Shown: one piece after another, positions 1 through 64,000 of the stretch | Position numbering within the stretch: position 1 is the stretch's first letter | How the letters are laid out: each line of letters opens with the position of its first letter | Origin: Nannocystis bainbridge | Lineage (GTDB): Bacteria > Myxococcota_A > Polyangia > Nannocystales > Nannocystaceae | Reading direction: 5' to 3' | Length of the DNA: 64,000 nucleotides | Assembly: GCF_028368995.1 (NCBI RefSeq) | Contig: NZ_JAQNDL010000002.1 | Coordinates: 256,001 to 320,000 of the forward strand | The notes under the pieces: model-generated | Told to the model about the DNA's origin: nothing | What the model saw: only the letters and a program-made list of their open reading frames with translations | The model's database searches: none | Made by a program: the position numbers and the translations under genes

Positions 1-713
1 AGCGGGCGCAGCACTTCACGGCGGCGGGCAAGGTGTTCGAGCTCGAGGCGAGCCCGTCCGGAGAGCGGGTGGCGGTGCGCAGCGCGCTGGGTGTCGAGCT
101 GCTGGCCATCGCTAGCGGCGAGGTGACGCCGGTGGTGAAGGAGGCGAGCCCGCTGGAGCCCGCCGCGCTGAACGCCGGGGCGCTGGCGTGGAGCCCCGAC
201 AGCGCTCAGCTGGCGGTGCTGAAGCCGGTCGACGGCGCGCTCGAGCTGACGCGCTGGGACGTGACCGGGCCGCCGCGAGCGGTCGCGCGACATGTCCTGA
301 AGGACAGCCCCGGGCGGCCGCGCAACCGGGTCGCGTTCACGCCGTCGGGCGCGTCGCTGGTGCTGACCGACCGCCACGAGTCGCTGATGCAGGTCGCCGC
401 CGACGGCGCGACGCGGCGGATCGCCACGCCGGAGCTGGCGAAGTTCGCCATGCGCAGCGAGACCGGGGCGCTCGGGCTCGATTTCCGCGGCGGACCGTCG
501 ATGATCGACTTCGCGGCGGGCGAGGGGTCGCCGCTGACGCCGAACACGGAGCTCGGCGCCTCGACGAACCCGCCCATCGTCCGCGCCGCCGACGGGACGG
601 TGTGGGCCTGCGACGCGCTCGGACCGGGCACCCTGCTGCGCTCGGCGCCGTATGCCGGCGAGACGCCGCAGGCGGTGCGCGAGCGGATCGCGGAGCTCGC
701 GGCGGCGCTGTGA
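1..713 (+). CDS. Beta-propeller (WD40/TolB-like) protein, 5' end probably outside the window
   Basis: Frame is open back to the window edge; LAWSPDSAQLAV and VAFTPSGASLVL propeller-blade motifs. Confidence 0.6.
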   Translation, partial: RAQHFTAAGKVFELEASPSGERVAVRSALGVELLAIASGEVTPVVKEASPLEPAALNAGALAWSPDSAQLAVLKPVDGALELTRWDVTGPPRAVARHVLKDSPGRPRNRVAFTPSGASLVLTDRHESLMQVAADGATRRIATPELAKFAMRSETGALGLDFRGGPSMIDFAAGEGSPLTPNTELGASTNPPIVRAADGTVWACDALGPGTLLRSAPYAGETPQAVRERIAELAAAL

Positions 714-881
714 GTAGCGACCGCGGCGCGCTCGCACGGGCGGCTCGTCCGCCTCCGAGGGGCCGCGGCTTCGCAGCCGGGCGGGCGGTCGCGGCGGTTT
801 TGCGGTAGCCTGCGCAGGTGCGAGACAGCCAGCCCGTTCCGGCCGCGGAGGCGTCGTGCGCGGAGGCGCGGAGGCTCGAAG

Positions 882-958
882 GGACATGTCTTGAGGGACA
901 TGTTATTTCCATGCGCGAATGGACATGTCGATGCGGACATGTCCGAAAGACCATGGAT
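882..958. repeat. 14-bp phased TGTCC-N4-GGACA array (6 cores)
   Basis: CATG cores at 885, 899, 910, 924, 938, 952 (14-bp spacing with one 11-bp slip), directly upstream of the TfuA gene. Confidence 0.8.
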
Positions 959-978
959 GGTACCGCCGGGAGGGCGGC

Positions 979-2286
979 ATGAGCGGACTTGTCGTGTTCC
1001 TCGGGCCGACGCTGACGAGCGGCGAGGCGTCGCTGCACACGACGGCCAACCTCTTGCCGCCGGCGCGGCTCGGCGATGTCTATGACGCGGTGACGCGGCA
1101 GGGCGCGCGGGCGATCGGGCTGGTCGACGGGCTTTTCAACTCGGTGCCGGCGGTGTGGCACAAGGAGCTCCTGTTCGCGCTGTCGCGCGGGGTGCGGGTG
1201 TTCGGTGCCGCGAGCATGGGGGCGCTGCGGGCGGCCGAGCTGCACCCGTTCGGCATGGAGGGCGTCGGCGCGGTGTTCGAGGCGTTCGCGCGCGGCGAGC
1301 TGACCGACGACGACGAGGTCGCCGTGGCCCACGGCGCGGCGGAGTCGGGCTTCCGGCCGCTGTCGGAGGCGCTGGTCAACCTGCGCCACGGGCTCGACAT
1401 GGCCGAAAAGGCAGGCTCGATCTCGGCGGCGACGGCGGGCCGGCTGCTCGCGCACGCCAAGGCCACCTTCTACGCCGACCGCTCGTGGCCGGCGCTGTTT
1501 CGGGCGGCGCCGGGGCTCGGCGTCGACGAGGACGAGCTGGTCGGGCTGCGGGCGCTGATCGGCCGGGTCCGGCCCAACCGCAAGCGCGACGACGCGATCG
1601 CGCTGCTGCGGGCGATGACCGAGGCGGGCGGCGAGGCGATGCCGCCGCACGTGGCGAAATTCGAGTTCGAGGCGACCAGCTTCTGGGAGGCGATGATCGC
1701 CACGACGGCGCGCAGCGAGGCGAGCGCGCCGCGCGACGAGGCGCTGGCGCTGCACGGATTGCTGTCGCCGGGCGGCGAGGAGCGCGGGCGCGGGGCGCTG
1801 CTGCTGGCGCTGGCGCTGCAGGAGGCGGAGCGCCGCGGGATCGAGGTCGACGGCGCGGGGATGAGCGCGGCCGCCGAGCGGATCCGCCGGGCCCTGGGGC
1901 TGCGGGACAAGCTGGCCATGGGGACATGGCTCAAAGAACAGGGGCTCGATCTGGCGGGGTCGCAGGCGCTGCTGCGGGCCGAGGCGATCGTCGACGCGCT
2001 CGGGCGCGAGCAGGCGCTGGCGGTGCGCAGCCTGGTGATCCTCGAGCTGCAGCGACGCGGCGAGCTCGGGCGCGCGCGCGAGCAGCTGGCGGCGACGGGC
2101 GAGGTCGGCTGGTCAGAGTCGGGGCTGCCCCGCGAGGCGCTGCTGCAGTGGTACGAGCGCGAGGTCCGCTGGCTCGGCGCCGACCTGCCGGCGGCGCTGC
2201 GCTCGCTGGGGCTGACGACGCTCGACCAACTGCTGACGGCGGTGGCACGGGTCAAGGCGACATTGGCCGGGTCGCGCGCGCCCTGA
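979..2286 (+). CDS. tfuA: TfuA-like protein (partner of YcaO thioamide synthases) with C-terminal helical extension
   Basis: VVFLGPTL, PPARLGDV, IGLVDGLF..VPAVWHKELLFAL, VFGAASMGALRAAEL..FGMEGVG and DDDEVAVAH match the TfuA core; GGGAGG RBS before ATG 979. Confidence 0.88.
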   Translation: MSGLVVFLGPTLTSGEASLHTTANLLPPARLGDVYDAVTRQGARAIGLVDGLFNSVPAVWHKELLFALSRGVRVFGAASMGALRAAELHPFGMEGVGAVFEAFARGELTDDDEVAVAHGAAESGFRPLSEALVNLRHGLDMAEKAGSISAATAGRLLAHAKATFYADRSWPALFRAAPGLGVDEDELVGLRALIGRVRPNRKRDDAIALLRAMTEAGGEAMPPHVAKFEFEATSFWEAMIATTARSEASAPRDEALALHGLLSPGGEERGRGALLLALALQEAERRGIEVDGAGMSAAAERIRRALGLRDKLAMGTWLKEQGLDLAGSQALLRAEAIVDALGREQALAVRSLVILELQRRGELGRAREQLAATGEVGWSESGLPREALLQWYEREVRWLGADLPAALRSLGLTTLDQLLTAVARVKATLAGSRAP

Positions 2287-2376
2287 GCGGCGCGGACGGA
2301 GCGCGTGACGGCGGTCGCCGCGAGGCGCGGTCGGACTGCGCGAACTCTCAGTCGCGCCGACGCGGTGCGTGAAGGT

Positions 2377-2641
2377 GCAGCGAGGGCGAGGGCAGGCGCA
2401 GTCGTCCGCGTCTCGGCGGTCGCGCGGGTCTTCGGCCACGCTGAGGCGGCGCAGCGAGGGCGAGGGCAGGCGCAGTCGTCCGCGTCTCGGCGGTCGCGCG
2501 GGTCTTCGGCCACGCTGAGGCGGCGCAGCGAGGGCGAGGGCAGGCGCAGTCGTCCGCGTCTCGGCGGTCGCGCGGGTCTTCGGCCACGCTGAGGCGGCGC
2601 AGCGAGGGCGAGGGCAGGCGCAGTCGTCCGCGTCTCGGCGG
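2377..2641. repeat. Perfect 74-bp tandem repeat, about 3.6 copies
   Basis: Unit starting GCAGCGAGGGCGAGGGCAGGCGCAGTCGTCC begins at 2377, 2451, 2525, 2599; no spacers. Confidence 0.95.
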
Positions 2642-2699
2642 GCACCGGGCGGCGGATGCAGAGGCGGCGGAGCGGGGGCTCACGGGTTATCGTCGGCGT

Positions 2700-4901
2700 G
2701 TGCGGCAACCGTCTCGTGGTCTTCGCTTCCTCGTCTTCGCGCTGGCGACTTCCTCCGCCGACATCGCCGCCGCGGCCGGACCTCCGCTGCACGAGCCGTT
2801 CCGCGTCATGACCTACAACGTCCGCAAGATCACCGACGAGGATCCCGGCGACTATGCCTGGAGCGAGCGCAGCCCCGGCGTGATGGCGCTGATCGAGGGC
2901 AACGGCCCGGACGTGTTCGGCGTGCAGGAGGCGAGCGATCCGGTGATTCAGGGCGACCTGGTGGCTGCCTTCGATGCCACTCACGATCGCTTTCATCCGC
3001 CCAACGGCAGCCCCAAGATCATCTTCTTTCGCCGCGGTCGCTTCGAGCGGCTGATCGATCCGCCCGAGGACGGGCAGGGCAACATCGGCATCCCGAACCC
3101 GTACGCCGAGGATCACGCGTGTCACCCGAACGCCAGCGGGAGGACGGCCGCGTGGGTCAAGCTGCGCGATCTGGTTTCGGGCCGCGGGTATCTGATCGTC
3201 AACGCCCACGTGGCTCACGGGGCAGGTTGCTGGCTGGCGCGTAATGCCGCCGCCGAGGCGCTCCACGCCCTCGTGGCGGCGCAGGGGCAGGGGCTGACCG
3301 TCGTCCTCATCGGCGACCTCAACTCCGATCCGCAGCGCCAGGGCGCGGGCGACGACGACGACATCGTGCCGCTGCTCGAGGCGCCGCAGGCCGGCTACGC
3401 GCTCGCTCGGTCGGCGCGCTACTCGGGCACGACCTCCGAGGACACCGCGACCTTCAACAGCTCGTGGAAGGCGCCGAGCAGCTCGTACACGCGGCTCGAC
3501 TACGTCTTCACCAGCGTCGAGGACGCGACCGCGTATCACCCGAGCATCGATCGCAGCGAGTACGGTGGCATCTCGCCGTCGGACCATTTCGCGGTGCTGG
3601 CGACGATCCGCACGGCGCCGTTCGCCCCGGCGCCGCGGAGCGACGATCGCGGCGACGGCGAGGGCGCGCGGCTTTATTTCGCGGACGTGAACGGCGACGG
3701 GGCGGCGGACAAGATCGGGTGGGATCCGGCGCAGGGAGGGGTGCGCGTGCACCTCAACGACGGCGCGGCCAACTTCGGCGCGGCGATCGCCGGCGCGAGC
3801 GCGACCGCCGAAACGACCCTGTCGTTCGCCGATGTCGACGGTGACGGCTGCGCCGATCGCATCGACTGGAGCCCGGCGGTCGAGGCCGGGCGCACGCGGA
3901 TCGCCCGCTCGCAGTGCGATGGGACGTTCGCGGCGGCGGCGACTTCCAACGACGGCAGCGCGCAGGCGGGGACGCGGCTGACGTTCGCGCGGCTCGACGC
4001 CGACGCGTGCGCCGACCGGATCGCCTGGGATCCGGGCGGTGACGGGCAGACGCGCGCGGCGCTGTCGCGCTGCGACGGGCAGTTCGCCGACGAGGTTCTC
4101 GGCGACGACGCCGGCATCAGTCAGAACCCCGACGCGCAGCTGGGCTTCGCCGACCTGACGGGCGACTGGCTGGCCGACAAGATCGTGTGGGACCCGGAGG
4201 CGAACGAGGGCCGCACGCGCGTGTTCGCCGGCGACGGCGACGGGACTTTCACGTTCCACAGCGAGCACGCGGCCGGGACCAGCGGCGTGGCGGCGTCGCG
4301 GTTCTTCTACGGCGACGTCGACGGCGACGGCCACGCCGACAAGCTGTTCTGGCGCGCCTCGTTCCGCGAGGGGCGCCCGCAGCTCTACTACGGGCATGCG
4401 GACGGGTTCGATCCGCACCCGACGATGGTCAACGCCGGGCCGAGCGAGTCCTCGGCCAACCGGTTCTTGCTCGCCGATGTCGACGGCAGCGGCTCGGTCG
4501 ATCTGATCGCGTGGGACCCGTCCGTGGACGGGGCGACGCGGGCCTACCTGGCGCTGGTCCACGCGCCTGAGAGCGAGCAGCCCGAGCCGACGACCGGCGG
4601 CGAGGAGGGGACGACCTCGACGTCGGGCGAGGAGAGCGGGACTTCGACGACGAGCTCGGGCGAGGCGCCGACGAGCTCGGGCGAGGAGACGACGGGCGGC
4701 GGCGCGGGCGAGGCGAGCTCGGGGCCGGCGAGCGCGAGCGACGGCGGGACGCCGGCTGATGGGGCCGAAGAGGGTTGCGGGTGCGTCGGCGATCCTCGCG
4801 GCGACGGTCGAGGCGCGCTGGTGATGCTGGTGGCGGCGCTCGGGCTGCGGCGGCGCCGGAGGACGCAGCGTTCCGGCGGCGCCTCGGCGTCGGGCCGATA
4901 A
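2700..4901 (+). CDS. Secreted endonuclease/exonuclease/phosphatase (EEP) protein with FG-GAP/VCBS repeats and MYXO-CTERM anchor
   Basis: Signal peptide; VMTYNVR, DVFGVQE, LIGDLNS, RLDYVF and SDHFAV EEP motifs; six FADVxGDGxADxIxW-type repeats; Ser/Thr/Gly linker; GCGC..hydrophobic..RRRRR tail. Confidence 0.88.
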   Translation: MRQPSRGLRFLVFALATSSADIAAAAGPPLHEPFRVMTYNVRKITDEDPGDYAWSERSPGVMALIEGNGPDVFGVQEASDPVIQGDLVAAFDATHDRFHPPNGSPKIIFFRRGRFERLIDPPEDGQGNIGIPNPYAEDHACHPNASGRTAAWVKLRDLVSGRGYLIVNAHVAHGAGCWLARNAAAEALHALVAAQGQGLTVVLIGDLNSDPQRQGAGDDDDIVPLLEAPQAGYALARSARYSGTTSEDTATFNSSWKAPSSSYTRLDYVFTSVEDATAYHPSIDRSEYGGISPSDHFAVLATIRTAPFAPAPRSDDRGDGEGARLYFADVNGDGAADKIGWDPAQGGVRVHLNDGAANFGAAIAGASATAETTLSFADVDGDGCADRIDWSPAVEAGRTRIARSQCDGTFAAAATSNDGSAQAGTRLTFARLDADACADRIAWDPGGDGQTRAALSRCDGQFADEVLGDDAGISQNPDAQLGFADLTGDWLADKIVWDPEANEGRTRVFAGDGDGTFTFHSEHAAGTSGVAASRFFYGDVDGDGHADKLFWRASFREGRPQLYYGHADGFDPHPTMVNAGPSESSANRFLLADVDGSGSVDLIAWDPSVDGATRAYLALVHAPESEQPEPTTGGEEGTTSTSGEESGTSTTSSGEAPTSSGEETTGGGAGEASSGPASASDGGTPADGAEEGCGCVGDPRGDGRGALVMLVAALGLRRRRRTQRSGGASASGR

Positions 4902-5051
4902 GGCGCAGCTCGCAGGCAGCCCGGCCGCGGCGACAAGTCGCGGCGGAGTTCGGGCCGTCCGGGCGGCACGCCGGGCCGGCAGACGACCCACCGTCGCAGC
5001 GGGACGACGACCGTTGCTGCCGCGAGCGCGTCCGGGTCGCGGCGGTCGCAT

Positions 5052-5159
5052 CGACATGACGTATGGGACATGCCCCCAAGGACATGGCCTCGAGGACATG
5101 CCCTCGAGGACGTGTCCTCGGAGTCATGTCCGGAAGGACATGGCCGAACGGGCACCTAC
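5052..5159. repeat. 14-bp phased TGTCC-N4-GGACA array (8 cores)
   Basis: Cores at 5055, 5069, 5083, 5097, 5111, 5125, 5139, 5153, between convergent genes. Confidence 0.9.
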
Positions 5160-5170
5160 GAGTGGCCGCT

Positions 5171-8100
5171 TTACTTGGCCGGCTGGCCGGCCAGCCACCC
5201 GCGGATCTCGTCCTGCTCGCGCTTGTAGGCTGGGCCGAGGGTCGTCAGGGTCATCAGGCCTTGCTGGGCCAGGTTGCGGTCCTCGAGCGAGAGGCTGGCG
5301 GTCTCGGTGGTGCGGGCGCGGGCCAGGCCGAAGCGGGCCTGGGCCAGCTCCAGAGTGTTCTCGTCGCCGGTCGCGGTGAAGATGGCGATCGCGCGCTCGT
5401 AGTGGCCGCGGGCGCCGGCGGGGTCGTTGCGGGCGAGGGCCAGGTCGCCGAGGCGGAGGCGGATCAGCGCCGCCTCGGGGCCGTCGATCATCGGCCCGCG
5501 CTCGCGCAGGGTCTGGGCCTGCTGCAGCATGTTCGCGGCCTCGTCGAGGCGGCCGGCGAGCCGATGGACCTCGGCGATCCGGCGCAGCGACTCGGCCAGC
5601 TGCGGGGCGCCGGGGGGCAGGCGGGCCTTGCGGATCTCGAGGCCACGGAGGTACTGGCCGAGGGCCGCTTCGATGTCGCCGGCGCGCAGCAGCATGTCGC
5701 CCTCGCGGTCGTCGACCTCGGCGGTGCGCGGCTCGTCGGGGCCGAAGTTGCGCTCGGCGATCGTGCGCGCGCGCTGAAAATGAGCGGCGGCGGCGGTGAG
5801 GTCGTCGCGGCAAGTCGCGGCCTTGCCGAGGCCGAGCACCGGCACGAAGGCGGCGCCGTCGACCGAGGTCTCGTCGGCGCCGATCACCTGCAGGGCGCGG
5901 CGGTAGCTGGCGTCGGCCTCCTTGCAGCGGCGCTGGTCGACGGCCAGGTCGCCGATGGCGGTCAGCACCCAGCGCAGGTCGGCGGCGTCGGGCCCGAGCA
6001 GCTCGCTCTGCAGCGCCAGCGCGCGCTGGAAGTAGCTCTCGGCCTCGGCGAAGCGGTGCAGCGCGGTGAGGCCGATGCCGAGGTTGATCGCCAGCAGGGC
6101 GATGTGCGGGTGCTTGGGCCCGAGGCTGGTCTCGGCCGCGGCGAAGGCGGCGCGCAGGCGCTCGACGCCGCCGAGGCTGTCGTCGCTGCTGAGCAGGGCC
6201 AGCCCGAGGTTGCCGAGCGCGTAGACGACCTGCGGGTGCTCCTCGCCGAGCACGGCCCGGCGCGCGTCGATCGAGGCGACGAAGTACTCGCCGGCGGCCT
6301 GCATCTCGGCCAGCACCGCGTGGGCGATGCCGAGGTTGTTGAGGTGGTCGCCGCGCAGCTCGCGACCCTCGCGGGTCGAGCCGACGCGCGCGACCAGGCC
6401 GTCGATCAGCGGCGCGTCGGCCAGCACCTCGTGGCTCTGCTGCAGGCGCCCGGCGCGGACGAAATCGCGGCGGGTGGCGATGGTCGCGGCGACGACGTCG
6501 TGGCCGCACGCGAGCGCGGTCTGCAGGGCGCTGGTGAGCTCGCGCAAGGCGTCGGAGTGGCGGCCGGCCTCGCTGAGCAGGCTGCCGTGGCGCAGGCCGA
6601 TCTCGGCGACCAGCGGCGGGTAGTCGAGCCCGCCGAGCTCGAGGCCCTCGACGAGCTTGAGGCCCTCGGTGATCTGGCCGGCGAGCTCGTGCGCCTGAGC
6701 CTCGGCCAGGATCCCGCGCACGGCGGCGACGCGGGCGGCGCTGTTGGGATCGTCGGGCGGCGGGACGGCGGAGGTGAGGGCCCGGGTGTCGTCGCAGGCG
6801 GCCAGCGGGGGCAGGTTGGCGGCCGCGGCACCGGCGTTGCCGACCACCTCGGCGTCGGCGCGCTGGAGGATCGCCACGAACGCGGCCAGGCTCTTGTGCC
6901 GCTGGTCGAGGCACGCGGTGCGCAGGTCGAACAGGTGCGTCGAGGCGCGGCCCTGTTGATGGGCCTGACAGGCGTCGACCCGCATGCCGACGAGCTCGCC
7001 GGCGTAGGCGTCGAGGCGGACTTTGACGCGGGTCCAGGTGTCCTCGGCGAACGGCACGCCGGTGCGCCGCAGGCCCTCGCGCGCGGCCGCGGCGGCGACC
7101 GAGTCCCACACACCGACGAGCTCGTTGCCGGCGCCCTCGCAGGTGTCGCCGAACGACTGCATCGAGGCGGCGGTGATGCCGGCGGCGGCCATGACCCCGG
7201 CGAGCCCGGCGGTCATGAACCACGGGGCGCGGCGGCGCTCGAGGGTCCGCTCGAGGGCCGCCAGCAGGGCGGGCATCGAGGGGAAGCGACGGGCCGGATC
7301 GACGGCGAGGCCGCGGGTGATGATCTGCAGCAGGGCCGCGGGGACGTGGTGGCCGGGCGGCGGGTCCCGGATCGCGCCGCGGGTGACGGCGTCGGTGAGC
7401 GCGAGCAGGCTGGTGCAGTCGAACGGCGGCGCGTCGTAGAGCGCCTCGTAGAGGCTGACGCAGAAGCTGAACTGGTCGCTCTTCTCGGTCGCCGGCTGAC
7501 CCATGTGCTGCTCGGGGGCCATGTACATCGGCGTGCCGACGACCACGCCGGTGTGCGTGAGCTGGTGGTCGAGCGAGCTCGTCAGGGTGCTGCGCAGCAC
7601 CGGCGCGTCCTCGGCCAGCGGCTCGCGGTCGACAGCGCGGGCGAGGCCGAAGTCGAGCACCTTGGCCACGCCGTCTTCGCCGACGATCACGTTGGCCGGC
7701 TTGAAGTCGCGGTGGACCAGGCCGGCGGCGTGGGCGGTTGCGAGGCCGCGGCCGGCCTGCAGCAGGGTCTCGACGCGGGCGCGCCACGGGCGGGCGACCT
7801 TGAGCCACTGGGCGAGGTTCTGCCCGCGCACGAACTCCATGGCGATGAACACCTCGCCGTCGTGATCGCCGACCTCATGGACGGTGACGATGTTGGGGTG
7901 CGAGACGCGGGCCATCGCCTGGGCCTCGCGCAGCATGCGTTCGCGGGCCAGCGGCTCGCGGCGGGCGGTGTCGTTGCGCAGGACCTTGACGGCGACCTTG
8001 CGGTCGAGCTGGTCGTCGTAGGCGGCATAGACGATGCCCATCGCCCCCTCGCCCAGGCGCTCGAGGATGGTGAAGCGGCCGATGTGGGCCAGCAGCGAGG

Positions 8101-8302
8101 GATGGGTGGTGGCGACCGCAGGGGCGGCCGCAGGGGCGGGTGCGGTCGAGGGCGGCGGCTCGCGGGTCAGCGCCTCGTCCATCCGCAGGGTCGCCGCGAA
8201 CGGTCCTCTCCCGGACGGAGCGAGAGATGGGGAAGCGGCGGCGGCCACCTCGGTGACTTGAGCGGTAGGCGTCGTTTTGTCCAGCGCGGTCGGCTTCGCC
8301 AT
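5171..8302 (-). CDS. Ser/Thr protein kinase with TM segment and C-terminal TPR repeats
   Basis: GEGAMGIVY, VAVK, HRDFKPAN, DFG, GTPMYMAPEQ; TM helix; TPR-like LNNLG/LGNLG repeats. Confidence 0.93.
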   Translation of the reverse strand: MAKPTALDKTTPTAQVTEVAAAASPSLAPSGRGPFAATLRMDEALTREPPPSTAPAPAAAPAVATTHPSLLAHIGRFTILERLGEGAMGIVYAAYDDQLDRKVAVKVLRNDTARREPLARERMLREAQAMARVSHPNIVTVHEVGDHDGEVFIAMEFVRGQNLAQWLKVARPWRARVETLLQAGRGLATAHAAGLVHRDFKPANVIVGEDGVAKVLDFGLARAVDREPLAEDAPVLRSTLTSSLDHQLTHTGVVVGTPMYMAPEQHMGQPATEKSDQFSFCVSLYEALYDAPPFDCTSLLALTDAVTRGAIRDPPPGHHVPAALLQIITRGLAVDPARRFPSMPALLAALERTLERRRAPWFMTAGLAGVMAAAGITAASMQSFGDTCEGAGNELVGVWDSVAAAAAREGLRRTGVPFAEDTWTRVKVRLDAYAGELVGMRVDACQAHQQGRASTHLFDLRTACLDQRHKSLAAFVAILQRADAEVVGNAGAAAANLPPLAACDDTRALTSAVPPPDDPNSAARVAAVRGILAEAQAHELAGQITEGLKLVEGLELGGLDYPPLVAEIGLRHGSLLSEAGRHSDALRELTSALQTALACGHDVVAATIATRRDFVRAGRLQQSHEVLADAPLIDGLVARVGSTREGRELRGDHLNNLGIAHAVLAEMQAAGEYFVASIDARRAVLGEEHPQVVYALGNLGLALLSSDDSLGGVERLRAAFAAAETSLGPKHPHIALLAINLGIGLTALHRFAEAESYFQRALALQSELLGPDAADLRWVLTAIGDLAVDQRRCKEADASYRRALQVIGADETSVDGAAFVPVLGLGKAATCRDDLTAAAAHFQRARTIAERNFGPDEPRTAEVDDREGDMLLRAGDIEAALGQYLRGLEIRKARLPPGAPQLAESLRRIAEVHRLAGRLDEAANMLQQAQTLRERGPMIDGPEAALIRLRLGDLALARNDPAGARGHYERAIAIFTATGDENTLELAQARFGLARARTTETASLSLEDRNLAQQGLMTLTTLGPAYKREQDEIRGWLAGQPAK

Positions 8303-8339
8303 GAGCGGCAGGCACCCACGGGGGCGCCTCTGGAGAATA

Positions 8340-8530
8340 GAAGAGGCGAGCTCGAACCGCGAATATTTACTTGTGATTTACAGTGTATTTAGGCGGGCGA
8401 ATTTGCGCTGGTTATTTTCTAACAAATCAATGTGGACTTTCAGGAGCTAAATAGAAAATAGTCTCAAACATAATCTAACTATTCATACTTTAATAATGAA
8501 AAAATGTTTGATTGTTTAGTTTGAAAAAAT
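8340..8530. promoter_or_regulatory. AT-rich divergent promoter region
   Basis: Strongly AT-rich stretch in a very GC-rich background, between the divergent kinase and ADYC genes. Confidence 0.6.
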
Positions 8531-8613
8531 GTGGAGCTGGGACCCAGATTTTCGCTGGACGGGCTTCGGGGACGCCACATGCACAAGCCAGAACCCGAGC
8601 TGGAGAACCCCCG

Positions 8614-9618
8614 ATGAACGTCCGCAACCTTGTTCTTTTCACGATCCTGGGCATGGGCATGGGCGCTGGCTGTGATGATGTCGGCGCGGTGGATGCCGCG
8701 GACGCGGACCTCGGCGCTGTCCTCCCGCGGCCCGGGAGCGGGGCCTCGGGCGGCGTGTGGCTGAACACGAGCACCATCGGGACCACGGCGTTCTCGGAGC
8801 TCGACCTGTCGGGCCAGGTGCACGCCGGCGCGCAGTTCACCGGCGCCCAGCTGCTCCGGCCGGGCAACGTGTGGCTCGACATCACCAACGGGTCGGTGAA
8901 GGACGGGACGCTCGAGGCGAAGGTCGGGAGCAAGGTCTACAAGGGCGCCGACCTGATCGGGTCGCGCTGGCAGTTGACGCTGTTCAACGCGGACACCGAC
9001 GGCGACGGCGACCACGACGCCGACGACGAGGCGGCGGTGCCGGTCGAGATCTGGATCACCGCGGTCCAGCAGATCTCGACGAAGGAGGCGCGCTACGTGT
9101 TCGAGACCTACGACGCCGACGACAACGTCGTGCCGGTCTGTAGCCCGGACGCGTCGGGCGCGACGACGATGGTGCCGATCAAGGACCTCGCGGTCGACGA
9201 GGTCACTGGCAAGATGACCAAGCGCAGCAACACGCTGTACCTGGCGTGTACCTCGGGCGCGATCGGCAAGGCGGTGACCTGGGGTTACCGGCCGTGGGAG
9301 CGCACGCTCGAGGAGTTCGAGGTCGCCACCCGCATGATCCGCGCCGACTACTGCTTCACCGGCCACTCGTTCACGCAGACCGGGACCAGCATGCAGGTGA
9401 AGGACCGCTACAACATCAACACCTTCCTCCACACGGGCGATCCGAACGAGGCGGTGTGGGGCCGCACCGGCGTCCGCTGCATCAATACGCCCCGCAGCTC
9501 GACCTACTCGGCGCCGCAGGTGCAGTGCAACGGCCAGACGCTGCCGGCCTGCCCGAGCGACGTCAGCCTGACGACCTACTCGGACGCGCTGTTCTGGACC
9601 AAGGTCGACGCCGGCTGA
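8614..9618 (+). CDS. ADYC-domain secreted lipoprotein
   Basis: Lipobox GAGC; ACTSGAIGKAVTWGYRPW..TRMIRADYCFTG.S.T..GT signature; GGAG RBS. Confidence 0.85.
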   Translation: MNVRNLVLFTILGMGMGAGCDDVGAVDAADADLGAVLPRPGSGASGGVWLNTSTIGTTAFSELDLSGQVHAGAQFTGAQLLRPGNVWLDITNGSVKDGTLEAKVGSKVYKGADLIGSRWQLTLFNADTDGDGDHDADDEAAVPVEIWITAVQQISTKEARYVFETYDADDNVVPVCSPDASGATTMVPIKDLAVDEVTGKMTKRSNTLYLACTSGAIGKAVTWGYRPWERTLEEFEVATRMIRADYCFTGHSFTQTGTSMQVKDRYNINTFLHTGDPNEAVWGRTGVRCINTPRSSTYSAPQVQCNGQTLPACPSDVSLTTYSDALFWTKVDAG

Positions 9619-9635
9619 GCGAGCCCCGCGACCAG

Positions 9636-9821
9636 AGCAGCCCGCGCTTCCCCGAGGATGCGCGGGCTTCGTGCGTCCGGGCGCGAGCGCGGCGACGAGA
9701 GCAGCCCGCGCCTCCGAGAGGATGCGCGGGCTTCGTGCGTGCGGGCGCGAGCGCGGCAACAACAGCAGCCCGCGCTTCCACGAGGATGCGCGGGCTTCGT
9801 GCGTGCGTGCGGGCGCGAGCG
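9636..9821. repeat. Three 64-bp REP-like hairpin repeats
   Basis: Units at 9636, 9700, 9764, each with a GCCCGCGC...GCGCGGGC stem; between convergent genes. Confidence 0.85.
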
Positions 9822-9846
9822 TGGGGGCTCGCCGTGGAGCGGCCGC

Positions 9847-10305
9847 TCAGCCGCCGGCGAGCACGCGGGTGGCGACTTGCTTGAGCAGGTCGGAGTCGAC
9901 CTGGTCCTTGTGCGTCTTCATCACCGCGCCGACCAGCTTACCGACCTGCTTGGGATCGGTGATGTTGTTGGCGGTCGCGGCCTCGCGGACGAGCGCCTCG
10001 GTGGCGGCCTCGTCGAGCCGGCTCGGCATGAACTGCTCGCAGAAGCCGAGCTCGAACTGGGCCTCGGAGAGCAGCTGCTGGCCGCGGTCGCCCAGCTTCT
10101 CGTACTCGCCGATCGTCTTCTTGAGCTGCTTGGCGTACGACTTGATGGTGTCGAGCCACAGCGCGTCGTTGTCCTCGGCGCCGGAGCCCGACTTGAGCTC
10201 GAGCAGGGCCTTGCTCTTGAGCATGCCGATGACGTTCTTGGTCGCCTCGTCGCGGGCGAGGCGGGCCTCGCGGAGCTTGGCTTCGATCTGGTCTTTGACG
10301 GACAT
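9847..10305 (-). CDS. GatB/YqeY domain protein
   Basis: About 150 aa; starts MSVKDQIEAKLREARLARD; QFMPSRLDE; KQVGKLVGAVMK pattern. Confidence 0.85.
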   Translation of the reverse strand: MSVKDQIEAKLREARLARDEATKNVIGMLKSKALLELKSGSGAEDNDALWLDTIKSYAKQLKKTIGEYEKLGDRGQQLLSEAQFELGFCEQFMPSRLDEAATEALVREAATANNITDPKQVGKLVGAVMKTHKDQVDSDLLKQVATRVLAGG

Positions 10306-10344
10306 GAGGCCGCGGAAGATAACAAACAATTGCCGCGGGGCGCC

Positions 10345-11130
10345 TCAGCCGCCGCGAAAGCGGGGCGAACGACGCTCGCGCGCGGCGGCCCGGCCCTCGC
10401 GGAAGTCCTCGCTGGTGTAAGCGACGCGGCGGGCCTGCTCGTGCGCGGCCAGCTCTTCGCCCGTCGGACCGCCGCGGTCGAGCGCGCGCAGCAGCTCGCG
10501 GTGGGCCCTCAGGCTGTGCGGCGCGCCCTGACGCAGCCGCGCGGCGAACTCCTCGCCGGCGCGGGCGAGCGCGTCGGCCGGGTGCAGCGAGGCGAGGGCG
10601 CCGGCCCGATGCGCCTCCTCGGCGCCGATCGGCTCGGCCGCGAGCAGCATCCGCCGCGCGAGCGCCGGGCCGAACACGCGCCGCAGCAGGACCACGCCGG
10701 CCGCGTGGTAGACGACGCCGAGGCGCGCGGCCGGGACGGTGAAGCGCACGCCGTGGGCAGCGAGGCGCAGGTCGCAGGCGGCGATCAGCTCGACGCCGGC
10801 GCCGAACACCTCGCCGTGCACGACGGCGATCAAGAGCGCGTCGCAGGTCTGGAGCGCGGCGGAGGCGGTGATCAGCGGGGCGTCGGGGGCGCTGGCGGCC
10901 GGGGCGTCGAGCTGTCCTTCGGGCAAGGCGTCGAGGTCGTAGCCGGCGCAGAAGCACGGGCCCGGGGTGGCGTCGAGCAGCACGACCTCGCCGCGCAGGG
11001 CCCGGGCGCGCGCCTCGAGGGTGGCGAGCATCGCCGGGGTGAGGGCGTTGCGCTTGCGCGGGTGGCTGATCGTCCAGCGCAGCAGGCCCGGCGCGAGCTC
11101 GGCCTCGAGGACGCGCGCCTCGTCACTCAT
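10345..11130 (-). CDS. Enoyl-CoA hydratase/isomerase family protein
   Basis: KRNALT, FCAGYDL, GAGVELIAACDLR, SEDFREG. Confidence 0.9.
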   Translation of the reverse strand: MSDEARVLEAELAPGLLRWTISHPRKRNALTPAMLATLEARARALRGEVVLLDATPGPCFCAGYDLDALPEGQLDAPAASAPDAPLITASAALQTCDALLIAVVHGEVFGAGVELIAACDLRLAAHGVRFTVPAARLGVVYHAAGVVLLRRVFGPALARRMLLAAEPIGAEEAHRAGALASLHPADALARAGEEFAARLRQGAPHSLRAHRELLRALDRGGPTGEELAAHEQARRVAYTSEDFREGRAAARERRSPRFRGG

Positions 11131-11158
11131 GGGCGGGCTCCGGAGCGGCGGGTCGAAG

Positions 11159-11266
11159 GTTCATGGCGGAAAAGACATGTGCGTGAGGACATGTTCGATG
11201 GACCATGGCGGTTCATGCATGTCCGGAGAGGCATGTCCGAAGGGGCATGGCTGACAGGACACGCGA
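11159..11266. repeat. 14-bp phased TGTCC-N4-GGACA array (8 cores)
   Basis: Cores at 11162, 11176, 11190, 11204, 11218, 11232, 11246, 11260; an extra pair at 11298/11312. Confidence 0.9.
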
Positions 11267-11368
11267 GAGCGACGGGTCGGAGCGACACCCGGGCGCGCAT
11301 GGCCCGGAGGACATGCGTGCACGGTCGGCGCGGGCCTGGCCCGAGGGACAGCCATGCGCCGGCGCGGC

Positions 11369-11827
11369 TCACGGCGCCGGCGGGGTCGCGGGGGCGGGCG
11401 GGCTGGACGCGGCCGGGGCGTGGAGCGTGAGGCCCTTGCCGGGGGCGTCGCCGGACTTGGGCGGGAGCTCGGGCTTGACCGTGCCGGCCTCGACGTCGCG
11501 GCGGAGCTGCTCGAGCTGCTGCGCCTGCGGGCTGTCGGGGTTCTGCAGGATCTTCCGGCGCAGCGCGTGGGCCCGCGCGCGGTGCTGCTCGGGCGTGAAG
11601 TTCTTGGTGTCCGCTTCGATCAGCGCGATCTCTTCGGGCGTGAGCGGCGGCTCCTTGGCGATCGTCAGCTTCTCGGCCGGCGCAGGGGCGGCCTCGGGCG
11701 TCGGCGCCGGGCTCGGCGTGGGGGCCTTGGCGGCCTCGGCGGGGGCGCTCTTGGCGACCTCGGTGGGCGCAGGGGCCGTGGGACCGCAGGCGGCGAGGAT
11801 GAGCGCGGCGATGAGCGGGCGTCGCAT
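11369..11827 (-). CDS. Hypothetical Pro/Ala-rich lipoprotein
   Basis: MRRPLIAALILAAC lipobox; coding-like codon usage. Confidence 0.7.
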   Translation of the reverse strand: MRRPLIAALILAACGPTAPAPTEVAKSAPAEAAKAPTPSPAPTPEAAPAPAEKLTIAKEPPLTPEEIALIEADTKNFTPEQHRARAHALRRKILQNPDSPQAQQLEQLRRDVEAGTVKPELPPKSGDAPGKGLTLHAPAASSPPAPATPPAP

Positions 11828-12135
11828 GGGGCGCAGCATACCAGGCCGCCGGGGCCCCGCAGCGGCCTGTGACGCAAGTCCGAGCGGGCCGGGGCGGCGG
11901 GGTCCGGGGCGGGCACGGGCGGGGACGCGGGCGGCGATCGGGCGGCAGGGCCGGACCGGGGCCGGGCCCGCGGCGGGATGCGACGGCGGCGCGAGGACGC
12001 GAGGCCAGCCGCCCGGCGGCGGCCTGGAGGTAAGATGTCCCAAGGGACAGGTGCGCACGGCCGCGGACGCTCGACGAAGAATCGCGGATGCGGTGAAATA
12101 TCCTCAGGCGTGGCGGCGTTCGTCGCGCGGACAGC

Positions 12136-13101
12136 ATGCGCATCGACCTGCGGAACCTCGGCAAGACCTACGACGGCGACCGCTGGGCGATCCGCGGCCT
12201 CGACCTCACGGTCCCCAGCGGATCGATCTGCGGCCTCATCGGCCCCAACGGCGCCGGCAAGTCGACCACCTTGCGCATGCTGGCCACGGTGATGCGGCCG
12301 ACCGAGGGCGAGATCCGGTTCGACGGCCGGGCCCCGGAGATCGACGACGCCGACCTGCGGCGGGCGATCGGCTTCCTCGGCGACGGCAACCCGCTCTACA
12401 AGCACATGAGCCCGGCCGAGTACCTGCGCTTCTTCGGCGAGTGCTTCCGCATCCCCGACAAGGAGCTGGGCGCCGCGGTCGAGGACATGCTGGTGACCTT
12501 CGACCTGGTCGACAAGCGCGACGCGCCGGCCGGCTCGCTGTCGAAGGGCATGCGCCAGCGGCTGCTGATCGCCCGCTGCCTGCTGCACCGGCCGCGGCTC
12601 CTGATCCTCGACGAGCCGGCCGACGGCCTCGACCCGCGCGGGCGCAGCGACCTGCGGGCGATCCTGCAACGCACGCGCGAGCGCGGGACGACGGTGCTGA
12701 TCTCGTCGCACATCCTGCGCGAGCTCGACGACCTTTGCGATCAACTGGCGATCCTGCAGCAGGGCAAGCTGGTGGTCGCGGGCGACGTCGGCGACATCAT
12801 CGAGCGCTACGAGGTGCGCCGGTTCGTCTACGAGCTGCGCATCCTGCCGCCGACGCGCGAGGGCGGGCCCGGCAGCGAGCGCGCGCGCGAGCTGTTGATC
12901 GAGCACCGCGGCCTGGTCGAGGCCAGCGGGTTCGAGGACGGCTGCGAGACCCTCACCGCCCAGATCCCCGGCGGCGAGGACCGCATGGCCGACGCCCTGG
13001 CCGCGCTGGTGGCCGCGGGCGTCCGCGTCGTCACCTGCAGCCGCGTGCGCAGCCGCCTCGAAGACGTTTACAACCGCCTGTCCGAAGACCGCGTCAACTA
13101 G
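12136..13101 (+). CDS. ABC transporter ATP-binding protein
   Basis: Walker A GPNGAGKST, signature LSKGMRQR, Walker B LLILDEP, SSH switch. Confidence 0.95.
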   Translation: MRIDLRNLGKTYDGDRWAIRGLDLTVPSGSICGLIGPNGAGKSTTLRMLATVMRPTEGEIRFDGRAPEIDDADLRRAIGFLGDGNPLYKHMSPAEYLRFFGECFRIPDKELGAAVEDMLVTFDLVDKRDAPAGSLSKGMRQRLLIARCLLHRPRLLILDEPADGLDPRGRSDLRAILQRTRERGTTVLISSHILRELDDLCDQLAILQQGKLVVAGDVGDIIERYEVRRFVYELRILPPTREGGPGSERARELLIEHRGLVEASGFEDGCETLTAQIPGGEDRMADALAALVAAGVRVVTCSRVRSRLEDVYNRLSEDRVN

Positions 13102-13114
13102 CCAGGAGCCCGCC

Positions 13115-14959
13115 ATGTCTCGCCCCCTCTCGATCCGCTCCGCCGCCCGGCCGTTCGTCGCCCGGGCCCTCCGCGGCCCTCGCGGCCGCCGCCTGTTCGG
13201 GCTGTCCGTGCTGCTCGCCGCGCTGTCGGCGGTGCTCGGTACCTGGCTGACTCTCGGGACAGGTGAGTTCGAGCGCGAGCTGCGGGTCGCGCTCGAGCTC
13301 GAGCAGTCCCGCTACCGCCAGGAGGAGGCCGGCTTCATGCTGATCGCCGACTCGGCGGAGGAGGCGGCGCAGCTGCGGCGCGAGGTCGCCAAGCGGTTCG
13401 CCGGCGGCGAGACGGGCTACGACGAGGTCGCCTTCCGCGTCAACAACGCGCTCGACGCCGCCGAGACCCGGCTCGTGCGGGCGGCCCACGGCGACGCGCC
13501 GCGGACCCACCGCAAGCTGCAGCAGGAGGCCCGCCTGGCCTACGAGGCCTGGTCGAAGTACCCGCTCCTGACCACCGGCCTCCACGGCCTCCCGGACTAC
13601 AACTGGTACGACGCCGACGAGGTGGCGATCCTGCAGGTGGTGGTCGATCGCGGGATGTCGCCGCGCATCGAGGAGTATGCCTCGCCGCTGCCGCCGTCCG
13701 ACGCGCTGAAGCTGACGGGCGTGCTGGCCGGCGGGGCGCTGCTGCTGCTGCTGCTGCTGGCCGCGCCGGTGCTGGCGGGCACGCAGATGGCCCAGGAGAC
13801 CCACGAGAACACGCTGCAGCCGCTGGCCGGCAGCGCGCTGCGGGCCCATGAGCTGGCGATCGGGCTGACCGCGGGGCCGCTGGCGGTGGTCGGCGTGCTG
13901 GCGGCGCCGCAGCTGCTGCTCATGCTCGCGGCGGCGGCGGCGGTCGGTCACCTCGGCGCGGCGCTGGCGTTCGTCGCGGTGGTGCTCGCGGGCGGGGCGT
14001 TCCTCGTCATGCTCGGGCAGCTCGCCGGGCTCGCGCTCGGCAAGGTCCGCTCGCCCGGGCTGGTCGGCGGCGGGCTGGCGGCGATCCTCGGCGTGCTCGG
14101 CGGGGTCGGGGTGGCGCTGGCGGCCGAGCTGTCTGAAAGGACAGCCGGTACGCTGGCCCTGCTGCCGCAGGCGGCGGCCAGCCACTCGCTGGCGCAGGCG
14201 TTCGGGCTCGGCGAGGCCTCGCGGGGCTTCGGCGCGTCGCTCGACACCACCGCGCCGGTGGTGATCGGCGCCGCGGGCATGCTGACGTTTGCGTTCCTCG
14301 GCCTGCGGGCCCTGGCGCGCCGGGTCGGCAACACCTCGCTGGTGTCGCTGCGCCGCGGCGAGGCGCTGGTCGGCGCGATCGTGGCGATGGTGCTGGTGAC
14401 GACCGCCAACCCGCCGCACCCGTGGCGCGCGGAGGAGTTCTACCTGCTCAACCTCGGCCTGCTGACGATCCCGCTGGCGATCCTGCTGATGATGCGGGCC
14501 CCGACCGGCGACGTGCCGCCGGCGCTGCGGCGCACGCCGGTGGCGGCGCTGGTCGGCGAGTTCGTCGGCTGGGCGGGCCTCTACCTGCTGCTGGCCGGGA
14601 TGCTGCTGACGGAGGGGTCGATGTGGCTGCTGTGGAACCCGGTCGCGCTGCTCTACGCCGGCTGGTTCCTCGGGGTCGCCGCGCTGCTGGCCCTGCGCGT
14701 GGCCGTCGCGCCGATGACGTTCGCGTCGCGGGCGTGGGCCGGGGTGTGCGCGGCGATGCTGGCGGTCGCGTTCGGCCACATGATCATGTGGGCCCGCCCC
14801 GGCGAGGAGCTGCTGTGGCGCGACGCCCACGTGTTCGGGTTCACCGCGCTCAGCCCGCTGCTCGGCCTGGTCCAGGCGCTGCTGACCGTCGCCGTGCCGT
14901 GGACGCTGCTGCGCGCGCTCCGGCGCCCGGCCTCGGTCGCGCCGGCGGCCGGCGAATAG
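13115..14959 (+). CDS. Multi-pass membrane protein, probable ABC permease
   Basis: Many TM segments; AQETHENTLQPL resembles the ABC-2 ERExGTL motif; 13 bp downstream of the ATPase. Confidence 0.7.
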   Translation: MSRPLSIRSAARPFVARALRGPRGRRLFGLSVLLAALSAVLGTWLTLGTGEFERELRVALELEQSRYRQEEAGFMLIADSAEEAAQLRREVAKRFAGGETGYDEVAFRVNNALDAAETRLVRAAHGDAPRTHRKLQQEARLAYEAWSKYPLLTTGLHGLPDYNWYDADEVAILQVVVDRGMSPRIEEYASPLPPSDALKLTGVLAGGALLLLLLLAAPVLAGTQMAQETHENTLQPLAGSALRAHELAIGLTAGPLAVVGVLAAPQLLLMLAAAAAVGHLGAALAFVAVVLAGGAFLVMLGQLAGLALGKVRSPGLVGGGLAAILGVLGGVGVALAAELSERTAGTLALLPQAAASHSLAQAFGLGEASRGFGASLDTTAPVVIGAAGMLTFAFLGLRALARRVGNTSLVSLRRGEALVGAIVAMVLVTTANPPHPWRAEEFYLLNLGLLTIPLAILLMMRAPTGDVPPALRRTPVAALVGEFVGWAGLYLLLAGMLLTEGSMWLLWNPVALLYAGWFLGVAALLALRVAVAPMTFASRAWAGVCAAMLAVAFGHMIMWARPGEELLWRDAHVFGFTALSPLLGLVQALLTVAVPWTLLRALRRPASVAPAAGE

Positions 14960-14980
14960 GCGAAGCAGGCGAGTCATAAT

Positions 14981-15012
14981 AATGGCCCGAAGGACATGTC
15001 CTTCGGGCCATT
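14981..15012. terminator. 32-bp perfect palindrome, probable bidirectional terminator built from the 14-bp motif
   Basis: AATGGCCCGAAGGACATGTCCTTCGGGCCATT, flanked by an A-rich left side and GTTTATT on the right, between convergent genes. Confidence 0.7.
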
Positions 15013-15045
15013 GTTTATTGTGGCGCCGCGATCGGCGGCGGCGGC

Positions 15046-15981
15046 TCAGCGGCCGGCGCCGTGGAAGGTGGTGCGCAGCGCGCCGACGCGGCCCTCGTCG
15101 TTGAGGTCGATCGGCGGGACGGTGTCGTAGGCCTCGTAGAAGGTGTGGGCGCGCAGGTCCTCGGGGATCTCGAGGGCGCGGCGGATCTTGCGGTTGTCGG
15201 GCACGAAGCCGCGGTGGAGCAGGCGCTCGATGGTGGCGCCGATGGTGCCCTGGAGGCCGCAGATCAGGATGCCGACGCGGTCGGGGCGGAAGCCGCCGCG
15301 GCCGAGGCCGAGGCTGTCCTCGAGGACAGACAGACGGTCGGCCAGAAAGAAGTCCTCGGCCCGGCCGACGTGGCCGCTCCAACTGGTCTCCTGCTGCGGC
15401 CGGCTGACCGTCGGCAAGTAGCGCAGGCCGTTGCGCCGGGCCAGCTCCTCGAGCTCGTCGCGGTAGCCGAGGTCCTTGCTGTAGCTGGCGCCGTGGATGA
15501 TGGCCCAGTCGTCCAGCCGCACCGCCGGGTCCTGGTTGACCTTGCTGCGCACCATCGACAAAAACGGCGCCAGGCCGGTGCCGGCGGCCACGCAGACCTT
15601 GACGCGGGCGTCGTGGCCCATGGTGTCCTCGACCGTGAACTTGCCGACCGGGTGCGAACGCAGGAACATGCGGTCGCCGGCGCGGGCCTTCCACAGCAGG
15701 TGCGTCAGCGGGTTGTCCGACTCCGGCTTGTCGACGAAGCGGATGTAGAACTCGACGAGGTCGCGCCGCTCGGGCGCCGAGGCGATCGACATCGGGCGCC
15801 GGACGCCGCCGAGCTCGGGCTTCTCGGTGTTGTTGAGACCGATCGTGAGGTACTGCCCGGGCACGAACCACGAACCCTCACCGGGCAGCGCTTCGTCGGG
15901 ACGGATCCGGAACACCGCGAGGGCGGGGGTGAGGTCCTCGCGCTCGGCGAGGGTGGCGTTGTACGCGAGCTCTTTGGCCAT
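15046..15981 (-). CDS. Ferredoxin/flavodoxin-NADP+ reductase family protein
   Basis: FVPGQY, RRPMSIAS, AAGTGLAPFLSM, ICG; FNR-type FAD/NAD motifs. Confidence 0.85.
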   Translation of the reverse strand: MAKELAYNATLAEREDLTPALAVFRIRPDEALPGEGSWFVPGQYLTIGLNNTEKPELGGVRRPMSIASAPERRDLVEFYIRFVDKPESDNPLTHLLWKARAGDRMFLRSHPVGKFTVEDTMGHDARVKVCVAAGTGLAPFLSMVRSKVNQDPAVRLDDWAIIHGASYSKDLGYRDELEELARRNGLRYLPTVSRPQQETSWSGHVGRAEDFFLADRLSVLEDSLGLGRGGFRPDRVGILICGLQGTIGATIERLLHRGFVPDNRKIRRALEIPEDLRAHTFYEAYDTVPPIDLNDEGRVGALRTTFHGAGR

Positions 15982-16094
15982 GGTGTGACTTTACCCGGGC
16001 AGTGTGCGGCGGAACAAGCGCCGGGCGTCGGCCGGGAATTCGGCGCCCCGGCCCGCCAGACGGGGAGTTCCGGATTATACGGCAAGGGGCGGGA

Positions 16095-17537
16095 TCAGTC
16101 CGCCTTGAAGGCCCGCACCCAGACGTTGCCGTCCTCGCCGAGCACGTTCACTTGGCCGGACAGGACCAGGAAGTCGGGGCCCCAGGCGGCGTCCCGACCC
16201 TCGTCGTAGAGGTCGATGTCGTCGTTGTTGTAGATGTGCGTCCATTGCCGCGTGCCGTCGCCGGCGTAGAGGGCGCCGAAGACGTCGTTGAACTGCTTCG
16301 GGGCGACGTGGAAGCCGGAGGCGAAGATGCGCTCGTCCGGGCCGACGGCCACGCCGTTGCCGGTGCCGTACAAGAATTCGTGGTCGTAGATGTCGGTCCA
16401 TTGCTCGGCCAGGTCGGGGCCGACGCGCCGCAGGCCGAAGTCGTAGCCGGTGACGCCCTCGGGCCGCCGGCGACCGATGAGGGCGATGTCGCCGGCGGCG
16501 CCGATGGCCTCGGCGTCGTACCAGGCGCCCCCGGGATGATCCTCGACCTCGGCGCTGACGATGGCGCCGCCGTCGTCGACGACCACGAGCAGGGGCCGGG
16601 TCTGGTAATCCTCATCCTGAACGAGCCCCGCGACGAGCACGCCGCCCTCCGTCTTGACGATGGCGTTGCCGCTCGCGTACGCGAAGTCCGCCTGCGTCCC
16701 CGCTTTCCAGTCGGCCTCGCCGGTGGCGAGGTCGTGGCGGCGCACGACCAACTGCGCCGACTTGTCGCTCAGGCTCTCGGCGCCGGTGGAGTAGAGCTTG
16801 CCGCCTTCGAGCAGGAGGCCGGAGATCGTACCGCCCAGCATGTCGGCGGGCGGCTCGATGAACGTCCAGCCCTCGTTGCCGTCGGGGTCGAACGAGCGCA
16901 CCACCGGGGCGTTCACGTCCTTCATCACTTGTTCGGTGCCGGCGGCGTAGATGGTGCCGTCGTCGCCGAGCGCCACGGAGCTGAAGAAGTTCGGCAGCCC
17001 GTTGGCGTCGGGGTAGGTCTTCTTCCACAGCTCGGTGCCGTCGGGGTCGAGGGCGATGAGCAGCATGTCGCTGTCGTTCGGCGCGACGCCCTCGATGCCG
17101 GCGAGGATGATCTTGCCGGTGGGGTCGATGGCGATGGCGTTGATGGTGTCGAACTCGCCGGCCGCGCCGCTGTGGGTGTAGGTCCACAGCACGGCGGCGG
17201 TCTTCTGGCAGCTCTTGTCGCAGCCGTCGTCGGGCTCGTCGTTGCCGTCGTCGCAGACCTCGCTGTCGGCGACGACGCCGTCGCCGCAGACGGCGGGGGC
17301 AGGTTCGGTGGTCGAAGTCGTCGGCTCGCCGGTGGTCGGCGCGACGGTGGTCGGCTCGCCGGTGGTGGTGGTGATTTCCGGATCGGTCGTGCCCGAAGTG
17401 GTCGTCGAGGTCGGATCGCTGTCCGTGCCGGATTGACTGGTGGTTGTGCCGTCCGAGGGGCAGCCGATCAGGAGCCAGGGTCCAAGAGACAGGGCTGTGA
17501 GCCGCGCTGCGCGGCCCGGGAGATATGCGTTGGCCAT
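16095..17537 (-). CDS. Lipoprotein with Thr-rich linker, myxobacterial Cys-rich repeat and beta-propeller
   Basis: LLIGC lipobox; CGDGVV..SEVCDDGN..DDGC..SC repeat; repeated DPDGxExW blades. Confidence 0.8.
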   Translation of the reverse strand: MANAYLPGRAARLTALSLGPWLLIGCPSDGTTTSQSGTDSDPTSTTTSGTTDPEITTTTGEPTTVAPTTGEPTTSTTEPAPAVCGDGVVADSEVCDDGNDEPDDGCDKSCQKTAAVLWTYTHSGAAGEFDTINAIAIDPTGKIILAGIEGVAPNDSDMLLIALDPDGTELWKKTYPDANGLPNFFSSVALGDDGTIYAAGTEQVMKDVNAPVVRSFDPDGNEGWTFIEPPADMLGGTISGLLLEGGKLYSTGAESLSDKSAQLVVRRHDLATGEADWKAGTQADFAYASGNAIVKTEGGVLVAGLVQDEDYQTRPLLVVVDDGGAIVSAEVEDHPGGAWYDAEAIGAAGDIALIGRRRPEGVTGYDFGLRRVGPDLAEQWTDIYDHEFLYGTGNGVAVGPDERIFASGFHVAPKQFNDVFGALYAGDGTRQWTHIYNNDDIDLYDEGRDAAWGPDFLVLSGQVNVLGEDGNVWVRAFKAD

Positions 17538-17729
17538 GACTTCATGATCGCACGCCGCAGGGCCTCGGTCAGCAATCGCCGCGTTTGTCGCTTTCCGTCG
17601 CAGTTTGGCGGCACGTCGAAAAATAGTTGGTGGTGCACCGGCCAAATTCCGGTGCTCGCGTCCGCACGCCCGGGGGCGGTCCGCCACAAAGGTTTGACAG
17701 GTGTGCCGCGTTTGGAGGACGCTTCCCGC

Positions 17730-20018
17730 ATGCGACGCGCCTCGCTGTTTGCGCTCTCGGGGATCTTTGTGGGCCTGCCCCTCCGCGCCGCCGCGGCAGA
17801 GCCGCCTCCGCTCCCCGCGGACGCGACGACGCCTCCTGCCAGCGAGACGCCGCCCGCCGATGCCCCGCCGGCGCTGCCGGCCGGCGATCCAGGCGCGGCG
17901 CCTCCGCCCGCGGGGACGGCCGGGGGCGAGGCGAGTGGGGCTGTCTCCGGGGACATGTCCGGAAGTATCAATACGAGCGAGGCGCCGGCGCCCGGGCCCG
18001 AGGCGGAGGTGCCGGCCCCGACGCCGCCGAAGTCGGTCAGCGACAAGCAGCCGGGCATGGTCCAGGGGCGCCGCGAACCGGCGGTCAACAGCCTACGCGG
18101 CGGCCTCGGCCTCTATCACACCACGCTGGCCGACGTCGGCGGCCGGCACACGGTCCGCGTCCGCCTGCACACCGATTTCTTCCGCAAGGAAGGCTTCATC
18201 TACGACAGCAGCGAGCACGGGCCCGACGAGCAGGGCCGGGTGCGCGGCACGGTCAACATCGGCTACAGCCCGTTCAAGTGGGGCGAGGTGTTCCTGGCGG
18301 TGCACAGCCAGGCGTCGCGCAACGCTCGCGCGCAGCCGGGCCGGCAGGACCAGGTCAATCAGTTCGCGCTCGGCGACCTCGATTTCGGCATCAAGGGCGC
18401 GCACCGGTTCGTCAAGGGCGGCGCGATCGGCCTCGGCGGTCAGATGGGCATCGGCCTGCTGTCGGGCACGAGCCGGCTGCTCACCGACAAGGTCAACTTC
18501 AACATCGATTTCCTGTTCACCCTCGATGTCCGCTACCTGACGCAGAAGCAGGTGCCGGTGCGGTTCTCGACCAACATCGGGTGGTTGCTCGACAACTCGA
18601 GCAAGCTGATCGATTTCGGCAAGTTCACCGACCCGACCAGCCGCGAGGTGTCGCGCTTCGCCCTCGGCGTGGCGCCGAGCCGCGTGCGCATGCGCTACGG
18701 CCTCGACTTCCCGGTCCGCCTCGGCAAAGAGGGCAAGTTCGGCCTCGACCCGATCGTCGAGCTCGCGTGGGACGTCGCCACCGCGGAGATGGCGGTGTTC
18801 AAGCAGGAGGGCGCGTCGCCGTCGCCGCTGCCGCGCTCGAGCCTGTGGGGCACCGTCGGCCTGCGCGCCAACGTGATCGCCGGGCTGCACCTCGACGCGG
18901 CGGTCGACATCGGCATGGTGTCGCCCAACTTCGAGTACGGGCCGCCGGTGGCGCCGTGGCAGGTGATCCTCGGCCTCGGCTGGTCGATCGACCCCAACCC
19001 GGTGGTCAAGGAGGTGCCGGCGGCGAGCACCAACGAGCCGCTGCCGCCGCCGGCGGTGGTCGAGGGCCGCGTGGTCGGCCAGGTGCTCGACAACACCGGG
19101 GCGCCGGTCGCGGGGGCCAAGGTGCGATTCCCGGGCGCGGCCAGCAACGCGATCCTGACCGACGACGGCGGCAACTTCACCAGCTACCGGTTCCCCGAGG
19201 GCCAGGTGGCGATCCAGGTCGAGCTGGCCAACAAGGCCACGAAGGACGCGACCGCCGACATCAAGGCCGGCGAGGACACGCAGATCACGATCACGATGGA
19301 CGTCGCCAACACGCCGCCGGTCGGGATCCTCGACGGGGCGTTCACCGACGAGGCAGGCGCGCCGGTGCTGGTGACGCTGTCGGTCTCGGGCAACGGGGTC
19401 GACGAGCCGTTCACGAGCACCGAGGGCGGCCTCATCCGCCTCGAGCTGCCGGCGGGTGATTACTTCGCGATCGCCCGCGCGCCGGGCTTCGAGGAGAAGT
19501 CGCTGCGCTTCACCGTGCAGCCGGGCGAGCAGTTCACGGCGGTCAAGGAGCAGCTGCGCCGGGCGGTGCCGGTCGACACGCCGCTCGTCAGCGGCAAGGG
19601 CAAGAAGCTGCGGCTCAAGAAGGCGATCAAGTACACGTCGGCCAACGGGGTCGACGACAAGAGCGCGCCGCTGGTCGAGCAGCTGGCGGCGTTCCTCAAC
19701 GCGCACCCCGAGTACGAGGAGATCGAGATCGGGGTCCACACCGACGACCGCGGCAACCCGAAGCAGCGCAGCAGCGAGCGCGCCGACGCGGTCCGCAGCG
19801 CGCTGCTGGCCAAGGGCGTGAGCCCCGATCGCGTGACCGCCAACGGCTTCGGCGACAACAGCCCGATCGCGGTGAACCTGACCGCCGCCGGGCGGGCCAA
19901 GAACAACCGCACGTCGATCAAGGTGACCCGCTACAAGGGCGGGGTAGCGGCGTCGACCCCGGCCCCGGCCCCGAAGGCGAAGAAGAAGGCCGAGGAGCCG
20001 GCCGCGCCGCCTCCGTGA
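17730..20018 (+). CDS. OmpA-family outer-membrane protein (beta-barrel, carboxypeptidase-regulatory-like domains, OmpA C-terminal domain)
   Basis: Signal peptide; GQVLDNTGAPVAGAKV; HTDDRG..SSERADAVRSAL..GFGDNSP..GRAKNNR; GGAGG RBS. Confidence 0.85.
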   Translation: MRRASLFALSGIFVGLPLRAAAAEPPPLPADATTPPASETPPADAPPALPAGDPGAAPPPAGTAGGEASGAVSGDMSGSINTSEAPAPGPEAEVPAPTPPKSVSDKQPGMVQGRREPAVNSLRGGLGLYHTTLADVGGRHTVRVRLHTDFFRKEGFIYDSSEHGPDEQGRVRGTVNIGYSPFKWGEVFLAVHSQASRNARAQPGRQDQVNQFALGDLDFGIKGAHRFVKGGAIGLGGQMGIGLLSGTSRLLTDKVNFNIDFLFTLDVRYLTQKQVPVRFSTNIGWLLDNSSKLIDFGKFTDPTSREVSRFALGVAPSRVRMRYGLDFPVRLGKEGKFGLDPIVELAWDVATAEMAVFKQEGASPSPLPRSSLWGTVGLRANVIAGLHLDAAVDIGMVSPNFEYGPPVAPWQVILGLGWSIDPNPVVKEVPAASTNEPLPPPAVVEGRVVGQVLDNTGAPVAGAKVRFPGAASNAILTDDGGNFTSYRFPEGQVAIQVELANKATKDATADIKAGEDTQITITMDVANTPPVGILDGAFTDEAGAPVLVTLSVSGNGVDEPFTSTEGGLIRLELPAGDYFAIARAPGFEEKSLRFTVQPGEQFTAVKEQLRRAVPVDTPLVSGKGKKLRLKKAIKYTSANGVDDKSAPLVEQLAAFLNAHPEYEEIEIGVHTDDRGNPKQRSSERADAVRSALLAKGVSPDRVTANGFGDNSPIAVNLTAAGRAKNNRTSIKVTRYKGGVAASTPAPAPKAKKKAEEPAAPPP

Positions 20019-20061
20019 GCGACACGCGCGCGGCTCGTGACCGACGAGCCGCGGGCGCGGC

Positions 20062-20634
20062 TCACGAGCAGGCGCAGGTGCACTCGGGCGGCGGATCGTC
20101 GCCGGCGCACAGCGGCCAGCCGGCCGGGGTGCCGCACAGGCCCTCGCTGGGGCCGGCCATGATCAGCTCGACGGCGCCGTCACAGCCGCGGCGGCCGAAC
20201 ACGCCGAGGCCGATCTGGTCGCACGAGGTCGGGACCGGGCACTTGGGCTCGCCAGGCACGAACACGCAGGTGCGGAACAGTTGGGTGACGTCGCAGGTGC
20301 CGGGGTAGACGGGGACGACGTCCATCCAGCGGCACTCGCCGCCGCCGTGGGCGACGCCGTCGCAGGCGGGGGCGGAGGTCAGGGCGGCGCAGAAGGCTTC
20401 CCCTTCGGACATGTCTCGAGGGACCTGTCCGGAAGTGCCGGTCGGGTCGTCGCCGGTCGTGTCGGTGGCGCCGCCCGTGCCGGTGGTGCCGCCGGTGGTG
20501 CCGTCGCACTCGGGTGGGTCGCCGAACTCGGTCGGCGAGGTGTCGGAGACGACGACGAGCCCGCCCGTGTTGGCGCCGGTGGGCTCCTTGCAGGCGCACA
20601 GGGCGAGGCCGAGGACGAGCGCGGCGCGGGTCAT
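20062..20634 (-). CDS. Cys-rich hypothetical lipoprotein
   Basis: MTRAALVLGLALCAC lipobox; Thr/Gly linker; many cysteines. Confidence 0.7.
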   Translation of the reverse strand: MTRAALVLGLALCACKEPTGANTGGLVVVSDTSPTEFGDPPECDGTTGGTTGTGGATDTTGDDPTGTSGQVPRDMSEGEAFCAALTSAPACDGVAHGGGECRWMDVVPVYPGTCDVTQLFRTCVFVPGEPKCPVPTSCDQIGLGVFGRRGCDGAVELIMAGPSEGLCGTPAGWPLCAGDDPPPECTCACS

Positions 20635-21061
20635 CGCTCCGAAGGTGTAGACAAGCCCGCGCCCGCGCGGCAAGCGACGAGGCGAGCGCTTGCGCACGCG
20701 CAGACGCCGGGGCCGCGCGCCGAACACGATGCAAAGCGACGACGAACGCGAGCGACGGGGGCGGCCGCGGCGACACGGCGAGGGGAGCGGGCCGCGGGGC
20801 GACAGGCTTCACGGCGGGCAGCCCTGGGCGATCCGCTGGCCGACGCGTCGCGCGGGTCGGGAGGCAGCGGCTTGCGCAGCCCGCTGCCGCCGGGGTCATA
20901 TGGCGTTCAGCTTGCTCCACTGCTGGCTGCCCGCGAGGTCGGCCGGGCGCGACCCGCAGCACCGGGACAGCTCGAGCGTCCGTGGGCGCCTCGGAGAGGA
21001 TGAGTCACGAGGCCCCGGAGGGGGTGACAGCCGGCGACGCGGTCAGCATCGCGACATGTCT

Positions 21062-21592
21062 CTAAGGACATGTCTGGGGCGGGGCCGGCTGGGCGAGGCC
21101 GAGGCGGCGCAGGCCGGCGCACACGAGCACGAGCACGAGCACGGCGGCCTCGACGAGGGCGAGGTCGCGTGGGTCGCGGATCAGGCCGAGGGCGACGATG
21201 AGGGTGGTGGCGCCGGCCGGGGCGTGCTCGGCGTCGAGCAGGACGGTGAGGCCGCCGGTGGCGGCGAGGGCGAAGGTGACGGCGCCGAGGTGGGCGAGAT
21301 CGAGGCGCGTGAGCACGGCCGGGACGTCGGTGACGCCGAACAGGTGCAGCGCCGCGGCGCCGCTGAGGACGGCGACGCCGTGCGCGACGAGCACGCGGCG
21401 CGGATGGTTGGCGGGCGCGGTGGGGGCGACGAAGGCGAGGAAGGCGGTCGGGCCGAGCGAGGGGAACACCCACGGCAAGGCTGTCCAAAAGGCCATGCCC
21501 GAACAGACAGCGATGGCGAGGCCGGCGCCGAGGCTCACGCGCGCGGCGCGGGCGAGGCGCGAGGAGAGCGAGGCGAGCACGAGGGCGAGCAT
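21062..21592 (-). CDS. HPP family membrane protein
   Basis: FPSLGPTAFL..P.APANHPRRVLVAH and HAPAGATTLI motifs; start uncertain. Confidence 0.8.
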   Translation of the reverse strand: MLALVLASLSSRLARAARVSLGAGLAIAVCSGMAFWTALPWVFPSLGPTAFLAFVAPTAPANHPRRVLVAHGVAVLSGAAALHLFGVTDVPAVLTRLDLAHLGAVTFALAATGGLTVLLDAEHAPAGATTLIVALGLIRDPRDLALVEAAVLVLVLVCAGLRRLGLAQPAPPQTCP

Positions 21593-21683
21593 GGCCCGCG
21601 GCCGCCGACAGGGGAAGCGGGGCGGGCCGGGTCCGGCGGGGTCGCCTGCGGCGGGCTCGCCAGCGGGCGATGCGGCGTGGGCG

Positions 21684-22493
21684 TCAAGGACAGGCCGCTT
21701 CGTCGGTCTCGTCGACGCAGTCGACGTGGCCGTCGCAGACCCAGTTCGCCGGGACCTCGAGGCCGTCGTCGCACGCGAAGTAGCAGAGGGCCGTGGCCTC
21801 GTCGGACGCGTCATCGCAGTCGGGCGTGCCGTCGCAGCGGTCGAACGCGGGGATCTGCTGGCCGTCTTCGCACACGAACACGCAGGTCGCCTCGGCCTCG
21901 TCGGACATGTCCTTGCAGTCAGGTTGGCCGTCGCACACGTACTGGGCCGAGATCGTGCCGCCGCCGCTGCACGCGAACGCGGGGCCGCCGTTGCACTGGA
22001 TCGTGAGGGCGCCGACGCTGGCCTTGGCGGCCTTGTCACAGGCGGCGACGGCGTCGGCGTACTGGCCGTTGCAGGTGAAGTAGGCGTCCTCCTGGGCGCA
22101 GCCGAGCGGCTCGAGGCAGCCCTGATAGCCGACGGCTGCGTCGGCGAGGCAGGCGACGTAGGGCGCGTGCAGTGGGTCGGCCTCGAGGTCGCAGACGCAC
22201 GAGGTGTTGGCGGTGGCGACGAGGTCGGCGACGCAGCCGCCGACGTCAGGGTAGGCGCCCGCCTCGACCTCGCACGGACAGCGCAGGTCGGCGGCCGCCT
22301 GGGTGGCGATGGCCTGCTTCTCGCACGCGGGGATCGTCACCGGGGTGGTGGTGGCGGCGGTGGTGGTCGCGTCGGACGCGTCGGTGTCGGTGGTGGTCGC
22401 TTCGGTGGCCGAGGCCGTGGCGCCCGTGCTCGCCTGTTCGTTGGGACAGGCGCACAGCAGGAGCGCGCCCGCGAGCCGCGTTCGAGGCTTCAT
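21684..22493 (-). CDS. Lipoprotein with three LDL-receptor class A-like repeats
   Basis: Lipobox LCAC; three F.C..G..I....CDG..DC.D.SDE units. Confidence 0.85.
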   Translation of the reverse strand: MKPRTRLAGALLLCACPNEQASTGATASATEATTTDTDASDATTTAATTTPVTIPACEKQAIATQAAADLRCPCEVEAGAYPDVGGCVADLVATANTSCVCDLEADPLHAPYVACLADAAVGYQGCLEPLGCAQEDAYFTCNGQYADAVAACDKAAKASVGALTIQCNGGPAFACSGGGTISAQYVCDGQPDCKDMSDEAEATCVFVCEDGQQIPAFDRCDGTPDCDDASDEATALCYFACDDGLEVPANWVCDGHVDCVDETDEAACP

Positions 22494-22786
22494 GCCTCGA
22501 AAGTTAGCGCCGGCGCGTGGGGGTCGAGCCGGACCTGACGGCGGACGTGGCGGGCGACACCGGCGCGCTGTGCTGCCGGTCGTGGCGGGCGAAGCGTCGG
22601 CCGCGAGTGGTCGCCGGATCGGTCTCCGCCGGTCGCGCCGGGCGCGAGGGCGCGCTTATGTCCCGAGAGACAGGTTCCGGTGCTGCGCGCGAGGTCAAGC
22701 GCCTGTCCCGATGGACATGTGACGGAGCGCGCGCCGGCGCTGTGAGCGAGGTTGAGCGCCTGTCCCGAGGGACAGGTGAGGTGGGC

Positions 22787-23518
22787 TCAGGGCGTGGCCG
22801 CGGTCGTGCAGGTCAGGGTGCGGTCGCGCAGGTCGACGGTGGAGACCACCGTGGCCTGGCCGCGGACCACGTCGACCACCACGCCGTCGTACTGGTTGGT
22901 GCACTGGGGCTGGCTGCGCTTGCTGATGACGCGGTAGCCGCCGTCGATGGTGCGCACGCTGTCGTCGCCGCACAGCGGCTGGACGCCGAGCAGGGCGGCG
23001 AGCAGGCGGGCCTCGCCGGGGGTGTCGATGGCGCCGAGCAGCGTGAGCAACTGCGACCGGGTGGCGACCGGGCGCACGTTGGCGCCGGACTGCAGCACGA
23101 GGTAGCGGGCCACCTGCGGGTCGGAGCCGGGGAACAGCGAGGTGCTGGCGACGGTGCTGGCGAGCAGGCGGGCGCAGGCGGGCACGTCGGCGACGGTCTG
23201 ACAGGCGAGGCCGACGCTGGCGAGGGTCTGCGACTGCTGGAAGCGGACGCCGGTGTCGGTCTGCTTCAGCACGGTCTCGCGCAGCAGGGCGTGCTCGAAG
23301 CGCACGTTGGTGTGGGTCGGCTCGAGGCCGGCGAGGAGCTGCTCGTGGCTGCAGATCGGGGCGCTGTAGGCGGGGCTGCCGGGCGGGAGCGCGGGATCGT
23401 CCGAGACGGGCGCGGGGTCGCTCGTGGCCGGCGCGCGGGGCGGAGAGCGGTCGCACGCGAACGCGGACCCGGCGGCGACGGCGACGGTGAGGACGGCGCG
23501 GAGACGAACGGCTGGCAC
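22787..23518 (-). CDS. Hypothetical lipoprotein
   Basis: Probable GTG start, AFAC lipobox, coding-like codon usage. Confidence 0.6.
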   Translation of the reverse strand: MPAVRLRAVLTVAVAAGSAFACDRSPPRAPATSDPAPVSDDPALPPGSPAYSAPICSHEQLLAGLEPTHTNVRFEHALLRETVLKQTDTGVRFQQSQTLASVGLACQTVADVPACARLLASTVASTSLFPGSDPQVARYLVLQSGANVRPVATRSQLLTLLGAIDTPGEARLLAALLGVQPLCGDDSVRTIDGGYRVISKRSQPQCTNQYDGVVVDVVRGQATVVSTVDLRDRTLTCTTAATP

Positions 23519-23893
23519 GGGGCCGAGGATACTACGCGGGCCGAACAGTGCGGAAGAAGCGGCCCGATCGGGCTTCACCCGCACGGACCTCCGCCCGCAC
23601 GAGGTCGGGTCGACGCAGCGAAGATGGCCGCGGCACCGCTCAAAACGCCGCTCGGAGGCCGATCGCGCGGTTCGCCTCGCGCGGCCGTCCGCGGCGTCGA
23701 TGGGCTCGCGGACGACCATGCGGAGGTCAGGCCGGGAGGCGTGCCTGGCGAAAAGACCACGTCAGGCCGGCGATCGAGGCGGGGCGCGAGGGCTGGCCCT
23801 TGGGTCAGGGTCGGTCGGCGTTACCGCGCCTGCGGGCAGGTCGAGTTGACGCGCTCGCGTGGGTCGCGCGCGCGGGCTCGTCGCTCGCGGCGC

Positions 23894-25351
23894 TCAGGGG
23901 CGCGGCGGGGCCGGCAAGATCCACGGGCGAGGGCCCAGGCCGTCGACCTCGCGCGCGAGGTCGACGTCGGGGTCGACGAGGCGCGCGGCGGGGCGGCCGT
24001 TGTAGGTGACGAACACGTCGGCGCGGACCTCGGCGCCGGGGTTCTCGGCCGCGATGTGGTGCGCGTACTCGAGGACCATGTCGGGCTGGAAGGCCATCTG
24101 CTTGGCCTGCTGGGCGGTCAGGGTCGGCTCCGGATCGACGAGGCGCTGGCGGCCGCTGACGGGGTCGCGCACGCGGTAGACGACGCTGCCGACCTTCTCG
24201 ACCAGCATGACCTGCCAGGCGAAGCGATAGCCCTCCTCGGTCCAGGCGGTGTCGCCGGGGTAGGCGAAGCGGCGCAGCGGCAGGGTGAGCTGCACGGCGA
24301 AGTGGAGCGCGAGCAGGCCGAGCAGCAGCGGCCGGGCCGGGAACGAGCTGGCGGATAGGACAGGTGCCATGGGGCATGTCCTCGGGGACAGGCGACACCA
24401 CAGCCGCCGCGGCCAGTCGGGCGGGAAGAACACCAGGGCGGCGGCGGCCATGAGCCACGGGAACATGCCGATCGCGGGGAACAGGGCGCCGGTGAGGCCG
24501 TGGAACACGAGCACGCCGGCGTAGGCGAACGGGCGCGTGCGCGGGTGCAGCAGCAGGAACGGGACCGAGAGGTCGAAGGCGGCGCCGCCCCAGCTCATGA
24601 GGTGGGCGGCCTCGGGCCGGCGCAAGAGCCCGCCGATCAGCGGGAAGTCGGCGCGCGCGGCCAGCCACAGCCGCAGCGGCTGGGCGTGCAGCAGCCAGTC
24701 GGGGCGCAGCTTGGCCAGCCCGGCGAAGAAGTAGACCAGCCCGACCTGCAGCCGCAGCGCCCACAACGCCCAGGCCGGGGCGACGGCGACGCGACGGCCG
24801 AGCGGGAGCACGATCATCAGCAGGGCGACGACGCTGACGAAGTAGTAGTGGTTGAGGTAGGTCGCCTTGTCGAGCAGTTCGACGTAGGTGAAGAGGACGA
24901 AGAACAGGGCGATCGCGGGCCGGTAGCACACGCCCGCGGCGACGAGCAGCGACAGCGCGCCGAGGGCGACGAACACGGCGATCATGCCGGCCTCGGGCAG
25001 CGGTGCGAGCCAGCCGAAGCCCCAGTAGTGGAAGTGGAAGGTCGGGTCGACGTACAGCTGGTGGATCCACCCGCGCGCGGCGAAGCGGACCGTGCCGGCG
25101 AACATCAGCAGGCCAAAGGCGATCCGGAACGCGTGGAGGCCGGCGGCGTCGACCGGGGCGAGCAGGGCGCGCAGGAGGCGGCTGAGGGCGCCATGGCCAT
25201 CATCTGCCCGAATCGACATGTCTATTGGGACACGTTCTACCGGCGCGTCCTGCTCGTCATCTGTCCGAAGCGACATGTCGCAGGGGACATGTTCATCGTG
25301 CGGCCGGCCGACCGCGGGCGGGCTGCGGTCCGGGGGGGCGCGGTCGGGCAT
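23894..25351 (-). CDS. HTTM domain / vitamin K-dependent gamma-carboxylase-like membrane protein
   Basis: FRIAFGLLM, FHFHYWGF, LDKATYLNHYY, VYFFAGLAKLRPDWL, IGMFP, WTEEGYRFAWQVMLVEK. Confidence 0.88.
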   Translation of the reverse strand: MPDRAPPDRSPPAVGRPHDEHVPCDMSLRTDDEQDAPVERVPIDMSIRADDGHGALSRLLRALLAPVDAAGLHAFRIAFGLLMFAGTVRFAARGWIHQLYVDPTFHFHYWGFGWLAPLPEAGMIAVFVALGALSLLVAAGVCYRPAIALFFVLFTYVELLDKATYLNHYYFVSVVALLMIVLPLGRRVAVAPAWALWALRLQVGLVYFFAGLAKLRPDWLLHAQPLRLWLAARADFPLIGGLLRRPEAAHLMSWGGAAFDLSVPFLLLHPRTRPFAYAGVLVFHGLTGALFPAIGMFPWLMAAAALVFFPPDWPRRLWCRLSPRTCPMAPVLSASSFPARPLLLGLLALHFAVQLTLPLRRFAYPGDTAWTEEGYRFAWQVMLVEKVGSVVYRVRDPVSGRQRLVDPEPTLTAQQAKQMAFQPDMVLEYAHHIAAENPGAEVRADVFVTYNGRPAARLVDPDVDLAREVDGLGPRPWILPAPPRP

Positions 25352-25361
25352 TTCGCTCGGG

Positions 25362-26474
25362 TCAGTCGCCGTCGTTGTCGCTGAGGGCGAGGGTGACGCC
25401 GAGGGTGCTGGCGACGTCGAGCTTGAGCAGGCGACGGAACGTGTCGAGCTCGTCGCGGGCCAGCTGGACGGCGGTGCGGTCGGCGACGAGCGCCTCCGTC
25501 AGGGGCTCGGGGACGGCGACGAGGACCTCGACGGTGCGGGCGTACTGGGCCCGCACGCGCTCGTCGAGGGCCGGATCGAGGGCGGCGACGAGGACCGAGA
25601 TGCCGGCCGCGGGCGCGTCCAGATCGGCGCCGTGGTAGACGGCCCACACGCCGGCGAGGTTGGCCTGCAGGTCGGCGCGGGTGCGGCCGGAGAAGCGCGA
25701 CTCCATCAGGCTCGGGTCCTCGGCGGCGCCGGAGAGGTTGCCGAGCGGGTTGTCGAGCTTGCCCTTGACCATGGTGAGGCAGGCGTCGATCGACTTGTTG
25801 ATGACCTCGTCGACGCCGGCCTTGAGCGAGGGGTAGGCGGCGCTGCCGGTGCCGGCGGTGGCGAGGGCATCGGCGTACTCGCTGGCCCAGGCGGTGGCGA
25901 GGGCGTCGGTGCGGGCCTCGATGTCGACGGCGAGGGCCCGGGCGTAGCCGCAGCGGCGCGCGCCGTCCTCGCTCTGGAAGGCGGTCAGGGCGGCGCCCGG
26001 GTCCTCGCCCCACAGCAGGTACTCGAGCGCGGGCATGCCCTTGGCGCTGACGCCGAGGCCGCCGAGGTAGCCGGCGTCGGCGGCCGCGGGGGCGCCGGCG
26101 ACCGCGGTCTCGACGGTGTCGACGCGCACGGGCCAGAAGTCGAGGGCGTTGAGCTCGGGCGGCAGCGGGCCGAAGCCGAACGGGAGCACGCGCGACCAGG
26201 CGTCGCGCTCCTCCGACCAGGCGGCCTGGGCGGCCGCGAGGGTGGTGGCGTCGGGGCCGGCGCACAGCGGCTCAAGGGCGGCGACCAGCGCCCCGGCCCG
26301 CTCGTGCAGGGTCGCGAAGGCGGGGGCCGCGACGTCGTGGCCGATGTGGGCCAGCACGGCCGGGCGAGCGTCGTCGCCGCTGCCGCCGCCGCAGGCGAGG
26401 CCGGCGAGCATGCCGGCACCTGCTCCGAAGAGCATGGCCGAGAGGACAGGGCGAGAGAGACCGGCGCGGATCAT
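25362..26474 (-). CDS. Imelysin (peptidase M75-like) family lipoprotein
   Basis: LAC lipobox; AAQAAW..FGP..LDFWP, KGMPALEYLLW, C-terminal DNDGD. Confidence 0.88.
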   Translation of the reverse strand: MIRAGLSRPVLSAMLFGAGAGMLAGLACGGGSGDDARPAVLAHIGHDVAAPAFATLHERAGALVAALEPLCAGPDATTLAAAQAAWSEERDAWSRVLPFGFGPLPPELNALDFWPVRVDTVETAVAGAPAAADAGYLGGLGVSAKGMPALEYLLWGEDPGAALTAFQSEDGARRCGYARALAVDIEARTDALATAWASEYADALATAGTGSAAYPSLKAGVDEVINKSIDACLTMVKGKLDNPLGNLSGAAEDPSLMESRFSGRTRADLQANLAGVWAVYHGADLDAPAAGISVLVAALDPALDERVRAQYARTVEVLVAVPEPLTEALVADRTAVQLARDELDTFRRLLKLDVASTLGVTLALSDNDGD

Positions 26475-26599
26475 CGGGACCTCGAGGGACGGGGGAGCGT
26501 GCCGGCACCTGCCCCGAAGAGCATGGCCGAGAGGACAGGGCGAGAGCGGCCAGACGGCGAGCGCGCCGGCGGGGCGCCGACGACAGCGCGGGTGCTTTG

Positions 26600-26665
26600 A
26601 GGCATGTCCTCGCGGACATGTCCTTTCGCGCCGGGCCTCGGGGACATGTGCGAAGGGGCAGGCGG
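26600..26665. repeat. 14-bp phased TGTCC-N4-GGACA array (5 cores)
   Basis: Cores at 26603, 26617, 26631, 26645, 26659, inside the operon spacer. Confidence 0.75.
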
Positions 26666-26679
26666 GGCGCCCGCGGCGG

Positions 26680-28056
26680 TCACAGCGACTCCAGGAAGGC
26701 GATCAGGTCGGCGCGCTCGTCGGCGGAGAAGCTCCGCACGGCCTCGCGCGCGGGCTCGGCCTCGCCGCCGTGCCACAGCACCGCCTCCATCAGCGAGCGG
26801 GCGCGGCCGTCGTGGAGGAAGCTGGTGTGGCGGTTGACCGTCTCGACCAGGCCGATGCCCCACAGCGGCGGGGTCCGCCACTCGTTGCCGTCGGCCAGGT
26901 AGTCGCGGCGGCCGTCGCCGAGCCCGTCGCCCATGTCGTGCAGCAGGAGGTCGGTGTACGGCCAGATCGTCTGGCCCCGGACCTCGTCGATGGCGGCGTC
27001 GGCGGCGGTGATGTGGCGCGGGACGTGGCAGTCGACGCAGCCGGCCGCCGCGAACAGCCCCTTGCCGCGCAGGACCTCGGGCGCGTCGGCGCCGCGGCGA
27101 GCGGGGACGGCGAGGGTCGCGGTGTAGAAGACGACGTCTTCGAGCAGGTCGGCCGTGACCTCGGGCTGGCCGCCGTGCGGGGCCGCGGCGCACTCGGGCT
27201 GGCCTTCGGGACAGTTCTCGAGCGGGAACATCTCGGTCGTCAGGCCCATGTCGCCGAGGAAGGCGCCGGCCGTCTGCTGGGCGATGGTCGACTGGTTGGC
27301 CTTCCAGCCGAACCGGCCGAGCACGGCGGCGTCGGCGGCCAGGTCCCACACGTAGTTGGCGCGGCCGGAGATGCCGTCGCCGTCGGCGTCGCGTGGGTCC
27401 TCGCGGGCGACGATGTCGGCCTCGGGGATGGCCTCGAGCAGGCCCATGCCGATCATCACCGGGGCGACGCGCGGCGAGATGAAAAGGTCGGCCGGCAGCG
27501 GGCCGTAGGCCGGGTCCTCGAGGGTGTAGGTCGGGACGCGCAGGCTGTACGCCTCGCCGTCGGCGAAGGCGCCCGGGCGCTCGACCCACGTGACCTTCGG
27601 GACAGCTTCGGGCGCGACCCCGTCGATGGCGTTCGGCTGCAGCTGGTCGCCGTAGCCGGGCACATCGCGCGGGCCGCCGTGCAGGCCCTCGCCGGGGATC
27701 GAGAGGCGCAGCAGCATGCTGGTGAACGGCTCGTCGGCCTCGGGCGGGCGGCCGCGGCCGTCCTTGAAGTGGCAGGCCGAGCACGAGCGGGCGTTGAAGG
27801 TCGGGCCGAGGCCGTCGCGCCCGGTGGTCGAGGCCGGGGCGATGACCCAGTTCTTGTTGAAGAACGAGTTGCCGACCACGAACCGCTGGCGCCGCTCGAA
27901 GGTCATGTTGCGGGCGCTGTACGAGAACGCGTTGGGGCTCTCGTCGCGGATGGTGGTGTCGCCGCCGGCCAGCTCCTCGCCCGGCTCGAGCGCCGGGGCG
28001 AGGTCTTCACAGGATGCCCCGAAGAACAGGGCCAAAAAGACAGGCAGGCGGCGCAC
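26680..28056 (-). CDS. Di-haem oxidoreductase family (DHOR/DUF1111-type) lipoprotein
   Basis: DGLGPTFNARSCSACH, GCVDCH, PYTDLLLHDMG, WRTPPLWGIG, FLHDGRAR; probable GTG start. Confidence 0.9.
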   Translation of the reverse strand: MRRLPVFLALFFGASCEDLAPALEPGEELAGGDTTIRDESPNAFSYSARNMTFERRQRFVVGNSFFNKNWVIAPASTTGRDGLGPTFNARSCSACHFKDGRGRPPEADEPFTSMLLRLSIPGEGLHGGPRDVPGYGDQLQPNAIDGVAPEAVPKVTWVERPGAFADGEAYSLRVPTYTLEDPAYGPLPADLFISPRVAPVMIGMGLLEAIPEADIVAREDPRDADGDGISGRANYVWDLAADAAVLGRFGWKANQSTIAQQTAGAFLGDMGLTTEMFPLENCPEGQPECAAAPHGGQPEVTADLLEDVVFYTATLAVPARRGADAPEVLRGKGLFAAAGCVDCHVPRHITAADAAIDEVRGQTIWPYTDLLLHDMGDGLGDGRRDYLADGNEWRTPPLWGIGLVETVNRHTSFLHDGRARSLMEAVLWHGGEAEPAREAVRSFSADERADLIAFLESL

Positions 28057-28064
28057 GACCCAGT

Positions 28065-29228
28065 CTACTCCAAGTTGAGCTCGATCTCGAGCACACCCGC
28101 GACCTGGACCAGCGCCTCGGTCGCCTCCTTGAGGCTGTCGATCGCGGCCTTGACCGCGGCGCGCTCCGGGCTGCCGTCGGCGGCCTGGATGGCGTTGTCG
28201 AACGGGGCCGGGATGGCCTTGACGGCGGCGACCGCGGCCTGGAGCTTGGCGGTGGCGTTGGCGTCGACGTCGGCGTCGAGGCGGGCGACCAGGCTCGAGA
28301 GACCGGCGCCCGCCTGCCCGTCGATGCGGCCGTGGTACACGTCGTCGATGCCCTGGATGTTGGCCAGGATGTCCTTGTGGGTGTTGTCGCTGAAGCAGGA
28401 GTGCTCGTCCTCCTGCTCGCGGGTGTCGTAGGCGACGGTCATGCGCTCGCCGGCGAGCTCGGCGCCGCTGAGGCTGGCCATGCCGAGCAGGACCTTGCCG
28501 ATCGCTTCCTTGGGGTCCTGGGCGACGAACTCGGCGCGGTAGTTGGCCTGTCCTTCGGACCAGGCGTCGGCGACGCGCGCCAGATCGTCGAGCAGCAGCT
28601 CGCTCGTCAAGGTGAGGTAGTCGCGGCGGCGCTCCTGGTTGGCGGCGGTGCCCTCGGGCGCGTCGACGAAGTCGGTCCACGGGCGCGCGCCCGGGCCGTC
28701 GGCGCTCAGGTCCTGGCCCCACAGCAGGAACTCGATCGCGTGCCAGCCGGTCGAGATGCTGTCCTCGCCCTCGGCGCCGTTGCGCTCGATCAGCACGTCG
28801 CGGGTGATGTCGGGGTAGCCGGCGAGGTCGTTGATGATGCCGGCGTCGGCCTGGCCCTCGACGTAGTCGATGTACGCCTCGTCCATCGGCCAGGCGTTGA
28901 TGCGGCCCTCGAGCTCGTCCGGGGCGGCGTCGATCGGGCCGTTGTAGAAGCGGAACACCTCGGTGAGGCCGTACTGGTCGCGGGCGCCGAGCCAGGCGGT
29001 CTTGGTGGCCGCGAGCGTCTCGGCCGAGGGATCGCCGACGAACGCCTGCAGGGCGCTGTCCATCTGCTCGGCGCCGCGGCTCGACTTCTCGTAGGCGGCG
29101 GAGACCAGCTCGGCGTAGCGATCGACCACGTTCTGCGCTTCCTCGCGGAAGGACGCGTCGTCCCAGCCGGTGTCGGCGGTGGTGGTGCAGGCGGGGAGGA
29201 GACAGAGGGCGAGGAGCGAGCGGCGCAT
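28065..29228 (-). CDS. Iron-regulated imelysin-family lipoprotein (IrpA-like)
   Basis: LPAC lipobox; TEVFRF, INAWPMDEAYIDYV, TGWHAIEFLLWGQD, ELAGERM, EDEHSCFSDNT. Confidence 0.9.
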   Translation of the reverse strand: MRRSLLALCLLPACTTTADTGWDDASFREEAQNVVDRYAELVSAAYEKSSRGAEQMDSALQAFVGDPSAETLAATKTAWLGARDQYGLTEVFRFYNGPIDAAPDELEGRINAWPMDEAYIDYVEGQADAGIINDLAGYPDITRDVLIERNGAEGEDSISTGWHAIEFLLWGQDLSADGPGARPWTDFVDAPEGTAANQERRRDYLTLTSELLLDDLARVADAWSEGQANYRAEFVAQDPKEAIGKVLLGMASLSGAELAGERMTVAYDTREQEDEHSCFSDNTHKDILANIQGIDDVYHGRIDGQAGAGLSSLVARLDADVDANATAKLQAAVAAVKAIPAPFDNAIQAADGSPERAAVKAAIDSLKEATEALVQVAGVLEIELNLE

Positions 29229-29291
29229 GCGGGGGCTTCCAGTCCGTGAGGCGCGCCAGCGCGAGGGGCGATGGCGATCGAAATTTGGGAT

Positions 29292-29310
29292 ACTGAAAGT
29301 GGTTTTCAAT
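29292..29310. promoter_or_regulatory. Putative Fur box
   Basis: ACTGAAAGTGGTTTTCAAT, a 7-1-7-type inverted repeat about 65 bp upstream of the imelysin operon. Confidence 0.7.
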
Positions 29311-29366
29311 GTCAACGCCCCGGGAGTGCCTGGACGCACGCCAGGGCCGCGGCTATGGTGCCGGCC

Positions 29367-30092
29367 ATGGCGGCGACCGCCGATACTTCACAGAACCGTA
29401 ACTATTACGACGCTTTCTCTGCCGGCTACGACGACGGCCGCGATCGCGGATACCACAAGCTCATCGACGACCAGGCGGCGGCGATCGTCAGCCGCTACGC
29501 CGCCGGGAAGGACGCGCTGGAGGTCGGCTGCGGCACGGGGCTCATCCTCCAGCGGGTGGCGTCGGTCGCCCGCTCGGCCAAGGGCGTCGACCTGTCGCCG
29601 GGCATGCTGGAGCACGCGCGCAGCCGCGGGCTCGACGTCCAGGAGGGCAGCGCGACCGACCTGCCGTTCGCCGACGCCAGCTTCGACGTGACCTACTCCT
29701 TCAAGGTGTTGGCGCACATCCCCGGCTGGGAGCGCTGCCTGCAGGAGATGGCGCGCGTGACCCGGCCCGGCGGGCACATGGTGTTCGACATCTACAACCG
29801 CAACTCGCTGCGGTACCTGATCAAGCGGCTGTGGGGCCCGCGCAAGACGTCGCACAGCTTCGACGAGGCGGCGATCTCGACCCGCTTCCTCAGCCCGGCC
29901 GAGGCCGCGGACGTGCTGCCCGCGGGCACCCGCGTGGTCGGCCGCGCCGGCATCCGCATCACGACGCCGCACCCGGTGGTCTGCCGCCTGCCCGTGATCG
30001 GCAGGGTCCACGACCGCGTCGAGTGGGCGCTGATGGAGAGCCCGCTGGCCGCGCTGGCCGGGTTCTACGTGTTTGTGGCGGAGAAGTTGTGA
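29367..30092 (+). CDS. Class I SAM-dependent methyltransferase
   Basis: LEVGCGTG, GVDLSPGML, LPFADASFD, RVTRPGG. Confidence 0.9.
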   Translation: MAATADTSQNRNYYDAFSAGYDDGRDRGYHKLIDDQAAAIVSRYAAGKDALEVGCGTGLILQRVASVARSAKGVDLSPGMLEHARSRGLDVQEGSATDLPFADASFDVTYSFKVLAHIPGWERCLQEMARVTRPGGHMVFDIYNRNSLRYLIKRLWGPRKTSHSFDEAAISTRFLSPAEAADVLPAGTRVVGRAGIRITTPHPVVCRLPVIGRVHDRVEWALMESPLAALAGFYVFVAEKL

Positions 30093-31177
30093 GGGTCCTG
30101 GTCGTCACGACGACCTTCCCGCAATGGGCCGGCGATCCGCGCGGCCGCTTCATCCTGCGTCACTGGGAGGCGCGCGCGGCGGCCGGCGACACGGTCAGAT
30201 TTCTGGTGCCGCGGACGGCGTGGGTCCGCGGCGCGCTGCCGTCGCCGTGCGAGGTGGTCCGCTTCGCCTACGCGCCGACCGGCATGTCGTCGCTGACCGG
30301 CCAGTTCGGCATCCTCGAGAACATCCGCGATCGGCCGTGGCGGGCGCTGCTGGTGCTGCCGTTCGTGGCCGCGCTGCAGCGGGCGCTGCAGCGCGAGATC
30401 CGGGCGTTTCGCCCCGACAAGGTCGCGGCCCACATGCTGCTGCCGTGCGGCTGGCTGGCGGCCGAGGCGGCCCGCGCGGCCCGGGTGCCGTGCGAGCTGT
30501 ACGGCCACGGCACCGATGTCGACCTGCTGCTGCGCCTGCCCGGACCGCTGCGCGAGGCGGCCCTGACGGCGCTGGGGCAGGCCGAGAGCGTCGCCCTGCC
30601 GTCGGCCGAGAAGCTGGCCCGGGTGGCCGCGGCCTGGCCGGGTCCGCCGCCGCTGCGCATCGAGACGATGGTCGGCAGCGTGGCCGATGGGGCAGGTTCC
30701 AACGCACATGTCTATCAGGACATGTCCGAACGCGCAGGCGACGAGGTGCTGTTCCTCGGGCGCCTGATCAAGCAGAAGGGCGTCGACGATCTGCTGCGGG
30801 CGGCGGCGCTGATGCCCCGGCGGCCGCGCCTGGCGATCGCCGGCGACGGGCCGGAGCGGCGCCGACTGCAAGGCATGGCGGAAGGGCTGCGGCTCGACGC
30901 GCGCTTCCACGGGTTCGTCGAGGGCGCGGCCAAGGAGGCGCTGTACCGGCGAGCTGCGCTGCTGTGCGTGCCGTCGCGCGAGATCGGCGGGCTGTCCGAG
31001 GGGGCGCCGCTGGTGATCGCCGAGGCCAAGCGCTACGGGCTGCCGGTGGTGGCGACGGCCGTGGGCGGGATCCCCGAGCTGATGCGCGACCTGTATCCCG
31101 AGACCGCCCTGGTCCGGCCCGGAGCGCCGCAGGCGTTGGCGCAAGCGCTGGCGCAGGCGCTCGCACAGGGGGCCTGA
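30089..31177 (+). CDS. Glycosyltransferase family 4
   Basis: GTGA overlap with the upstream gene; HGTDV, LFLGRLIKQKG, EGAPLVIAEA..GLPVVATAVGGIPE. Confidence 0.88.
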   Translation: MRVLVVTTTFPQWAGDPRGRFILRHWEARAAAGDTVRFLVPRTAWVRGALPSPCEVVRFAYAPTGMSSLTGQFGILENIRDRPWRALLVLPFVAALQRALQREIRAFRPDKVAAHMLLPCGWLAAEAARAARVPCELYGHGTDVDLLLRLPGPLREAALTALGQAESVALPSAEKLARVAAAWPGPPPLRIETMVGSVADGAGSNAHVYQDMSERAGDEVLFLGRLIKQKGVDDLLRAAALMPRRPRLAIAGDGPERRRLQGMAEGLRLDARFHGFVEGAAKEALYRRAALLCVPSREIGGLSEGAPLVIAEAKRYGLPVVATAVGGIPELMRDLYPETALVRPGAPQALAQALAQALAQGA

Positions 31178-31211
31178 GCGGCGTGGTGACGCGACGCGTG
31201 AGGGCGGCGCG

Positions 31212-32333
31212 GTGAAGTGGTTGCGGCGTGCGCTGGTGGGGTTGATCGCGCTGCTGCTGGTGACGCTGGCGATCGGCTGGGTGTACCTCGGCGACCTCGT
31301 GCTGGCGGTGGCGGCTCCGAGGGTCCCGTTCGACCGCGCGAACGTGCCGCCGGCGCCCGACTACGACCAGCCCGCGGCGTGGAGCGCCCGGCCCGAGACG
31401 GTCGACGCGGCCGACGCGGAGGTCGAGGGCGTGGCGATCGCGGCGGACCCGGAGGTCGACGTGTTCTACCTCCACCCGACGTCGTTCCTCGGCAATGCAT
31501 GGAACGCCGGCCTCGATGACGCGACCGTCAACGTGGCGACGGACCAGGGGGCGACGCGGATCCAGGCGAGCCTGTTTTCGGGCTGCTGCCGGGTGTTCGC
31601 GCCGCGCTACCGCCAGGCCAACATGACGGCCTTCACGACCGCGAGCGCCGACGGGGCGGCGGCGATCGGGCTGGCCGGCGACGACGCGATCGCGGCGTTC
31701 CGCCACTACCTCGAGCACGACAACCACGGGCGGCCGTTCATCCTGGCGGCGCACAGCCAGGGCTCGTTCGTCGGGCTCCGCCTGCTGCGCGAGGTGATCG
31801 CGCCCGGGCCGCTGCGGCAGCAGCTGGTGGCGGCGTACCTGCTCGGCGGACCTGTCACGGTCGAAGCGCTCGGTGACCTGCCGGTGTGCGAGTCGCCGGC
31901 GCAGACGGGCTGCGTGGTCGGCTTCAACGCGCGCAGCCTGGGCTACCGGCCAGGCATCGAGTTCGTGGAGAACCCGCCGCCGCCGGCAGGCGCGCCGCCG
32001 CGGACGCGGGTGTGCGTCAATCCGCTGACGTGGACCACGGACGCGGCGCAGGCGAGCGGCGGGCTCGGGGCTGTCTTTTGGGACAGCAGCGGAGCGAGGC
32101 CGACGCCGCGGCCCGGGTTCGCGTCGGCGCGCTGCGAGGCGGGCACGCTGTACGTGGAGCTGAGCGGGTCGGTGCCGCGCGACTTCATGAGCCGCCTGCT
32201 CGACCACGCGCTCGGGGCCGGCAACTATCATGCGATCGAGTACGGGCTGTTCTGGCTGGACCTGCGCGCGAACGCGAGGGCGCGCGCGGCGGCGTTCGTG
32301 GCCCAGGAAGCGGCTGTCCGAAGAGACATGTGA
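31212..32333 (+). CDS. DUF3089-like alpha/beta-hydrolase
   Basis: DVFYLHPT, VFAPRYRQ, GRPFILAAHSQG, CVNPL; N-terminal TM helix. Confidence 0.85.
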   Translation: MKWLRRALVGLIALLLVTLAIGWVYLGDLVLAVAAPRVPFDRANVPPAPDYDQPAAWSARPETVDAADAEVEGVAIAADPEVDVFYLHPTSFLGNAWNAGLDDATVNVATDQGATRIQASLFSGCCRVFAPRYRQANMTAFTTASADGAAAIGLAGDDAIAAFRHYLEHDNHGRPFILAAHSQGSFVGLRLLREVIAPGPLRQQLVAAYLLGGPVTVEALGDLPVCESPAQTGCVVGFNARSLGYRPGIEFVENPPPPAGAPPRTRVCVNPLTWTTDAAQASGGLGAVFWDSSGARPTPRPGFASARCEAGTLYVELSGSVPRDFMSRLLDHALGAGNYHAIEYGLFWLDLRANARARAAAFVAQEAAVRRDM

Positions 32334-32432
32334 TTCGATGCTGTTCGAAGGGACAGGCGAGCTCCGCGGGCGGATGACGCGCTGCCGGTCGCTCGGCGGT
32401 AACGGGATGGCCGAAGGGACAGGTTCGTCGCG

Positions 32433-32969
32433 TCACCCGGGCGACGCGGCTGCGGGCGGCTTGCGGGTGCGCAGGTCCCAGACCAGCAGGATCACGCCGA
32501 TCACCAGCGCGGCGTCGGCAATGTTAAAGCTGGGCCAGCTGCCGCCCCAGGGGTAGTTGAGCTTGATGAAGTCGACCACGCCGTGGTGGCCGAGCGCGTC
32601 GACGCGGAACAGGCGATCATAGACGTTGCCGAGCGCGCCGCCGGCGACGAGGCCGCCGGCGACGAAGCGCAGGCGCGTGCCGTGGGGGGCGCGGGTGGTG
32701 AGGACGATCCAGGCGATCATCGCCACGGTGACGGCGAGCAAGACGAAGGGGTAGTCGAGCCGACGCACGAGGCCGAAGGCGCTGCCCCGGTTGTAGGCGA
32801 AGGCGAGCTCGAGCCACGGATCGAGGACGACTACGACGCGGCCGGTCGGGCGCAAGCTGTCCCACACCCACTGCTTGGTGCCCAGGTCGAGGGCGAGCGC
32901 GCCGGCGCCGGAGACGGCGAGCAGGGCCCACAGGCGCGGGCTGGCGGGGACTTGCTGGTTTTTTAGCAT
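32433..32969 (-). CDS. lspA: Lipoprotein signal peptidase II
   Basis: D..TKQW, YNRGSAFG, GGALGNVYDR, VVDFI, WPSFNIAD. Confidence 0.9.
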   Translation of the reverse strand: MLKNQQVPASPRLWALLAVSGAGALALDLGTKQWVWDSLRPTGRVVVVLDPWLELAFAYNRGSAFGLVRRLDYPFVLLAVTVAMIAWIVLTTRAPHGTRLRFVAGGLVAGGALGNVYDRLFRVDALGHHGVVDFIKLNYPWGGSWPSFNIADAALVIGVILLVWDLRTRKPPAAASPG

Positions 32970-32987
32970 CGTGCTAGAAAAACAGCA
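32953..32987. promoter_or_regulatory. Putative BlaI-family operator
   Basis: TGCTGGTTTTTTAGCA-TCG-TGCTAGAAAAACAGCA: 16-bp arms matching at 14/16, each a TGCT-N8-AGCA box, between lspA and blaI. Confidence 0.7.
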
Positions 32988-32993
32988 CAAGGG

Positions 32994-33389
32994 ATGCCGC
33001 GACGCAAGCCCGACCTCGATCCGCTGAGTCGGCGTGAGCGACAGATCATGGACATCGTCTACCGGCGCGGGCAGGCGACCATCCGCGACGTGCTCGACGC
33101 GCTGCCCGACCCGCCGACGTATTCGGCAGTGCGCGCGCTGGTGAAGGTGCTCGAGGACAAGGGCCACCTGCGGCACACGCAGGACGGGCCGACGTACGTG
33201 TACGCGCCGACGCGCGCGCGCGCGCGGGTGGCCACGTCGGCGCTGGCGCACGTGGTCGACACGTTCTTCGGCGGGTCGGCGAGCGACGCGGTGGCGGCGT
33301 TGCTCGACCTCGACGGGCGCGAGCTGTCGCGGGCGGAGCTCGACGAGCTGGGGGCGATGATCGAGCAGGCGCGCAAGGAGGGCCGCTGA
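32994..33389 (+). CDS. BlaI/MecI/CopY family transcriptional repressor
   Basis: LSRRERQIMDIVY, PTYSAVRALVKVLEDKG, VVDTFFGGS. Confidence 0.92.
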   Translation: MPRRKPDLDPLSRRERQIMDIVYRRGQATIRDVLDALPDPPTYSAVRALVKVLEDKGHLRHTQDGPTYVYAPTRARARVATSALAHVVDTFFGGSASDAVAALLDLDGRELSRAELDELGAMIEQARKEGR

Positions 33390-33390
33390 G

Positions 33391-34302
33391 ATGATCGCGG
33401 CGGCGGCGGCTTGGCTGGGGGCGCTGCAGCTGGTGGGGGCGCTGGTGTTCGCCTCGGCTGGCCTTTTGGACATGTGCGCCCGCGGGCGCAGCGCGGCGGT
33501 GCGCCGGCAGATCTGGGCCCTGGCGATCGCGGTGGCGCTGGTGCTGCCGCTGCCGCGGCTGGCCTTGCCGACGTCGGAGCTGCGGTTGCCCGAGGTCGCG
33601 GCGACGGCGTGGCTGGTGGCGTGGGCGATCGGGGCGGGGCTGTTGCTGGCGCGGCTGGTGCGGGGTCAGAGGCTGGCGCGCAGGCGAGCGCGGCGGGCCA
33701 GGCCGATCGCCGACGGGCCGTGGCAGGCGACGGCGCGGGAGGTCGGCGGTCCGCGGGCCGAGCTGCGCGCGTGCGAGTCGGCGCGCACGCCGATGGTGGT
33801 CGGGCTGGTGCGACCGATCGTGCTGGTGCCGGTGGTGATGCTGGGCGCGCCGGCGGCCGAGCGACGGGCGCTGCTGGCCCACGAGCTGGCCCACGTGGCC
33901 CGCGCCGACGCCATGGTGGCGCTGGCGGGCGGGCTGGCGCGGGCGGTGTACTGGCCGAATCCGCTGGCCTGGTGGGCGCTGCGGCGGCTGCGAGCCCACG
34001 CCGAGGACGCGGCCGACGACGCCGCGCTGCACACGGGGATCGCGTGCTCGAGCTACGCGGCGCAGCTGGTGGCGGTGGCGCGGGCGCAGCTCGAGCGGGC
34101 CGGGCGGGTCGCCGCCGGCGGGCTGCGGGCGCGCGTGCGCGGGGTGCTCGACGCCAGGCGGATCCGCAGCGGCGCGCCCCGTCCGCTGCGCTGGGGCGTG
34201 CCGCGGTTCATCGCGGCGGCGCTGGTGCTGGCGACGATGGTGACGGCCTGCGAGGCGCGCTCGGCCGAGGATGACGGGGCGCGGCCGGGCGTGCGGCCCT
34301 GA
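33391..34302 (+). CDS. BlaR1/MecR1-type M56 metallopeptidase
   Basis: TPMVVGLVRP.VLVP, HELAHVARAD, YWPNPLAW, EDAADD; directly follows blaI. Confidence 0.88.
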   Translation: MIAAAAAWLGALQLVGALVFASAGLLDMCARGRSAAVRRQIWALAIAVALVLPLPRLALPTSELRLPEVAATAWLVAWAIGAGLLLARLVRGQRLARRRARRARPIADGPWQATAREVGGPRAELRACESARTPMVVGLVRPIVLVPVVMLGAPAAERRALLAHELAHVARADAMVALAGGLARAVYWPNPLAWWALRRLRAHAEDAADDAALHTGIACSSYAAQLVAVARAQLERAGRVAAGGLRARVRGVLDARRIRSGAPRPLRWGVPRFIAAALVLATMVTACEARSAEDDGARPGVRP

Positions 34303-35020
34303 GGTCGCGGCGTCAGTCGCAATATCCGGGGACCCGGGCCATGCGGCCGCCGTCGCCGACGATGACGCGGCGCTCGCCGTCGGCGAGCCTGCGCGCCCAC
34401 GGCGCGCTCCAGGCCTCGAGCTCGGGCTCGTCGAGCAGCACGAGGTCGTAGACGCGGCCGTCGGCGCCCAGCGCCGTGACCCGCGTCGGGCCGCGGCTTC
34501 GCGGGGCGAGCGCTGCCGCGCGGCATGGCTCTTCGGTATACGGTCGCTCGATGCCCGGTCACCGCCAGGAGGGGCGGATTCTTGCGCAATCTGGGGCGAC
34601 GATCGGCTTTTGACGATCGTTCGAGGGCGGTGGATGGCCTGAAGCGGCGCACTGGCGCGAGGTCATGCTGCATCGAGCGAGACTGGGCTGCCCGGACGCA
34701 TGGAATGATTCGCGCGCCTGGGGTGGCGATGCTGCGCGGATGAAATGTCATGACATGGCCTCGGGGCAGGCGGTGCGGATGAGGCGTTCCACCATTACCT
34801 CTGGCGCCCAAATTTTCGGACCGCTCGGGCGGATTGCTGCGAGCTGGCCGGAGGGACAGGCGGAGACTGCGCCGGGGCCGGGCGTTCGGATGGCGGGAGG
34901 TGCCGCGGGTCACGGCGTGCGGGCGCGAAGGGGCGCGAGAGCGGGAGCAGGGCCGGCGTTCGCAGCGCGGGCGCGGCCGTTCGGCTGCAGGGGCGGCGAG
35001 GCGGGCAATCTCTCGCGGCC

Positions 35021-35608
35021 ATGAACCGACGAACCTTCCGCCACGCTGCGAGCCCACGCGCCTCTCGATGGCTCCTGCTGCTCCTCATGTCCGCCTGCTC
35101 CCGCGGGAGCTTCGGCGGCGAGGTGACGAATCCCGACACGGCCCCGCCCGAGCCGGGTGGGGCGAGCTCGGGCGCGGAGAAGGGGGCGCCGGCGCCGGCG
35201 GCGACGCACGAGCGGGTCGCGTTCCAGTGGACCTCGGGCACCGATTCGCTGTCGGGCCGGATCAAGACCCAACTGCCCGGTGGCGAGGCGTTCGAGGGCC
35301 GCTATCACGAGATCACGAAGACGGCGACGGTCGACGAGTACGGCGATCTCTATGGGGCGTGGTACGCCGATCCGTGGATGGGCTCGAACTGGTACTGGGG
35401 CGGCACCTGGCCCTACTACGATAGCGTCGAGGAGTTCATCACCCGCAACACCGGCAAGGTGGTGGCCACGCTCGAGGGCGACCGCGGGACGAAGATGCGC
35501 TGTCGCTTCACGCTCGAGGACCCGGACCGCGGGATCAAGGGCGGCGGCACCGGTGAGTGCCAGCTCTCGAACGGCGAGCGGATCACGACGCGCTTCGAGC
35601 CGCAGTGA
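35021..35608 (+). CDS. Hypothetical lipoprotein
   Basis: LMSAC lipobox; Trp/Tyr-rich loop; C-terminal MRCRF..GGGTGEC. Confidence 0.75.
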   Translation: MNRRTFRHAASPRASRWLLLLLMSACSRGSFGGEVTNPDTAPPEPGGASSGAEKGAPAPAATHERVAFQWTSGTDSLSGRIKTQLPGGEAFEGRYHEITKTATVDEYGDLYGAWYADPWMGSNWYWGGTWPYYDSVEEFITRNTGKVVATLEGDRGTKMRCRFTLEDPDRGIKGGGTGECQLSNGERITTRFEPQ

Positions 35609-35667
35609 GCATCGGACTCGACGACGGACCTCGAGCGGAGCGCGGCGGAGCGAGCCGTCGCGCGCTC

Positions 35668-35756
35668 CGCGACAGCAGAAATCACGGGACTCGTGCGCTC
35701 GTCGTGACGGCAGGATTCATGGGACTCGCGTGACGGCAGGATTCATGGGACTCGCG
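35668..35756. repeat. 26-bp direct repeat (two exact copies, one degenerate)
   Basis: CGTGACGGCAGGATTCATGGGACTCG at 35703 and 35729; degenerate copy at about 35668. Confidence 0.8.
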
Positions 35757-35830
35757 AGTCGCTGCATATCGGTGCTTCGATAGGCAGCGAGCCCATGAAA
35801 ATCTGCGGCGTCAACGGACGCCCGGCCCGC

Positions 35831-36832
35831 TCACAGCGCCATGCGGAGGATCACCCACACGATTGCGAAGATCACGAACAGCGTCAGGAAGGACGGGACC
35901 TTGCTGGTCTTGGCGGGCTGGGCGACGGCGGCGGGCGGGGCCACGGCCGGCTCGGACTGCGCGGCGGTGGGCGGGTTGACGGAGACGTTGACCATCCACC
36001 GCCGGTGCTCGCGTCCCGGGTGGGTGTCGGTGCGGTTGAGGTTGCCGTTGCTCAGGTCGAACTTGTTGCCGTCGCCGCCGTCGAGGCCGACCGCGAGCCA
36101 GGGCTCGGGCCCGAACTGCACCCCGGTGACGGCGCGGTCCATGTAGCGGAGCTGGCCGATGTTGTCGCGCCCCGGCCACGACAGCACGATCACGAGGCTC
36201 TCGCCGAGGACCATGGCGATCGCGTCGCCGCCGAGCGAGCAGGCGATCGCGCGGATCGGCGTGTCGGCCGGGCCGCCGGTGAGGTGGTGGACGGCGCCGC
36301 TCTCGACGCGCAGGAGCTTGTTGGCGAGGGCGACGACCCAGAAGCCGCGCGCGTTCCAGGCGGCGGCCACCACCGGCGCGCCGACCTCGACGTCGAACAG
36401 CAGGCCGTCGGGGCCGAACACGCCGACCTTGCCTTGCTCGTCGGCGACGAGGAACTGACCGCTCACGCCCCACGCGACCACGGCGGCGCCCGGCCAGGCG
36501 TGCCGTCGTCCCGGGCCGCTCTGGGTCAGCTCGACGACGCCGTCCGCGGTTGCAACGAGCACATGCCCCGCCGGCGAGACGGCGGCGTCGCGGGCGATGT
36601 CGCCGGCCTCGGCGGTGGCCCGCTGCTCGTCGCGCTGCGGGTCGTGCCACACGGCCTGGCCGTCCTCGTCGACGCTGATGACGGCGTCGGGGGTGGCGCC
36701 GACTGCCACCAGCGGGGACTTGCAGTCTCGCCGCCAGCGCGGGCCCTCGCTCGGACCGTCGTGGACGAGGAGCTCGGCGTCGTCGGCGAGCACGAGGTTG
36801 CGACCGGCGCTATCGAAGGCGATCATGCGCAT
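35831..36832 (-). CDS. WD40-like beta-propeller protein with C-terminal TM anchor
   Basis: Propeller-like blades (AAVSPAGHVLV, VQFGPEPWLAV); hydrophobic C-terminus. Confidence 0.7.
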   Translation of the reverse strand: MRMIAFDSAGRNLVLADDAELLVHDGPSEGPRWRRDCKSPLVAVGATPDAVISVDEDGQAVWHDPQRDEQRATAEAGDIARDAAVSPAGHVLVATADGVVELTQSGPGRRHAWPGAAVVAWGVSGQFLVADEQGKVGVFGPDGLLFDVEVGAPVVAAAWNARGFWVVALANKLLRVESGAVHHLTGGPADTPIRAIACSLGGDAIAMVLGESLVIVLSWPGRDNIGQLRYMDRAVTGVQFGPEPWLAVGLDGGDGNKFDLSNGNLNRTDTHPGREHRRWMVNVSVNPPTAAQSEPAVAPPAAVAQPAKTSKVPSFLTLFVIFAIVWVILRMAL

Positions 36833-37018
36833 GCCGCGTATCACGGGGCGCGACGGCGCGCAACGGGGGGGCGACGGGGCTGAGGGGCCGCAGGAGCCCG
36901 CTGGCGGCGAGATCGGGCCGCGCCCGGGATGGTCGGCACGAGTCGGCGAAGGCGGGGCGAGTGGCCCGAGCCGGGACGGTCGCGGGCACCGACGAGTCAG
37001 GACGTGGACTGTCGTTAG

Positions 37019-37159
37019 GGACATGTCCTTTGGGGCATGCTCAGCGAGACATGGCTGTGAGGACATGTCCGGAAGGGCATGTCATTACGAAAGAACAGGC
37101 CCTTCGCGGCGGTGGCCGCGAGGACCTGTCTGGAAGGGCATGTCCACAAGGACACGCTC
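37019..37159. repeat. 14-bp phased TGTCC-N4-GGACA array (5+3 cores)
   Basis: Cores at 37022, 37036, 37050, 37064, 37078 and 37125, 37139, 37153. Confidence 0.9.
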
Positions 37160-37169
37160 TCCCGCGCGC

Positions 37170-38147
37170 TCAGGGCTTGGCGACGACCAGGACCTTGCCG
37201 CCGCGCTGCTGCTTCTCGGCGTGGCGCAGGGCCTCGCCGATGCGGTCCAGCGGGTAGGTGGCCTCGATCGGGGTGGTCAGCTCGCCGGTTGCGAGCAGGC
37301 CGAGCAGCTCGCCGAAGGCCTTGGCGACGCCCTCGCGCGGGGTGTTGCGGAACCACTCGACCAGCCAGAAGCCGCGCAGGGTGACGCCGCGGAACACCAG
37401 GTCGACGCCCGAGAGCTGGCAGGCCTCGCCGGACAGCAGGCCGTAGTTGACGACGACGCCGCCGGGGCTGACGGACGAGCCGAGGCGACCGGTCGCGGCG
37501 CCGCCGATGGCGTCGACGGCGAAGCGCAGGCTGCCGTCGCCGACGACGGCCTTGACGCGCTCGGCGAGGTCGGGGCCGTCGACGAGCACGACCTCGGCGC
37601 CCCAGCTCTTCAAGGTGTCCTCGAGGCCAGGTCGACGCACGACGGCGATCCCGCGCGCGCCGGCCTTTTTGGCGAGGGTGAAGAAGGCGCGGCCGACCCC
37701 CGAGTTGGCGGCGTTCTTGAGGACCCACTGGCCGGGCTGCAGCTGGGCCTCGTGGACGAGGGCGCGGGCGGTCAGCGGGTTGACGGTGAGCATGGCCAGC
37801 TGCTCGTCGGCGATGCCGGCCGGGAGGGCGAACAGGCCGGAGGCGGCGAGCACGTGGTGCTCGCGCCAGGTGCCGCCGCCGAGCAGGACGCGGTCGCCGA
37901 CGCGGATGTTGTCGACGCCGGAGCCGACCGCGGTGACGACCCCGACGCCCTCGAGGCCGCCGATCGCCGGCAAGGTGGGGACGATGCCGTACTGTCCGCG
38001 CAGGTTGAGCAGGTCGGCCGGGTTGATCGGCGCGGCCAGCATGGCGACGGCGGCCTGCCCGGGCCCGGGCGGTGGAGGTGCGGGGAGGTCGACGACCTCG
38101 GCGACCTCGTCGGGGGCGCCAAAGCGGGAGAACTGAACGGCTCGCAT
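37170..38147 (-). CDS. MDR-superfamily NADPH 2-enoyl thioester reductase-like oxidoreductase
   Basis: APINPADL, GLEGVG, AMLTVNPLTA, NAANSGVG, NYGLLSG, LRGFWL. Confidence 0.88.
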   Translation of the reverse strand: MRAVQFSRFGAPDEVAEVVDLPAPPPPGPGQAAVAMLAAPINPADLLNLRGQYGIVPTLPAIGGLEGVGVVTAVGSGVDNIRVGDRVLLGGGTWREHHVLAASGLFALPAGIADEQLAMLTVNPLTARALVHEAQLQPGQWVLKNAANSGVGRAFFTLAKKAGARGIAVVRRPGLEDTLKSWGAEVVLVDGPDLAERVKAVVGDGSLRFAVDAIGGAATGRLGSSVSPGGVVVNYGLLSGEACQLSGVDLVFRGVTLRGFWLVEWFRNTPREGVAKAFGELLGLLATGELTTPIEATYPLDRIGEALRHAEKQQRGGKVLVVAKP

Positions 38148-38406
38148 GGCCGGAAAGTAGCACCGCGGCGGGCTCGATCGCTCGAGTCGCGGCGGGGATG
38201 CGGACAGCGAGCCCGGCCGCGCGAGCGAGCGGAGGCCCGGCCGCAAAAGCGTGAATCCGGGACGTCGAGGACGGGTGAAATGAAGGTCGCGGGTGCCCGC
38301 GAGCAGCGGCCGGGCGCGACGCAGGTCGCGGGTGAACGGCGAACGGAGGTGCAGCGCGACGACTCGCGGGCGCCCGGCGAGCACCCGTGATTCGCTGCGC
38401 CGGGCC

Positions 38407-39237
38407 TCAGAAGCGGCCGGACAGCGTCAGACCGGCGTAATTGAAGCTGAGGGTCGGCTGCAGGCGGACCTGGTTGTGGGTGATGTAGCGCATCAGCTTG
38501 AGGTTGCGGCCGTAGGCGACGCCGTGGGTCAGGAGGCCGACGCCGACGACGCCCATCGCCTGGCCGATGCCGATGCCCGCGAGGTAGCCGCTCATGCGCC
38601 GGCCCATGCACTGGCGGAAGCCGGGGACGTTGCCCTCGACGACCTCGGGGCCGCCGAGGTCGCCGCCGGTCATGTCGAGGATCGGGCTGCGCTCGTTGCA
38701 GGTGGCGAAGCCGAGGACGTCGGCGAACGAGGCGATCCGGACGCCGAGGTAGGTGACGATGCCGGCGGTCATGATGCCGGCGCCGAGGCCGATCTGCAGG
38801 GCGGCGTTCTGCTTGCGCTCGCCGGAGAAGGCGGTGCGGTGGGCGTCCCAGCGGCCGCGCATCGAGCCGCCGCCGGCGGCGAAGGCGAAGGCGGCGGTGT
38901 TGGAGAGCAGGCCGATCGGGGCGAGGATGCCGAGCGCGGCGCTGCCGTTGATGCACTGGTCGAAGCCGGCGACGCTCATGGCCTCGTTGTCGTAGCTGAG
39001 GTCGCGGCACAGGCGGCTGGCCGCGACGACGCGCCCGAGGTTGGCGCCGAAGCCGATGCCGCCGAGCACGCCGGCGGTGGCGAGCAGGCCGGTGCCGCGC
39101 CAGCGCGGCTCGGGCGGGCGGGCAGAGGCAGGGGCGGGGGCGTCCACGCTGGCGGCGGGCGCGGGGCCTTCGGGCGCGGGGGCCTCGGGCTGGGCGGCGA
39201 GGACGACGGAGAGGGCGAGGGCGACGGTGGAGGCCAT
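38407..39237 (-). CDS. Hypothetical exported/membrane protein
   Basis: Signal peptide, several Gly-rich hydrophobic helices, C-terminal GLTLSGRF strand. Confidence 0.7.
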   Translation of the reverse strand: MASTVALALSVVLAAQPEAPAPEGPAPAASVDAPAPASARPPEPRWRGTGLLATAGVLGGIGFGANLGRVVAASRLCRDLSYDNEAMSVAGFDQCINGSAALGILAPIGLLSNTAAFAFAAGGGSMRGRWDAHRTAFSGERKQNAALQIGLGAGIMTAGIVTYLGVRIASFADVLGFATCNERSPILDMTGGDLGGPEVVEGNVPGFRQCMGRRMSGYLAGIGIGQAMGVVGVGLLTHGVAYGRNLKLMRYITHNQVRLQPTLSFNYAGLTLSGRF

Positions 39238-39496
39238 GGTGGTGCTTCCGATCGGGATGTCCGCGAGGACATGGGGTGCGATCACCACGCGGCGGCGCGA
39301 ACACGTCGCGCTGCGGTCGTCGGGTGACGCGGCTGCGATCACCGGCGAGCGGGCGCGAGCGCGGCGCGCCGCGCGGCCCGTGGGGTGACCACGATCGGAT
39401 AGCTGCCCGTGCGGGCGCGACGGATCAGTGCGCGCTGTTTGGCGAGCTCACGGCCTCTGCACGTCGTTCGCGTGAAACCGGGCCCCGGACGGGCCT

Positions 39497-40723
39497 TCAG
39501 GCCCGCGGGAAAGTGCTGCTTTCTGCAACGACGTCGGCCAGCAGGTCGGCGACGGTGTGCGCCTCTTCCACGGTGAGGCACAGCGGCGGGCAGATGAATA
39601 AAAGATTGTCGCGGTACGGGACGTAGGCGCCGCGCTCGAGCAGGCGAGCGGCCAGCGGGGCGGCGGGGCGGTCGAGCTCGAGGCAGCGCATCAGGCCGAG
39701 GCCGCGGCTGTCGCGGACGGCGCCGCGCAGGGATGGCTTTTGGGACATGTCCTGAAAGCGCTCCGCGAACACGCCACCGACCTGGTCGGCGTTCTCGGGC
39801 AGGCGCTGCTCGGCGTAGACCTCGAGCGCGCCGAGAGCGGCCGCGCAGCCGACCGGGTGGGCGTAGTGGGTGACGCCGCACCATAACTTGTGGTCGTCGA
39901 AGTGAGCGGCGACCTTCGCGGAGGCCATGACTGCGGACAGCGGGGCGTAGCCGCTGGTGAGGCCCTTGCCGAGCACCATGAGGTCGGGCTGCACGCCCCA
40001 GTGCTCGCGCGCGAACCACCGGCCGGTGCGGCCGAAGCCGCTGAAGATCTCGTCGTCGACGAGCAGGATGCCGTGGCGGTCGCACACCGAGCGCACCGCG
40101 GGCCAGAAGTCGGGCGGCGGGGGCTGCATGCCGTTGGTGCCGGTGAAGCCCTCGAGCACGATCGCGGCGATGGTCTCGGGGCCCTCGCGCTCGACGACCT
40201 CGTGCAGGCTCTGGGCCCACGCCGAGGGCTCGCCGGCGGGCGCGGGGTACGGGTCGTCGATGTGGATCGCGGGCGCGAGGTCGGCGGCGAACGGGGCGCG
40301 GCGCGGGTCGCCGGCGATGCCGAGCGTCGCCAGGGTGGCGCCGTGGTAGCTGCGGCGGCGCGTGACGATCTTGCTGCGGCCGGTGTAGAGGCGGGCGATC
40401 TTGATCGCGTTCTCGACCGCCTCGGCGCCGCCGGAGGCGAGGAAGGCCCGGGCGAGGCCGGTGCGCTCGGCCAGCGCGGCGGTGAGCTGCTCGCGGACCT
40501 CGAGGCGCATGTTGGGCCCGGCGACCGGGAGCTCGCGGATCTGGGCGATCATCCGCTCCTGAATGTGGCGCACGCCGTGGCCGGCGTTGACGTTGTAGGT
40601 CTGGCTCTCGAGGTCCCACAACCAGCCGTGCTCGCGGGTGCGGAAGCGGGCGCCCTCGGCGGCGTCGACGGTGAGCGGGTGGGCGTTTCGCTGGGCGGAC
40701 CAGGTGTAGAAGATATGGCTCAT
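39497..40723 (-). CDS. Class III PLP-dependent aminotransferase (omega-amino acid type)
   Basis: GGAEAVENA, SYHGAT, DDEIFSGFGRTG, PDLMVLGKGLTSGY; ATGA overlap with the C45 gene. Confidence 0.92.
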   Translation of the reverse strand: MSHIFYTWSAQRNAHPLTVDAAEGARFRTREHGWLWDLESQTYNVNAGHGVRHIQERMIAQIRELPVAGPNMRLEVREQLTAALAERTGLARAFLASGGAEAVENAIKIARLYTGRSKIVTRRRSYHGATLATLGIAGDPRRAPFAADLAPAIHIDDPYPAPAGEPSAWAQSLHEVVEREGPETIAAIVLEGFTGTNGMQPPPPDFWPAVRSVCDRHGILLVDDEIFSGFGRTGRWFAREHWGVQPDLMVLGKGLTSGYAPLSAVMASAKVAAHFDDHKLWCGVTHYAHPVGCAAALGALEVYAEQRLPENADQVGGVFAERFQDMSQKPSLRGAVRDSRGLGLMRCLELDRPAAPLAARLLERGAYVPYRDNLLFICPPLCLTVEEAHTVADLLADVVAESSTFPRA

Positions 40724-41883
40724 GGGACATGTCCTCCGCGCCAGCGATCGAGCTGGACCACGGTGAACGGCTCGGTCTGGCCGCAGCCGCGGCCGACCAG
40801 GACCTGGCCGCGGGAGAGGTCGATGATCATGCGGCCGCAGGTCTTGGAGGCGGACGGATCGCCGCCGCCGTCGTCGATGTGCGAGCAGACCGAGCGGGGG
40901 AAGCCGTCGTGGCTCGACAGCATGGTCCACAGGGCGCGGGCGTCCTGCGGGCGCTGCTGGACGTAGAGGGTGGTGGCCAGCTCCATGCGGCGGAACGAGG
41001 TGCTGGCCTTCGGGACAGCTTCGTGCTGGCGCAGGATCGGGTCGAAGCAATGGTTGGTGTGGAGGTGGGCCGCGCGGGCGCCGACCTGGGTGACGACCTT
41101 GAGCTTGCCGGAGGTCTCGACGCCGAAGAACTCGCGGCCGTCGGCGATCATGTAGTGGTGACCCGAGGACAGGCGGGTGCGCAGCAGCAGGTCGCGGGCC
41201 TCGCGGGCGCTGGCGCAGGCCAGCATGGCGCGCACGAGCGCGGGCCAGACCACGCCGACCTGACCGTCGGTGCTGGACAGGTTGTTGATGGTGACGGCGA
41301 GGCCGCTGGCGCTGACGCCGGTCATGCCGAGGCAGCCGGTCAGGGTGAAGCAGACGACCTCGTCGTCGCCGCGCCTGGGCTTGATGCGGATGGCGCGCAC
41401 GTAGGGCTCGGCGGTGCCGTGCATGTCCCAGGTCTGGCCGAGCACCGGGGCGTCGTGGCCGGGCAAGTAGACGGCGGTGCAGCCGCCCGGATCGTCGTCG
41501 TCGTCGTTGGTGTTGAGGGCGTGGAAGGTGTCCGAAACGACAGGGTCTTCCGGACATGTCCCTTCGAGCACGCTCGGCGGGACGTCGCGCAGGTCGGTGT
41601 AGTGGTTGAGGATGACGACCGCCTCGGGGGTGACGGCGGCGCCGCGGGCGATGCCCCGCAGCTCGGCGGCCAGCGGCGCCGAGAAGTTGTCGAGCAGCGG
41701 GAGGTGGAGCCGGGCGACGTCGTCGAGCTGGGCGCGGCCGGAGAACGAGCCCTTCTTGAGCGCGAGCGCGGCGCGGATCTCGACGAGCTCGCGGATCTCG
41801 GCCCGCCACAGCTCGCCGTGGGCCTCGCCGCGGGCGGCCGGGTCGTCTTGATCGAACAGGAACGGTGCGAAGGAGTCGGTCAC
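40720..41883 (-). CDS. C45 family autoproteolytic acyltransferase/hydrolase (Ntn fold)
   Basis: RGEAHG, ELRGIARGA, GG/CT processing site, GQTWD, GLAVTINNL, HTNH; GTGA overlap. Confidence 0.85.
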   Translation of the reverse strand: MTDSFAPFLFDQDDPAARGEAHGELWRAEIRELVEIRAALALKKGSFSGRAQLDDVARLHLPLLDNFSAPLAAELRGIARGAAVTPEAVVILNHYTDLRDVPPSVLEGTCPEDPVVSDTFHALNTNDDDDDPGGCTAVYLPGHDAPVLGQTWDMHGTAEPYVRAIRIKPRRGDDEVVCFTLTGCLGMTGVSASGLAVTINNLSSTDGQVGVVWPALVRAMLACASAREARDLLLRTRLSSGHHYMIADGREFFGVETSGKLKVVTQVGARAAHLHTNHCFDPILRQHEAVPKASTSFRRMELATTLYVQQRPQDARALWTMLSSHDGFPRSVCSHIDDGGGDPSASKTCGRMIIDLSRGQVLVGRGCGQTEPFTVVQLDRWRGGHVP

Positions 41884-44800
41884 GCGGGGCTCCGGGCCTC
41901 GTCGATGGCGGCCAGCACGCGGCGGCGCAGGTCGCCGGTGATGGTGGCGGGCGAGATGGTGAGCGGCGGGGCGAACACGAGGGTGTCGGGCAGGCCGTTG
42001 CCGAGGTAGAGGCCGCGGTGCAGGCAGGCCTGGTCGACGGCCTCGGCGACGGCGACGCTGGGGAAGGTGATGGTGCGGTAGAGGCCGACGCCGCCGAGCC
42101 GCGCGCCGGGGCAGGCGGGCAGGACGTCGTGCTGCAGCAGCTCGTCGAGGGCGGCGATCGACTCGGCGAGGTCGAGCCGCCGGGCGGCCCGCAGGTGCTC
42201 GTGGGCGCGGATCGCCGACAGCTCGTCGCCGTCCCAGGTCGAGATCAGGACCAGCGGCTTCTTGATGAAGTAGCGGTCGCCGACGAAGATGTGGCCGATC
42301 TGGCCGCCGGGGTACCAGAGCACCATGTCGGGCACGACGTCGGTGGGCAGGGTGTCGACGCCCCAGGCGGCGCCGCCGGTGCGGTAGCAGCCGCTGGCGG
42401 CCTCGACGAGCACGAGCGGGATGTCGTGGGCGCGGCAGGCGGCCGCCAGCACGCGCGCGGGCTCGCCGGCGAGGACCCGGCCCGAGCGCTCGCCGACGAC
42501 CTCGACGAACAGGCCGAGGATCTTGTCGGCACCTTGCCTTTCGACCAGGTCCTTGAGGCCAGCTTCGAAGCCGGCGGGGTCGTCCTCGGGGTGAGGCAGG
42601 CGCGGGAACTCGAACAGGGCCAGGCCGTCGCCGAAGCCGGCCGGGTCGGACAGGCTGCGCGCGGCGGCGGTGACGTGGCCGAGGTAGCCGCCCTGCAGGC
42701 CGACCGCGAGCTGGCCCTGCGGGCGGCTGAGGCGGAGGCAGCGCAGCGCCTTGTCGACGGTCTCGTCGCGCGACGAGGTGAAGTACATGTGGCCGGTGCC
42801 GCGCGGGGCGAGCAGGCGCAGGTGCTCGCTGTAGTGGACGGTGTCGACGGTGGCGTAGTTGCTGAGGTTGATGCGGCTGGCGGTCGGGCCGACCAGCTCG
42901 TGGCCGGCCATGAACGCCGGCGTGGCCCCGAACGGCTGCTGCAGGCCGCTGGCGAGGTCGAGGATGCCCTCGTCGTTCGGCGCGCGCGGGACCGGCGGCG
43001 GGACCAGCGGGATCCGGTAGTAGTCGGCCAGCGCGTTGCCCTCGTACTGGTGCGTCAGGCGGACCACCGGGAAGGCGCCGTACGAGCGGTTGAGGCCGGC
43101 CATGGCGTCGGTGGTGCCGACGCGGTTGCGGCCCGAGACGTAGGAGAAGCCGTGGACCTTGGCCCACTGGACCTGGGCGCGCTTGAGCAGGCGACCGACG
43201 CCGCGGGCCCGCGCGGCCTCGGCGACGGTGACGTCGGCCGAGTAGAAGGTGTCGCCGAGGCCGAGGCGCTCGTCCTGGCTGGCGCCCGAGACGCCGCGGA
43301 AGCCCTCGAGCGGGCCGCCGAAGCAGAAGCCGAGGATCGAGCCGCTGGCGGTGTCGACGGCGCACAGGCCGAGGCCGGTGGCGGCGGCGCGGCGCAGGTA
43401 GGCCTCGCTGTCGCGGCGCGCGGGCTCGTAGCTGGTGTTCTCGATGACCATGATCTGCGGCCAGTCGCGCTCCTCGATCGGGCGCACGATCACGGCCGGG
43501 TCGCTGTCGGCGGTCTGACCCTCGGGGACCCAATCCTTGGCTGTCTTGTCGGACAGGCGCGCGAGCGACTCGTGGATCCGCTTGAACAGGTCGTCGACGA
43601 CGCGCTCGTCCCAGCCGGCGCTGAAGCGGAACCGGATCGTGCGCTCGCCGGCGGGGTAGGTCATGAGGCCCCGCTGGTAGCGCTGGTCGATGAAGGCGGT
43701 CTGAGCGGCGGTGTCGGGCAGGTCGAAGGCGAGGGCGGTGCCGGCGAGGCGGACGTCGCCGACGAGGCCGGGGAAGGCGGCGGCGAGCGCCTCGGCGCGC
43801 GGGCGCAGCAGGCTCTCGAGGTAGGTCTGGTCGCGCGAGGTCTCGAGCTGGATGAGGCCGCGCAGGGCCGAGGCGACGTGGACCTGGTTGCTCTCGGGGT
43901 CGGGCCAGCGCGACAGGACGACGCCGAGGCCGGCCTTCTTGGCGCAGGTCAGGATGTCGGGCGCGGTGGCCTCGTCGCCGCCGAGGCCGAGGCGGGTCCA
44001 CCAGAAGAACGGGCCGCCGGTGGCGAAGCCGGTCTGGACCTCGTCGACGACCAGCGGCAGCTTGCGCGCGCGGGCCAGCTTGCACAGGCCGAGCAAGAAC
44101 TCGCGGCGCAGGTAGACATCACCGCCCTCGGCCTGCATCGGCTCGACGACGATGGCGTAGATCTCGTGACCGCGAGCGTCGAGCAGGCGCTCGACCTCGT
44201 CGAGGTCGGCGTGGCTGAACACGGCCTCGTAGCCCTCGAACTCGAAGGGGGCGCGCTTGTCCGGGTTCCAGGTGGCGGCGAGGGTGGCGAGGGTGCGGCC
44301 GTGGAAGCCGTCGCGGAAGGCGAGCACGCGCCGGCGCGGGCCGTCGACCGGCGGCGGGGCGTGCAGGCGAGCGATGCGCAGCGCCTTCTCGTTGGCCTCG
44401 GCACCGCCGGCGCAGACGAAGCTGACGTGGTCGAGCGCGGGCGGGGCCAGCCGCTCGAGCGCCTCCTCGTAGGCGGCCAGCTCGGGCACGTGGTGCACCG
44501 TGGTGTCGGGGTTGCTCCACAGGCAGTGGTCGAAGCGGCCGGTGTAGAGCGCCTTGACGATGCCCGGGTGATAGAAGCCGTGCGTCAGGGTGGCGATCTG
44601 TGAGCAGGCGTCGAGCAAGGTGAGCGGCCGGGCGTCGACCGAGACCATGTAGGGGCCCGAGCTGCGGCGGGTGTCGACGACCATCGGCTTCTTCTCGCGG
44701 ACGGTGAAGCCGCCGCCGTAGAAGCGCTCGAGCAGGGCCGCCGACTCCGGCAGCTCGCCGCCGGGCGGGATCCGTACGCGCCTCGTCTCGCGCTCGAAGA

Positions 44801-44900
44801 TCGCCCGCGGGCGCGGCGCCTCGGACCGTTGGCTCGACTCGAGGGCGTCGAGCCGGGCGTTGAGATCGAGTTCGCGGCCTGAATCCGGTTCAATAGACAC
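41880..44900 (-). CDS. Fusion protein: class III aminotransferase + GNAT acetyltransferase + degenerate aminotransferase domain
   Basis: GAEANEKA, FHGRT, VEPMQAEGGD, DEVQTG, TCAKK; GNAT V.EAARARGVGRLL; C-terminal copy with SRDETVDKAL but no PLP lysine; start uncertain. Confidence 0.85.
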   Translation of the reverse strand: MSIEPDSGRELDLNARLDALESSQRSEAPRPRAIFERETRRVRIPPGGELPESAALLERFYGGGFTVREKKPMVVDTRRSSGPYMVSVDARPLTLLDACSQIATLTHGFYHPGIVKALYTGRFDHCLWSNPDTTVHHVPELAAYEEALERLAPPALDHVSFVCAGGAEANEKALRIARLHAPPPVDGPRRRVLAFRDGFHGRTLATLAATWNPDKRAPFEFEGYEAVFSHADLDEVERLLDARGHEIYAIVVEPMQAEGGDVYLRREFLLGLCKLARARKLPLVVDEVQTGFATGGPFFWWTRLGLGGDEATAPDILTCAKKAGLGVVLSRWPDPESNQVHVASALRGLIQLETSRDQTYLESLLRPRAEALAAAFPGLVGDVRLAGTALAFDLPDTAAQTAFIDQRYQRGLMTYPAGERTIRFRFSAGWDERVVDDLFKRIHESLARLSDKTAKDWVPEGQTADSDPAVIVRPIEERDWPQIMVIENTSYEPARRDSEAYLRRAAATGLGLCAVDTASGSILGFCFGGPLEGFRGVSGASQDERLGLGDTFYSADVTVAEAARARGVGRLLKRAQVQWAKVHGFSYVSGRNRVGTTDAMAGLNRSYGAFPVVRLTHQYEGNALADYYRIPLVPPPVPRAPNDEGILDLASGLQQPFGATPAFMAGHELVGPTASRINLSNYATVDTVHYSEHLRLLAPRGTGHMYFTSSRDETVDKALRCLRLSRPQGQLAVGLQGGYLGHVTAAARSLSDPAGFGDGLALFEFPRLPHPEDDPAGFEAGLKDLVERQGADKILGLFVEVVGERSGRVLAGEPARVLAAACRAHDIPLVLVEAASGCYRTGGAAWGVDTLPTDVVPDMVLWYPGGQIGHIFVGDRYFIKKPLVLISTWDGDELSAIRAHEHLRAARRLDLAESIAALDELLQHDVLPACPGARLGGVGLYRTITFPSVAVAEAVDQACLHRGLYLGNGLPDTLVFAPPLTISPATITGDLRRRVLAAIDEARSPA

Positions 44901-45055
44901 GGGTCGAAGTGTATCGCCGCGGCCTTGGGCTCGCTGTGCCGCCCGTGCGGCGGGCGGCGAGGCCGCCCTCACGCGTGGGCCGATTCACGCGCCTGGGCCC
45001 GTCGGCGGGGCCCGAGGTGGTGGACCGCACGTCGGCGCGGGGGTAGGCTCGCTCC

Positions 45056-45913
45056 ATGGCCCGGGCCGATCTTCACACGGCGTTTTTCGGCGGGCGGGGC
45101 TTCACGCTCTACCACGCCACAGGCGCGCACGGGAGCCGCCCGCTCACGCCGCATTTCCACGACGAGTACCTCATCTGCGCCCAGCTGGCCGGGCACGAGG
45201 AGTGTCACGTGGCCGGTCGGCTGTTCAGCTTCGAGCCCGGCGACGTGGTGCTGATGAACCCGCAGCAGGTCCACACCGGCAACACCCGCGGCAGCAGCGA
45301 CGTCGACTACATCACGCTGTACGTCGACCGTCGGCTGGCGCTCGGCCTGGTCGAGGACGCCGCCGGGCCGCGCTGCGCGCCCGAGTTCACCAGCGTGCGC
45401 GTGAGCGGCCGCGTCGAGCTGGTGGCGGCCATCACGGCGCTGCACGACCTGGTGCGCAGCGAGGACGCGCCGGGCCGCACGCTCGAGGTCGAGGCCGCGC
45501 TGCAGACGGTGGTCAGCCACGCGTTCACCGAGTTCTCCAACCTGCGCGAGCCGCTGCGGCGCTCGACCAACCGCGTCGCCCACCGCAAGATCGCCCGCGT
45601 CGTCGACTTCATCCGCAGCCTCGACCCGCGCATCGACCCGACCACGCTGTCGCTCGACGAGCTGGCGGGCGTGGCCGAGCTGTCGAAGTACCACTTCCTG
45701 CGCCAGTTCGCGCAGGTGGTCGGGATGACGCCGGGGGCCTATCTGCGCACGCTCCGGCTGTGCCAGGCGGCCCGCGAGCTGCGGACCTCGCGGCGCTCTA
45801 TCCTCGAGATCGCGCTGGGCGCCGGCTTCGCCGATCACCCGAGCTTCTCGCGGGCTTTTGCCCGCCATATGGGGATGACGCCGAGCCAGTATCAGGCTCT
45901 GGGGCCGCTCTAG
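45056..45913 (+). CDS. AraC family transcriptional regulator
   Basis: HFHDEY cupin; LDELAGVAELSKYHFLRQF; GFADHPSFSRAF..GMTPSQY. Confidence 0.93.
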   Translation: MARADLHTAFFGGRGFTLYHATGAHGSRPLTPHFHDEYLICAQLAGHEECHVAGRLFSFEPGDVVLMNPQQVHTGNTRGSSDVDYITLYVDRRLALGLVEDAAGPRCAPEFTSVRVSGRVELVAAITALHDLVRSEDAPGRTLEVEAALQTVVSHAFTEFSNLREPLRRSTNRVAHRKIARVVDFIRSLDPRIDPTTLSLDELAGVAELSKYHFLRQFAQVVGMTPGAYLRTLRLCQAARELRTSRRSILEIALGAGFADHPSFSRAFARHMGMTPSQYQALGPL

Positions 45914-47132
45914 CGGCCACGCGCTCGGCGTCGTCCTCGCGCAGGGCCGGGTCGACGTCGGCGTCCGGGTCGTCGGCCTCGTCGTCGTCGATCTCGGCGG
46001 TCTCGGGGGCACGCGCCGCGAGCTCGGCCACGGCCGGGCGCAGGGTCAGCAGGCCGAGGTGGCCGGGCACGACCGCGAGGCCGAGGGCGAGCTGCTCGGC
46101 GGCGGCGGCCGCGTCCTCGCGCTCCAGCGCGTCGCGCACGGCGGCCTCCTGGGCGGCGGCGAACATCGGGTTGTGGGTCAGGGCGGCGGCGGCGAGGGCG
46201 GCTCGCTCGGCGTCGGCCTTGGCGTCCTGGCGCGAGAGACCTGGCTTTTCGGGCATGTCCTTCGGGGCCTGCTCCGAAGGACCGGGCGCTTCGGACATGT
46301 CCTTAGGAGCCTGTCCCGAAGGACCTGGCCTTTCGGACTTGCCCGAGAGGGCGAGGCAGGCGAGCGCCAGGCAGTGGGCGCGCAGGCCGGGCTCGGTGGC
46401 CCGCTCGGCGGCCTTGCGGAAGGCGGCGACGGCGTCGCCGAGCTTGCCCTCGCCCTGGCGGACGCGGCCGAGCTCGAGGTGGCCCCACACGAACTCGGGG
46501 GCGCGGCGCAGCAGCTGGCGCAGCTCCTGGGCCGCGCCGCGCAGCTCGCCGGCGCGGCGCAGCGACTGGGCCAGGCGGAACCGGGCCAGCGGGGCGTCGG
46601 GGTCGAGGTCGAGGTGGCGGCGCAGCAGCCGGCGCTCGGCCGCGGGGGTGAGCTCACCGTCGTCGCCGAACAGGTCGGACTGGTACTCGCCGTCCTCGTC
46701 GAACAGGACCGAGAACTCGCCGAGCAGGGCCAGGACCAAACGGTCGATCGAGGAGGCGCACGGCAGACGCTCGCCGTCCTCCTCGACGAGCACGACGTCG
46801 GCGCCCTCGGCGTGCGGGTCGGCGACGAGGACCAGGAGGTCGCGCCCGCGCTCGCCGATGACGCGGTCGCCGGGGCGCAACCGGCCGTCCTCGGCGGCGG
46901 CCTCGGTGGCGCCGGCGTGGTCGGCGAGCGGGTAGAGGCGAGCCTCGCCGCCTGCGAGATCGAGGCCGTCGTAGGTGCCCCACAGCAGGGCGAGGTCGGG
47001 ATCGATGCCGGAGGCCGCGAGGGCCTGCTCGCTGGCGGGGCCGCCGACGTCGTGGAGACCTTCGGGAGCGTCGCGCAGGCGGTCCTCGATGCGGTCGAGG
47101 TTGTTCAGGACGCGCCGGCGCTCCTCGCTCAT
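45798..47132 (-). CDS. SMI1/KNR4-like N-terminal domain plus TPR protein
   Basis: PASEQAL..LW.TYDG.DL..LYPL pattern; TPR helices; acidic tail; GGAGG RBS. Confidence 0.65.
   Translation of the reverse strand: MSEERRRVLNNLDRIEDRLRDAPEGLHDVGGPASEQALAASGIDPDLALLWGTYDGLDLAGGEARLYPLADHAGATEAAAEDGRLRPGDRVIGERGRDLLVLVADPHAEGADVVLVEEDGERLPCASSIDRLVLALLGEFSVLFDEDGEYQSDLFGDDGELTPAAERRLLRRHLDLDPDAPLARFRLAQSLRRAGELRGAAQELRQLLRRAPEFVWGHLELGRVRQGEGKLGDAVAAFRKAAERATEPGLRAHCLALACLALSGKSERPGPSGQAPKDMSEAPGPSEQAPKDMPEKPGLSRQDAKADAERAALAAAALTHNPMFAAAQEAAVRDALEREDAAAAAEQLALGLAVVPGHLGLLTLRPAVAELAARAPETAEIDDDEADDPDADVDPALREDDAERVAARAAPEPDTGSASSPYGGQKPARSSGDRRSRRPARSRG
46237..46344. repeat. Intragenic 14-bp phased array (8 cores)
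   Basis: Cores at 46240, 46254, 46268, 46282, 46296, 46310, 46324, 46338. Confidence 0.85.
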
Positions 47133-47550
47133 GGCGGGGCCTCCTAGCACGCCGGGCGGGCGCGCGCCAGATGCGGCAGGAGCGGGCGCAGAGGCCTGTC
47201 CGCAGCGGGAGGCGCCCGGCCCGTGAGACGCCGTCGGGCGGGCGGGACGCGTCCACGGAGCGGCAGGACGCGAATTCGGCGCCGCTCGAAGGCGCCGACG
47301 CCGGCCTCGCTGCGTCCGGGCGAGCGAGGTGGGCGCCGTGTCGAGGTCGGGGCGAAGGAGGCTTCGGGAGCCGCGAGCGGCGGAGGCTCGAGCCCATGTG
47401 CCTGGGCCCGAGCTCGATGGTCCGCGGAATCGACGACGACGTGGCCCGGGCGGCCAGCGAGGGCTGGGAGCGGGTGGTGCTGTCGCAGGGCGTGGTCTGC
47501 TTCAAGCGGCCGCGCGGAGATGATGCGAGTCGGCCGCTCCCGGGCGCGGG

Positions 47551-48900
47551 TCAGCCGGCGGGCTGCGCCCTGGCGGGCGTGGCGAGGACGCTCTGGGCGC
47601 CGTTGTGGACGCCGAGGATCACGAGCTCGCTCATGTTGCCGAGCATGGCCGCGAACACGGGGCCGCTGGGCTGAAAGCCGGCCGGCAAGGCGACGCTGCG
47701 CCAGGCGCCGGCGGGGTCGCGGTGGAGCAGGCCGGTCTCGGTCTGGGCCCACATGCCGCCGTCGCTGGTGGGCCAGATGCCGGCGAATTGCGGGCCCGCG
47801 GGGAGGACCTCGAGCTTCCAGCCGCCGGTCTCGTAATGCAGCAAGTGGTTGGTGTTCGGGTGGTCGCGCAAGGTGATCGAGACGCCGTGCTTCTGGCGCG
47901 GGATGCTCTGCAGCCATTCCCAGCTGCCCGGCGGCAGCGGGGTGCTGTGGGTCTGGACGCAGGCAGCGTCGGCGCAGGCGATCTGGACCCGATATTCGTC
48001 GTGCTTCGAGAGGGCGAAGAGGTCGCCGGCCTTGCTCTCGACGAGGTCGCGCAGGTGCCCGTGCACCTCCGGCAGCGACGGGTCGGCGAGGCCGTTGCCT
48101 GCGACGCGCACGAGCTTGTCGTCGAGGACGGCGAGGAAGCCGACGTTCCAGCTCTTGCGCACGGGGCCGAGCCGGTCGGTCATGACCCATTGATCGAGGT
48201 CGAGATCTTGCGGGACCCACCGACTCCCACCGCGCCATCGATGCAGTCGCATGCGCCCGATGTCGGCGCGGTCGCCTAATTGGCTGAACTCGACGGCCCA
48301 CGCCTCGTCGGGCCAATGACCGCTCATTGGCCACGCCGCGCCCGTGATCCCGGCGGGGGTCCAGGCGCCGGTGGGGTCGAGGGTGAAGAACTTCGGCGCC
48401 TCGCCGGCGAGCACGCCGGTGGCGAAGTAGCGGAAGCCGCCGGTCACGGGTGCGGCGGGGGTGACGACGGTGCGCCAGGCGACGGTGTGCTCGGTCGCGG
48501 CGATCGGCGCGGCGACGAGGGCGGCCGGGCCGGTCGGGGCCGAGGGGTCGGCCGAGGGGACGGCAGATGGATCGGCGTCGGGCTCGGGATCGGCGAGCGA
48601 GGGCAAGGCAGGCGCGCCAGGAGGGGCGTCGCTCGCGGGCGGCGTCTCGGGCGTGGGCGCGGCAGGGGCGGGCGTGGGCGCGGCAGGAGCGGGCGTGGGC
48701 GCGGCAGGAGCGGGCGTGGGCGCGGGCGCAGGCGCGGTCGCCGGGGCGGCGGGCGCAGGAGGAGCGGCGGGGGCGGCGGGCGTGGGCGCGACGTCGGCGG
48801 TCTTGCGGGCGTCGGCAGGAGGATTCGCGGTGCAGGCGGCGACGCCGAGGACGGCGGCGAGCGACGCGGAGAGGATGGTGGCACGGTCGGTCGTCGTCAT
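47551..48900 (-). CDS. Hypothetical lipoprotein with Pro/Ala-rich stalk
   Basis: VAAC lipobox; PAPAAPT repeats (21-bp units); Trp-rich beta domain. Confidence 0.7.
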   Translation of the reverse strand: MTTTDRATILSASLAAVLGVAACTANPPADARKTADVAPTPAAPAAPPAPAAPATAPAPAPTPAPAAPTPAPAAPTPAPAAPTPETPPASDAPPGAPALPSLADPEPDADPSAVPSADPSAPTGPAALVAAPIAATEHTVAWRTVVTPAAPVTGGFRYFATGVLAGEAPKFFTLDPTGAWTPAGITGAAWPMSGHWPDEAWAVEFSQLGDRADIGRMRLHRWRGGSRWVPQDLDLDQWVMTDRLGPVRKSWNVGFLAVLDDKLVRVAGNGLADPSLPEVHGHLRDLVESKAGDLFALSKHDEYRVQIACADAACVQTHSTPLPPGSWEWLQSIPRQKHGVSITLRDHPNTNHLLHYETGGWKLEVLPAGPQFAGIWPTSDGGMWAQTETGLLHRDPAGAWRSVALPAGFQPSGPVFAAMLGNMSELVILGVHNGAQSVLATPARAQPAG

Positions 48901-49955
48901 GGCGAGCTCGCAGGCGTGATGGGTGGCAGACGCCCCTCGGCGAGGCGAATGGTATCAGCGATCGTCGAGGCTTCGGGGCGATCGGGATCGCGCGCGTCGA
49001 CGCGTTCGAGGTCGATGTGCCACACCAGCGCGGCGGGGGAAGCTTCGCCGGGATGCAGTTCCAGGCGCACGCCGGCGGCCCCGTGGATCCGGTCGTCGAC
49101 GACCGGGAGGGACGCGGCGTGGCGCAGGCGGCCGTCGAGGTGATGCCGGGGGACGAAGTGGCGCGCGAGGTAGCGGACGTCGCGGGCGAGCTCGCGGCCG
49201 TCGGGGCCGACGAGGGCGGCGTGCACGGCGAGGCGGCGGAACAGGTCGCCGGTGGGGAAGGCGTGGCCGACGTCGCGGGTGCGCAGCTCGAGCTCGAGGG
49301 CGTCGCCGTCGCGCCGCGCGACGACCTCGAGCGCGCGCTGCATGGCCGCCGGATCGCGGGTGGAGGCGAAATCGTGGGCGGCGGCCGGCATGTGACAGTC
49401 GGCGCAGCTGCGATCGGCGTGCGGCGAGCGCTGGTGCTCGCGCATGGTGGTCTGCATCATGGTGCCGCGGGCCTGGGCGCTGCCGTCGGGGAAATCGAAC
49501 TCGTGGCAGGGGGCGCAGGCGCGGGTGGGGAAGGCAGGATCGCGGCGCAGGACGTGCGGGGCGTCGCTGCCGGCGCGGATGGCCGCGGTGACGATCGTCC
49601 CGGGGCCGCCGTGACAGTCGAGGCAGCCGACGCCGAGCAGCTCGGCGTCGGCGGCGGGCATGCGGGGGCGCGCAGGGGCGTGACAGTCGCGGCAGAAGGG
49701 GGTCGGCTCGCGGGCGTAGGAGCGCTGAAATTCGTCGTTGGTGAAGGCGGCGTGGTGCCGCGAGCGGGCCCAGGCGTCGGCGACTTCGGCGTGACAGGCG
49801 GCGCACTCGTCCTCGCGCGGCAGCCAGGTGATCGCGGGCTCGCGTGCGGGCGGGGCCCGGCGACCGTCACAGGCGGTCAGCAGCGCGACGAGCAGGACGA
49901 GGTGCGCGCGAGCGGCCAAGGCGGCGACGATAGCGGGCCGACGGGCGCTGCTCAA
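48897..49955 (-). CDS. Multihaem c-type cytochrome lipoprotein (c554-like, five CxxCH)
   Basis: CAACH, CRDCH, CLDCH, CAPCH, CADCH; GHAFPTGD; LTAC lipobox; start uncertain (TTG 49955 or ATG 49994). Confidence 0.85.
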   Translation of the reverse strand: MSSARRPAIVAALAARAHLVLLVALLTACDGRRAPPAREPAITWLPREDECAACHAEVADAWARSRHHAAFTNDEFQRSYAREPTPFCRDCHAPARPRMPAADAELLGVGCLDCHGGPGTIVTAAIRAGSDAPHVLRRDPAFPTRACAPCHEFDFPDGSAQARGTMMQTTMREHQRSPHADRSCADCHMPAAAHDFASTRDPAAMQRALEVVARRDGDALELELRTRDVGHAFPTGDLFRRLAVHAALVGPDGRELARDVRYLARHFVPRHHLDGRLRHAASLPVVDDRIHGAAGVRLELHPGEASPAALVWHIDLERVDARDPDRPEASTIADTIRLAEGRLPPITPASSP

Positions 49956-50078
49956 GGCGCTCGCACGAAGATTGACATAGGTCTCTTGGGACATGTCCCG
50001 AGAGTCCTATGTCGATTGTCGCTCGACCCCGGTGAATGGCCGGGGCGAGTGCGGACTCTTGGGGATGTCAGGCGCCGA

Positions 50079-51065
50079 TCAAAGCGCGGCGAAGAAGTCC
50101 CAGATCGCGGGGCCGGCCCAGTCGGGCCAGCCGTGGCCGCCGAGGTCGGGCTCGTCGTGCTGGCACCAATGCACGGGGAAGCCGGACGCACAATCGTCGT
50201 AGGCGACGCACGGGGCGGGATCGACGGGGGCGGTGGCTTCGCCGCAGGTGTTGGCGGCCAGCCAGTGGTCGCGCGCGCCCTCGCCTTGCGAGAGCGGGAC
50301 GGTGGTGTCGCCGGTGCCGTGGGCCAGCCAGGCGGCGACCTGGCCGCTGCAGGCGCCGAAGGGGCCGCCGCCGGCGACGGGGGCGATGGCGCGGACGATG
50401 CCGGCGCGGGCGCAGCCGAGGGTGTTGGACATGTAGCCGCCGAAGCTGTGGCCGGTGCTGAAGACGCGGGCCGGATCGATGCAGAGGCGGGCGCTGACGT
50501 CGGCGAGGATGGCGTCGAAGAGGGCGACGTCTTCGTTGGCGGGATCGAGGTCCCAGCCGGTCTGATTGTTCATGTCGGCGAGCGGGAGGCCGTCAGGGTA
50601 GACGAAGACGGCCTGGCCGGCGCTGGCCTCCTCGACTTTGAAATAGAGGCGCGCGAGCTCGCCGTTGCCGCCGCGGCCGTGCCAGGCGAACACCAGCGGA
50701 TAGGCGACGTCGGGGTCGTAGCCCTCGGGGACGACGAGGTCGTAGTCGCGCTGCATGCCGGCGGCGTCGATGGTCTGGGCCATGAGGCCGGTGAACGGCG
50801 GGGGCTGACCGCACGGGCCCGCGGGCGGGGCTTCGGTGGTGGTGCCTGGATCGGTGCCGGTAGTGGGGCCCGGATCGGTGCCGGTGGTGGTGCCCGGGGC
50901 GTCGGTGGTGGTCGGCGCGGGACCTGTGGTCTGGCCTTCGGGACCTGTGCTCGAGGACATGTTCCCGGAGGCATCCGTGACGCCGGCCGAGCTCATGGCG
51001 CCGCTGTCGGCGGCGGTGGAGCAGGCGAGGACAGGCAGGAGGAGGAGCGCGAGGCGGCGGCCCAT
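50079..51065 (-). CDS. Secreted esterase lipoprotein (PHB depolymerase/feruloyl esterase-like)
   Basis: LAC lipobox; YPLVFAWHG, VYPDG, GHSFGG nucleophile, HG.GDTTV, GHGWP. Confidence 0.85.
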   Translation of the reverse strand: MGRRLALLLLPVLACSTAADSGAMSSAGVTDASGNMSSSTGPEGQTTGPAPTTTDAPGTTTGTDPGPTTGTDPGTTTEAPPAGPCGQPPPFTGLMAQTIDAAGMQRDYDLVVPEGYDPDVAYPLVFAWHGRGGNGELARLYFKVEEASAGQAVFVYPDGLPLADMNNQTGWDLDPANEDVALFDAILADVSARLCIDPARVFSTGHSFGGYMSNTLGCARAGIVRAIAPVAGGGPFGACSGQVAAWLAHGTGDTTVPLSQGEGARDHWLAANTCGEATAPVDPAPCVAYDDCASGFPVHWCQHDEPDLGGHGWPDWAGPAIWDFFAAL

Positions 51066-51343
51066 GGCGGCCACGGTAACGCGAGCGGGGGCGCGGACGC
51101 CATCGGGTCGCGGAGGCCCGCCGAGGGGCGCGTGGGAGCGCAGAGGCACGGGTCGGGGGCTGCAGCCGCCCTGCGGCGGGTTTGCCGAGGAGCGCGGCGG
51201 GCGGGCTTGCGCACGGCGAGGGAGACCGGGTGGCGCCGGTGCGAGGGGCAGGCGGAGATCGGCGCGCGAAGAGGGATGAAGAGCGATGCGACGTCCCGCG
51301 AGTGATGGCCTGCGCGGAGCTCGAGCGGCGAGGCGAAGGTGCA

Positions 51344-51476
51344 GCGTGCGGCGCTGCTCGTGTCTTGCACGTGGGCCCGGGGGCGGCGTGCGGAGCAGCT
51401 CGTGTCTCGCACGTGGGCCCGGGGCGGCGTGCGGAGCTGCTCGTGTCTCGCACATGGGCCCGGGGGCGGCGTGCGG
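51344..51476. repeat. 41-42-bp tandem repeat, about 3 copies
   Basis: Units of GCGTGCGGAGC.GCTCGTGTCTCGCACGTGGGCCCGGGGGCG start at 51344, 51386, 51427, 51469. Confidence 0.9.
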
Positions 51477-51799
51477 GTCTCGTGAATCGTACGCGCGCTG
51501 CCGGGAGGCGGATGGGTTGTCGCTTGAAATTGCGTGCGAGCGGCGTGAACCTTTCGCGTGCAGCGGGCGTGGGTGAAGATCGGGTGGTTTTGGACCTGGT
51601 CGAAGGGTCAGGTCGTCGGTCGGGCGTGTGGAAAGTTCGATTGCGCCGGGCGGCGCGGTCTTTCATGCTCGAGGCTCGCAGCTGCGATTCGTCGTGATGT
51701 CGCTCTTTGCCAACCTCTCGCGGTCAAGGTCGAAGCCGATCGGGTCACGGCGTGGCGGGACAGGGCGTGGCGTCGCGGCGGCTGCGGAGGAGGTGAATC

Positions 51800-52513
51800 A
51801 TGGCATCGGTGACGGCAATGCTGAGCGAGGCGGTCGCGAAGTTGTTCTGCGACGAATGGACGATCGCCGGGGTGCGCCAGGTGTCGCAGCATTTCCGCCG
51901 GCTCGACCTGTCGGGCGAGGCGCTGCGCAAGCCCCACGGCGCCGGCGACAAGGTGCAGGTGATGATCTCCGGCACGGGGCCGCGCACGTACACGCCGTTT
52001 TCGCATCGCCCGGAGCAGGGGGCGGTGTCGCTGCTGGTGTATCTGCACGGCGAGGAGCCAGGGGCGCGGTGGGGCCGCGAGGCGGCCGTGGGCGCGCGGG
52101 TGCGGGTGTTCGGGCCGCGCGGGTCGCTGCCGTTCGCGTCGCTGGGGTCGTCGGTGGTGCTGTTCGGCGACGAGACTTCGTTCGCGGCCGCGCGCGCGCT
52201 CCGGGAGCTGCGCGGGGCCGCGGCGCCGCTGGCGTTCGTGTTCGAGGTGACGGACCCGGCGGAGTCGGAGGCGGTGCTGGCCGAGCTCGACGTGGGGCCG
52301 CACGCGCTGGTCCGACGCGGGGCCGATCACCTGGCGGAGGTCGAGCGGCAGGTTCGCGCGGCGCTGGCCCGCCACGCAGGCGCCGACCTGGTGCTCTGCG
52401 GGAACGCGCGATCGATCCAGTCGCTGCGGGCCGCGCTCAAGGCCGACCCGCCGCCGCACGGGCGGCAAAAAGTGAAGGCGTACTGGTCACCGGGCAAGCG
52501 CGGGCTCGATTGA
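51800..52513 (+). CDS. Siderophore-interacting protein-like FAD-binding reductase
   Basis: RTYTP, PGARW, GPRGS, FGDETS, KAYW; GGAGG RBS. Confidence 0.8.
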   Translation: MASVTAMLSEAVAKLFCDEWTIAGVRQVSQHFRRLDLSGEALRKPHGAGDKVQVMISGTGPRTYTPFSHRPEQGAVSLLVYLHGEEPGARWGREAAVGARVRVFGPRGSLPFASLGSSVVLFGDETSFAAARALRELRGAAAPLAFVFEVTDPAESEAVLAELDVGPHALVRRGADHLAEVERQVRAALARHAGADLVLCGNARSIQSLRAALKADPPPHGRQKVKAYWSPGKRGLD

Positions 52514-52585
52514 GGCGAGGGGCCGCGCTTGCTCGCCCCGTGGATGCGGCGCCTGCGGGGCGCGCGATGGTCTATCGTGGCGGCG

Positions 52586-52798
52586 ATGGCCGACCGCGAC
52601 GTCGAACGCAACTGCAGCCCCGAGACCTTCGTCGAGACCCTGCGCCGCCTTGCCGACGCGATCGAGCGCGGAGAGGCGTTCCGGATCCAGGTGGCAGGGG
52701 CCCGCTTCAACGTGCCGCGCGACGCGGCGCTGTCGATCGAGCACGAGGTGTCCGGCGACGAGGAAGAGCTCGAGCTGCAGCTGCGCTGGCGGCGGTGA
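52586..52798 (+). CDS. Amphi-Trp domain protein
   Basis: LRRLADAIE.G..FRIQVAG..SIEHE..EEELELQLRW. Confidence 0.8.
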   Translation: MADRDVERNCSPETFVETLRRLADAIERGEAFRIQVAGARFNVPRDAALSIEHEVSGDEEELELQLRWRR

Positions 52799-52831
52799 GC
52801 CGGGCCTGCATGCGGGCCTGAGCGCGCCTGC

Positions 52832-52989
52832 GGGGATGTCCTTGCGGACATGCTCGGTAGAGCGTGTCCGGAAAGGGCGGCGATGCGGGGCGACGAAGGC
52901 GGCCCCATGCGGCATGGTCCAAGGGACATGCTCGCGGGGACAGGGCCTTTGCGGCATGTCGCACAGGACATGCCGCAAAGGTCAGGCCG
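52832..52989. repeat. 14-bp phased TGTCC-N4-GGACA array (3+6 cores)
   Basis: Cores at 52835, 52849, 52863 and 52913, 52927, 52941, 52955, 52969, 52983. Confidence 0.85.
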
Positions 52990-53721
52990 TCACGGCTTGA
53001 CGGCGATCCGGCCGGTGTAGTCGATGCGGTGGAGCAGCGGGGCCCCGCCGTGCGCGGCGAAGTAGCCGTCGACGGCCTCGCGAGCGCCGCGCCAGTGGCC
53101 GTAGTCGTCGACGATGAGGACGCCGCCGCGGGCGAGGCGGGGGTAGAGGTGCTCGAGCTCGTGGCGGGTCGACTCGAACCAGTCGGTGTCGAGGCGGAGG
53201 ATGGCGATGGCGTCGGGGATGGTGGCGGGGATGGTGTCCTCGACCTTGCCCTTGACGAAATGCACGTGCGCCTGCGGGTAGCCGGTGGTGGCGAGGCTGG
53301 CGGTGGCGTCGGCGAGGCTGTTGGCGCAGAAGACCTTGTGGTCGGTGCCCTTGATCTTGTCCCAGTCGCCGAGCGGGCTCTGATCCTTGAACGAGACGTC
53401 GCGGGCGGTCGGCTCGCTCATGCCCTCGTAGGTGTCGTAGAGGTAGAGGTGACGCTCGCGCTCGCCGAGCTCCTGGAAGCCGAGAGCGGCGACCATGGCG
53501 CTGCCGCCCTTCCACACGCCGCACTCGACGAAATCGCCGGCGATGCCGGCGCGGTGGACGTGACGCACGGCCTGGTAGAGCGCGTACATGCGCTCGGTCG
53601 AGGTCATGGTGTACGGCCGGGCGCGGTCGTGGATGGCGCGAAAGCCAGGTTCGAAGTCGGGGTACTGCTGGCGCCAGCGGCGGTCGTCGCGGAGGCGGCG
53701 GAGGCGATCGAGGAGCGTCAC
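52990..53721 (-). CDS. TylF/MycF/NovP-family O-methyltransferase
   Basis: YTMTS.ER, GDFVECGVWKGG, YDTYEG, ILRLDTDWFES, GGVLIVDDYG; probable GTG start. Confidence 0.9.
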   Translation of the reverse strand: MTLLDRLRRLRDDRRWRQQYPDFEPGFRAIHDRARPYTMTSTERMYALYQAVRHVHRAGIAGDFVECGVWKGGSAMVAALGFQELGERERHLYLYDTYEGMSEPTARDVSFKDQSPLGDWDKIKGTDHKVFCANSLADATASLATTGYPQAHVHFVKGKVEDTIPATIPDAIAILRLDTDWFESTRHELEHLYPRLARGGVLIVDDYGHWRGAREAVDGYFAAHGGAPLLHRIDYTGRIAVKP

Positions 53722-53765
53722 GGGTGGCGCGGAGGGTAGCAGGACGAGGCGTGGGCGCGGATGCG

Positions 53766-54179
53766 TTAGGTCTCTTCGACCAGGCGCAGCCGCGGGCCGC
53801 GGTCCATCAGCTCGCAGAAGCGGCGGACCGCGCCCTGGAGGGCGGCGACGCAGCGCTCGAACACGAGGCGGAAGTCGCCCTCGGCGGCGAGGAACAGCTC
53901 GGCGGCGGCCTGCATGTCGTCGTGCTGCGGGTAGAGCTTGACGACCTTGAACTCGGCGGTCACCTCGGCAGCGGCGATCCGCGCCCAGTGGCGCTCGGCC
54001 TCGCTCTCGAGGCCCCAGAAGTTGGGGAACACCAGGCGGAAGTACAGCGGGTCGTCGTCGTCGACGGTGAGGCAGTAGAAGCGGCCCTCGCACTTGAACA
54101 CGAGGTCGCCGGCGTCGTCGGCGACGGGCCGGAAGCCCTCGGCGCGCAGGAACTCGGCGTAAACCTCCGCCTGGCTCAT
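53766..54179 (-). CDS. YbjN-like (T3SS-chaperone fold) small protein
   Basis: FLRAEGFRP..DDAGDLVFKCEG..YFRLVFPNFW. Confidence 0.65.
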   Translation of the reverse strand: MSQAEVYAEFLRAEGFRPVADDAGDLVFKCEGRFYCLTVDDDDPLYFRLVFPNFWGLESEAERHWARIAAAEVTAEFKVVKLYPQHDDMQAAAELFLAAEGDFRLVFERCVAALQGAVRRFCELMDRGPRLRLVEET

Positions 54180-54268
54180 GCGCGCAGGATACCCCGCGCG
54201 GCGGAGGGGCGGCAACGCTGGCGCGAGCGCGGCGAATTGCGGGCGCTCATACGCGGGACGGCTTGCTT

Positions 54269-55108
54269 TCAGCGCGGCGCGTGGTGCAAGACCGTCGGCT
54301 CGGGCAAGATCTGGCGCAGGTACGCGTCGGCGAGCATGCCGGACCGTTGCTCGCGCGGGTAGCCGAGCGAGCACTCCTCGAAGCGCACGCCGTCGATCCA
54401 GTCGGTGCGCCGGGTGTGAAGGTGGCCGCTGACGACCACGCGCGCGCCGTAGCGGCGGTGCCAGTCGTGCGTGGCGAGCGTGCCGCACCACGGGCGGTAC
54501 CGCGGCACGCGCGGGATGAAGATGAGGTCGTCGCGCAGCGGCCAGTGATTGACGAGGACGGTCGGGTGCGCCTGCGATCGCTCGAGCCGCGCGGCGGCCG
54601 TGCTCACGCGCGCGGCGGACCAGGCGGCGATGTCGGGGAACGGGGCGGGATCGAGGCGCGATTCGTCGGCGGCGACGACGCCGTCCTCGGCGGCCCAGGC
54701 GATCGCGCCGGCGCGGTCGAGGCCGGGCGGGGCGAAGCCGTAGTCGTAGAGCAGCGCGAGCAAGGCGATGGTGTGCGGGCCGCCGTCGCCGGGCCACACG
54801 GGCCACTCGTCGTCGACGCCGACGACGCCGCGCGCGCGGCACAGCTCGCCGAGCGCGGCCAGCTTGTCGGCGCCGCCGAGGCGGACGCCCCGCTCCTCGG
54901 AGGTCCACAGCTCGTGGTTGCCGGGCACCCACAACAGCCGGGCGAACCGCGGCTGCAGCAGGTCGAAGGCCCACTGCATGTGATCGCCGGTCTCGCCGAT
55001 GTCGCCGCCGACGATGAGCCAGTCATCTGGCTTTGGGGACAGGTGGACGAGCAGCTCGCGGTTGCGGCGGTGACCGACGTGGAGATCGCTGAGGGCCCAG
55101 AGCTTCAT
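54269..55108 (-). CDS. Calcineurin-like metallophosphoesterase
   Basis: SDLH, GGD, PGNHE, NHWP, GHLH. Confidence 0.9.
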   Translation of the reverse strand: MKLWALSDLHVGHRRNRELLVHLSPKPDDWLIVGGDIGETGDHMQWAFDLLQPRFARLLWVPGNHELWTSEERGVRLGGADKLAALGELCRARGVVGVDDEWPVWPGDGGPHTIALLALLYDYGFAPPGLDRAGAIAWAAEDGVVAADESRLDPAPFPDIAAWSAARVSTAAARLERSQAHPTVLVNHWPLRDDLIFIPRVPRYRPWCGTLATHDWHRRYGARVVVSGHLHTRRTDWIDGVRFEECSLGYPREQRSGMLADAYLRQILPEPTVLHHAPR

Positions 55109-55276
55109 GCGGGCGCCGGCAGGCTAAGGCGGCGAGCGCGAGCTTTCAAGCGCGCGCGGGAGGGCGGAAGGGCCGCAGGGCGGCGGCGAACCCCGACCAA
55201 GGTCGGGTCCGCCGGCGCGTGCGTCGAGCGCCGCGGCCCGGGCGAGGCCGCGCGTTCGCGGTATGCTGCGCGGCGC

Positions 55277-56944
55277 ATGACGACCCTCCCCAACGATCCG
55301 TCGGCCCAGCGGCGCGAGGCGACCTTCCCGCGGCTCACCGAGGCGCAACAGCACCGGCTGTGTCGCTACGGCCGCCGCCGCCCGATGCGGGCCGGCGAGA
55401 TCGTGTTCGAGCACGGCGAGACGGGCACCAATTTCTTCGTGATCCTGTCGGGCACGCTCGAGGTGGTGCAGCCGGGCTACGACGGGGTCGAGCACCCGGT
55501 GGTGATCCACGAGGCGGGCCAGTTCACCGGCGAGATCAACATGCTGACCGGGCGCCCGAGCCTGGTGCGCGCGCGGGTCGGGGCGCCGGGCGAGGTGCTG
55601 GAGATCGATCGGGAGGGGCTGCGCCACATCGTCCAGGTCGAGGCGGAGGTCGGCGAGCTGTTGATGCGCGCGTTCATCCTCCGCCGCGTCAGCCTGATCG
55701 CCCACAACGCCAGCGACGCGGTGCTGGTCGGGTCGGTGCACTCGCCGGCGACGCTGCGGTTGAAGGAGTTCCTGACGCGCAACGGCCACCCGTTCTCGTA
55801 CATCGACGTCGAGCGCGACGCGGACGTCGCGGGGCTGCTCGAGCAGTTCCAGGTGGCGGTCGACGAGGTGCCGGTGATCATCTGCCGCGGCAATCAGGTG
55901 CTGCGGAACCCGACGACGGAGGAGGTGGCGCGCTGCCTCGGCTTCAACGCGGACGTCGATCGCAGCGTGCTGCGCGACGTGGTGGTGATCGGGGCCGGGC
56001 CGGCGGGGCTGGCGGCGGCGGTGTACGCGGCGTCGGAGGGGCTCGACGTGCTGGTGATCGAGCGCAACGCGCCGGGCGGGCAGGCGGGCTCGTCGTCGAA
56101 GATCGAGAACTACCTGGGCTTTCCGACAGGTATTTCGGGACAGGCGCTGGCCGGGCGGGCGCTGACGCAGGCGCAGAAGTTCGGGGCCCACGTGGCGGTG
56201 GCGATGTCGGCGGTGCGGCTCGACTGCTCGCGCACGCCGTACGTGGTGGAGCTGGAGGGGCAGGGCTCGGTGCAGGCGCGGGCGATCATCCTGGCGACCG
56301 GGGCGCAGTACCGCCGGCTCGGGGTGCCGGACCTGAGCCGCTTCGAGGGCGACGGGGTCTACTACGGGGCGACGCAGATGGAGGCGCAGCTGTGCTCGGG
56401 CGAGGAGGTGATCGTGGTCGGCGGCGGCAACTCGGCCGGGCAGGCGGCGGTGTTCCTGGCCGAGACGGTGCGCCACGTGCACGTGCTGGTGCGCTCGAGC
56501 GGGCTGGCCGACAGCATGTCGCGCTACCTGATCCGCCGGATCGAGGAGCACCCGAAGATCACGCTGCGGCCGTTCACGGAGATCGTCGAGATGACCGGCG
56601 AGACGAGCCTGCAGCAGGTGCGGTGGGTCAACCGCAAGGACGGGACGAGCGAGACGCGCCCGATCCGCCACGTGTTCTCGATGGCGGGCGCGCGCCCGAA
56701 CACGGGCTGGCTCGAGGGCTGCGTGGCGCTGGACCCGGCGGGGTTCGTCAAGACCGGGCCGGACGTGACGGCGGAGGAGCTGGCCCCGCGGCCGTGGCGA
56801 CGCGCTCCGTACCTGCTCGAGACGAGCCTGCCCAACGTGTTCGCGGTCGGCGATGTGCGCTCGGGCAACGTCAAGCGCGTGGCGTCGGCGGTCGGCGAGG
56901 GCTCGATCTGCGTGCAGATGGTCCACCGCGCGCTGGCAGAGTGA
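55277..56944 (+). CDS. Cyclic-nucleotide-binding / thioredoxin-reductase-like FAD oxidoreductase
   Basis: cNMP domain (GE..FFVILSG..GQFTGE); GAGPAG, IENYLGFP, GGGNSAGQ, FAVGDVR. Confidence 0.9.
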   Translation: MTTLPNDPSAQRREATFPRLTEAQQHRLCRYGRRRPMRAGEIVFEHGETGTNFFVILSGTLEVVQPGYDGVEHPVVIHEAGQFTGEINMLTGRPSLVRARVGAPGEVLEIDREGLRHIVQVEAEVGELLMRAFILRRVSLIAHNASDAVLVGSVHSPATLRLKEFLTRNGHPFSYIDVERDADVAGLLEQFQVAVDEVPVIICRGNQVLRNPTTEEVARCLGFNADVDRSVLRDVVVIGAGPAGLAAAVYAASEGLDVLVIERNAPGGQAGSSSKIENYLGFPTGISGQALAGRALTQAQKFGAHVAVAMSAVRLDCSRTPYVVELEGQGSVQARAIILATGAQYRRLGVPDLSRFEGDGVYYGATQMEAQLCSGEEVIVVGGGNSAGQAAVFLAETVRHVHVLVRSSGLADSMSRYLIRRIEEHPKITLRPFTEIVEMTGETSLQQVRWVNRKDGTSETRPIRHVFSMAGARPNTGWLEGCVALDPAGFVKTGPDVTAEELAPRPWRRAPYLLETSLPNVFAVGDVRSGNVKRVASAVGEGSICVQMVHRALAE

Positions 56945-56973
56945 GACAGGCAGGGCAAAAACGGAGATCGATC

Positions 56974-57243
56974 ATGGCGAACGAGACTTGTGACCACCTC
57001 GACCAAATCCACGATGTCCGCCCGCACACCCGCGGCTGCGAGGAGTGCCTGAAGCTCGGCGACGAATGGGTGCACCTGCGCCTTTGCATGTCCTGCGGGA
57101 AGGTCGGCTGCTGCGATTCGTCGAAGAACAAGCACGCGACGGCGCATTTTCAGCAGACGCAGCACGCGATCGTGCGCTCGCTCGAGCCGGGTGAGCGGTG
57201 GTTCTGGTGCTACGTGGACGAGGTCGGGTTCGAGGCGGAGTGA
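56974..57243 (+). CDS. UBP-type zinc finger protein
   Basis: CDH..CEEC..WVHLRLCMSCGKVGCCDSS..HA..H..WFWCY. Confidence 0.9.
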   Translation: MANETCDHLDQIHDVRPHTRGCEECLKLGDEWVHLRLCMSCGKVGCCDSSKNKHATAHFQQTQHAIVRSLEPGERWFWCYVDEVGFEAE

Positions 57244-57276
57244 GGCGAGGCGCGGCGGAGGCCCAGCCGCGCGGCG

Positions 57277-57906
57277 TCACAGGGCGAAGACTTCGAGGTT
57301 GTCGAAGAACACCCGGGCCTCCCAGCCGCCGAAGGCGAAGTGGCGCTGGGCGGGGCCGCTGAGCGGCTCGGGGTCGTCGTAGCGGAGGGCCTCCTGGCCG
57401 TCGAGCTCCCAGGTGATGCCGCCGTCGCGGCGGGTGACGGCGAAGTGGTAGCGCTTGCCGGCCTCGACCTTGAGCGCCTGGGTGGTCTTGCGATCGCCGC
57501 CGTGCTCGTCGCGGCGGACGATGGCGCTGGTGGTGTTGTTCCAGCCGCCGAAGATGACGACGTAACCAGTGGCGGTGTAGCTGGCGCTGCGGGCGAAGCT
57601 CTTGCCGTCGCCGGCGAGCTCGATCTTGATGTCACCCTCGTCGGTGGCGGCGCGGGCGTCGAACTCGATGCGCACGTTGTCGGGCAGCGGGAGGGTCAGC
57701 CAGAGCGGGTGGTTGCGCAGGCCCTCGATGACGAGCTCGCCAGCCTCGATGCGAGCGCCGGGGCCGGTCGATTTCCAGGAGTCGCCGAGCTCGGGGCCGT
57801 CGAAGCGGTCGGCGAACAGGAGCTGGGCGGGGCCGGCGCTGCTGTAGGTGCGGGGCAGCTCCTCGCAGGCGAGCAAGAGCAGGGCGAGGGGGGCGAGGCG
57901 GCGCAT
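57277..57906 (-). CDS. Lipoprotein with ConA/lectin-like beta-sandwich
   Basis: LLAC lipobox; LFADRF..W, RIEFDA, VFFDNLEV. Confidence 0.7.
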   Translation of the reverse strand: MRRLAPLALLLLACEELPRTYSSAGPAQLLFADRFDGPELGDSWKSTGPGARIEAGELVIEGLRNHPLWLTLPLPDNVRIEFDARAATDEGDIKIELAGDGKSFARSASYTATGYVVIFGGWNNTTSAIVRRDEHGGDRKTTQALKVEAGKRYHFAVTRRDGGITWELDGQEALRYDDPEPLSGPAQRHFAFGGWEARVFFDNLEVFAL

Positions 57907-57914
57907 GGCGAGAG

Positions 57915-57966
57915 GGACAGGTCCGATAGGCAAGGTCGAAAGGGACATGTGCGAAGCGCCAGGTCA
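57915..57966. repeat. 14-bp phased array (4 cores)
   Basis: Cores at 57918, 57932, 57946, 57960, filling the kinase-lipoprotein spacer. Confidence 0.7.
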
Positions 57967-59310
57967 GGCGCGGGCCGCGGGGTCGGGGCCGAGCATGCGG
58001 ATCAGGCGGTCGGACCAGCCGTCGGGCAGGCCGTGCGGGACGTGCTGTTCCGGGTCGAGGGCGGCGGCGCCGATCTGGTCGAACACGGCGGGCAGCGGCT
58101 GCGGGTGGAGGGCCAGCTCGAGCAGGACGACGCCGGCGCTGAACAGGTCGGTGGCCGGGGTGGCGCGGGCGGCGGGGCCGGGGCTGCGCAGCTCGGGGGC
58201 GAGGTAGCGCAGGGTGCCGGCGTGGCCGCTGCCCGAGCGTGGGTCGGCGAGGGCGAGGCCGAAGTCGGCGAGGGCGACGGGCGAGCCCTCGCGGGCCTCG
58301 CGGACGAGGATGTTGGCGGGCTTGATGTCGCGGTGGACGGCGCCGGCGGCGTGCACGGCCCTGAGCGCGCTGACGATCTGGGCGCCGACCCGCGGCAGGT
58401 CAGCGGGGCCGAGCAGGCGCTTGCGCACGGCGACGCGCAGGTTGCCGCCGCGGCACAGGCCGAGGGCGACGAAGCGGTGGGCGGGCTGGACGTCGAGGAG
58501 GGCGACGACGTGGGGGCTGCGCACGCGGGCGAGGGTGCGGGCCTCGGCGAAGAAGCGGGCGCCGACGAGGCGGCCGTCGCTGCCCTCGGCGACCAGGCGC
58601 TTGATGGCGACGTCGCGGCCGACGCGGCGGTCGAAGGCCTGGTAGACGACGGCGTGGCGGCCGCGGCCGAGCGGGCGGCCGAGCTCGTAGCGGTCGACGC
58701 CGAGGCCGGCGACAAGCTCGGTGGCGTCGAGGCCCTCGAGCAAGGCGAGGCCGCGGCTGGCGTGGGCACCGCCGCGGCCGAGACGGCGCTGGGCGGTGCT
58801 CCAGCCGCGCAGGGCGCGGGCGTGGTCGATGTCGACGGCGAGCAGGGCCTCGAAGTGGCGCAGGGCGCCGAGCGGGTCGCCGCGGTCGAGCAGGGTGTCG
58901 CCGAGCAGCAGGTTGGCGGCCACGTAGGCGCCGGTGGGCTGCCAGCGGCTGTCCTCGACCTCGGGCAAGGCGAGGGCGGCGCGGGCGAGCTCGACGCCGA
59001 GGTCAGGCGCGAGGGCGTCGCACAGCTCGCGCGCGAGCACGAGGACGAGCTCGGGCCGCGGGCGCAGGCGCAGGTGGGCGGCGAGGCTGACGAGGGCGCC
59101 GCGGACGTAGCCGGCGTGGCTGAGGTCGCGGAGCTGGCGATCGATCTCGGGGGCCGGGGCGCCCTCGACGAGGCGGCGCGAGAGGGCGGCGATGCCCGGC
59201 AGCTCGCGCGGCAGCTCGGCGCCCTCGGAGAGGCGCGCGAGCACGGCCCGCAGCTGATGGTCGAGGGCTGGATCGACGCGGATGTCACCGCGGAGGGGCT
59301 CGATCGGCAT
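57964..59310 (-). CDS. Ser/Thr protein kinase with N-terminal helical/TPR region
   Basis: GRGRHAVVY, VAIK, HRDIKPAN, DFG, GTLRYLAPE, DLFSAG. Confidence 0.88.
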   Translation of the reverse strand: MPIEPLRGDIRVDPALDHQLRAVLARLSEGAELPRELPGIAALSRRLVEGAPAPEIDRQLRDLSHAGYVRGALVSLAAHLRLRPRPELVLVLARELCDALAPDLGVELARAALALPEVEDSRWQPTGAYVAANLLLGDTLLDRGDPLGALRHFEALLAVDIDHARALRGWSTAQRRLGRGGAHASRGLALLEGLDATELVAGLGVDRYELGRPLGRGRHAVVYQAFDRRVGRDVAIKRLVAEGSDGRLVGARFFAEARTLARVRSPHVVALLDVQPAHRFVALGLCRGGNLRVAVRKRLLGPADLPRVGAQIVSALRAVHAAGAVHRDIKPANILVREAREGSPVALADFGLALADPRSGSGHAGTLRYLAPELRSPGPAARATPATDLFSAGVVLLELALHPQPLPAVFDQIGAAALDPEQHVPHGLPDGWSDRLIRMLGPDPAARA

Positions 59311-59381
59311 GGGGACGGGGGAGGGGGCCGGAGGGACAGGTCGCGGGGGCTGATGACAGGGTCGAAGAGATGGGTTCTTTG

Positions 59382-59475
59382 GGGAATGTACTCGGGGACA
59401 GGTTCTTCGGGGCATGTCCTTATGGATATGGCCGTTGGGAAATGTCCTCGGGGACATGTCCTCGGGGACACCGGT
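59382..59475. repeat. 14-bp phased TGTCC-N4-GGACA array (7 cores)
   Basis: Cores at 59385, 59399, 59413, 59427, 59441, 59455, 59469. Confidence 0.88.
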
Positions 59476-60815
59476 CAGGTCATGGCGATCTCGAGGGTAA
59501 GGCGGCCGTCGGGGAGGTCGAGGTGGAGGCGGTCGCCGTGGAGGAGCTCGACGGTGGCGCCGGTGCCGAGGGGCTCCTGGCCGAGCTGGGCGCGCACGCC
59601 GGGGGCGATCCGCACGGCGATGAAGGGCGGGCGCAGCTCGAGCACGGCGGGGATCGGGCGGTCGGGGGCGAGCCACAGCGGGCCGCCGCCGGGCAGGTAG
59701 AGGGTCCAGGGGGCGACGAGGCCGGGGGCGAGCGGGCGCAGGAGCGCGCCGAGCTCGGCGCGCTCGCGCGGGAGCGGGTGGACCTCGAGGCGGGCGGCGG
59801 CCAGGCCGAGGGCGAGCTCGCCGGGGCCCTCGAGGGCGAGCGGCTCGCCAGGGGCGAGGGCCTCGCCGCGCCAGAAGGTGCCGGAGCGTGAGCCGAGGTC
59901 GACGAGGGCGACCGCGAGCTCGACCTCGTCGAGGCCGGCCTCGCTGGCAGCGGCGGCGGCGATGGCCTCGAGGCGGAGGGCGGCGTGCTCGCGCGAGAGG
60001 CTGACGCCGCCGAGGCTGAGCTCGACGTCGGGCGAGCGACCGAGCCGCAGGTCGGTGCGCAGGACGACGCGGGTGGCCTGGCCGGAGCCCCAGCGCAGGT
60101 CGAGCCGCTGGCCGCGCGGGAGGGCGACGGCGAGGTCGGCGTGGACGCGGGCGAGGGCGGCCCGCAGCAACGGGGTGCCGCTGTGGGCGAGCGGGCCGCG
60201 GGCGGTGCGGGCGTCGTGAAGGTGCTCCTGCAGCAGGCCGTGGGCGAAGAACCGCCGACCCTCGCGCAGGGCGGCGTCGATCTCGTCGCTGGCGCGCTGG
60301 AGTTCGGCCTCGGCGTGCTCGATGCGGTCGATGAGGCCGAGCACGTACTCGAGCTGGGTGACGGCGCCGGCCCGCTCGTAGGCGACGGCGGCCCGCCGCA
60401 ACATGTGGAGGCGCTCGTAGATCTCGCCGGCGATGGCGCCCTGGTCGGCCTCCTCGAGCGCGCGGGCGGCCTCCATGAGGATGGCGCGCCGGGGGGCGCC
60501 GTCTTCCATGAACTCGGCGTGGCGCAGGAGGGTCTCGGCCAGCGCCTGGTGGAGGCTGCGGCCCTCTTCGGTGGCGCCGGAGTGGCGGGCGGCGCCTTCG
60601 CGCAGGAGGGCGATCCGCTGGGCCGTGCCGCACAAAGTATGGGCGTACTCGAGGCGCAGGGCGGCGGCGCGGGCGTGGTCGCCGGTGTGCTCGAGGGCCC
60701 GCGCGCGGGTGAGGCCGTCGCCAGGGCGGGCCGGCGTGTCGAGCGCGGCGGAGGGCGGACGCAGGGCAGGCGGCGGGGGTGGGGGCGGCGGACGCGGCTT
60801 GCTCGGGCGGGACAA
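59475..60815 (-). CDS. TPR-like protein with FHA domain
   Basis: LGR....SLSREHA..VDLGSRSGT FHA signature; helical N-terminus; start uncertain. Confidence 0.8.
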   Translation of the reverse strand: MSRPSKPRPPPPPPPPALRPPSAALDTPARPGDGLTRARALEHTGDHARAAALRLEYAHTLCGTAQRIALLREGAARHSGATEEGRSLHQALAETLLRHAEFMEDGAPRRAILMEAARALEEADQGAIAGEIYERLHMLRRAAVAYERAGAVTQLEYVLGLIDRIEHAEAELQRASDEIDAALREGRRFFAHGLLQEHLHDARTARGPLAHSGTPLLRAALARVHADLAVALPRGQRLDLRWGSGQATRVVLRTDLRLGRSPDVELSLGGVSLSREHAALRLEAIAAAAASEAGLDEVELAVALVDLGSRSGTFWRGEALAPGEPLALEGPGELALGLAAARLEVHPLPRERAELGALLRPLAPGLVAPWTLYLPGGGPLWLAPDRPIPAVLELRPPFIAVRIAPGVRAQLGQEPLGTGATVELLHGDRLHLDLPDGRLTLEIAMT

Positions 60816-60969
60816 GCAGCGCCCATGCTAACACGCCGGGACCCGGACGCCGCAGGGCGCCGTCTGCGGGCCCGCGGCGCCCGGCAGCGAGGCTTTCGCG
60901 CGCGCCAGGCCAGGCCGGGAGTCGAGGCCGTAGATGGCCCGCAGGGGAGCGGCTACACTGCCGGTCCCG

Positions 60970-62580
60970 ATGCCCGCCCTGCTCGAGCCGATCGCCGCCG
61001 GCCAGACGCGCTTTCATCTCCAGGGTCTGGCGCCGGACGCTCGCGGGGTGGCGTGCGGGCGCGAGACGCTGGTGGCGTTCCCGTCGCTCGACCGCCTGGT
61101 GGCGTTCCTCGGCGCGTACAGCGAGGAGTGCAGCCTCGACGAGCTGATCCCGACGATGACGATCGAGCGGGCCCGCCGCGAGGGCGGCGGTCATGCGCTG
61201 CTGATGCGCTGCGCCGGCACCGACAGCTACGCGCTCGATCGCCTGGGCCGGCTGTCGCTGGCGGTCCACGGCCAGCTGTTCACCGGCAGCGGCACCGTGT
61301 TCGTCCGCTACCGCGACCGCATGGCCCCGTTCGGCTACGACCTCGCGGGCAGTACGACCACGGCCGCGAGCCCTGAAGAGGTGCTGGTGGTCGATTTCGA
61401 CGTCGCGGCGCGCTACCGCGCCCTCGATCGGCTCGACCCGGTCGAGCTGATCCAGCGCCTGTCGCTGCGCCAGATCCCGCTGCCGCTGGCCGGCATCGCC
61501 TCCGACCCGCAGCTGTGCGGGCTGCACGAGATCGCCCTGGTGCTGGTGGCACCTGGCCTTTCGGACAGGGTCCTGAGCTACCTGTGGAGCAACCAGGTGC
61601 CGCTCGCGGGGGTCCGCGTGGCCCTCGCCGGCGAGCGCCGGGCCAGCCTGCTGGTGCGGCTGCGCCAGCCGAGCGGGCAGGTGCTCGACGTGCTGCACGG
61701 GATCCCGGGGGTCGAGCTGCTGGCGCCGGTGTCGCAGCGGGCGGCGGTCGAGATCGGGTACCGCCACCCGATCCACCTGGCGTCGGCGTCTTCGTGCCTG
61801 CCGGGCGACGAGATGTACCTGTTCCGCGGGCGCGTCGGCCGGGTCGAGCGGCTCGACGGGGCGCCGCAATTCATCGACGGGGCCCACCTGGTGCGCAGCG
61901 AGACGGCGGCGCGGGTCCACGAGCCGGGCGACGCCCGCGGGACCGCGGTGCAGGCCCTCAAGGTCGAGCTGCGGCTGCGGCCGACGGCGTCGATCCGCGA
62001 GCCGCGGGGGGCGCTGATCCGCTGGGAGCAGGCGGGCCTGCTGCGGCGCCTCATCTACCTGATCCCGCCGATGGCGCTGGCGGCGGCCCGGCTGGCGGTG
62101 CTGCCTCAAGGGATGCTGGTGCTGACCGGGTCGTCGCTCGGCGGCGCGGCCGGGCTGGCGGCAGGGGTCGGGGCGGCGGCGATCATCCCGCTGGGGATGC
62201 GCATCGTCGAGGTCGCGCCGGGGGTGCTGGTGCCCGACGGGTTCGAGCTGTGGCCGCACGTGCGCCCGCAGCTGGTGCGCGAGCTGCTGGGGCTCGAGGC
62301 GGCCGACCACGCGCTGTTCCTCGGCACCGAACAGAGCCCGCTGCGCCTGCGGCCCGATCACCTGGCGCCGCTCGACGCGGCGATGATGAGCCGGCTCGAG
62401 CTGGCGGTGATCGAGGCGAGCCCGTCGGAGACGCCGACTTCGGGCCCGGCGACGCTGCAGAACGAGCGGCTCGGGCGCTTCGCGCTGTGGGGCTTCGGCG
62501 AGGCGGGCCGCGGCGGGCGAGCCGTCGCGGTCGAGGAGCCGAGCGAGACGCCGGAGCTGCCGCCGGGGCGAGAGTCGTGA
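60970..62580 (+). CDS. Hypothetical protein, probable ternary (MoxR/vWA, FtsH-type) conflict-system component
   Basis: Coding-like ORF, first gene of a coupled operon leading to MoxR; likeness to FtsH-ternary X domains is from recall only. Confidence 0.6.
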   Translation: MPALLEPIAAGQTRFHLQGLAPDARGVACGRETLVAFPSLDRLVAFLGAYSEECSLDELIPTMTIERARREGGGHALLMRCAGTDSYALDRLGRLSLAVHGQLFTGSGTVFVRYRDRMAPFGYDLAGSTTTAASPEEVLVVDFDVAARYRALDRLDPVELIQRLSLRQIPLPLAGIASDPQLCGLHEIALVLVAPGLSDRVLSYLWSNQVPLAGVRVALAGERRASLLVRLRQPSGQVLDVLHGIPGVELLAPVSQRAAVEIGYRHPIHLASASSCLPGDEMYLFRGRVGRVERLDGAPQFIDGAHLVRSETAARVHEPGDARGTAVQALKVELRLRPTASIREPRGALIRWEQAGLLRRLIYLIPPMALAAARLAVLPQGMLVLTGSSLGGAAGLAAGVGAAAIIPLGMRIVEVAPGVLVPDGFELWPHVRPQLVRELLGLEAADHALFLGTEQSPLRLRPDHLAPLDAAMMSRLELAVIEASPSETPTSGPATLQNERLGRFALWGFGEAGRGGRAVAVEEPSETPELPPGRES

Positions 62581-63779
62581 CCCGGGACCTCGGCGAGTTC
62601 TGTGCCCGCTTCGTGGCGCCGCTGCTCGGCGGCGGGACGGTGCACGTGGCCGCGCCGGTGCGGCCGGCCGACTTCCGGGCGATGACCGGCGGGCTGGCGA
62701 CGCTGCGCAGCGGCGAGGTCGCGGCGCTCCGGCTGCAGCGCGCGCAGCAGCTGGTGGCCGAGCCCGACCTGCAGGAGCCCGGGGCCGAGGAGCTGGCGCT
62801 GTGGGTGGCGCTCTACAACCTGCTCGTGCTCGACCACCCCGACCGCAGCCGCGTGTGGGCGCGCCAGGCGACGTGGCGCCGGGTCGAGTCGGCCGCCCGC
62901 TACTGGCTGCTGTTCAGCCGGCCCGAGGGCTTCTCGGCGGCGCTGGCCAACCACGCGGCGGTGGGGGCCTTCTTGGAGCTGGCGCGCCGCGATCAGATCC
63001 TGAGCGGGGCCGAGGGCGAGCTGCGCTTCGTCGGTCAGGAGATCCCGCGTCGGCGCCTGCGCTGGACGGTCCCCGGCGCGCTGTCGGTGCGCGAGGAGAC
63101 GGTGACCTGGTGGTCGACCGCGCACGTGGCCGAGGTGTCGGCGCTGCAACAAGATGTCCTTTGGGCCAGCCCCGTGACGTGCCTGCTGCGGCCGCTCATG
63201 GCCCCGCCCGGCTACAGCCCGCTCGAAGGCGCGAGCTTCCTGCGCCACCGCGCGTTCGCCCGCGCGGTCTGCCACGCGTGGGCGTCGTCGCGGCACTGGA
63301 TCGAGATCGGCGGGACCGTGCTCGGCTCGCTGCTGTTCTCGCTGACCGGCCGCCCGCTGTCGGGGCCGACGCCGAGCTCGGGGGCCACGGGCGCGGCGTC
63401 CGCGGGCCGGCCGATGCTGGCCCTGCCGGCGCCCGTCGACACCGCCGGGCCCGAGGACGTCGCGGCCCTGGTCGCCGCCCTCATCCACGTCCATTTCCTC
63501 CGCGTGCTCGAGCTGGGCGCCCGGCTCGGCGTCGCGCCCACCAGCCGCGACCGCCCGGTGCAGATGTTCCTGGCCCTGCCGCTGCTGCTGCCCGCGCTGG
63601 GCGAGGTCCTCGGCTCTCCGCTCGGCGGCGCGGCCGAAGGCCTCGGCTTCGACGCGCAAGTGGAGCGGCGCTGGATCGAGTATATCGATCATCTCGGCGA
63701 GCTCATCCCGCGCTCGGTCGTCGAAAATCTCCTGGCGACGCTCGTCCCGCGCGTCGTAAAAGCCGAAACAGAGCCATGA
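62577..63779 (+). CDS. Hypothetical protein, probable ternary conflict-system component
   Basis: GTGA overlap with the upstream gene and ATGA overlap with MoxR; FCARFVAPLLGGG, LYNLLVLDHP. Confidence 0.6.
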   Translation: MTRDLGEFCARFVAPLLGGGTVHVAAPVRPADFRAMTGGLATLRSGEVAALRLQRAQQLVAEPDLQEPGAEELALWVALYNLLVLDHPDRSRVWARQATWRRVESAARYWLLFSRPEGFSAALANHAAVGAFLELARRDQILSGAEGELRFVGQEIPRRRLRWTVPGALSVREETVTWWSTAHVAEVSALQQDVLWASPVTCLLRPLMAPPGYSPLEGASFLRHRAFARAVCHAWASSRHWIEIGGTVLGSLLFSLTGRPLSGPTPSSGATGAASAGRPMLALPAPVDTAGPEDVAALVAALIHVHFLRVLELGARLGVAPTSRDRPVQMFLALPLLLPALGEVLGSPLGGAAEGLGFDAQVERRWIEYIDHLGELIPRSVVENLLATLVPRVVKAETEP

Positions 63780-64000
63780 GCACCACCCCGGCCCCTCCCT
63801 CGATCAGCGACCTCGCCCGCCGCCTGCAGGACGGGGCGCGCCAGCTCGAGCAGCAGTTCCTCGGCAAGGAGGAGATCATCCGTCTCCTCTTCATCTCGGC
63901 CCTGGCCGGCGAACACATGGTGATGGTCGGGCCGCCCGGCACCGCCAAGAGCGCGATCGTCCGCGCGTTCGCGCAGGTGATCGACGCCCGCTTCTTCGAC
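63776..64000 (+). CDS. MoxR/RavA-type AAA+ ATPase (truncated by window end)
   Basis: FLGKEEIIRLL..ALAGEHMVMVGPPGTAKS Walker A typical of RavA/MoxR. Confidence 0.85.
   Translation, partial: MSTTPAPPSISDLARRLQDGARQLEQQFLGKEEIIRLLFISALAGEHMVMVGPPGTAKSAIVRAFAQVIDARFFD

Follow-up and report, generated by a model that had tools for sequence, protein, structure and literature searches.

REP elements are short, dispersed, imperfect palindromes of 20-40 nt with a GTAG/GGAG-type 5' tag, and in BIMEs they form regular arrays. The Rickettsia palindromic elements (RPEs) are single in-frame insertions of about 100-150 bp in protein-coding genes, where they yield extra peptide segments. The DUS of Neisseria and the USS of Haemophilus occur about once per kb, in permissive reading frames and weakly conserved protein segments, and as inverted pairs after genes. 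Fur boxes, MetJ metboxes and the plasmid omega heptads are short, abutting symmetric or repeated sites at a fixed offset, on which successive dimers are aligned. HIP1 (GCGATCGC) of the cyanobacteria is over-represented 15-300 fold genome-wide and is reported to be conserved by selection within and between ORFs, with a possibly nucleoid-related function (PMC5861425). REPIN/RAYT systems are reported to be vertically inherited and long-persisting (PMC3116915, 10.1101/2021.07.10.451892).

In a 64-kb window of the Nannocystis bainbridge genome (64,000 nucleotides, the whole stretch of DNA that was analysed), a 14-bp inverted repeat recurs in phased tandem arrays. A preliminary description held that no described element matches it. 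This stands for the exact motif, for which the literature searched contained no matching repeat family, but the behaviour of the repeat is close to that of REP/BIME, HIP1 and RPE. As with the REP/BIME/REPIN elements of Enterobacteria and Pseudomonas, short imperfect palindromes are dispersed after genes and between operon genes and form regular arrays; those elements reach hundreds to thousands of copies, and 54 clusters lie in the 64 kb studied here. The Nannocystis unit, however, is 14 bp long and not 20-40 bp, has no GTAG-type tag, and abuts its neighbours with CATG shared between them. REP elements are strictly extragenic, whereas 21 hairpins, 13 cores and an array of eight units in a TPR-protein gene are found here in coding sequence (CDS). 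These CDS copies, the 14-bp unit and the absence of a tetranucleotide tag do not fit membership of the REP/BIME family.

The repeat resembles HIP1, which occurs about once per gene, in being a hyper-abundant, lineage-wide palindrome kept inside and between ORFs, as reported for HIP1 (PMC5861425). It is a different word: HIP1, a compact 8-mer, is not known to be chained in phased tandem arrays, whereas the Nannocystis word is divided (5-N4-5), belongs to a different phylum and is strongly enriched downstream of genes, and GCGATCGC is only modestly enriched in these loci. HIP1 has cognate orphan methyltransferases; we know of none for the Nannocystis word. The likeness to DUS/USS is one of genomic pattern alone (about one copy per kb, a favoured frame, variable protein segments), and DUS/USS differ in being asymmetric and are not known to form phased tandem arrays. 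Abutting symmetric sites at a fixed offset recall the Fur, MetJ and omega operator arrays, but those lie at a few promoters, whereas the 64 kb studied here have about 54 such places, most of them not near promoters.

The repeat unit and its abundance

The base unit is TGTCC-N4-GGACA, and its extended form is C[A/C]TGTCC-YNNR-GGACA[T/G]G. With at most one mismatch the base unit (hairpin) occurs 59 times in the window versus 1.29 expected, and the maximum across 100 dinucleotide shuffles was 6. The gap between the half-sites is exact, N4 giving the 59 matches, N3 only 4 and N5 only 1. Among 149 hairpins, the outer spacer positions are Y..R in 75 and R..Y in 6, and the central step is RY in only 8. 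The spacer is dyad-symmetric, with an A+T content of 47% versus 27% across the window. Beside TGTCC the flank consensus of the 149 hairpins is C[A/C] only, and past the 14-18-bp unit no conserved sequence was found other than the next unit, which does not fit a MITE (a 50-500-bp unit with terminal inverted repeats).

In the arrays, abutting units create the palindrome GGACATGTCC at every junction, with CATG common to neighbouring units. This core is present in the window 14 times exactly, 37 times with at most one mismatch and 85 times with at most two; the corresponding means over 200 dinucleotide shuffles were 0.025, 1.69 and 24.7. Pairs of cores (at most two mismatches) at exactly 14-bp spacing number 25 versus a shuffle mean of 0.005 over 200 dinucleotide shuffles, and 11 pairs each are spaced at 28 and 42 bp; no pair in the window is spaced at 13 or 15 bp. 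As with HIP1, a palindromic word is over-represented: by composition 0.05 copies of GGACATGTCC are expected (14 observed) and 0.36 of GACATGTC (22 observed), the latter being the top palindromic 8-mer in all four Nannocystis sequences. The word occurs both intergenically and inside genes, at a unit density of about one per kb. Enrichment in CDS persists against 200 synonymous-codon shuffles in which protein sequence and codon usage were held constant: 21 hairpins were observed versus 2.84±1.49, and 13 cores (at most one mismatch) versus 5.89±1.80. The motif arrays reported in the preliminary description are therefore real, their counts exceeding both the dinucleotide-shuffle and the codon-shuffle nulls.

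Placement and growth of the arrays

Hairpins or cores with at most one mismatch form 54 clusters between positions 288 and 63168. These match all 9 long arrays and all 26 short clusters reported earlier, and 13 clusters are new. Twenty-six are intergenic (18 in tandem, 5 in convergent and 3 in divergent spacers), some such positions being actually 5' coding sequence (e.g. 26435) because gene starts are GC3-based calls; 25 lie in CDS and 3 at gene edges. The principal intergenic sites are:

882-905 and 921-958: two out-of-phase blocks of 2-3 units each, between ORF 3-713 (+) and the TfuA-like gene 994-2286 (+)
5052..5159: 8-unit 14-bp-phased array (TRF: period 14, 3.9 copies) in a convergent spacer, with 2808-4901 (+) on one side and the Ser/Thr kinase gene 5171-8182 (-) on the other
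11159..11266: 8-unit degenerate array upstream of the enoyl-CoA hydratase gene, in a tandem spacer, with further hairpins at 11300-11350
14983..15010: exact core with a hairpin on each side (18-bp perfect palindrome), inside a convergent spacer of 86 bp
22659..22774: three hairpins (22659, 22704, 22761), one per 45-57-bp repeat unit, downstream of 22787-23518 (-)
25214..25294: hairpins both at and before the start of the HTTM gene; in relatives, 54-66-bp repeats with one hairpin each have expanded the orthologous spacer
26600..26665: array of 4-5 units beginning 15 bp past the stop of the di-haem oxidoreductase gene; its position and phase are kept in four species, and the remaining spacer is full of indels
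37010..37159: two out-of-phase blocks (5 + 4 units) from 11 bp after the Zn-dehydrogenase gene stop, flanking a G+C-rich perfect hairpin at 37089-37121
49989..49998: one isolated exact core, 81 bp past the 50079-50783 (-) stop and lying upstream of the multihaem cytochrome gene
52832..52989: two out-of-phase blocks (3 + 6 units) that fill the convergent spacer separating 52577-52798 (+) from the TylF-like methyltransferase gene
57901..57966: degenerate array of 5 units; its 57-bp spacer runs from the kinase gene stop (57964) to the start of the next gene
59382..59475: array of 6-7 units directly after the stop of the FHA-domain gene 59475-60635 (-)

The strict 14-bp phase originally reported holds within a block but not between blocks of the same spacer, which are out of phase (882-905 versus 921-958, 37019-37088 versus 37108-37159, 52832-52873 versus 52910-52989), and some hairpins occur one per 45-57-bp repeat (22659-22774) rather than in 14-bp phase. 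Placement had also been thought indifferent to gene context. Instead, the arrays prefer spacers containing a gene 3' end, as is typical of high-copy REP elements, and are 5-6 times rarer in divergent promoter spacers: per kb, cores with at most one mismatch number 3.8 (convergent spacers), 2.9 (tandem spacers), 0.58 (divergent, pure promoter spacers) and 0.24 (coding sequence). Hairpins occur in 12 stop-containing spacers, and in 10 of these the nearest one lies within 75 bp of a stop codon. Coding copies have one favoured frame (GAC-ATG-TCC) and lie in poorly conserved protein segments. Examples inside genes are:

24358..24395: 3 units in the HTTM/VKGC-like gene, where they fall in the variable linker that joins its two domains; aligned at the same place in L001-L004 and L018
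26416..26453: degenerate 3-unit stretch encoding part of the imelysin gene signal peptide; kept in all four aligned Nannocystis sequences
30690..30727: 3 units (42 bp) in the hypervariable interdomain linker of the GT4 glycosyltransferase gene; orthologous in four species, with no net length change in alignment with distant homologues
39743..39752: single exact core inside the class-III aminotransferase gene, in frame GAC-ATG-TCC, with no insertion relative to solved homologues
46237..46344: 8-unit array (TRF period 42) inside the TPR-protein gene 45798-47150 (-)

The TPR-gene array was inserted in frame and encodes 14-residue repeats (42 bp, or three units). In alignment it is missing from six more distant homologues, from Nannocystaceae, Pseudenhygromyxa, Enhygromyxa and unassigned Myxococcales/Deltaproteobacteria MAGs, and the Nannocystis species have either 2 or 3 repeats, the difference being exactly three units, or 14 residues. 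It thus behaves like the in-frame palindromic peptide segment of an RPE, but the Nannocystis repeats are chains of 14-bp units, chiefly intergenic, versus single insertions of about 100-150 bp.

Tandem Repeats Finder (TRF) periods in the window are 14, 28 and 42 bp, and in N. pusilla there are 54- and 72-bp repeats, each with one hairpin. Unit number varies between species in orthologous 3' spacers, and units are present or absent in different species, with indels. A unit-expanding activity, offered earlier as an alternative to binding sites, thus gains some support from the in-frame TPR insertion with its three-unit difference and from the orthologous spacers, which vary in unit number and hold 54-72-bp repeats.

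Lineage restriction and retention of the half-sites

The motif is specific to a lineage: it is dense in the four Nannocystis genomes (0.92-1.59 hairpins per kb), thinner in four related MAGs (0.62, 0.31, 0.23 and 0.19) and at background elsewhere (0.010 in the 65 lowest loci). Orthologous motif positions are common to three independently sequenced Nannocystis genomes. At family-level distance (L004), TGTCC-N4-GGACA is kept with different flanks (GGCTGTCC..GGACAGCC).

The half-sites are selectively retained. Divergence was compared among four Nannocystis species in one 21-kb syntenic region, where 2908 of 9667 intergenic alignment columns are ungapped. Mean pairwise divergence in intergenic DNA was 0.225 for half-sites, 0.368 for spacers and 0.279 for other ungapped columns; in CDS it was 0.088 for half-sites, 0.232 for spacers and 0.146 for third codon positions. 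Permutation gave p = 0.0002 (intergenic) and 0.0004 (CDS) for half-sites versus spacers, and 0.0036 for intergenic half-sites versus background. With sites chosen in a single species and divergence taken from the remaining three, half-sites still diverged less than spacers (0.191 versus 0.374, and 0.069 versus 0.200). Both in intergenic DNA and in CDS the 4-bp spacers therefore diverge about 2-3 times faster than the half-sites, whose conservation within and between ORFs is like that of HIP1 sites.

Candidate explanations

The explanation we prefer, though we would stop short of calling it probable, is a new, REP/HIP1-like family of dispersed dyad repeats, specific to Nannocystis and near relatives, read by a symmetric dimer, duplicated locally and tolerated 3' of genes and in linkers. 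A putative symmetric dimeric protein would read the unit sequence-specifically on duplex DNA, with one dimer per 14 bp in the arrays. New copies would arise mainly by local tandem duplication in 14-bp steps, in 42-bp steps where the reading frame must be kept, or by duplication of 45-72-bp segments carrying one unit apiece, and some may come from point substitution. Copies would survive where they are nearly harmless, that is, just past stops, between operon genes, and in disordered linkers and signal peptides. Because the duplex-binding model alone does not predict the 3'-side preference, such tolerance or a role at transcript ends must be added to it.

The dimeric DNA-binding protein proposed in the preliminary description remains putative, but recognition of duplex DNA agrees with the rigid gap, the dyad A/T-rich spacer, the conserved half-sites and the lack of covariation or strand asymmetry. 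Compensatory double changes were not in excess in either pairing register among 204 units, a comparison weakened by the consensus-matched choice of units: there were 8 at intra-unit position 2/7 versus 12.1 expected, and 5, none of them Watson-Crick, at inter-unit position 2 versus 7.7 expected. The loops have no purine/pyrimidine asymmetry relative to the direction of transcription. These two results point to retention of the sequence and not of a structure. The 5-N4-5 geometry resembles that of FNR/CRP-type sites, and A-TGTCC-N4-GGACA-T fits the ATGT-N8-ACAT pattern of PadR operators, a candidate lead. Any cellular role, whether in nucleoid organisation or occlusion, as a transcript-end roadblock or in self-marking, is conjectural. 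In a bolder version, which we consider quite improbable, the dyad word would be a genome-wide identity tag of the Nannocystaceae, and a dedicated dimer would polymerise on the 14-bp-phased arrays to mark gene ends or self DNA. The protein-array complexes could then be gene-end roadblocks or insulators that replace the missing T-run terminators in a 73% G+C genome or, alternatively, marks of self DNA in a predator amid prey DNA. The same system would supply proteins with new 14-residue linker modules, and it would be a chromosome-wide protein-DNA code of a kind not described in bacteria.

A true REP/REPIN-type element is unlikely. Here the single-stranded hairpin would be the substrate that a transposase, whether a domesticated Y1 (RAYT-like) enzyme or another acting on single strands, recognises and moves, and the arrays would be BIME-like. 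Such a mechanism is physically possible because single-stranded arrays give strong folds (z between -1.7 and -7.7 for 8 folds), and it fits the dispersed, high-copy distribution, the preference for spacers with gene 3' ends or within operons, and the differences in presence and absence between species, with indels. Persistence throughout a family also has a parallel in what the REPIN-RAYT reports describe (PMC3116915, 10.1101/2021.07.10.451892). Against it, the unit has only 14 bp, and many of its 5-bp arms carry mismatches without compensation; the flank consensus provides no conserved GTAG-like tag; 21 hairpins lie in CDS, where at least one copy arose without insertion; and a Pfam scan of 53 window proteins gave no match to a transposase family.

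Quite unlikely is a DUS/USS- or HIP1-like word driven by uptake, self-recognition or repair, in which molecular drive or selection for a genome-wide tag would spread the word to all tolerated places and the arrays would be by-products. The proposed drives are biased uptake with recombination, or biased repair tied to a methyltransferase at the CATG core. The density of about one per kb, the copies in CDS with their single favoured frame in poorly conserved segments, and an enrichment that outlasts the protein- and codon-matched null are all in its favour. It does not, however, predict that units should follow one another head to tail in exact 14-bp phase or that each 54-72-bp repeat should have one hairpin, and CATG (254 in the window versus 151 expected) is neither avoided nor specially enriched outside the motif.

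That the arrays act at the RNA level, as transcript hairpins that are terminators or blocks to 3' exonucleases, is very unlikely, although their closeness to stop codons and strong folding would suit such a role. In the 45000-64000 interval, hairpin plus T-run terminators number 3 versus 3.1 expected by chance, none of them at arrays; the arrays there are thus not canonical intrinsic terminators, and the need for another termination signal is a point in favour of this reading. Rfam at the gathering threshold gave no matches, which together with the lack of excess compensatory changes does not fit a structured RNA family. The absence of sense-strand bias in the loops, the many mismatched arms, and the copies inside ORFs and in divergent spacers also argue against a transcript-level role.

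Chance, codon bias or assembly artefact has practically no probability, being refuted by the shuffles (the hairpins observed outnumbered those in each of 100 dinucleotide shuffles, the counts of cores and of 14-bp pairs all exceeded the maximum of 200, and 200 codon shuffles gave at most 7 CDS hairpins versus 21) and by the orthologous copies of the motif in the three independently sequenced Nannocystis genomes.

Abundance and phase of the dyad word

The arrays in the window (G+C content 73.3%) are runs of abutting 14-bp units, laid out as the 10-mer palindromic core GGACATGTCC followed by four variable bases and repeated in rows. The core was found 14 times exactly, 37 times with ≤1 mismatch and 85 times with ≤2 mismatches, compared with means of 0.025, 1.69 and 24.7 in 200 dinucleotide-preserving shuffles. 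Cores with ≤2 mismatches were spaced at exactly 14 bp in 25 pairs (shuffle mean 0.005), at 28 bp in 11 and at 42 bp in 11, with no pairs at 13 or 15 bp; TRF identified tandem repeats with periods of 14, 28 and 42 bp. The commoner form of the motif is the inverted repeat TGTCC-N4-GGACA, here called the hairpin, in which the two half-sites enclose a four-base spacer. With ≤1 mismatch it occurs 59 times against 1.29 expected, a number reached in 0 of 100 shuffles. The arrays that the preliminary description had seen from the sequence alone are real. The spacing of the hairpin is rigid (59 hits with N4, 4 with N3 and 1 with N5), the junction form GGACA-N0-TGTCC has 37 hits, and with its flanks the half-site reads C[A/C]TGTCC.

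The window was catalogued into 54 clusters, that is, groups of hairpins or cores with ≤1 mismatch. Each of the nine long arrays and 26 short clusters first described matches a catalogued cluster, and 13 clusters are additional. The 14-bp phase, originally described as strict, is kept within a block of units but not between blocks of the same intergenic spacer, which can be out of phase. At 22659-22774, hairpins occur one per 45-57-bp repeat. G+C-rich DNA lies between array blocks at two places: a perfect hairpin at 37089-37121, 3' of a Zn-dehydrogenase gene, and a stretch at 52874-52909.

Placement relative to genes and entry into coding sequence

Genes were called from codon-position G+C and then checked against Pfam, and the density of cores was determined for each class of region.

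Density per kb of cores with ≤1 mismatch, by class of region
Spacers between convergent genes: 3.8
Spacers between tandem genes: 2.9
Spacers between divergent genes: 0.58
Within coding sequence: 0.24
Chance (shuffles): about 0.026

Twelve of the hairpin-bearing spacers contain a stop codon, and in 10 of these the nearest hairpin was ≤75 bp from it. Given these distances and the low density in divergent compared with convergent and tandem spacers, the earlier view that copies are placed regardless of context is therefore wrong for promoters. Its report of copies inside ORFs is upheld: coding sequences contain 21 hairpins versus 2.84±1.49 and 13 cores versus 5.89±1.80 under a null in which synonymous codons were shuffled while each protein and its codon usage were kept. 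Where the exact core falls in a gene, its frame is in most cases GAC-ATG-TCC.

Insertion of coding copies is clear only in the gene for a TPR protein (45798-47150, minus strand), which contains the array at 46237-46344 and is a real gene with homologues named in N. pusilla, N. exedens and N. punicea. The array is translated as 14-residue repeats, equivalent to 42 bp or three units. This segment is absent from six more distant homologues, and among Nannocystis species the number of repeats is two or three, the gap being exactly 14 residues. The family shows noncoding repeat DNA being turned into protein sequence, 14 residues per step. The motif drew the GC3-based caller to the wrong strand at this locus; its choice, a plus-strand ORF at 46059-47147, was rejected as a shadow frame, since the GC3 profiles and the homologues indicate the minus strand.

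The copies in the HTTM protein and in a glycosyltransferase (GT4) lie in a variable linker and an interdomain linker, respectively; in both cases the segment varies in all homologues, with no net length change. An imelysin copy lies in the signal peptide, with no clear length change. The aminotransferase copy falls in a gapless alignment to solved structures, so it arose by substitution. The bacterial protein encoded at 21684-22340 contains three LDL-receptor class A repeats; in one of these, D-M-S-D-E is specified by the exact core at 21903, which does not vary among the four Nannocystis sequences. It should be noted that the central CATG of the motif provides an ATG on both strands, so that mechanical ORF lists begin at the motif (at 49994, 33473, 40730 and 57948). 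Gene calling in Nannocystis is distorted by the motif, and gene starts are easily mis-set.

Conservation and distribution among relatives

In an alignment of 21 kb of orthologous DNA from four Nannocystis sequences, many sites occupy the same position in every sequence, in spacers as well as in genes, and other sites are present or absent together with indels. The array 3' of the oxidoreductase stop has the same position and phase in all four; elsewhere in this spacer, indels have scrambled the sequence.

Mean pairwise divergence in the alignment
Half-sites: intergenic 0.225; CDS 0.088
Spacers within units: intergenic 0.368; CDS 0.232
Comparison columns: other ungapped intergenic 0.279; third codon positions 0.146

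By permutation, half-sites differ from spacers in intergenic DNA (p = 0.0002) and in CDS (p = 0.0004), and intergenic half-sites differ from the intergenic background (p = 0.0036). When sites were ascertained in one species and measured in the other three, the values for half-sites versus spacers were 0.191 versus 0.374 in intergenic DNA and 0.069 versus 0.200 in CDS. The lower divergence of the half-sites shows that they are held by selection or homogenisation, with the central four bases drifting; spacer drift is seen even in genes, where neighbouring codons are free.

A search of a genome collection, with the window's di-haem oxidoreductase as query, returned 80 loci. The best matches, from Nannocystis punicea, Nannocystis sp. 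RBIL2 and N. pusilla, have 87-89% protein identity, are syntenic with the window and contain 6, 11 and 12 exact cores, respectively. Outside these three there are two exact cores in L004, a locus from a Nannocystaceae MAG, one in locus L076 and none in the other 75 loci. The three Nannocystis loci have 1.17-1.59 hairpins per kb and the window has 0.92; the density is 0.62 in L004 and 0.31, 0.23 and 0.19 in the relatives' loci L018, L006 and L007, and in the 65 lowest loci it is 0.010 (13 hits in 1.24 Mb), below the N3 and N5 controls. The sequence GACATGTC is the top-enriched palindromic 8-mer in the four Nannocystis sequences only. Therefore, the dyad word is a Nannocystis trait that extends more thinly into related lineages. 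L004 has kept the TGTCC-N4-GGACA core with different flanks (GGCTGTCC..GGACAGCC), and four copies of GGCTGTCC-N4-GGACAGCC are located at 30-60 bp intervals (4667-4818), just upstream of its oxidoreductase gene. No substitute palindrome was found in the loci of other Myxococcota, where the words that emerged, such as CGAGCTCG, were all codon-driven. The imelysin, di-haem oxidoreductase, imelysin, HTTM/VKGC-like cluster at 23894-29228 of the window is kept in this order in many Myxococcota loci.

Proposed mode of recognition and known repeat families

Pair-preserving double changes showed no excess in either pairing register among 204 units, a test weakened because the units were chosen by consensus match. 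Loops oriented by local transcription direction had no purine/pyrimidine bias, and no bias in GNRA or UUCG tetraloops was found relative to the sense strand. The unit spacer is A/T-rich (47%) and dyad-symmetric, with Y..R in 75 and R..Y in 6 of 149. The window has no Rfam matches at the gathering threshold, and within 45000-64000 no array has a hairpin-plus-T-run terminator. Together, these results point to recognition of duplex-DNA sequence by a putative symmetric reader rather than selection that maintains a hairpin in RNA or DNA. A tRNA/tmRNA search of the window found no genes.

The explanation that we tentatively place first is a new dispersed family of dyad repeats. The unit would be read on duplex DNA by a putative symmetric dimeric protein, would multiply through local tandem duplication, and copies would be retained at places where they are tolerated or useful. 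In the N. pusilla locus (L003), TRF identified 54- and 72-bp tandem repeats, each with one hairpin. At 5344-5598 of the same locus there is also a 47-bp tandem repeat (5.6 copies) with AGCTGTCCCTTCGACC, which resembles one half-site plus spacer.

A true REP/RAYT-type single-strand element is an unlikely alternative. The dyad family behaves similarly to REP, HIP1 and the Rickettsia palindromic elements, but is distinguished from them by a word split as 5-N4-5, by units joined head to tail in 14-bp phase and by steps of 42 bp within genes; the tested defining features of REP (extragenic location only, size and tag) are not found here, nor does the family have the size of a MITE. Less probable still is a word driven by uptake, self-marking or repair, as for DUS or HIP1. 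One HIP1 study describes that word as over-represented and conserved within and between ORFs (PMC5861425), two testable behaviours that the dyad family has in common with it; no CATG avoidance or restriction-type signals were detected. Transcript hairpins have a slimmer chance again: as single strands the arrays fold strongly (z -1.7 to -7.7 in eight folds), as expected of any periodic palindrome, and the family lacks the tested defining features of canonical terminators and structured RNAs. An artefact, set beside sites shared by four Nannocystis sequences, has practically no probability.

Neither the motif nor any Nannocystis or myxobacterial repeat family was found in the open-access papers searched, in which the split-motif spellings also had no matches. 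Among the matches listed for exact GGACATGTCC, about half concerned p53 response elements and none a bacterial repeat; among those listed for REPIN, RAYT and Myxococc, no paper combined a REPIN or RAYT topic with Myxococc. Genomic repeats were not a topic in the excerpts of literature on Nannocystis with palindromic or intergenic repeats, and the only match for repetitive extragenic palindromes in myxobacteria concerned natural-product screening. Few features of bacterial chromosomes are as poorly understood as hyper-abundant short repeats such as REP, HIP1 and uptake sequences, and every new family of this kind has been a sign of some dedicated protein or process. The dyad family is unusually tractable: its word has a rigid geometry, its natural arrays range from 1 to 8 units, its density forms a gradient over a family in which some members are cultured and fully sequenced, and there is evidence of selection on individual sites.

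Other features of the window are as follows.
2377-2641: 74-bp tandem repeat (3.6 copies, 100% identical) between a TfuA-like gene and the next gene; the dyad motif is absent from it
2808-4901: 697-residue protein in which an endonuclease/exonuclease/phosphatase domain is combined with FG-GAP repeats and a weak TcdB middle/N-terminal match
9619-9811: 64-bp tandem repeat (3.0 copies, 89% match) directly 3' of an ADYC-domain gene
48648-48790: tandem repeats of 21 bp (3.7 copies, 98% match) and of 54 bp, within a part of the minus-strand ORF 47551-48954 that is rich in G+C

What the first reader, a model, noticed from the sequence alone, without database searches (positions are those of the whole stretch)
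23894..29310. Probable Fur-regulated iron-uptake operon ending in a vitamin-K-dependent carboxylase homologue
Seen: co-oriented imelysin, di-haem oxidoreductase, imelysin and HTTM genes (8-bp and 10-bp gaps at two junctions) behind a Fur-like box. The HTTM protein has YFFAGLAKLRPDW, resembling the lysine-containing catalytic segment of animal gamma-glutamyl carboxylase. Established: imelysin/DHOR pairs are linked to iron acquisition; I know of no defined substrate for bacterial HTTM proteins. Inference: menaquinone-dependent Glu carboxylation of the acidic imelysin lipoproteins could create metal-chelating Gla sites, or HTTM couples quinol to Fe reduction.
Basis: partly seen in the sequence, partly recalled or inferred. 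Interest (0 to 1): 0.7.

Follow-up and report, generated by a model that had tools for sequence, protein, structure and literature searches.

The report
Iron-regulated operon with vitamin-K carboxylase homologue
A soil myxobacterium keeps a close structural relative of the human vitamin-K-dependent carboxylase inside an iron-controlled gene cluster, always next to the same kind of lipoprotein, which gives this enzyme family a first testable job in ordinary bacteria.

Summary
On the minus strand of this Nannocystis-like window lie four co-oriented genes: an imelysin with GxHxxE, a di-haem DHOR, a GxxxxE (IPPA-type) imelysin, and an HTTM/VKGC homologue. A Fur-type palindrome sits in the spacer of a promoter-like site.

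The box ranks 15th in the 11-Mb genome under a matrix trained on sites beside iron genes. It recurs at the head of the cluster in every Myxococcota or Bradymonadia relative examined.

The new point is the linkage. In 78 of the 80 best HTTM loci from many phyla an IPPA-type imelysin gene touches the HTTM gene, and the other 2 are cut by contig ends. There are two architectures: imelysin-DHOR-imelysin-HTTM, and DUF4856-imelysin-HTTM-TonB receptor. The second carries Bacteroidota Fur-type boxes in 37 of 40 loci.

In all 81 linked enzymes the equivalents of human K218, D263, W223, N159, H160 and the vitamin-K pocket phenylalanines are invariant. The propeptide-binding half is absent.

Best reading: an iron-controlled envelope module in which a menaquinol/O2-dependent carboxylase-type enzyme acts on, or with, its imelysin partner. 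Carboxylation itself is untested. The partner's best-conserved acidic residues are Asp in a flexible C-terminal DxDGD tail, not Glu.

The parts
29292..29310 (.). Fur-family operator-like palindrome ATTGAAAACCACTTTCAGT (core TGAAA-N5-TTTCA)
   Evidence: Sequence. Scores 25.98 and ranks 15th genome-wide with a matrix built from 8 sites next to a TonB receptor, bacterioferritin, Peripla_BP_2 and ECF sigma genes, with our site excluded. The same matrix hits the head of the cluster in 11 of 11 Myxococcota/Bradymonadia loci with upstream DNA.
29287..29315 (-). Promoter-like TTGACA, 17 nt, TATCCC, with the palindrome filling the spacer
   Evidence: Read. The -10 hexamer is weak (3 of 6). The consensus scan reports no canonical sigma-70 site, so the promoter is inferred.
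28065..29228 (-). Imelysin-1: acidic lipoprotein of the ICMP/IrpA type with GxHxxE (GWHAIE, aa 161-166)
   Evidence: Pfam Peptidase_M75 E 6.5e-71. Lipobox LLPAC. pI 4.22. NCBIfam LruB model scores 145.7 bits, far below its 850-bit cut-off.
26680..28056 (-). DHOR: di-haem oxidoreductase / putative peroxidase lipoprotein
   Evidence: Pfam DHOR E 1.5e-98. GTG start 8 bp after the imelysin-1 stop. CSACH and CVDCH at aa 92 and 340.
26475..26679 (-). 205-nt spacer with REP-like GGACATGTCC units and an 89-nt tandem duplication of the imelysin-2 5' end. The upstream copy forms a 44-codon ORF whose TGA overlaps the imelysin-2 ATG.
   Evidence: D3: 26403-26462 and 26492-26551, 92% identical.
25362..26474 (-). 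Imelysin-2: IPPA/PA4372-type lipoprotein (GxxxxE = GMPALE, no His). This is the conserved partner gene of HTTM.
   Evidence: Pfam E 1.5e-46. A profile of 32 such proteins hits Psychrobacter IPPA 3pf0 end to end. Adjacent to HTTM in 78 of 80 loci. AF2 model pLDDT 91.5.
25365..25379 (-). C-terminal tail DNDGD-COOH of imelysin-2
   Evidence: D368 is Asp in 32 of 32 rows and D370 in 31 of 32 rows of alignment A2; these are its best-conserved acidic columns. pLDDT is below 50 for residues 366-370. The tail is also present in IPPA 3pf0.
23894..25351 (-). HTTM/VKGC homologue: 485 aa from ATG 25351, or 441 aa from ATG 25219
   Evidence: Pfam HTTM E 4.5e-69 plus VKGC_lumenal_dom E 4.7e-42. Human GGCX E 1.5e-31. 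AF2 pLDDT 94.6. Foldseek TM 0.85 to GGCX, and the only 16 significant hits are all GGCX.
25220..25351 (-). REP-rich 5' stretch of the HTTM ORF (two repeat units, 'DMS' codons); coding status unresolved
   Evidence: (D5).
24695..24733 (-). YFFAGLAKLRPDW segment. The Lys codon is at 24710-24712 and aligns with human K218.
   Evidence: Lys is invariant in 81 of 81 imelysin-linked homologues.

Best explanation
This is a four-gene envelope module repressed by a Fur-family regulator and used in iron acquisition. It encodes three acidic lipoproteins (a GxHxxE imelysin, a di-haem DHOR and a GxxxxE IPPA-type imelysin) and one inner-membrane enzyme of the vitamin-K-dependent carboxylase type.

The enzyme keeps the complete machinery that human GGCX uses: to deprotonate and oxygenate the quinol (here menaquinol), to hold a substrate carboxylate, and to stack CO2. 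It lacks the propeptide-binding half of GGCX.

I propose that the neighbouring IPPA-type imelysin is its client or substrate-presenting partner. At the periplasmic face of the inner membrane, before or while the lipoprotein is sorted, the enzyme would use menaquinol, O2 and CO2/bicarbonate to carboxylate an acidic residue of that partner. That residue could be a Glu or, as in MloH, an Asp; the flexible, invariant C-terminal DxDGD tail is the best candidate. The result would be a malonate-like metal-chelating group that serves iron capture together with DHOR (in Myxococcota and Chloroflexota) or a TonB-dependent receptor (in Bacteroidota).

Shown here: gene content, the operator, the conserved adjacency, and the conserved active-site residues.
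Inferred: co-transcription, iron control in this organism, the quinol used, physical contact, and the carboxylation itself.

My odds for the sub-claims: iron/Fur-controlled module 0.85; functional HTTM-imelysin link 0.9; catalytically competent quinol oxygenase 0.75; carboxylation of the imelysin 0.3.
For: Domains and motifs.

Operator:
- The site ranks 15th genome-wide with a matrix trained on 8 sites beside iron-type genes.
- The same matrix hits the head of the cluster in 11 of 11 Myxococcota/Bradymonadia loci that have upstream DNA, and in L102.
- The box published for R. anatipestifer, with up to 5 mismatches, lies upstream of the DUF4856 gene in 37 of 40 low-GC loci. Density is 2.46 per kb there against 0.063 per kb elsewhere in those loci.
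- The homologous R. anatipestifer genes (TonB receptor, 'vitamin K-dependent gamma-carboxylase', imelysin, hypothetical) are listed as raised under iron restriction: 2.11-3.07 in wild type (PMC5609570 Table 4, passages read).

Linkage:
- 78 of the 80 best HTTM loci have an imelysin gene touching HTTM; the other 2 are cut at a contig end.
- In 150 other Myxococcota genomes, 28 of 47 HTTM matches have an imelysin-2-like match directly upstream. Among the 34 strongest matches, 27 are adjacent, 1 is at a contig edge and 6 are not.
- This genome has 10 HTTM-matching loci but only 2 imelysin genes, and both are here.

Active site:
- Equivalents of human K218, D263, D222, W223, N159, H160, G259, F286, F294, F299 and W399 are invariant in 81 of 81 sequences; Y395 is Y in 59, F in 18 and M in 4.
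- The roles of these residues come from section 8 of bioRxiv 10.1101/2025.02.09.637231 and section 13 of PMC12647623.
- Fold: pLDDT 94.6, TM 0.85 to GGCX.

Cofactor: two MqnA/MqnD-type menaquinone genes score above the Pfam cut-off.

Partner: all 32 aligned partners have a lipoprotein signal, none has His in the motif, and the DxDGD tail is conserved and modelled as disordered.
Against: - No expression, protein or chemistry data exist for this organism. No RNA run was found.
- The complex prediction could not be run.
- Two of the three junctions in this window may be long: 205 bp, and possibly 142 bp. Both are filled with dispersed repeats, so co-transcription is less secure here than in relatives, where spacing between the HTTM and imelysin matches is -14 to 68 bp in 25 of 28 pairs.
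- The partner has no Gla-domain-like Glu cluster. Only three columns are mostly Glu, at 20-24 of 32 rows.
- The DxDGD tail is also present in Psychrobacter IPPA. That family sits in gammaproteobacterial operons for which Xu 2011 names no HTTM gene, so the tail has a role that does not need HTTM.
- Several GGCX residues differ throughout the family: K217 to A, N158 to L, L394 to G, M401 to V, N290 to T.
- The propeptide-binding region (human 495-758) is missing.
- In R. anatipestifer the genes stayed iron-responsive in the fur mutant (2.77), and the fur effect with iron was small (1.39).
- From recall only, not seen here: the Leptospira orthologue showed epoxidase but no carboxylase activity in vitro.
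Confidence: 0.35

Rival explanations
1. The enzyme carboxylates or otherwise modifies something other than the imelysin: another cluster protein (imelysin-1, DHOR, DUF4856), a peptide, or a small metal-binding molecule. The IPPA-type imelysin would act as the substrate-binding adaptor that replaces the missing propeptide-binding half of GGCX.
For: - The human propeptide-binding region is absent.
- A 2026 preprint (passages read) predicts that another bacterial HTTM protein is completed by a separately encoded partner (DUF5819) that mimics part of the GGCX lumenal domain.
- MloH acts on a small-molecule intermediate (cited).
- Imelysins have a conserved 'functional site' of unknown ligand (Xu 2011, PMC3143127, passages).
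- Conserved adjacency fits an adaptor as well as it fits a substrate.
Against: - No gene for making a small-molecule substrate is conserved next to the pair. Beyond imelysin and HTTM the neighbours differ between the two architectures.
- DHOR and imelysin-1 are missing from 54 of the 78 linked loci, so neither can be the universal substrate.
Confidence: 0.25
2. No carboxylation takes place. The HTTM protein is a menaquinol-oxidising membrane partner that feeds electrons to, or drains them from, iron held by the imelysin (or DHOR). It would act as a quinol:Fe(III) reductase or electron sink, comparable in role to the membrane redox subunits of other Fe2+/Fe3+ uptake systems.
For: - It is the only integral membrane protein of the module.
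- The quinol-binding and deprotonating residues are invariant.
- DHOR is a haem redox protein.
- Xu 2011 links imelysins to peroxidase-type redox partners.
- From recall only: the Leptospira orthologue oxidised vitamin K without carboxylating.
Against: - Residues that in GGCX only serve the carboxylate substrate and CO2 (N159, H160, F299) are also invariant in 81 of 81 sequences.
- The fold has no metal or haem site for electron transfer.
- In 54 of the 78 linked loci there is no DHOR.
Confidence: 0.2
3. The module is not primarily for iron. The palindrome would be bound by another Fur-family member (PerR- or Zur-like), and the cluster would deal with peroxide or another metal.
For: - The genome has at least two distinct Fur-family genes.
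- DHOR is annotated as a putative peroxidase.
- One training site lies beside a ribosomal protein S4 paralogue.
- In R. anatipestifer the response persisted in the fur mutant.
Against: - The same palindrome type fronts a TonB receptor, bacterioferritin, a Peripla_BP_2 protein and an ECF sigma gene. One copy is a perfect TGATAATCATTATCA.
- The Bacteroidota form of the cluster ends in a TonB-dependent receptor and is induced by iron restriction.
- Imelysin operons are Fur-regulated in P. aeruginosa and V. cholerae according to Xu 2011.
Confidence: 0.1
4. HTTM is merely a neighbour in this window. It would be transcribed on its own from the repeat-filled spacer and have no functional tie to the imelysin genes.
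For: The spacer may be 142 bp long and carries REP-like palindromes. Three other VKGC-like paralogues in the genome sit in unrelated contexts.
Against: Adjacency holds in 78 of 80 loci across Myxococcota, Chloroflexota, Bacteroidota, Rhodothermota-like, Gemmatimonadota, Deinococcota and Verrucomicrobia records. No terminator-like site lies between the genes.
Confidence: 0.03

Closest known systems
Fur-regulated imelysin operon of Pseudomonas aeruginosa (PA4370-PA4373) and Vibrio cholerae (VC1264-VC1266), as described by Xu et al. 2011 (PMC3143127, passages read)
   Same: The same order: GxHxxE imelysin lipoprotein, di-haem DUF1111/DHOR protein, GxxxxE (IPPA/PA4372-type) imelysin. Also Fur control, no Ftr1/EfeU permease in the operon, and the C-terminal DGD tail in the IPPA family.
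   Different: The fourth gene here is a VKGC homologue. Xu 2011 does not contain 'vitamin K' or 'gamma-carboxylase' (0 occurrences). That PA4373 is a DUF1513 protein is my recollection and was not checked. DUF1513 gave no match in this genome, but the control search also found nothing, so that result is uninformative.
[quoted passage not shown]
   Same: HTTM plus lumenal domain. Sequence E 1.5e-31; model TM 0.85. Catalytic K218, D263, W223, N159, H160 and F286/F294/F299 are conserved.
   Different: About 440 aa against 758. The region after about residue 492, including the propeptide-binding 495-513, is absent. K217, N158, L394, M401 and N290 are replaced throughout the family. The bacterial quinol would be menaquinol, and the client is unknown.
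MloH, the VKGC orthologue of malonomycin biosynthesis (Law et al. 2018; known to me only through citations)
   Same: A bacterial VKGC-type enzyme with a defined carboxylation, on an aspartyl rather than a glutamyl carbon. This is the precedent for considering the Asp-rich tail.
   Different: MloH sits in a polyketide/non-ribosomal peptide cluster and acts on a small-molecule intermediate. No such genes lie here.
Riemerella anatipestifer RAYM_09779-09794 (TonB receptor, 'vitamin K-dependent gamma-carboxylase', imelysin, hypothetical), from PMC5609570 Table 4
   Same: Same gene set as the DUF4856-imelysin-HTTM-TonB receptor architecture that I found in 9 of the 10 non-DHOR loci I annotated. It provides experimental iron responsiveness.
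   Different: It lacks DHOR and the first imelysin. The paper lists the genes without commenting on the carboxylase. I did not compare its sequences.
EfeUOB / EfeM ferrous-iron uptake
   Same: A periplasmic M75 (imelysin-like) protein works with a haem peroxidase (Xu 2011).
   Different: EfeB is a DyP-type enzyme and EfeU an Ftr1 permease. Neither is present here; the only membrane protein is the VKGC homologue.

Membership tests
HTTM / vitamin-K-dependent carboxylase (VKGC) family | HTTM transmembrane domain (PF05090) over the curated cut-off | tested here: met
   233.3 bits against a 27.7-bit cut-off.
HTTM / vitamin-K-dependent carboxylase (VKGC) family | VKGC lumenal domain following the HTTM domain | tested here: met
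   PF22777, 143.9 bits, residues 341-481. Only 4 loci in this genome have it.
HTTM / vitamin-K-dependent carboxylase (VKGC) family | Catalytic base Lys218 with its Asp263 and Trp223 environment | tested here: met
   K214, D260 and W219 of the 485-aa ORF align to them. All three are invariant in 81 of 81 sequences.
HTTM / vitamin-K-dependent carboxylase (VKGC) family | Substrate-carboxylate pocket (N159, H160, Y395) and CO2-stacking F299 | tested here: met
   N167, H168, Y375 and F297 in this protein. N, H and F are invariant in 81 of 81; Y395 is Y in 59, F in 18 and M in 4.
HTTM / vitamin-K-dependent carboxylase (VKGC) family | Propeptide-binding exosite (human 495-513 and the C-terminal lumenal half) | tested here: not met
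   The alignment to GGCX ends at human residue 492, and the protein ends 16 residues later. The target-normalised TM of only 0.58 reflects the missing half.
HTTM / vitamin-K-dependent carboxylase (VKGC) family | Quinol-, O2- and CO2-dependent carboxylation of a Glu or Asp | not testable with these tools
   Needs enzyme assays and mass spectrometry.
Imelysin-like superfamily (Peptidase_M75) | M75 domain over the cut-off, with a lipoprotein or secretion signal | tested here: met
   239.7 and 159.7 bits. Lipoboxes LLPAC and GLAC.
ICMP/IrpA-type imelysin | GxHxxE motif | tested here: met
   Met by imelysin-1 (GWHAIE, aa 161). Imelysin-2 has GMPALE, which places it in the GxxxxE IPPA family of Xu 2011.
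DHOR / DUF1111 di-haem oxidoreductase | PF06537 match and two CxxCH haem c sites | tested here: met
   330.9 bits. CSACH and CVDCH.
Fur regulon | Fur-type operator overlapping the promoter | tested here: met
   Palindrome in the 17-nt spacer, rank 15 genome-wide, conserved in relatives. Which Fur-family protein binds it is not known.
Fur regulon | Iron- and Fur-dependent transcription | not testable with these tools
   No RNA run holds this DNA. There is only indirect support from R. anatipestifer.
PA4370-PA4373-type imelysin operon | Gene order imelysin, DHOR, IPPA-type imelysin | tested here: met
PA4370-PA4373-type imelysin operon | Fourth gene of the Pseudomonas type (DUF1513, recalled) | tested here: not met
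   The fourth gene is the HTTM/VKGC homologue.

The most novel reading that the evidence does not exclude
The IPPA-type imelysin lipoprotein is the first natural protein substrate of a bacterial vitamin-K-dependent carboxylase. A menaquinol/O2/bicarbonate-driven enzyme would install gamma-carboxy-Glu, or beta-carboxy-Asp in the invariant flexible DxDGD-COOH tail, to build an iron-chelating site. Vitamin-K-dependent protein carboxylation would then have arisen as a bacterial metal-acquisition device, widespread in aerobic menaquinone-using phyla, long before animal blood clotting.
Probability: 0.25. Interest if true: 0.9.

Novelty: new variant of a known kind. Interest (0 to 1): 0.68.

Why it matters
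What bacterial homologues of the vitamin-K-dependent carboxylase do has been open since they were first seen. The one defined case I could find cited, MloH, is a secondary-metabolite enzyme.

Here a large subfamily is tied gene-to-gene to one lipoprotein family and to iron regulation in at least two distant phyla, each with its own Fur-box dialect. The family is large: the whole-library search found 1,614 clusters (at 50% identity) at E up to 1e-30.

That turns the question into a concrete experiment in tractable, harmless bacteria such as Flavobacterium johnsoniae and Myxococcus or Nannocystis. It also bears on how imelysin proteins, whose biochemical role is still unknown, bind their ligand, and on the origin of Gla chemistry.

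I found no paper that holds both 'imelysin' and 'HTTM' (0 papers). Of the 3 papers holding 'imelysin' and 'carboxylase', I checked two: one lists the two genes side by side in a table without comment, and one is unrelated. The third (eLife 2017, Vibrio fischeri) I did not open. Three further searches found nothing on the link. The library lacks most subscription journals, and I read no supplements.

Tried and rejected
1. Complex prediction of HTTM with imelysin-2 (alignments A1 and A2). The queue was full every time and all 8 free tries were used, so the job never ran. There is therefore no result on binding.
2. RNA evidence for co-transcription: no RNA holder was listed. I did not use read laying, because contigs cannot show transcripts.
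4. DUF4856 as a hidden imelysin: hhalign aligned only the signal peptide, probability 7%. Rejected.
5. The DxDGD tail as an HTTM-specific mark: rejected, because Psychrobacter IPPA 3pf0 ends in the same tail.
6. DUF1513 in this genome: no match, but the control genomes gave none either, so this is uninformative.
7. Classical MenA (TIGR00751): only sub-threshold matches. The futalosine-type genes were found instead.
8. Canonical sigma-70 promoter and terminator scan of 22500-29600: 0 promoters, and 1 terminator-like site inside the DHOR gene, which is at chance level.
9. Whether imelysin-linked HTTMs form a clade apart from the three unlinked paralogues of this genome. The paralogues are monophyletic (SH-aLRT 100). 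Their placement is unstable (18, 88.5, 63), and the tree is only midpoint-rooted, so this is unresolved.
10. The true HTTM start.
 - For the long form: the first ATG and about 12 following codons are conserved, and the frame stays open, in 3 of 3 Nannocystis sequences.
 - Against it: GC3 in the extension is 0.75-0.88 against 0.96 in the core, and the extension is made of REP units.
 - Unresolved.
11. The downstream 310-aa gene and the divergent methyltransferase as module members: rejected, since they are conserved only in the two Nannocystis loci.

Full report
**Where and what.** The window is G000:C3:256001-320000 of an 11.05-Mb, 5-contig genome with about 72% G+C. The closest named homologues of the HTTM protein come from Nannocystis: N. 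radixulma at 88% identity and N. exedens at 92% over the matched segment. The organism is therefore a Nannocystis-like myxobacterium.

The finding lies on the minus strand. Reading the ORFs, the junction sequences and Pfam gives four genes:
- Imelysin-1, 28065-29228: Peptidase_M75 E 6.5e-71, signal ending LLPAC, motif GWHAIE.
- DHOR, 26680-28056: PF06537 E 1.5e-98, GTG start, signal ending GASC, haem sites CSACH and CVDCH.
- Imelysin-2, 25362-26474: Peptidase_M75 E 1.5e-46, signal ending GLAC, motif GMPALE.
- An HTTM ORF, 23894-25351: HTTM E 4.5e-69 plus VKGC_lumenal_dom E 4.7e-42.

The three lipoproteins are acidic, with pI 4.2-4.65. NCBIfam has no model that names the DHOR, imelysin-2 or HTTM proteins.

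**Junctions.** Between DHOR and imelysin-2 there are 205 bp. This spacer holds REP-like units and an 89-nt tandem duplication of the imelysin-2 5' end (26403-26462 and 26492-26551, 92% identical). The upstream copy forms a small ORF whose TGA overlaps the imelysin-2 ATG.

The 10-bp gap exists between the imelysin-2 stop and the first ATG of the HTTM ORF. The next 44 codons, however, are two units of a dispersed repeat. The octamer GACATGTC occurs 2,237 times in the genome against about 74 expected. The same 'DMS'-rich extensions, of different lengths, precede the conserved core in other Nannocystis proteins.

For the long form: the first ATG and about 12 following codons are conserved, and the frame stays open, in 3 of 3 Nannocystis sequences. 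Against it: third-position G+C in the extension is 0.75-0.88 against 0.96 in the core, and homologues elsewhere start about where ATG 25219 lies. I leave the start open; the gap is 10 or 142 bp. No terminator-like site separates the genes; the one site found lies inside the DHOR gene and is at chance level.

**The operator.** Upstream of imelysin-1 the minus strand reads TTGACA, then TTGAAAACCACTTTCAG, then TATCCC (29315-29287). A TGAAA-N5-TTTCA palindrome thus fills the 17-nt spacer of a promoter-like pair. The -10 hexamer is weak, and the consensus scan reports no canonical promoter.

I listed all TGA-N9-TCA words of the genome. The AT-rich ones form a family resembling TGAAAAT-N-ATTTTCA, often in pairs. 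Pfam on the flanking ORFs of 20 of them showed:
- a TonB-dependent receptor, whose region also holds a perfect TGATAATCATTATCA;
- bacterioferritin, whose box differs from ours by one base;
- a Peripla_BP_2 binding protein;
- an ECF sigma factor;
- and, besides these, DUF3570, a cytochrome c, methyltransferases and several proteins without a family.

A matrix built from the 8 sites next to the four iron-type genes, with ours left out, scores our site 25.98. That ranks it 15th among all 19-mers of the genome. The genome has Fur-family genes. Which family member binds the box is not known.

**Footprinting in relatives.** The same matrix was run over the high-G+C loci among the 80 related loci. 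It hits at or just before the 5' end of the first cluster gene in all 11 Myxococcota/Bradymonadia loci that have upstream DNA (L033, L034, L038, L039, L045, L046, L065, L081, L099, L100, L104), and in L102. It gave no hit at the cluster head in 12 of the 13 Chloroflexota-type loci; L042 has one weak hit of 19.8. Real start codons were not determined in those loci, so positions are relative to stop-to-stop ORFs.

For the low-G+C loci I used the 19-nt box that the Riemerella anatipestifer Fur paper proposes (PMC5609570; I read passages, including Tables 4 and 5 in part). With up to 5 mismatches it occurs in the 700-nt window upstream of the DUF4856 gene in 37 of 40 loci, often twice about 60-70 nt apart. 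Density there is 2.46 per kb against 0.063 per kb in the rest of those loci. Part of that contrast must come from intergenic A+T richness.

[quoted passage not shown] The ratios for iron-poor over iron-rich medium are 2.11-3.07 in wild type and 2.70-3.07 in the fur mutant. The ratios for the fur mutant over wild type with iron are 1.36-1.93. So the genes are iron-responsive, with only a modest Fur effect in that data set.

**The linkage.** A whole-library search found 4,456 clusters (at 50% identity) related to the HTTM protein at E up to 0.001, and 1,614 at E up to 1e-30. With an alignment of 35 of them (A1), the search for related loci confirmed 592 relatives in one-genome-per-species contigs and returned the best 80. 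The scan pattern was the catalytic segment itself, so the sample leans towards this subfamily.

Iterated HMM searches of all ORFs of those loci found an imelysin gene touching the HTTM gene in 78 of 80. The two exceptions, L035 and L107, have HTTM at the very start of the contig.
- 24 loci carry DHOR as well. These are Nannocystis, Polyangia, Bradymonadia, Dehalococcoidia and other Chloroflexota, a Trueperaceae record and a Gemmatimonadaceae record. In 5 Chloroflexota loci the imelysin-DHOR-imelysin unit is convergent with HTTM.
- 54 loci have imelysin without DHOR.

I annotated 39 neighbours from 13 of the 80 loci. Nine of the 10 non-DHOR loci read DUF4856, imelysin, HTTM, then a TonB-dependent receptor or Plug protein. 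The tenth (L081) has a divergent TonB receptor.

The imelysin next to HTTM is never the GxHxxE type. My motif pattern found no His in 32 of the 33 loci it matched; the single 'His' call (L040) was a mis-picked ORF. None of the 32 aligned partners has His there.

A less biased sample comes from 150 other Myxococcota genomes. There were 47 HTTM matches at E up to 1e-20, and 28 have an imelysin-2-like match directly upstream, in 24 genomes. Among the 34 strongest, 27 are adjacent, 1 is at a contig edge and 6 are not.

In this genome there are 10 HTTM-matching loci and 4 full HTTM-plus-lumenal proteins, but only 2 imelysin genes, both here. The other three full paralogues are 41-44% identical to ours and sit beside unrelated genes. 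They form their own clade, but its position relative to the linked enzymes is unresolved.

**The enzyme.** phmmer aligns residues 57-469 of the ORF with human GGCX 49-492 at E 1.5e-31. An AlphaFold2 model from A1 has mean pLDDT 94.6 and pTM 0.92. Foldseek finds only GGCX entries at E up to 0.001 (16 hits), the best with TM 0.85 normalised to the query.

I took residue roles from two structure papers: section 8 of bioRxiv 10.1101/2025.02.09.637231 and section 13 of PMC12647623. I mapped them through the alignment onto 81 linked sequences.
- Invariant in 81 of 81:
 - K218, the general base;
 - D263 and W223, which position it;
 - N159 and H160, which hold the substrate carboxylate;
 - F299, which stacks CO2;
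 - F286 and F294, in the naphthoquinone pocket;
 - G259, in the isoprenyl tunnel;
 - also D222 and W399.
- Y395 is Y in 59, F in 18 and M in 4.
- Replaced throughout the family: K217 to A, N158 to L, W157 to Y, L394 to G (80 of 81), M401 to V (80 of 81) and N290 to T.

The human region beyond residue 492, which contains the propeptide-binding 495-513, has no counterpart. PMC12647623 itself notes that catalytic residues are conserved in bacterial orthologues and cites MloH as an aspartyl carboxylase. I did not read Law et al. 2018.

The genome carries two MqnA/MqnD-type menaquinone-synthesis genes, so menaquinol is a plausible cofactor. It is my recollection, not tested here, that the phyla carrying the cluster are mostly aerobic menaquinone users.

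**The partner.** A profile of 32 HTTM-adjacent imelysins (A2) matches the Psychrobacter IPPA structure 3pf0 from residue 50 to its last residue (E 3.8e-32). This places the partner in the GxxxxE family of Xu et al. 2011 (PMC3143127, passages read).

Its best-conserved acidic positions are D368 (32 of 32), D370 (31 of 32) and D366 (27 D plus 2 E) in a terminal DxDGD-COOH. The mostly-Glu columns reach only 20-24 of 32. The AlphaFold2 model has mean pLDDT 91.5 but below 50 for residues 366-370. The tail is thus conserved yet flexible, as expected of a docking or modification site. But IPPA 3pf0 ends in the same tail, so the tail is not specific to HTTM-bearing clusters.

**Reading.** Three things are shown:
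- a conserved two-gene core (IPPA-type imelysin plus VKGC homologue);
- its embedding in two iron-type architectures, each behind a Fur-type box of the local dialect;
- an active site conserved down to the residues that in GGCX serve only the carboxylate substrate and CO2.

The rest is inferred. The most economical mechanism is that the enzyme is a working menaquinol/O2-dependent carboxylase. Its client, or client-presenting subunit, would be the imelysin, and it would act at the periplasmic face of the inner membrane much as GGCX acts on secretory proteins in the ER. The product would be a malonate-like chelating group used for iron capture.

I give the full chain 0.35. The rivals are:
- another substrate, with the imelysin as adaptor (0.25);
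- quinol-driven iron redox without carboxylation (0.2);
- a peroxide or other-metal role (0.1);
- no functional link (0.03).

**Comparison and novelty.** The first three genes reproduce the Fur-regulated PA4370-PA4372 / VC1264-VC1266 layout described by Xu 2011; the fourth gene is different.

I found no paper holding both 'imelysin' and 'HTTM'. 'Imelysin' with 'carboxylase' gave 3 papers. One is the Riemerella table, one is unrelated, and one I did not open. Three more searches gave nothing on the link.

The library omits most subscription journals and I opened no supplements, so prior mention elsewhere, or in neighbourhood databases, cannot be excluded. The window's copy is one ordinary member of a widespread cluster. 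What is new is the recognition of the cluster as a system.

**Limits.**
- No expression data were found.
- The complex prediction never ran; the queue was full.
- The best-80 sample is biased by the scan pattern.
- Related genomes are not independent.
- Gene starts in the loci are approximate.

Noticed in passing
window 289, 883, 922, 936, 14993, 17952, 20408, 21053, 21067, 21904, 25215, 25272, 26615, 30719, 37020, 37062, 39744, 40726, 41553, 46294, 49990, 59453 (starts of [GA]ACATGTC): A dispersed REP-like repeat built on the palindrome GGACATGTCC, often in tandem at a 14-nt period. GACATGTC occurs 2,237 times in the genome against about 74 expected. When translated it gives recurrent 'DMS' peptides in many spurious and some real ORFs.
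   Followed up: partly
window 26403-26551: An 89-nt tandem duplication (60 nt compared, 92% identical) of the imelysin-2 signal-peptide region. It creates a 44-codon upstream ORF whose TGA overlaps the imelysin-2 ATG.
   Followed up: partly
window 21684-22493 (-): A 269-aa protein with two LDL-receptor class A repeats (E 6.9e-21), an animal-type calcium-binding module. It lies two genes downstream of the animal-type carboxylase homologue. This is probably coincidence and was not examined.
   Followed up: no
G000:C1:773460-774845, C2:2576778-2578112, C1:2637804-2639120 (loci L113-L115): Three further full-length VKGC-like paralogues (HTTM plus lumenal domain, 41-44% identical to ours). Their contexts have no imelysin: next to a PLP decarboxylase and AcrB-type pump, a Metal_hydrol protein, or proteins without a family. 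All keep the N-H and K equivalents.
   Followed up: partly
G000:C1:43951/44051, C2:249130, C1:2501888, C1:3414505: High-scoring Fur-type boxes in front of lipoproteins with no Pfam family, an RCC1-repeat lipoprotein, a 724-aa lipoprotein and a DUF3570 protein. These are candidate new members of the iron regulon.
   Followed up: no
window 32994-34302 (+): A BlaI-type repressor (Penicillinase_R) followed by a BlaR1-type M56 sensor-protease gene.
   Followed up: no
G000:C1:4523313-4523675, C1:4524963-4525325, C2:3022155-3022517: Three Fur-family matches with identical scores (112.1 bits), all close to contig ends. They are probably a repeated or mis-assembled region.
   Followed up: no
L055:3697-6839: A Rhodothermaceae locus with two tandem DUF4856 genes ahead of the imelysin-HTTM-receptor unit.
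   Followed up: no

What the first reader, a model, noticed from the sequence alone, without database searches (positions are those of the whole stretch)
32433..34302. lspA wired to a BlaI/BlaR sensor: candidate inducible resistance to signal-peptidase-II inhibitors
Seen: the lspA and blaI starts are only 24 bp apart, and a 35-bp dyad (two TGCT-N8-AGCA boxes) overlaps the lspA start. The M56 protein has no penicillin-binding sensor domain and ends in a hydrophobic helix plus VTAC, a lipobox-like sequence. Established: BlaI/BlaR controls divergent blaZ/mecA; LspA is the target of globomycin and myxovirescin; Myxococcus carries extra lspA copies. Inference: the C-terminal lipobox may let the sensor report LspA activity directly, so that inhibition derepresses a backup lspA.
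Basis: partly seen in the sequence, partly recalled or inferred. Interest (0 to 1): 0.7.

Follow-up and report, generated by a model that had tools for sequence, protein, structure and literature searches.

The report
Spare lspA under a BlaI switch
A soil myxobacterium (Nannocystis) keeps an extra copy of the lipoprotein signal peptidase gene under a penicillinase-type repressor/protease switch, and the membrane protease of that switch ends in what looks like a built-in substrate for the same peptidase, which suggests a self-adjusting defence against antibiotics that block it.

Summary
lspA (32433-32969, minus strand) and blaI (32994-33389) start 24 bp apart. A 35-bp double TGCT-N8-AGCA palindrome (32953-32987) covers the lspA start codon. 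The 303-aa M56 protein (33391-34302) has no sensor domain and ends in a short hydrophobic helix followed by VTAC.

The genome (Nannocystis) has three lspA genes. This one is the extra copy, beside a tandem pair. The triad, or what contig ends leave of it, occurs in 17 of 73 Nannocystaceae genomes, in 3 of 17 genera, always in the same order.

The double box occurs once in this genome. In soil metagenomes it lies beside a blaI homologue in 68 of 80 loci, so it is the operator of a large BlaI clade. lspA is a Nannocystaceae-specific addition to that clade.

In 73 of 73 short M56 relatives, A286-C287-E288-A289 is as invariant as the HExxH motif and fits a lipobox pattern. Of 33 long M56 partners at the same operator without lspA, only 1 has a lipobox.

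Best reading (0.45): BlaI represses the spare lspA. M56 is a decoy LspA substrate that reports a shortage of LspA and relieves repression. Lipidation, cleavage and induction are all untested. I found no paper describing this.

The parts
32433..32969 (-). Accessory lspA (signal peptidase II), 178 aa. The first six codons (MLKNQQ) are encoded by operator box 1.
   Evidence: PF01252 E 1.2e-30. N115/D118 and N149/D152 (the GNxxDR and FNxAD motifs) are invariant in 15 triad LspAs. It is one of 3 lspA genes in the genome.
32953..32987 (.). 35-bp operator made of two TGCT-N8-AGCA boxes (32953-32968 and 32972-32987) in inverted orientation. It covers the lspA start codon and ends 6 nt before the blaI ATG.
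   Evidence: Sequence. Conserved in 9 of 9 related loci. Unique in the genome. Lies next to a blaI homologue in 68 of 80 metagenome loci.
32994..33389 (+). blaI-type winged-helix repressor, 131 aa.
   Evidence: PF03965 E 1.1e-25, matched over the whole profile. Weak match to the B. licheniformis BlaI DNA-binding domain 1P6R.
33391..34302 (+). Short M56 (BlaR1-type) membrane zinc protease, 303 aa, with no extracytoplasmic sensor domain. Its start lies 1 nt after the blaI stop codon.
   Evidence: PF05569 E 9.2e-22. AlphaFold2 pLDDT 91.4. The best fold matches are the S. aureus BlaR1 TM plus zinc-protease domain, 8EXQ/8EXR.
33880..33894 (+). HELAH zinc-binding motif (H164-H168) of M56.
   Evidence: Sequence. 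H164, E165 and H168 are invariant in 73 sequences.
34195..34251 (+). Last membrane helix, resembling a lipoprotein signal peptide: 14 uncharged residues after an Arg-rich stretch, then V-T-A-C287 (the Cys codon is 34249-34251).
   Evidence: 73 of 73 relatives fit the lipobox pattern. The uncharged stretch is 14-22 aa and the stretch before it has a net positive charge in 72 of 73. A286 and C287 are invariant.
34252..34299 (+). Periplasmic tail of 16 aa. E288-A289 are invariant, R290 is nearly so, and the rest varies in sequence and length.
   Evidence: tails of 12-60 aa, median 17.

Best explanation
This is a dedicated BlaI/BlaR-type proteolytic derepression circuit whose only target, besides itself, is a spare lspA.

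Inferred from comparative genomics: BlaI dimers sit on the two TGCT-N8-AGCA boxes. This blocks the lspA start on one strand and the blaI-M56 operon on the other.

Inferred from family membership: the M56 zinc protease, once activated, inactivates BlaI, as BlaR1 does.

Inferred, untested: the input signal is LspA activity itself. The last helix of M56 is inserted N-in/C-out and looks like a lipoprotein signal peptide. Lgt would lipidate C287, and the housekeeping LspAs would cut between A286 and C287. When LspA is inhibited (by competitors' myxovirescin- or globomycin-type compounds) or overloaded, the uncut lipidated form would accumulate. That form would be the active anti-repressor. The extra LspA would then restore processing and reset the switch.

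Sub-odds: BlaI controls lspA through this operator, about 0.8. The lipobox is the sensing element, about 0.45. The uncut form is the active one, given the lipobox senses, about 0.7.
For: The operator covers the lspA start codon and abuts blaI. It occurs once in the genome: the half-site with up to 2 mismatches finds only this locus plus one site within control expectation. The double box gives 1 site against 0 in controls.

The same operator lies next to a blaI homologue in 68 of 80 metagenome loci and in 18 of 73 family genomes.

The triad, or its contig-truncated remains, is present in 17 of 73 Nannocystaceae genomes in 3 genera. Gene order is identical, and the gap is 24 bp in 9 of 9 loci measured.

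The lspA is an extra copy. Nannocystis genomes with the triad have 3 lspA and those without have 2. Triad LspAs sit apart from the tandem housekeeping pair in the tree. The catalytic motifs are intact.

A286-C287-E288-A289 are invariant in 73 of 73 sequences, as are H164, E165 and H168. All 73 fit the lipobox pattern, with a short uncharged stretch after a positively charged one. xTAC is a common lipobox in this genome (62 of 1089 predicted lipoproteins).

Of the long M56 partners at the same operator without lspA, only 1 of 33 has a lipobox.

In four M56-SLT fusions in the family, a lipobox sits exactly at the junction before a lytic-transglycosylase domain. Lytic transglycosylases of that kind are lipoproteins in E. 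coli (recalled). This suggests that TM4 can double as a lipoprotein signal peptide.

A modest rise in LspA protein is enough to resist an LspA inhibitor in E. coli (PMC7482066, abstract and passages). Producers of LspA inhibitors carry extra lspA genes (PMC8048626 and PMC9943842, passages).
Against: No experiment or expression data bears on any step.

My searches found no precedent for Lgt or LspA acting on an internal signal-anchor at the C-terminal end of a polytopic protein.

The invariant E288-A289-R290 is not explained by Lgt/LspA recognition. Glu at +2 is uncommon here (36 of 1089), and CEAR occurs in none of the predicted lipoproteins. The motif may therefore serve another partner.

Lipobox-like cysteines also follow TM4 in 7 of 23 other M56 paralogues that are not next to lspA. 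The feature is therefore not exclusive to this circuit.

AlphaFold2 draws one continuous helix, 270-295, through the Cys.

The consensus scan found no recognisable promoter, so how transcription of lspA starts within a 24-bp gap is unknown.

The triad LspAs are not cleanly monophyletic. Four non-triad copies nest among them with weak support (80/77), and the label needs 2 changes on the tree.
Confidence: 0.45

Rival explanations
1. The wiring is the same (BlaI represses lspA and M56 relieves repression), but the signal is something other than LspA activity. It could be general envelope or membrane-lipid stress, or an unknown ligand sensed by the membrane helices or the CEAR tail. In that case C287 would be only a lipid anchor, a disulfide or redox site, or a structural residue.
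For: Everything that supports the wiring. The invariant CEAR goes beyond what a lipobox needs. Other M56 paralogues carry TM4 cysteines without any link to lspA. Sensor-less M56 proteins are known elsewhere, for example Mycobacterium tuberculosis BlaR (recalled).
Against: This does not explain why loss of the periplasmic domain together with a perfect lipobox coincides with the recruitment of lspA, of all genes: 73 of 73 against 1 of 33. It also does not explain why the regulon is this one gene.
Confidence: 0.3
2. The spare lspA is self-protection against, or part of the regulation of, an LspA inhibitor made by these Nannocystaceae themselves. This would parallel lspA3/lspA4 in the myxovirescin cluster and globF in the globomycin cluster. 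The BlaI/M56 pair would switch it on during production.
For: Producers carry extra lspA copies (PMC8048626 and PMC9943842, passages). Nannocystaceae have large genomes rich in secondary metabolism (recalled).
Against: There is no PKS or NRPS in the 64-kb window. The largest open frames within about 100 kb are TPR and Omp85 proteins or have no Pfam match. The neighbours are an imelysin, a methyltransferase and a DUF3089 protein. The triad keeps its place across three genera without a shared cluster in view.
Confidence: 0.12
3. There is no functional link. lspA merely landed beside an autoregulated blaI-M56 pair, and the C-terminal Cys is an inherited quirk.
For: In most lineages the operator serves blaI alone: 66 of 68 metagenome loci with blaI have no lspA.
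Against: The lspA start codon lies inside the operator. The arrangement is kept at 46-59% LspA identity in the loci outside Nannocystis, across three genera. The Cys is invariant in 73 of 73.
Confidence: 0.03

Closest known systems
Staphylococcus aureus / Bacillus licheniformis BlaI-BlaR1-BlaZ and MecI-MecR1-MecA
   Same: There is a winged-helix repressor (PF03965) and an M56 membrane zinc protease encoded in one operon. The target gene is transcribed divergently. Paired palindromic operators lie in the short intergenic space. The M56 fold matches S. aureus BlaR1.
   Different: The target is lspA, not a beta-lactamase or a PBP. M56 has no penicillin-binding sensor domain and ends in a lipobox plus a 16-aa tail. 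The operator is TGCT-N8-AGCA, not the TACA/TGTA type (recalled). The gene order is blaI then M56.
Sensor-less BlaI/BlaR pairs such as Mycobacterium tuberculosis Rv1846c/Rv1845c (recalled, not tested here)
   Same: The M56 protein is short and lacks an extracytoplasmic penicillin-binding domain. The gene order is blaI then blaR.
   Different: I know of no lipobox reported there. The regulon is different, and the signal there is also unresolved.
NlpE-Cpx surveillance of lipoprotein biogenesis in E. coli (recalled)
   Same: The principle is the same: a sentinel substrate of the lipoprotein pathway reports failure of that pathway to a transcriptional response.
   Different: NlpE is a separate lipoprotein that signals to a two-component kinase. 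Here the putative sentinel is fused to the anti-repressor protease, and the output is the limiting enzyme itself.
Extra lspA genes of inhibitor producers: M. xanthus lspA3/lspA4 in the myxovirescin cluster, and globF in the globomycin cluster
   Same: An lspA paralogue exists in addition to the housekeeping copy or copies and is thought to protect against LspA inhibitors (PMC8048626 and PMC9943842, passages).
   Different: Those genes sit inside biosynthetic clusters. This one is not near any cluster and has its own repressor/protease switch.

Membership tests
BlaI/MecI/CopY penicillinase-repressor family (PF03965) | Winged-helix DNA-binding domain plus a C-terminal dimerisation region that matches the family profile | tested here: met
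   PF03965 E 1.1e-25, residues 11-125 on profile positions 1-115 of 115.
BlaI/MecI/CopY penicillinase-repressor family (PF03965) | Palindromic operator at its own promoter | tested here: met
   The double palindrome abuts blaI here and in 68 of 80 metagenome loci. Binding itself is not shown.
BlaI/MecI/CopY penicillinase-repressor family (PF03965) | Inactivation by site-specific cleavage in the dimerisation helix (the Asn-Phe site in S. aureus, recalled) | tested here: inconclusive
   No Asn-Phe is seen at the place I estimate to correspond. The stretch TFFGGS...AVAALL is conserved in the relatives' BlaI sequences read. The PDB match covers the N-terminal domain only.
BlaR1/MecR1 (M56 peptidase with penicillin sensor) | M56 domain with the HExxH zinc site and a four-helix membrane topology with a cytoplasmic protease | tested here: met
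   PF05569 E 9.2e-22. HELAH is invariant. The AlphaFold2 model (pLDDT 91.4) matches BlaR1 8EXR with TM-scores of 0.55-0.68. The topology by the positive-inside rule is my reading of the sequence.
BlaR1/MecR1 (M56 peptidase with penicillin sensor) | C-terminal extracytoplasmic penicillin-binding (class D beta-lactamase-like) sensor domain | tested here: not met
   The protein ends 16 residues after the last helix and Pfam finds no second domain. It is therefore an M56 family member but not a BlaR1 in the strict sense.
Signal peptidase II (LspA, Peptidase_A8) | Family profile and the two catalytic Asp motifs | tested here: met
   PF01252 E 1.2e-30. D118 and D152, within GNxxDR and FNxAD, are invariant in 15 triad copies. 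That these are the catalytic pair is recalled.
Bacterial lipoprotein signal peptide (lipobox, PROSITE PS51257-type rule, recalled) | Uncharged stretch followed by [LIVMFWSTAG](2)-[LIVMFYSTAGCQ]-[AGS]-C, after a positively charged stretch | tested here: met
   73 of 73 M56 relatives fit the pattern. The stretch before it has a net positive charge in 72 of 73.
Bacterial lipoprotein signal peptide (lipobox, PROSITE PS51257-type rule, recalled) | Cys within about the first 35 residues of the precursor (an N-terminal signal peptide) | tested here: not met
   The Cys is residue 287 of 303 and follows three earlier membrane helices and the protease domain. It is therefore not a canonical lipoprotein precursor.
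Bacterial lipoprotein signal peptide (lipobox, PROSITE PS51257-type rule, recalled) | Diacylglyceryl modification by Lgt and cleavage by LspA | not testable with these tools

The most novel reading that the evidence does not exclude
The M56 protease is a decoy substrate fused to an anti-repressor. Its last helix is a lipoprotein signal peptide that LspA must keep cutting. The cell therefore measures the activity of an antibiotic target directly and adjusts the target's dosage. This would be a new input mode for BlaR-type sensors and an inducible resistance module against signal-peptidase-II inhibitors. The M56-SLT fusions with a lipobox at the junction hint that Lgt/LspA processing of internal signal-anchors is more general in Myxococcota.
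Probability: 0.4. Interest if true: 0.85.

Novelty: new variant of a known kind. Interest (0 to 1): 0.7.

Why it matters
LspA is a validated antibiotic target with natural inhibitors (globomycin, myxovirescin) and synthetic ones. A small rise in LspA is enough for resistance in E. coli (PMC7482066).

A conserved switch that raises LspA on demand would be a natural resistance element in soil bacteria. It would also be a ready-made reporter for LspA inhibition.

If the lipobox is the sensor, it shows how a BlaR-type protease can sense an enzyme's activity rather than a ligand. It would also show that the lipoprotein machinery can act on an internal signal-anchor.

Independently of that, the work identifies the operator of a large, uncharacterised BlaI/M56 clade that is common in soil metagenomes.

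Tried and rejected
- **RNA evidence:** no RNA holder is listed for window:32300-34400.
- **Consensus promoter scan of 32300-34500:** 0 promoter-like sites and one terminator-like hairpin inside the operator region, which I take to be the palindrome itself.
- **The search for related loci in genome contigs with A1:** I used the genome search instead.
- **Self-resistance inside a biosynthetic cluster:** there is no PKS or NRPS in the window. Of the four largest open frames near the triad, two are TPR and Omp85 proteins and two have no Pfam match. The other large frames listed were not scanned.
- **Other operator sites as a wider regulon:** none in this genome. The phylum-level hit in G326 has no BlaI, M56 or LspA beside it.
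- **Non-triad LspAs that group with the triad copies** (G019, G444, G024, G436): no BlaI or M56 lies next to them.
- **PDB sequence search with BlaI:** it matched only the N-terminal domain of 1P6R at E 0.006, too little to place the cleavage site.
- **Earlier findings of this scan:** nothing for this place or for these words.
- **Xiao & Wall 2014 (PMC3957718):** not held. It is cited only through the review passage.
- **Supplements of papers:** not consulted.
Full report
**What is there.** The window is G000:C3:256001-320000 of an 11.05-Mb genome. Its M56 protein is 83% identical to one named from Nannocystis punicea and 79% to a locus of N. exedens DSM 71, so the organism is a Nannocystis.

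On the minus strand, 32433-32969 encodes a 178-aa signal peptidase II (PF01252, E 1.2e-30). On the plus strand, 32994-33389 encodes a 131-aa penicillinase-type repressor (PF03965, E 1.1e-25). One base after its stop, 33391-34302 encodes a 303-aa M56 peptidase (PF05569, E 9.2e-22).

The two start codons are 24 bp apart. The 35-mer TGCTGGTTTTTTAGCATCGTGCTAGAAAAACAGCA (32953-32987) consists of two TGCT-N8-AGCA boxes that are inverted copies of each other. Box 1 encodes the first six residues of LspA (MLKNQQ). Box 2 ends 6 nt before the blaI ATG. No other in-frame start codon precedes the first membrane helix of LspA, so the ATG inside the operator is the start (my reading).

**The M56 protein.** An AlphaFold2 model built on 73 relatives is confident (pLDDT 91.4, pTM 0.86). 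Its best structural matches are the transmembrane plus zinc-protease part of S. aureus BlaR1 (8EXQ, 8EXR and others; TM-scores 0.55-0.68).

There is no second domain. By the positive-inside rule, the N-terminus is outside, the HELAH protease domain (residues about 91-268) is cytoplasmic, and the last helix runs from inside to outside (my reading). That helix has only 14 uncharged residues after an Arg-rich stretch. It is followed by V-T-A-C287 and a 16-residue tail.

**Is this lspA a spare?** Yes. The genome has three Peptidase_A8 genes: this one and a tandem pair at C3:752940-754160.

In the genus, the eight genomes with the triad have 3 matches. The three without it (MAGs, 82-88% complete) have 2. 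In the second genus the counts are 2-3 with the triad against 1 without. In the third they are 2-3 with against 2 without.

In a tree of 41 LspA sequences, the 15 triad copies lie on one side of a 94/95 branch, away from the tandem and housekeeping copies. Four long-branch non-triad copies nest among them with weak support (80/77), so a single origin is not excluded but is not shown either. Those four have no BlaI or M56 beside them. The catalytic motifs are invariant in the 15 triad copies.

**Is the triad conserved?** The double box occurs in 18 of 73 genomes of the family, against 1 of 73 for the reversed control. Fifteen of those 18 have lspA divergent from blaI: 8 Nannocystis, 3 in a second genus and 4 in a third.

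A search with the M56 protein adds two more. In G464 the operator has one mismatch and a partial duplicate. In G471 the contig starts inside box 2. That makes 17 of 73 genomes, in 3 of 17 genera.

Wherever the contig continues, the order is lspA, operator, blaI, M56. In 9 of 9 loci measured the gap is 24 bp, and the 35-mer is nearly unchanged while the flanks diverge. Outside Nannocystis, the LspA identities in these loci fall to 46-59%.

**Whose operator is it?** In this genome the half-site, allowing up to 2 mismatches, finds only this locus and one other site. The reversed control finds 7. The regulon is therefore the triad itself.

In a sample of 401 genomes of the phylum, the double box occurs in 4 (controls 0). 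These are this genome, two genomes of other classes where it abuts a blaI homologue (52-54% identical) without lspA, and one unrelated hit.

Of those 80, 68 have a blaI homologue with its start at or near the end of the operator, and only 2 have lspA.

In four of these loci blaI itself starts at the ATG that the palindrome contains, giving N-termini such as MLLKNQH. In the triads, lspA uses the mirror-image ATG.

I conclude that this is the operator of a large BlaI clade that normally regulates only itself, and that Nannocystaceae placed an lspA gene directly onto it. Binding is inferred from this co-occurrence and is not shown.

**The C-terminal cysteine.** A database search gave 82 relatives, and I aligned the 73 with E-values of 2e-50 or better, all 289-350 aa long.

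A286, C287, E288 and A289 are invariant, as are H164, E165 and H168. T285 and R290 are at least 90% conserved. The tail after them varies in sequence and length, from 12 to 60 residues.

All 73 fit a PROSITE-type lipobox rule, which I recalled rather than fetched. The uncharged stretch is 14-22 residues, and 14 in 45 of them. The stretch before it has a net positive charge in 72 of 73.

In a rough census of this genome's own predicted lipoproteins, xTAC is the sixth commonest box (62 of 1089) and VTAC occurs 8 times. Glu at +2 is uncommon (36 of 1089), and CEAR occurs nowhere else.

Among M56 partners at the same operator that lack lspA, 33 had more than 150 residues after the HExxH motif. All of these have long extracytoplasmic parts, and only 1 has a lipobox after the last helix. 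The two metagenomic triads, which that length filter excluded, end in ...ATACEARS. The combination of a lost periplasmic domain and a lipobox therefore goes with lspA.

**A caveat and a hint.** Lipobox-like cysteines also follow the last helix in 7 of 23 other M56 paralogues of the family that are not next to lspA. In four of these the cysteine sits exactly at the junction with a lytic-transglycosylase (SLT) domain. Enzymes of that type are lipoproteins in E. coli (recalled).

This weakens the claim that the cysteine is unique to this circuit. It strengthens the idea that the last M56 helix can serve as a lipoprotein signal peptide.

**How it most likely works.**
- Supported by comparative genomics: BlaI holds both divergent units shut by sitting on the double box that contains the lspA start.
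- Follows from family membership: M56 is the protease that removes BlaI.
- Inference: the signal is a shortage of LspA activity, read through M56's own tail. Lgt lipidates C287 and the housekeeping LspAs cut after A286. When they cannot, the uncut form accumulates and is active. The spare LspA then restores processing.

The output makes sense, because a modest rise in LspA suffices against an LspA inhibitor in E. coli (PMC7482066, abstract and passages). Producers of such inhibitors also carry extra lspA genes (PMC8048626 and PMC9943842, passages).

I put the wiring at about 0.8 and lipobox sensing at about 0.45. The sign of the logic (uncut form active) is chosen only because it gives negative feedback.

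**Against the reading.**
- Nothing has been measured.
- No precedent for Lgt or LspA acting on an internal signal-anchor turned up.
- The invariant E-A-R is unexplained by the lipobox.
- The promoter is not recognisable.
- AlphaFold2 runs a helix straight through the cysteine.

**Rivals.**
- The same wiring with another signal, the cysteine being an anchor or redox site (0.3).
- Self-protection against an inhibitor made by the organism itself (0.12). There is no PKS or NRPS in the window, and of the four largest open frames near the triad two are TPR and Omp85 proteins and two have no Pfam match.
- Chance adjacency (0.03). This is hard to hold, given a start codon inside the operator that is kept across three genera.

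**Comparison and novelty.** The system works like BlaI/BlaR1/BlaZ, but M56 fails the defining sensor-domain test, so it is an M56 protein and not a BlaR1. The tail fits the lipobox pattern but not the N-terminal position of a lipoprotein precursor.

In function, the nearest idea is a sentinel substrate such as NlpE-Cpx (recalled).

Full-text searches found no paper on such a link. For lspA with BlaI, 51 papers hold both terms, and none of the 15 listed is relevant by title. For BlaR1 with 'lipoprotein signal peptidase' there are 2 papers; I read passages of one, and judged the other by its abstract start. For Nannocystis with lspA there is 1, a general review by its title. For internal or C-terminal lipobox there are 13, none about M56 by title.

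I rate this a new variant of a known kind. The sensing principle would be new if it is confirmed.

Noticed in passing
L142:6045-6079 (G001:C1:7045044-7045078, N. punicea): There is a second copy of the double box 1.9 kb from the first. It carries the same ATGCTAAAAAACCAGCAAG start as lspA but no lspA behind it. It lies about 140 bp upstream of the DUF3089 gene that neighbours lspA. This is either a remnant of a duplication or a species-specific extra target. It is not present at the matching place in the window (31040-31300).
   Followed up: partly
L014, L015, L018, L019 (Nannocystaceae genomes G011, G021, G024, G019): These M56 proteins are fused to a C-terminal SLT lytic-transglycosylase domain, with a lipobox-like Cys (VPAC, AFAC, AVGC, VPAC) exactly at the end of the last M56 helix. 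The arrangement looks like an M56 protein joined to a lipoprotein precursor that uses TM4 as its signal peptide.
   Followed up: partly
L034:871-2475 (G000:C2, own genome): A BlaI-like stretch (31% identity to the window's BlaI) and an M56 domain lie in one open frame of 535 codons with no stop between them. The last helix ends in LAAC followed by ETEE. This may be a repressor-protease fusion or overlapping genes. One database relative of the window's M56 (P0070, 346 aa) also carries both Pfam domains.
   Followed up: no
L009 / L026 (G007:C2:3861154-3862031): In one Nannocystis genome (80% complete, 2 contigs) the triad's M56 matches in two overlapping pieces in different frames (residues 3-123 and 118-294). 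This is either a frameshift or an assembly error. In G447 the M56 also matches in two pieces.
   Followed up: no
L165-L244 (metagenome contigs): The double TGCTA-N6-TAGCA operator is widespread in soil and sediment metagenomes with GC content of 0.45-0.76. It lies next to blaI homologues paired with long M56 proteins that have large C-terminal parts of unknown kind. In L173, L182, L185 and L194, blaI starts at the ATG inside the palindrome.
   Followed up: partly
L288:940-1120 (G464): This is a variant triad. Box 2 has one mismatch (it ends in TGCA), and a partial extra half-box lies just upstream of blaI. By the tblastn coordinates the two starts are about 116 bp apart instead of 24, although the sequence shows the operator's own ATG at about 997.
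   Followed up: no
window 21687-29339: A run of genes unusual for bacteria: a protein with LDL-receptor class A repeats (21687-22655), an HTTM / vitamin-K-dependent gamma-carboxylase-like protein (23897-25498), and two imelysin (Peptidase_M75) genes (25365-26702 and 28068-29339).
   Followed up: no
window 895-2283 and 41883-44984: A TfuA-like protein (463-codon open frame) lies near the window start. There is also a 1034-aa protein with a class-III aminotransferase domain.
   Followed up: no
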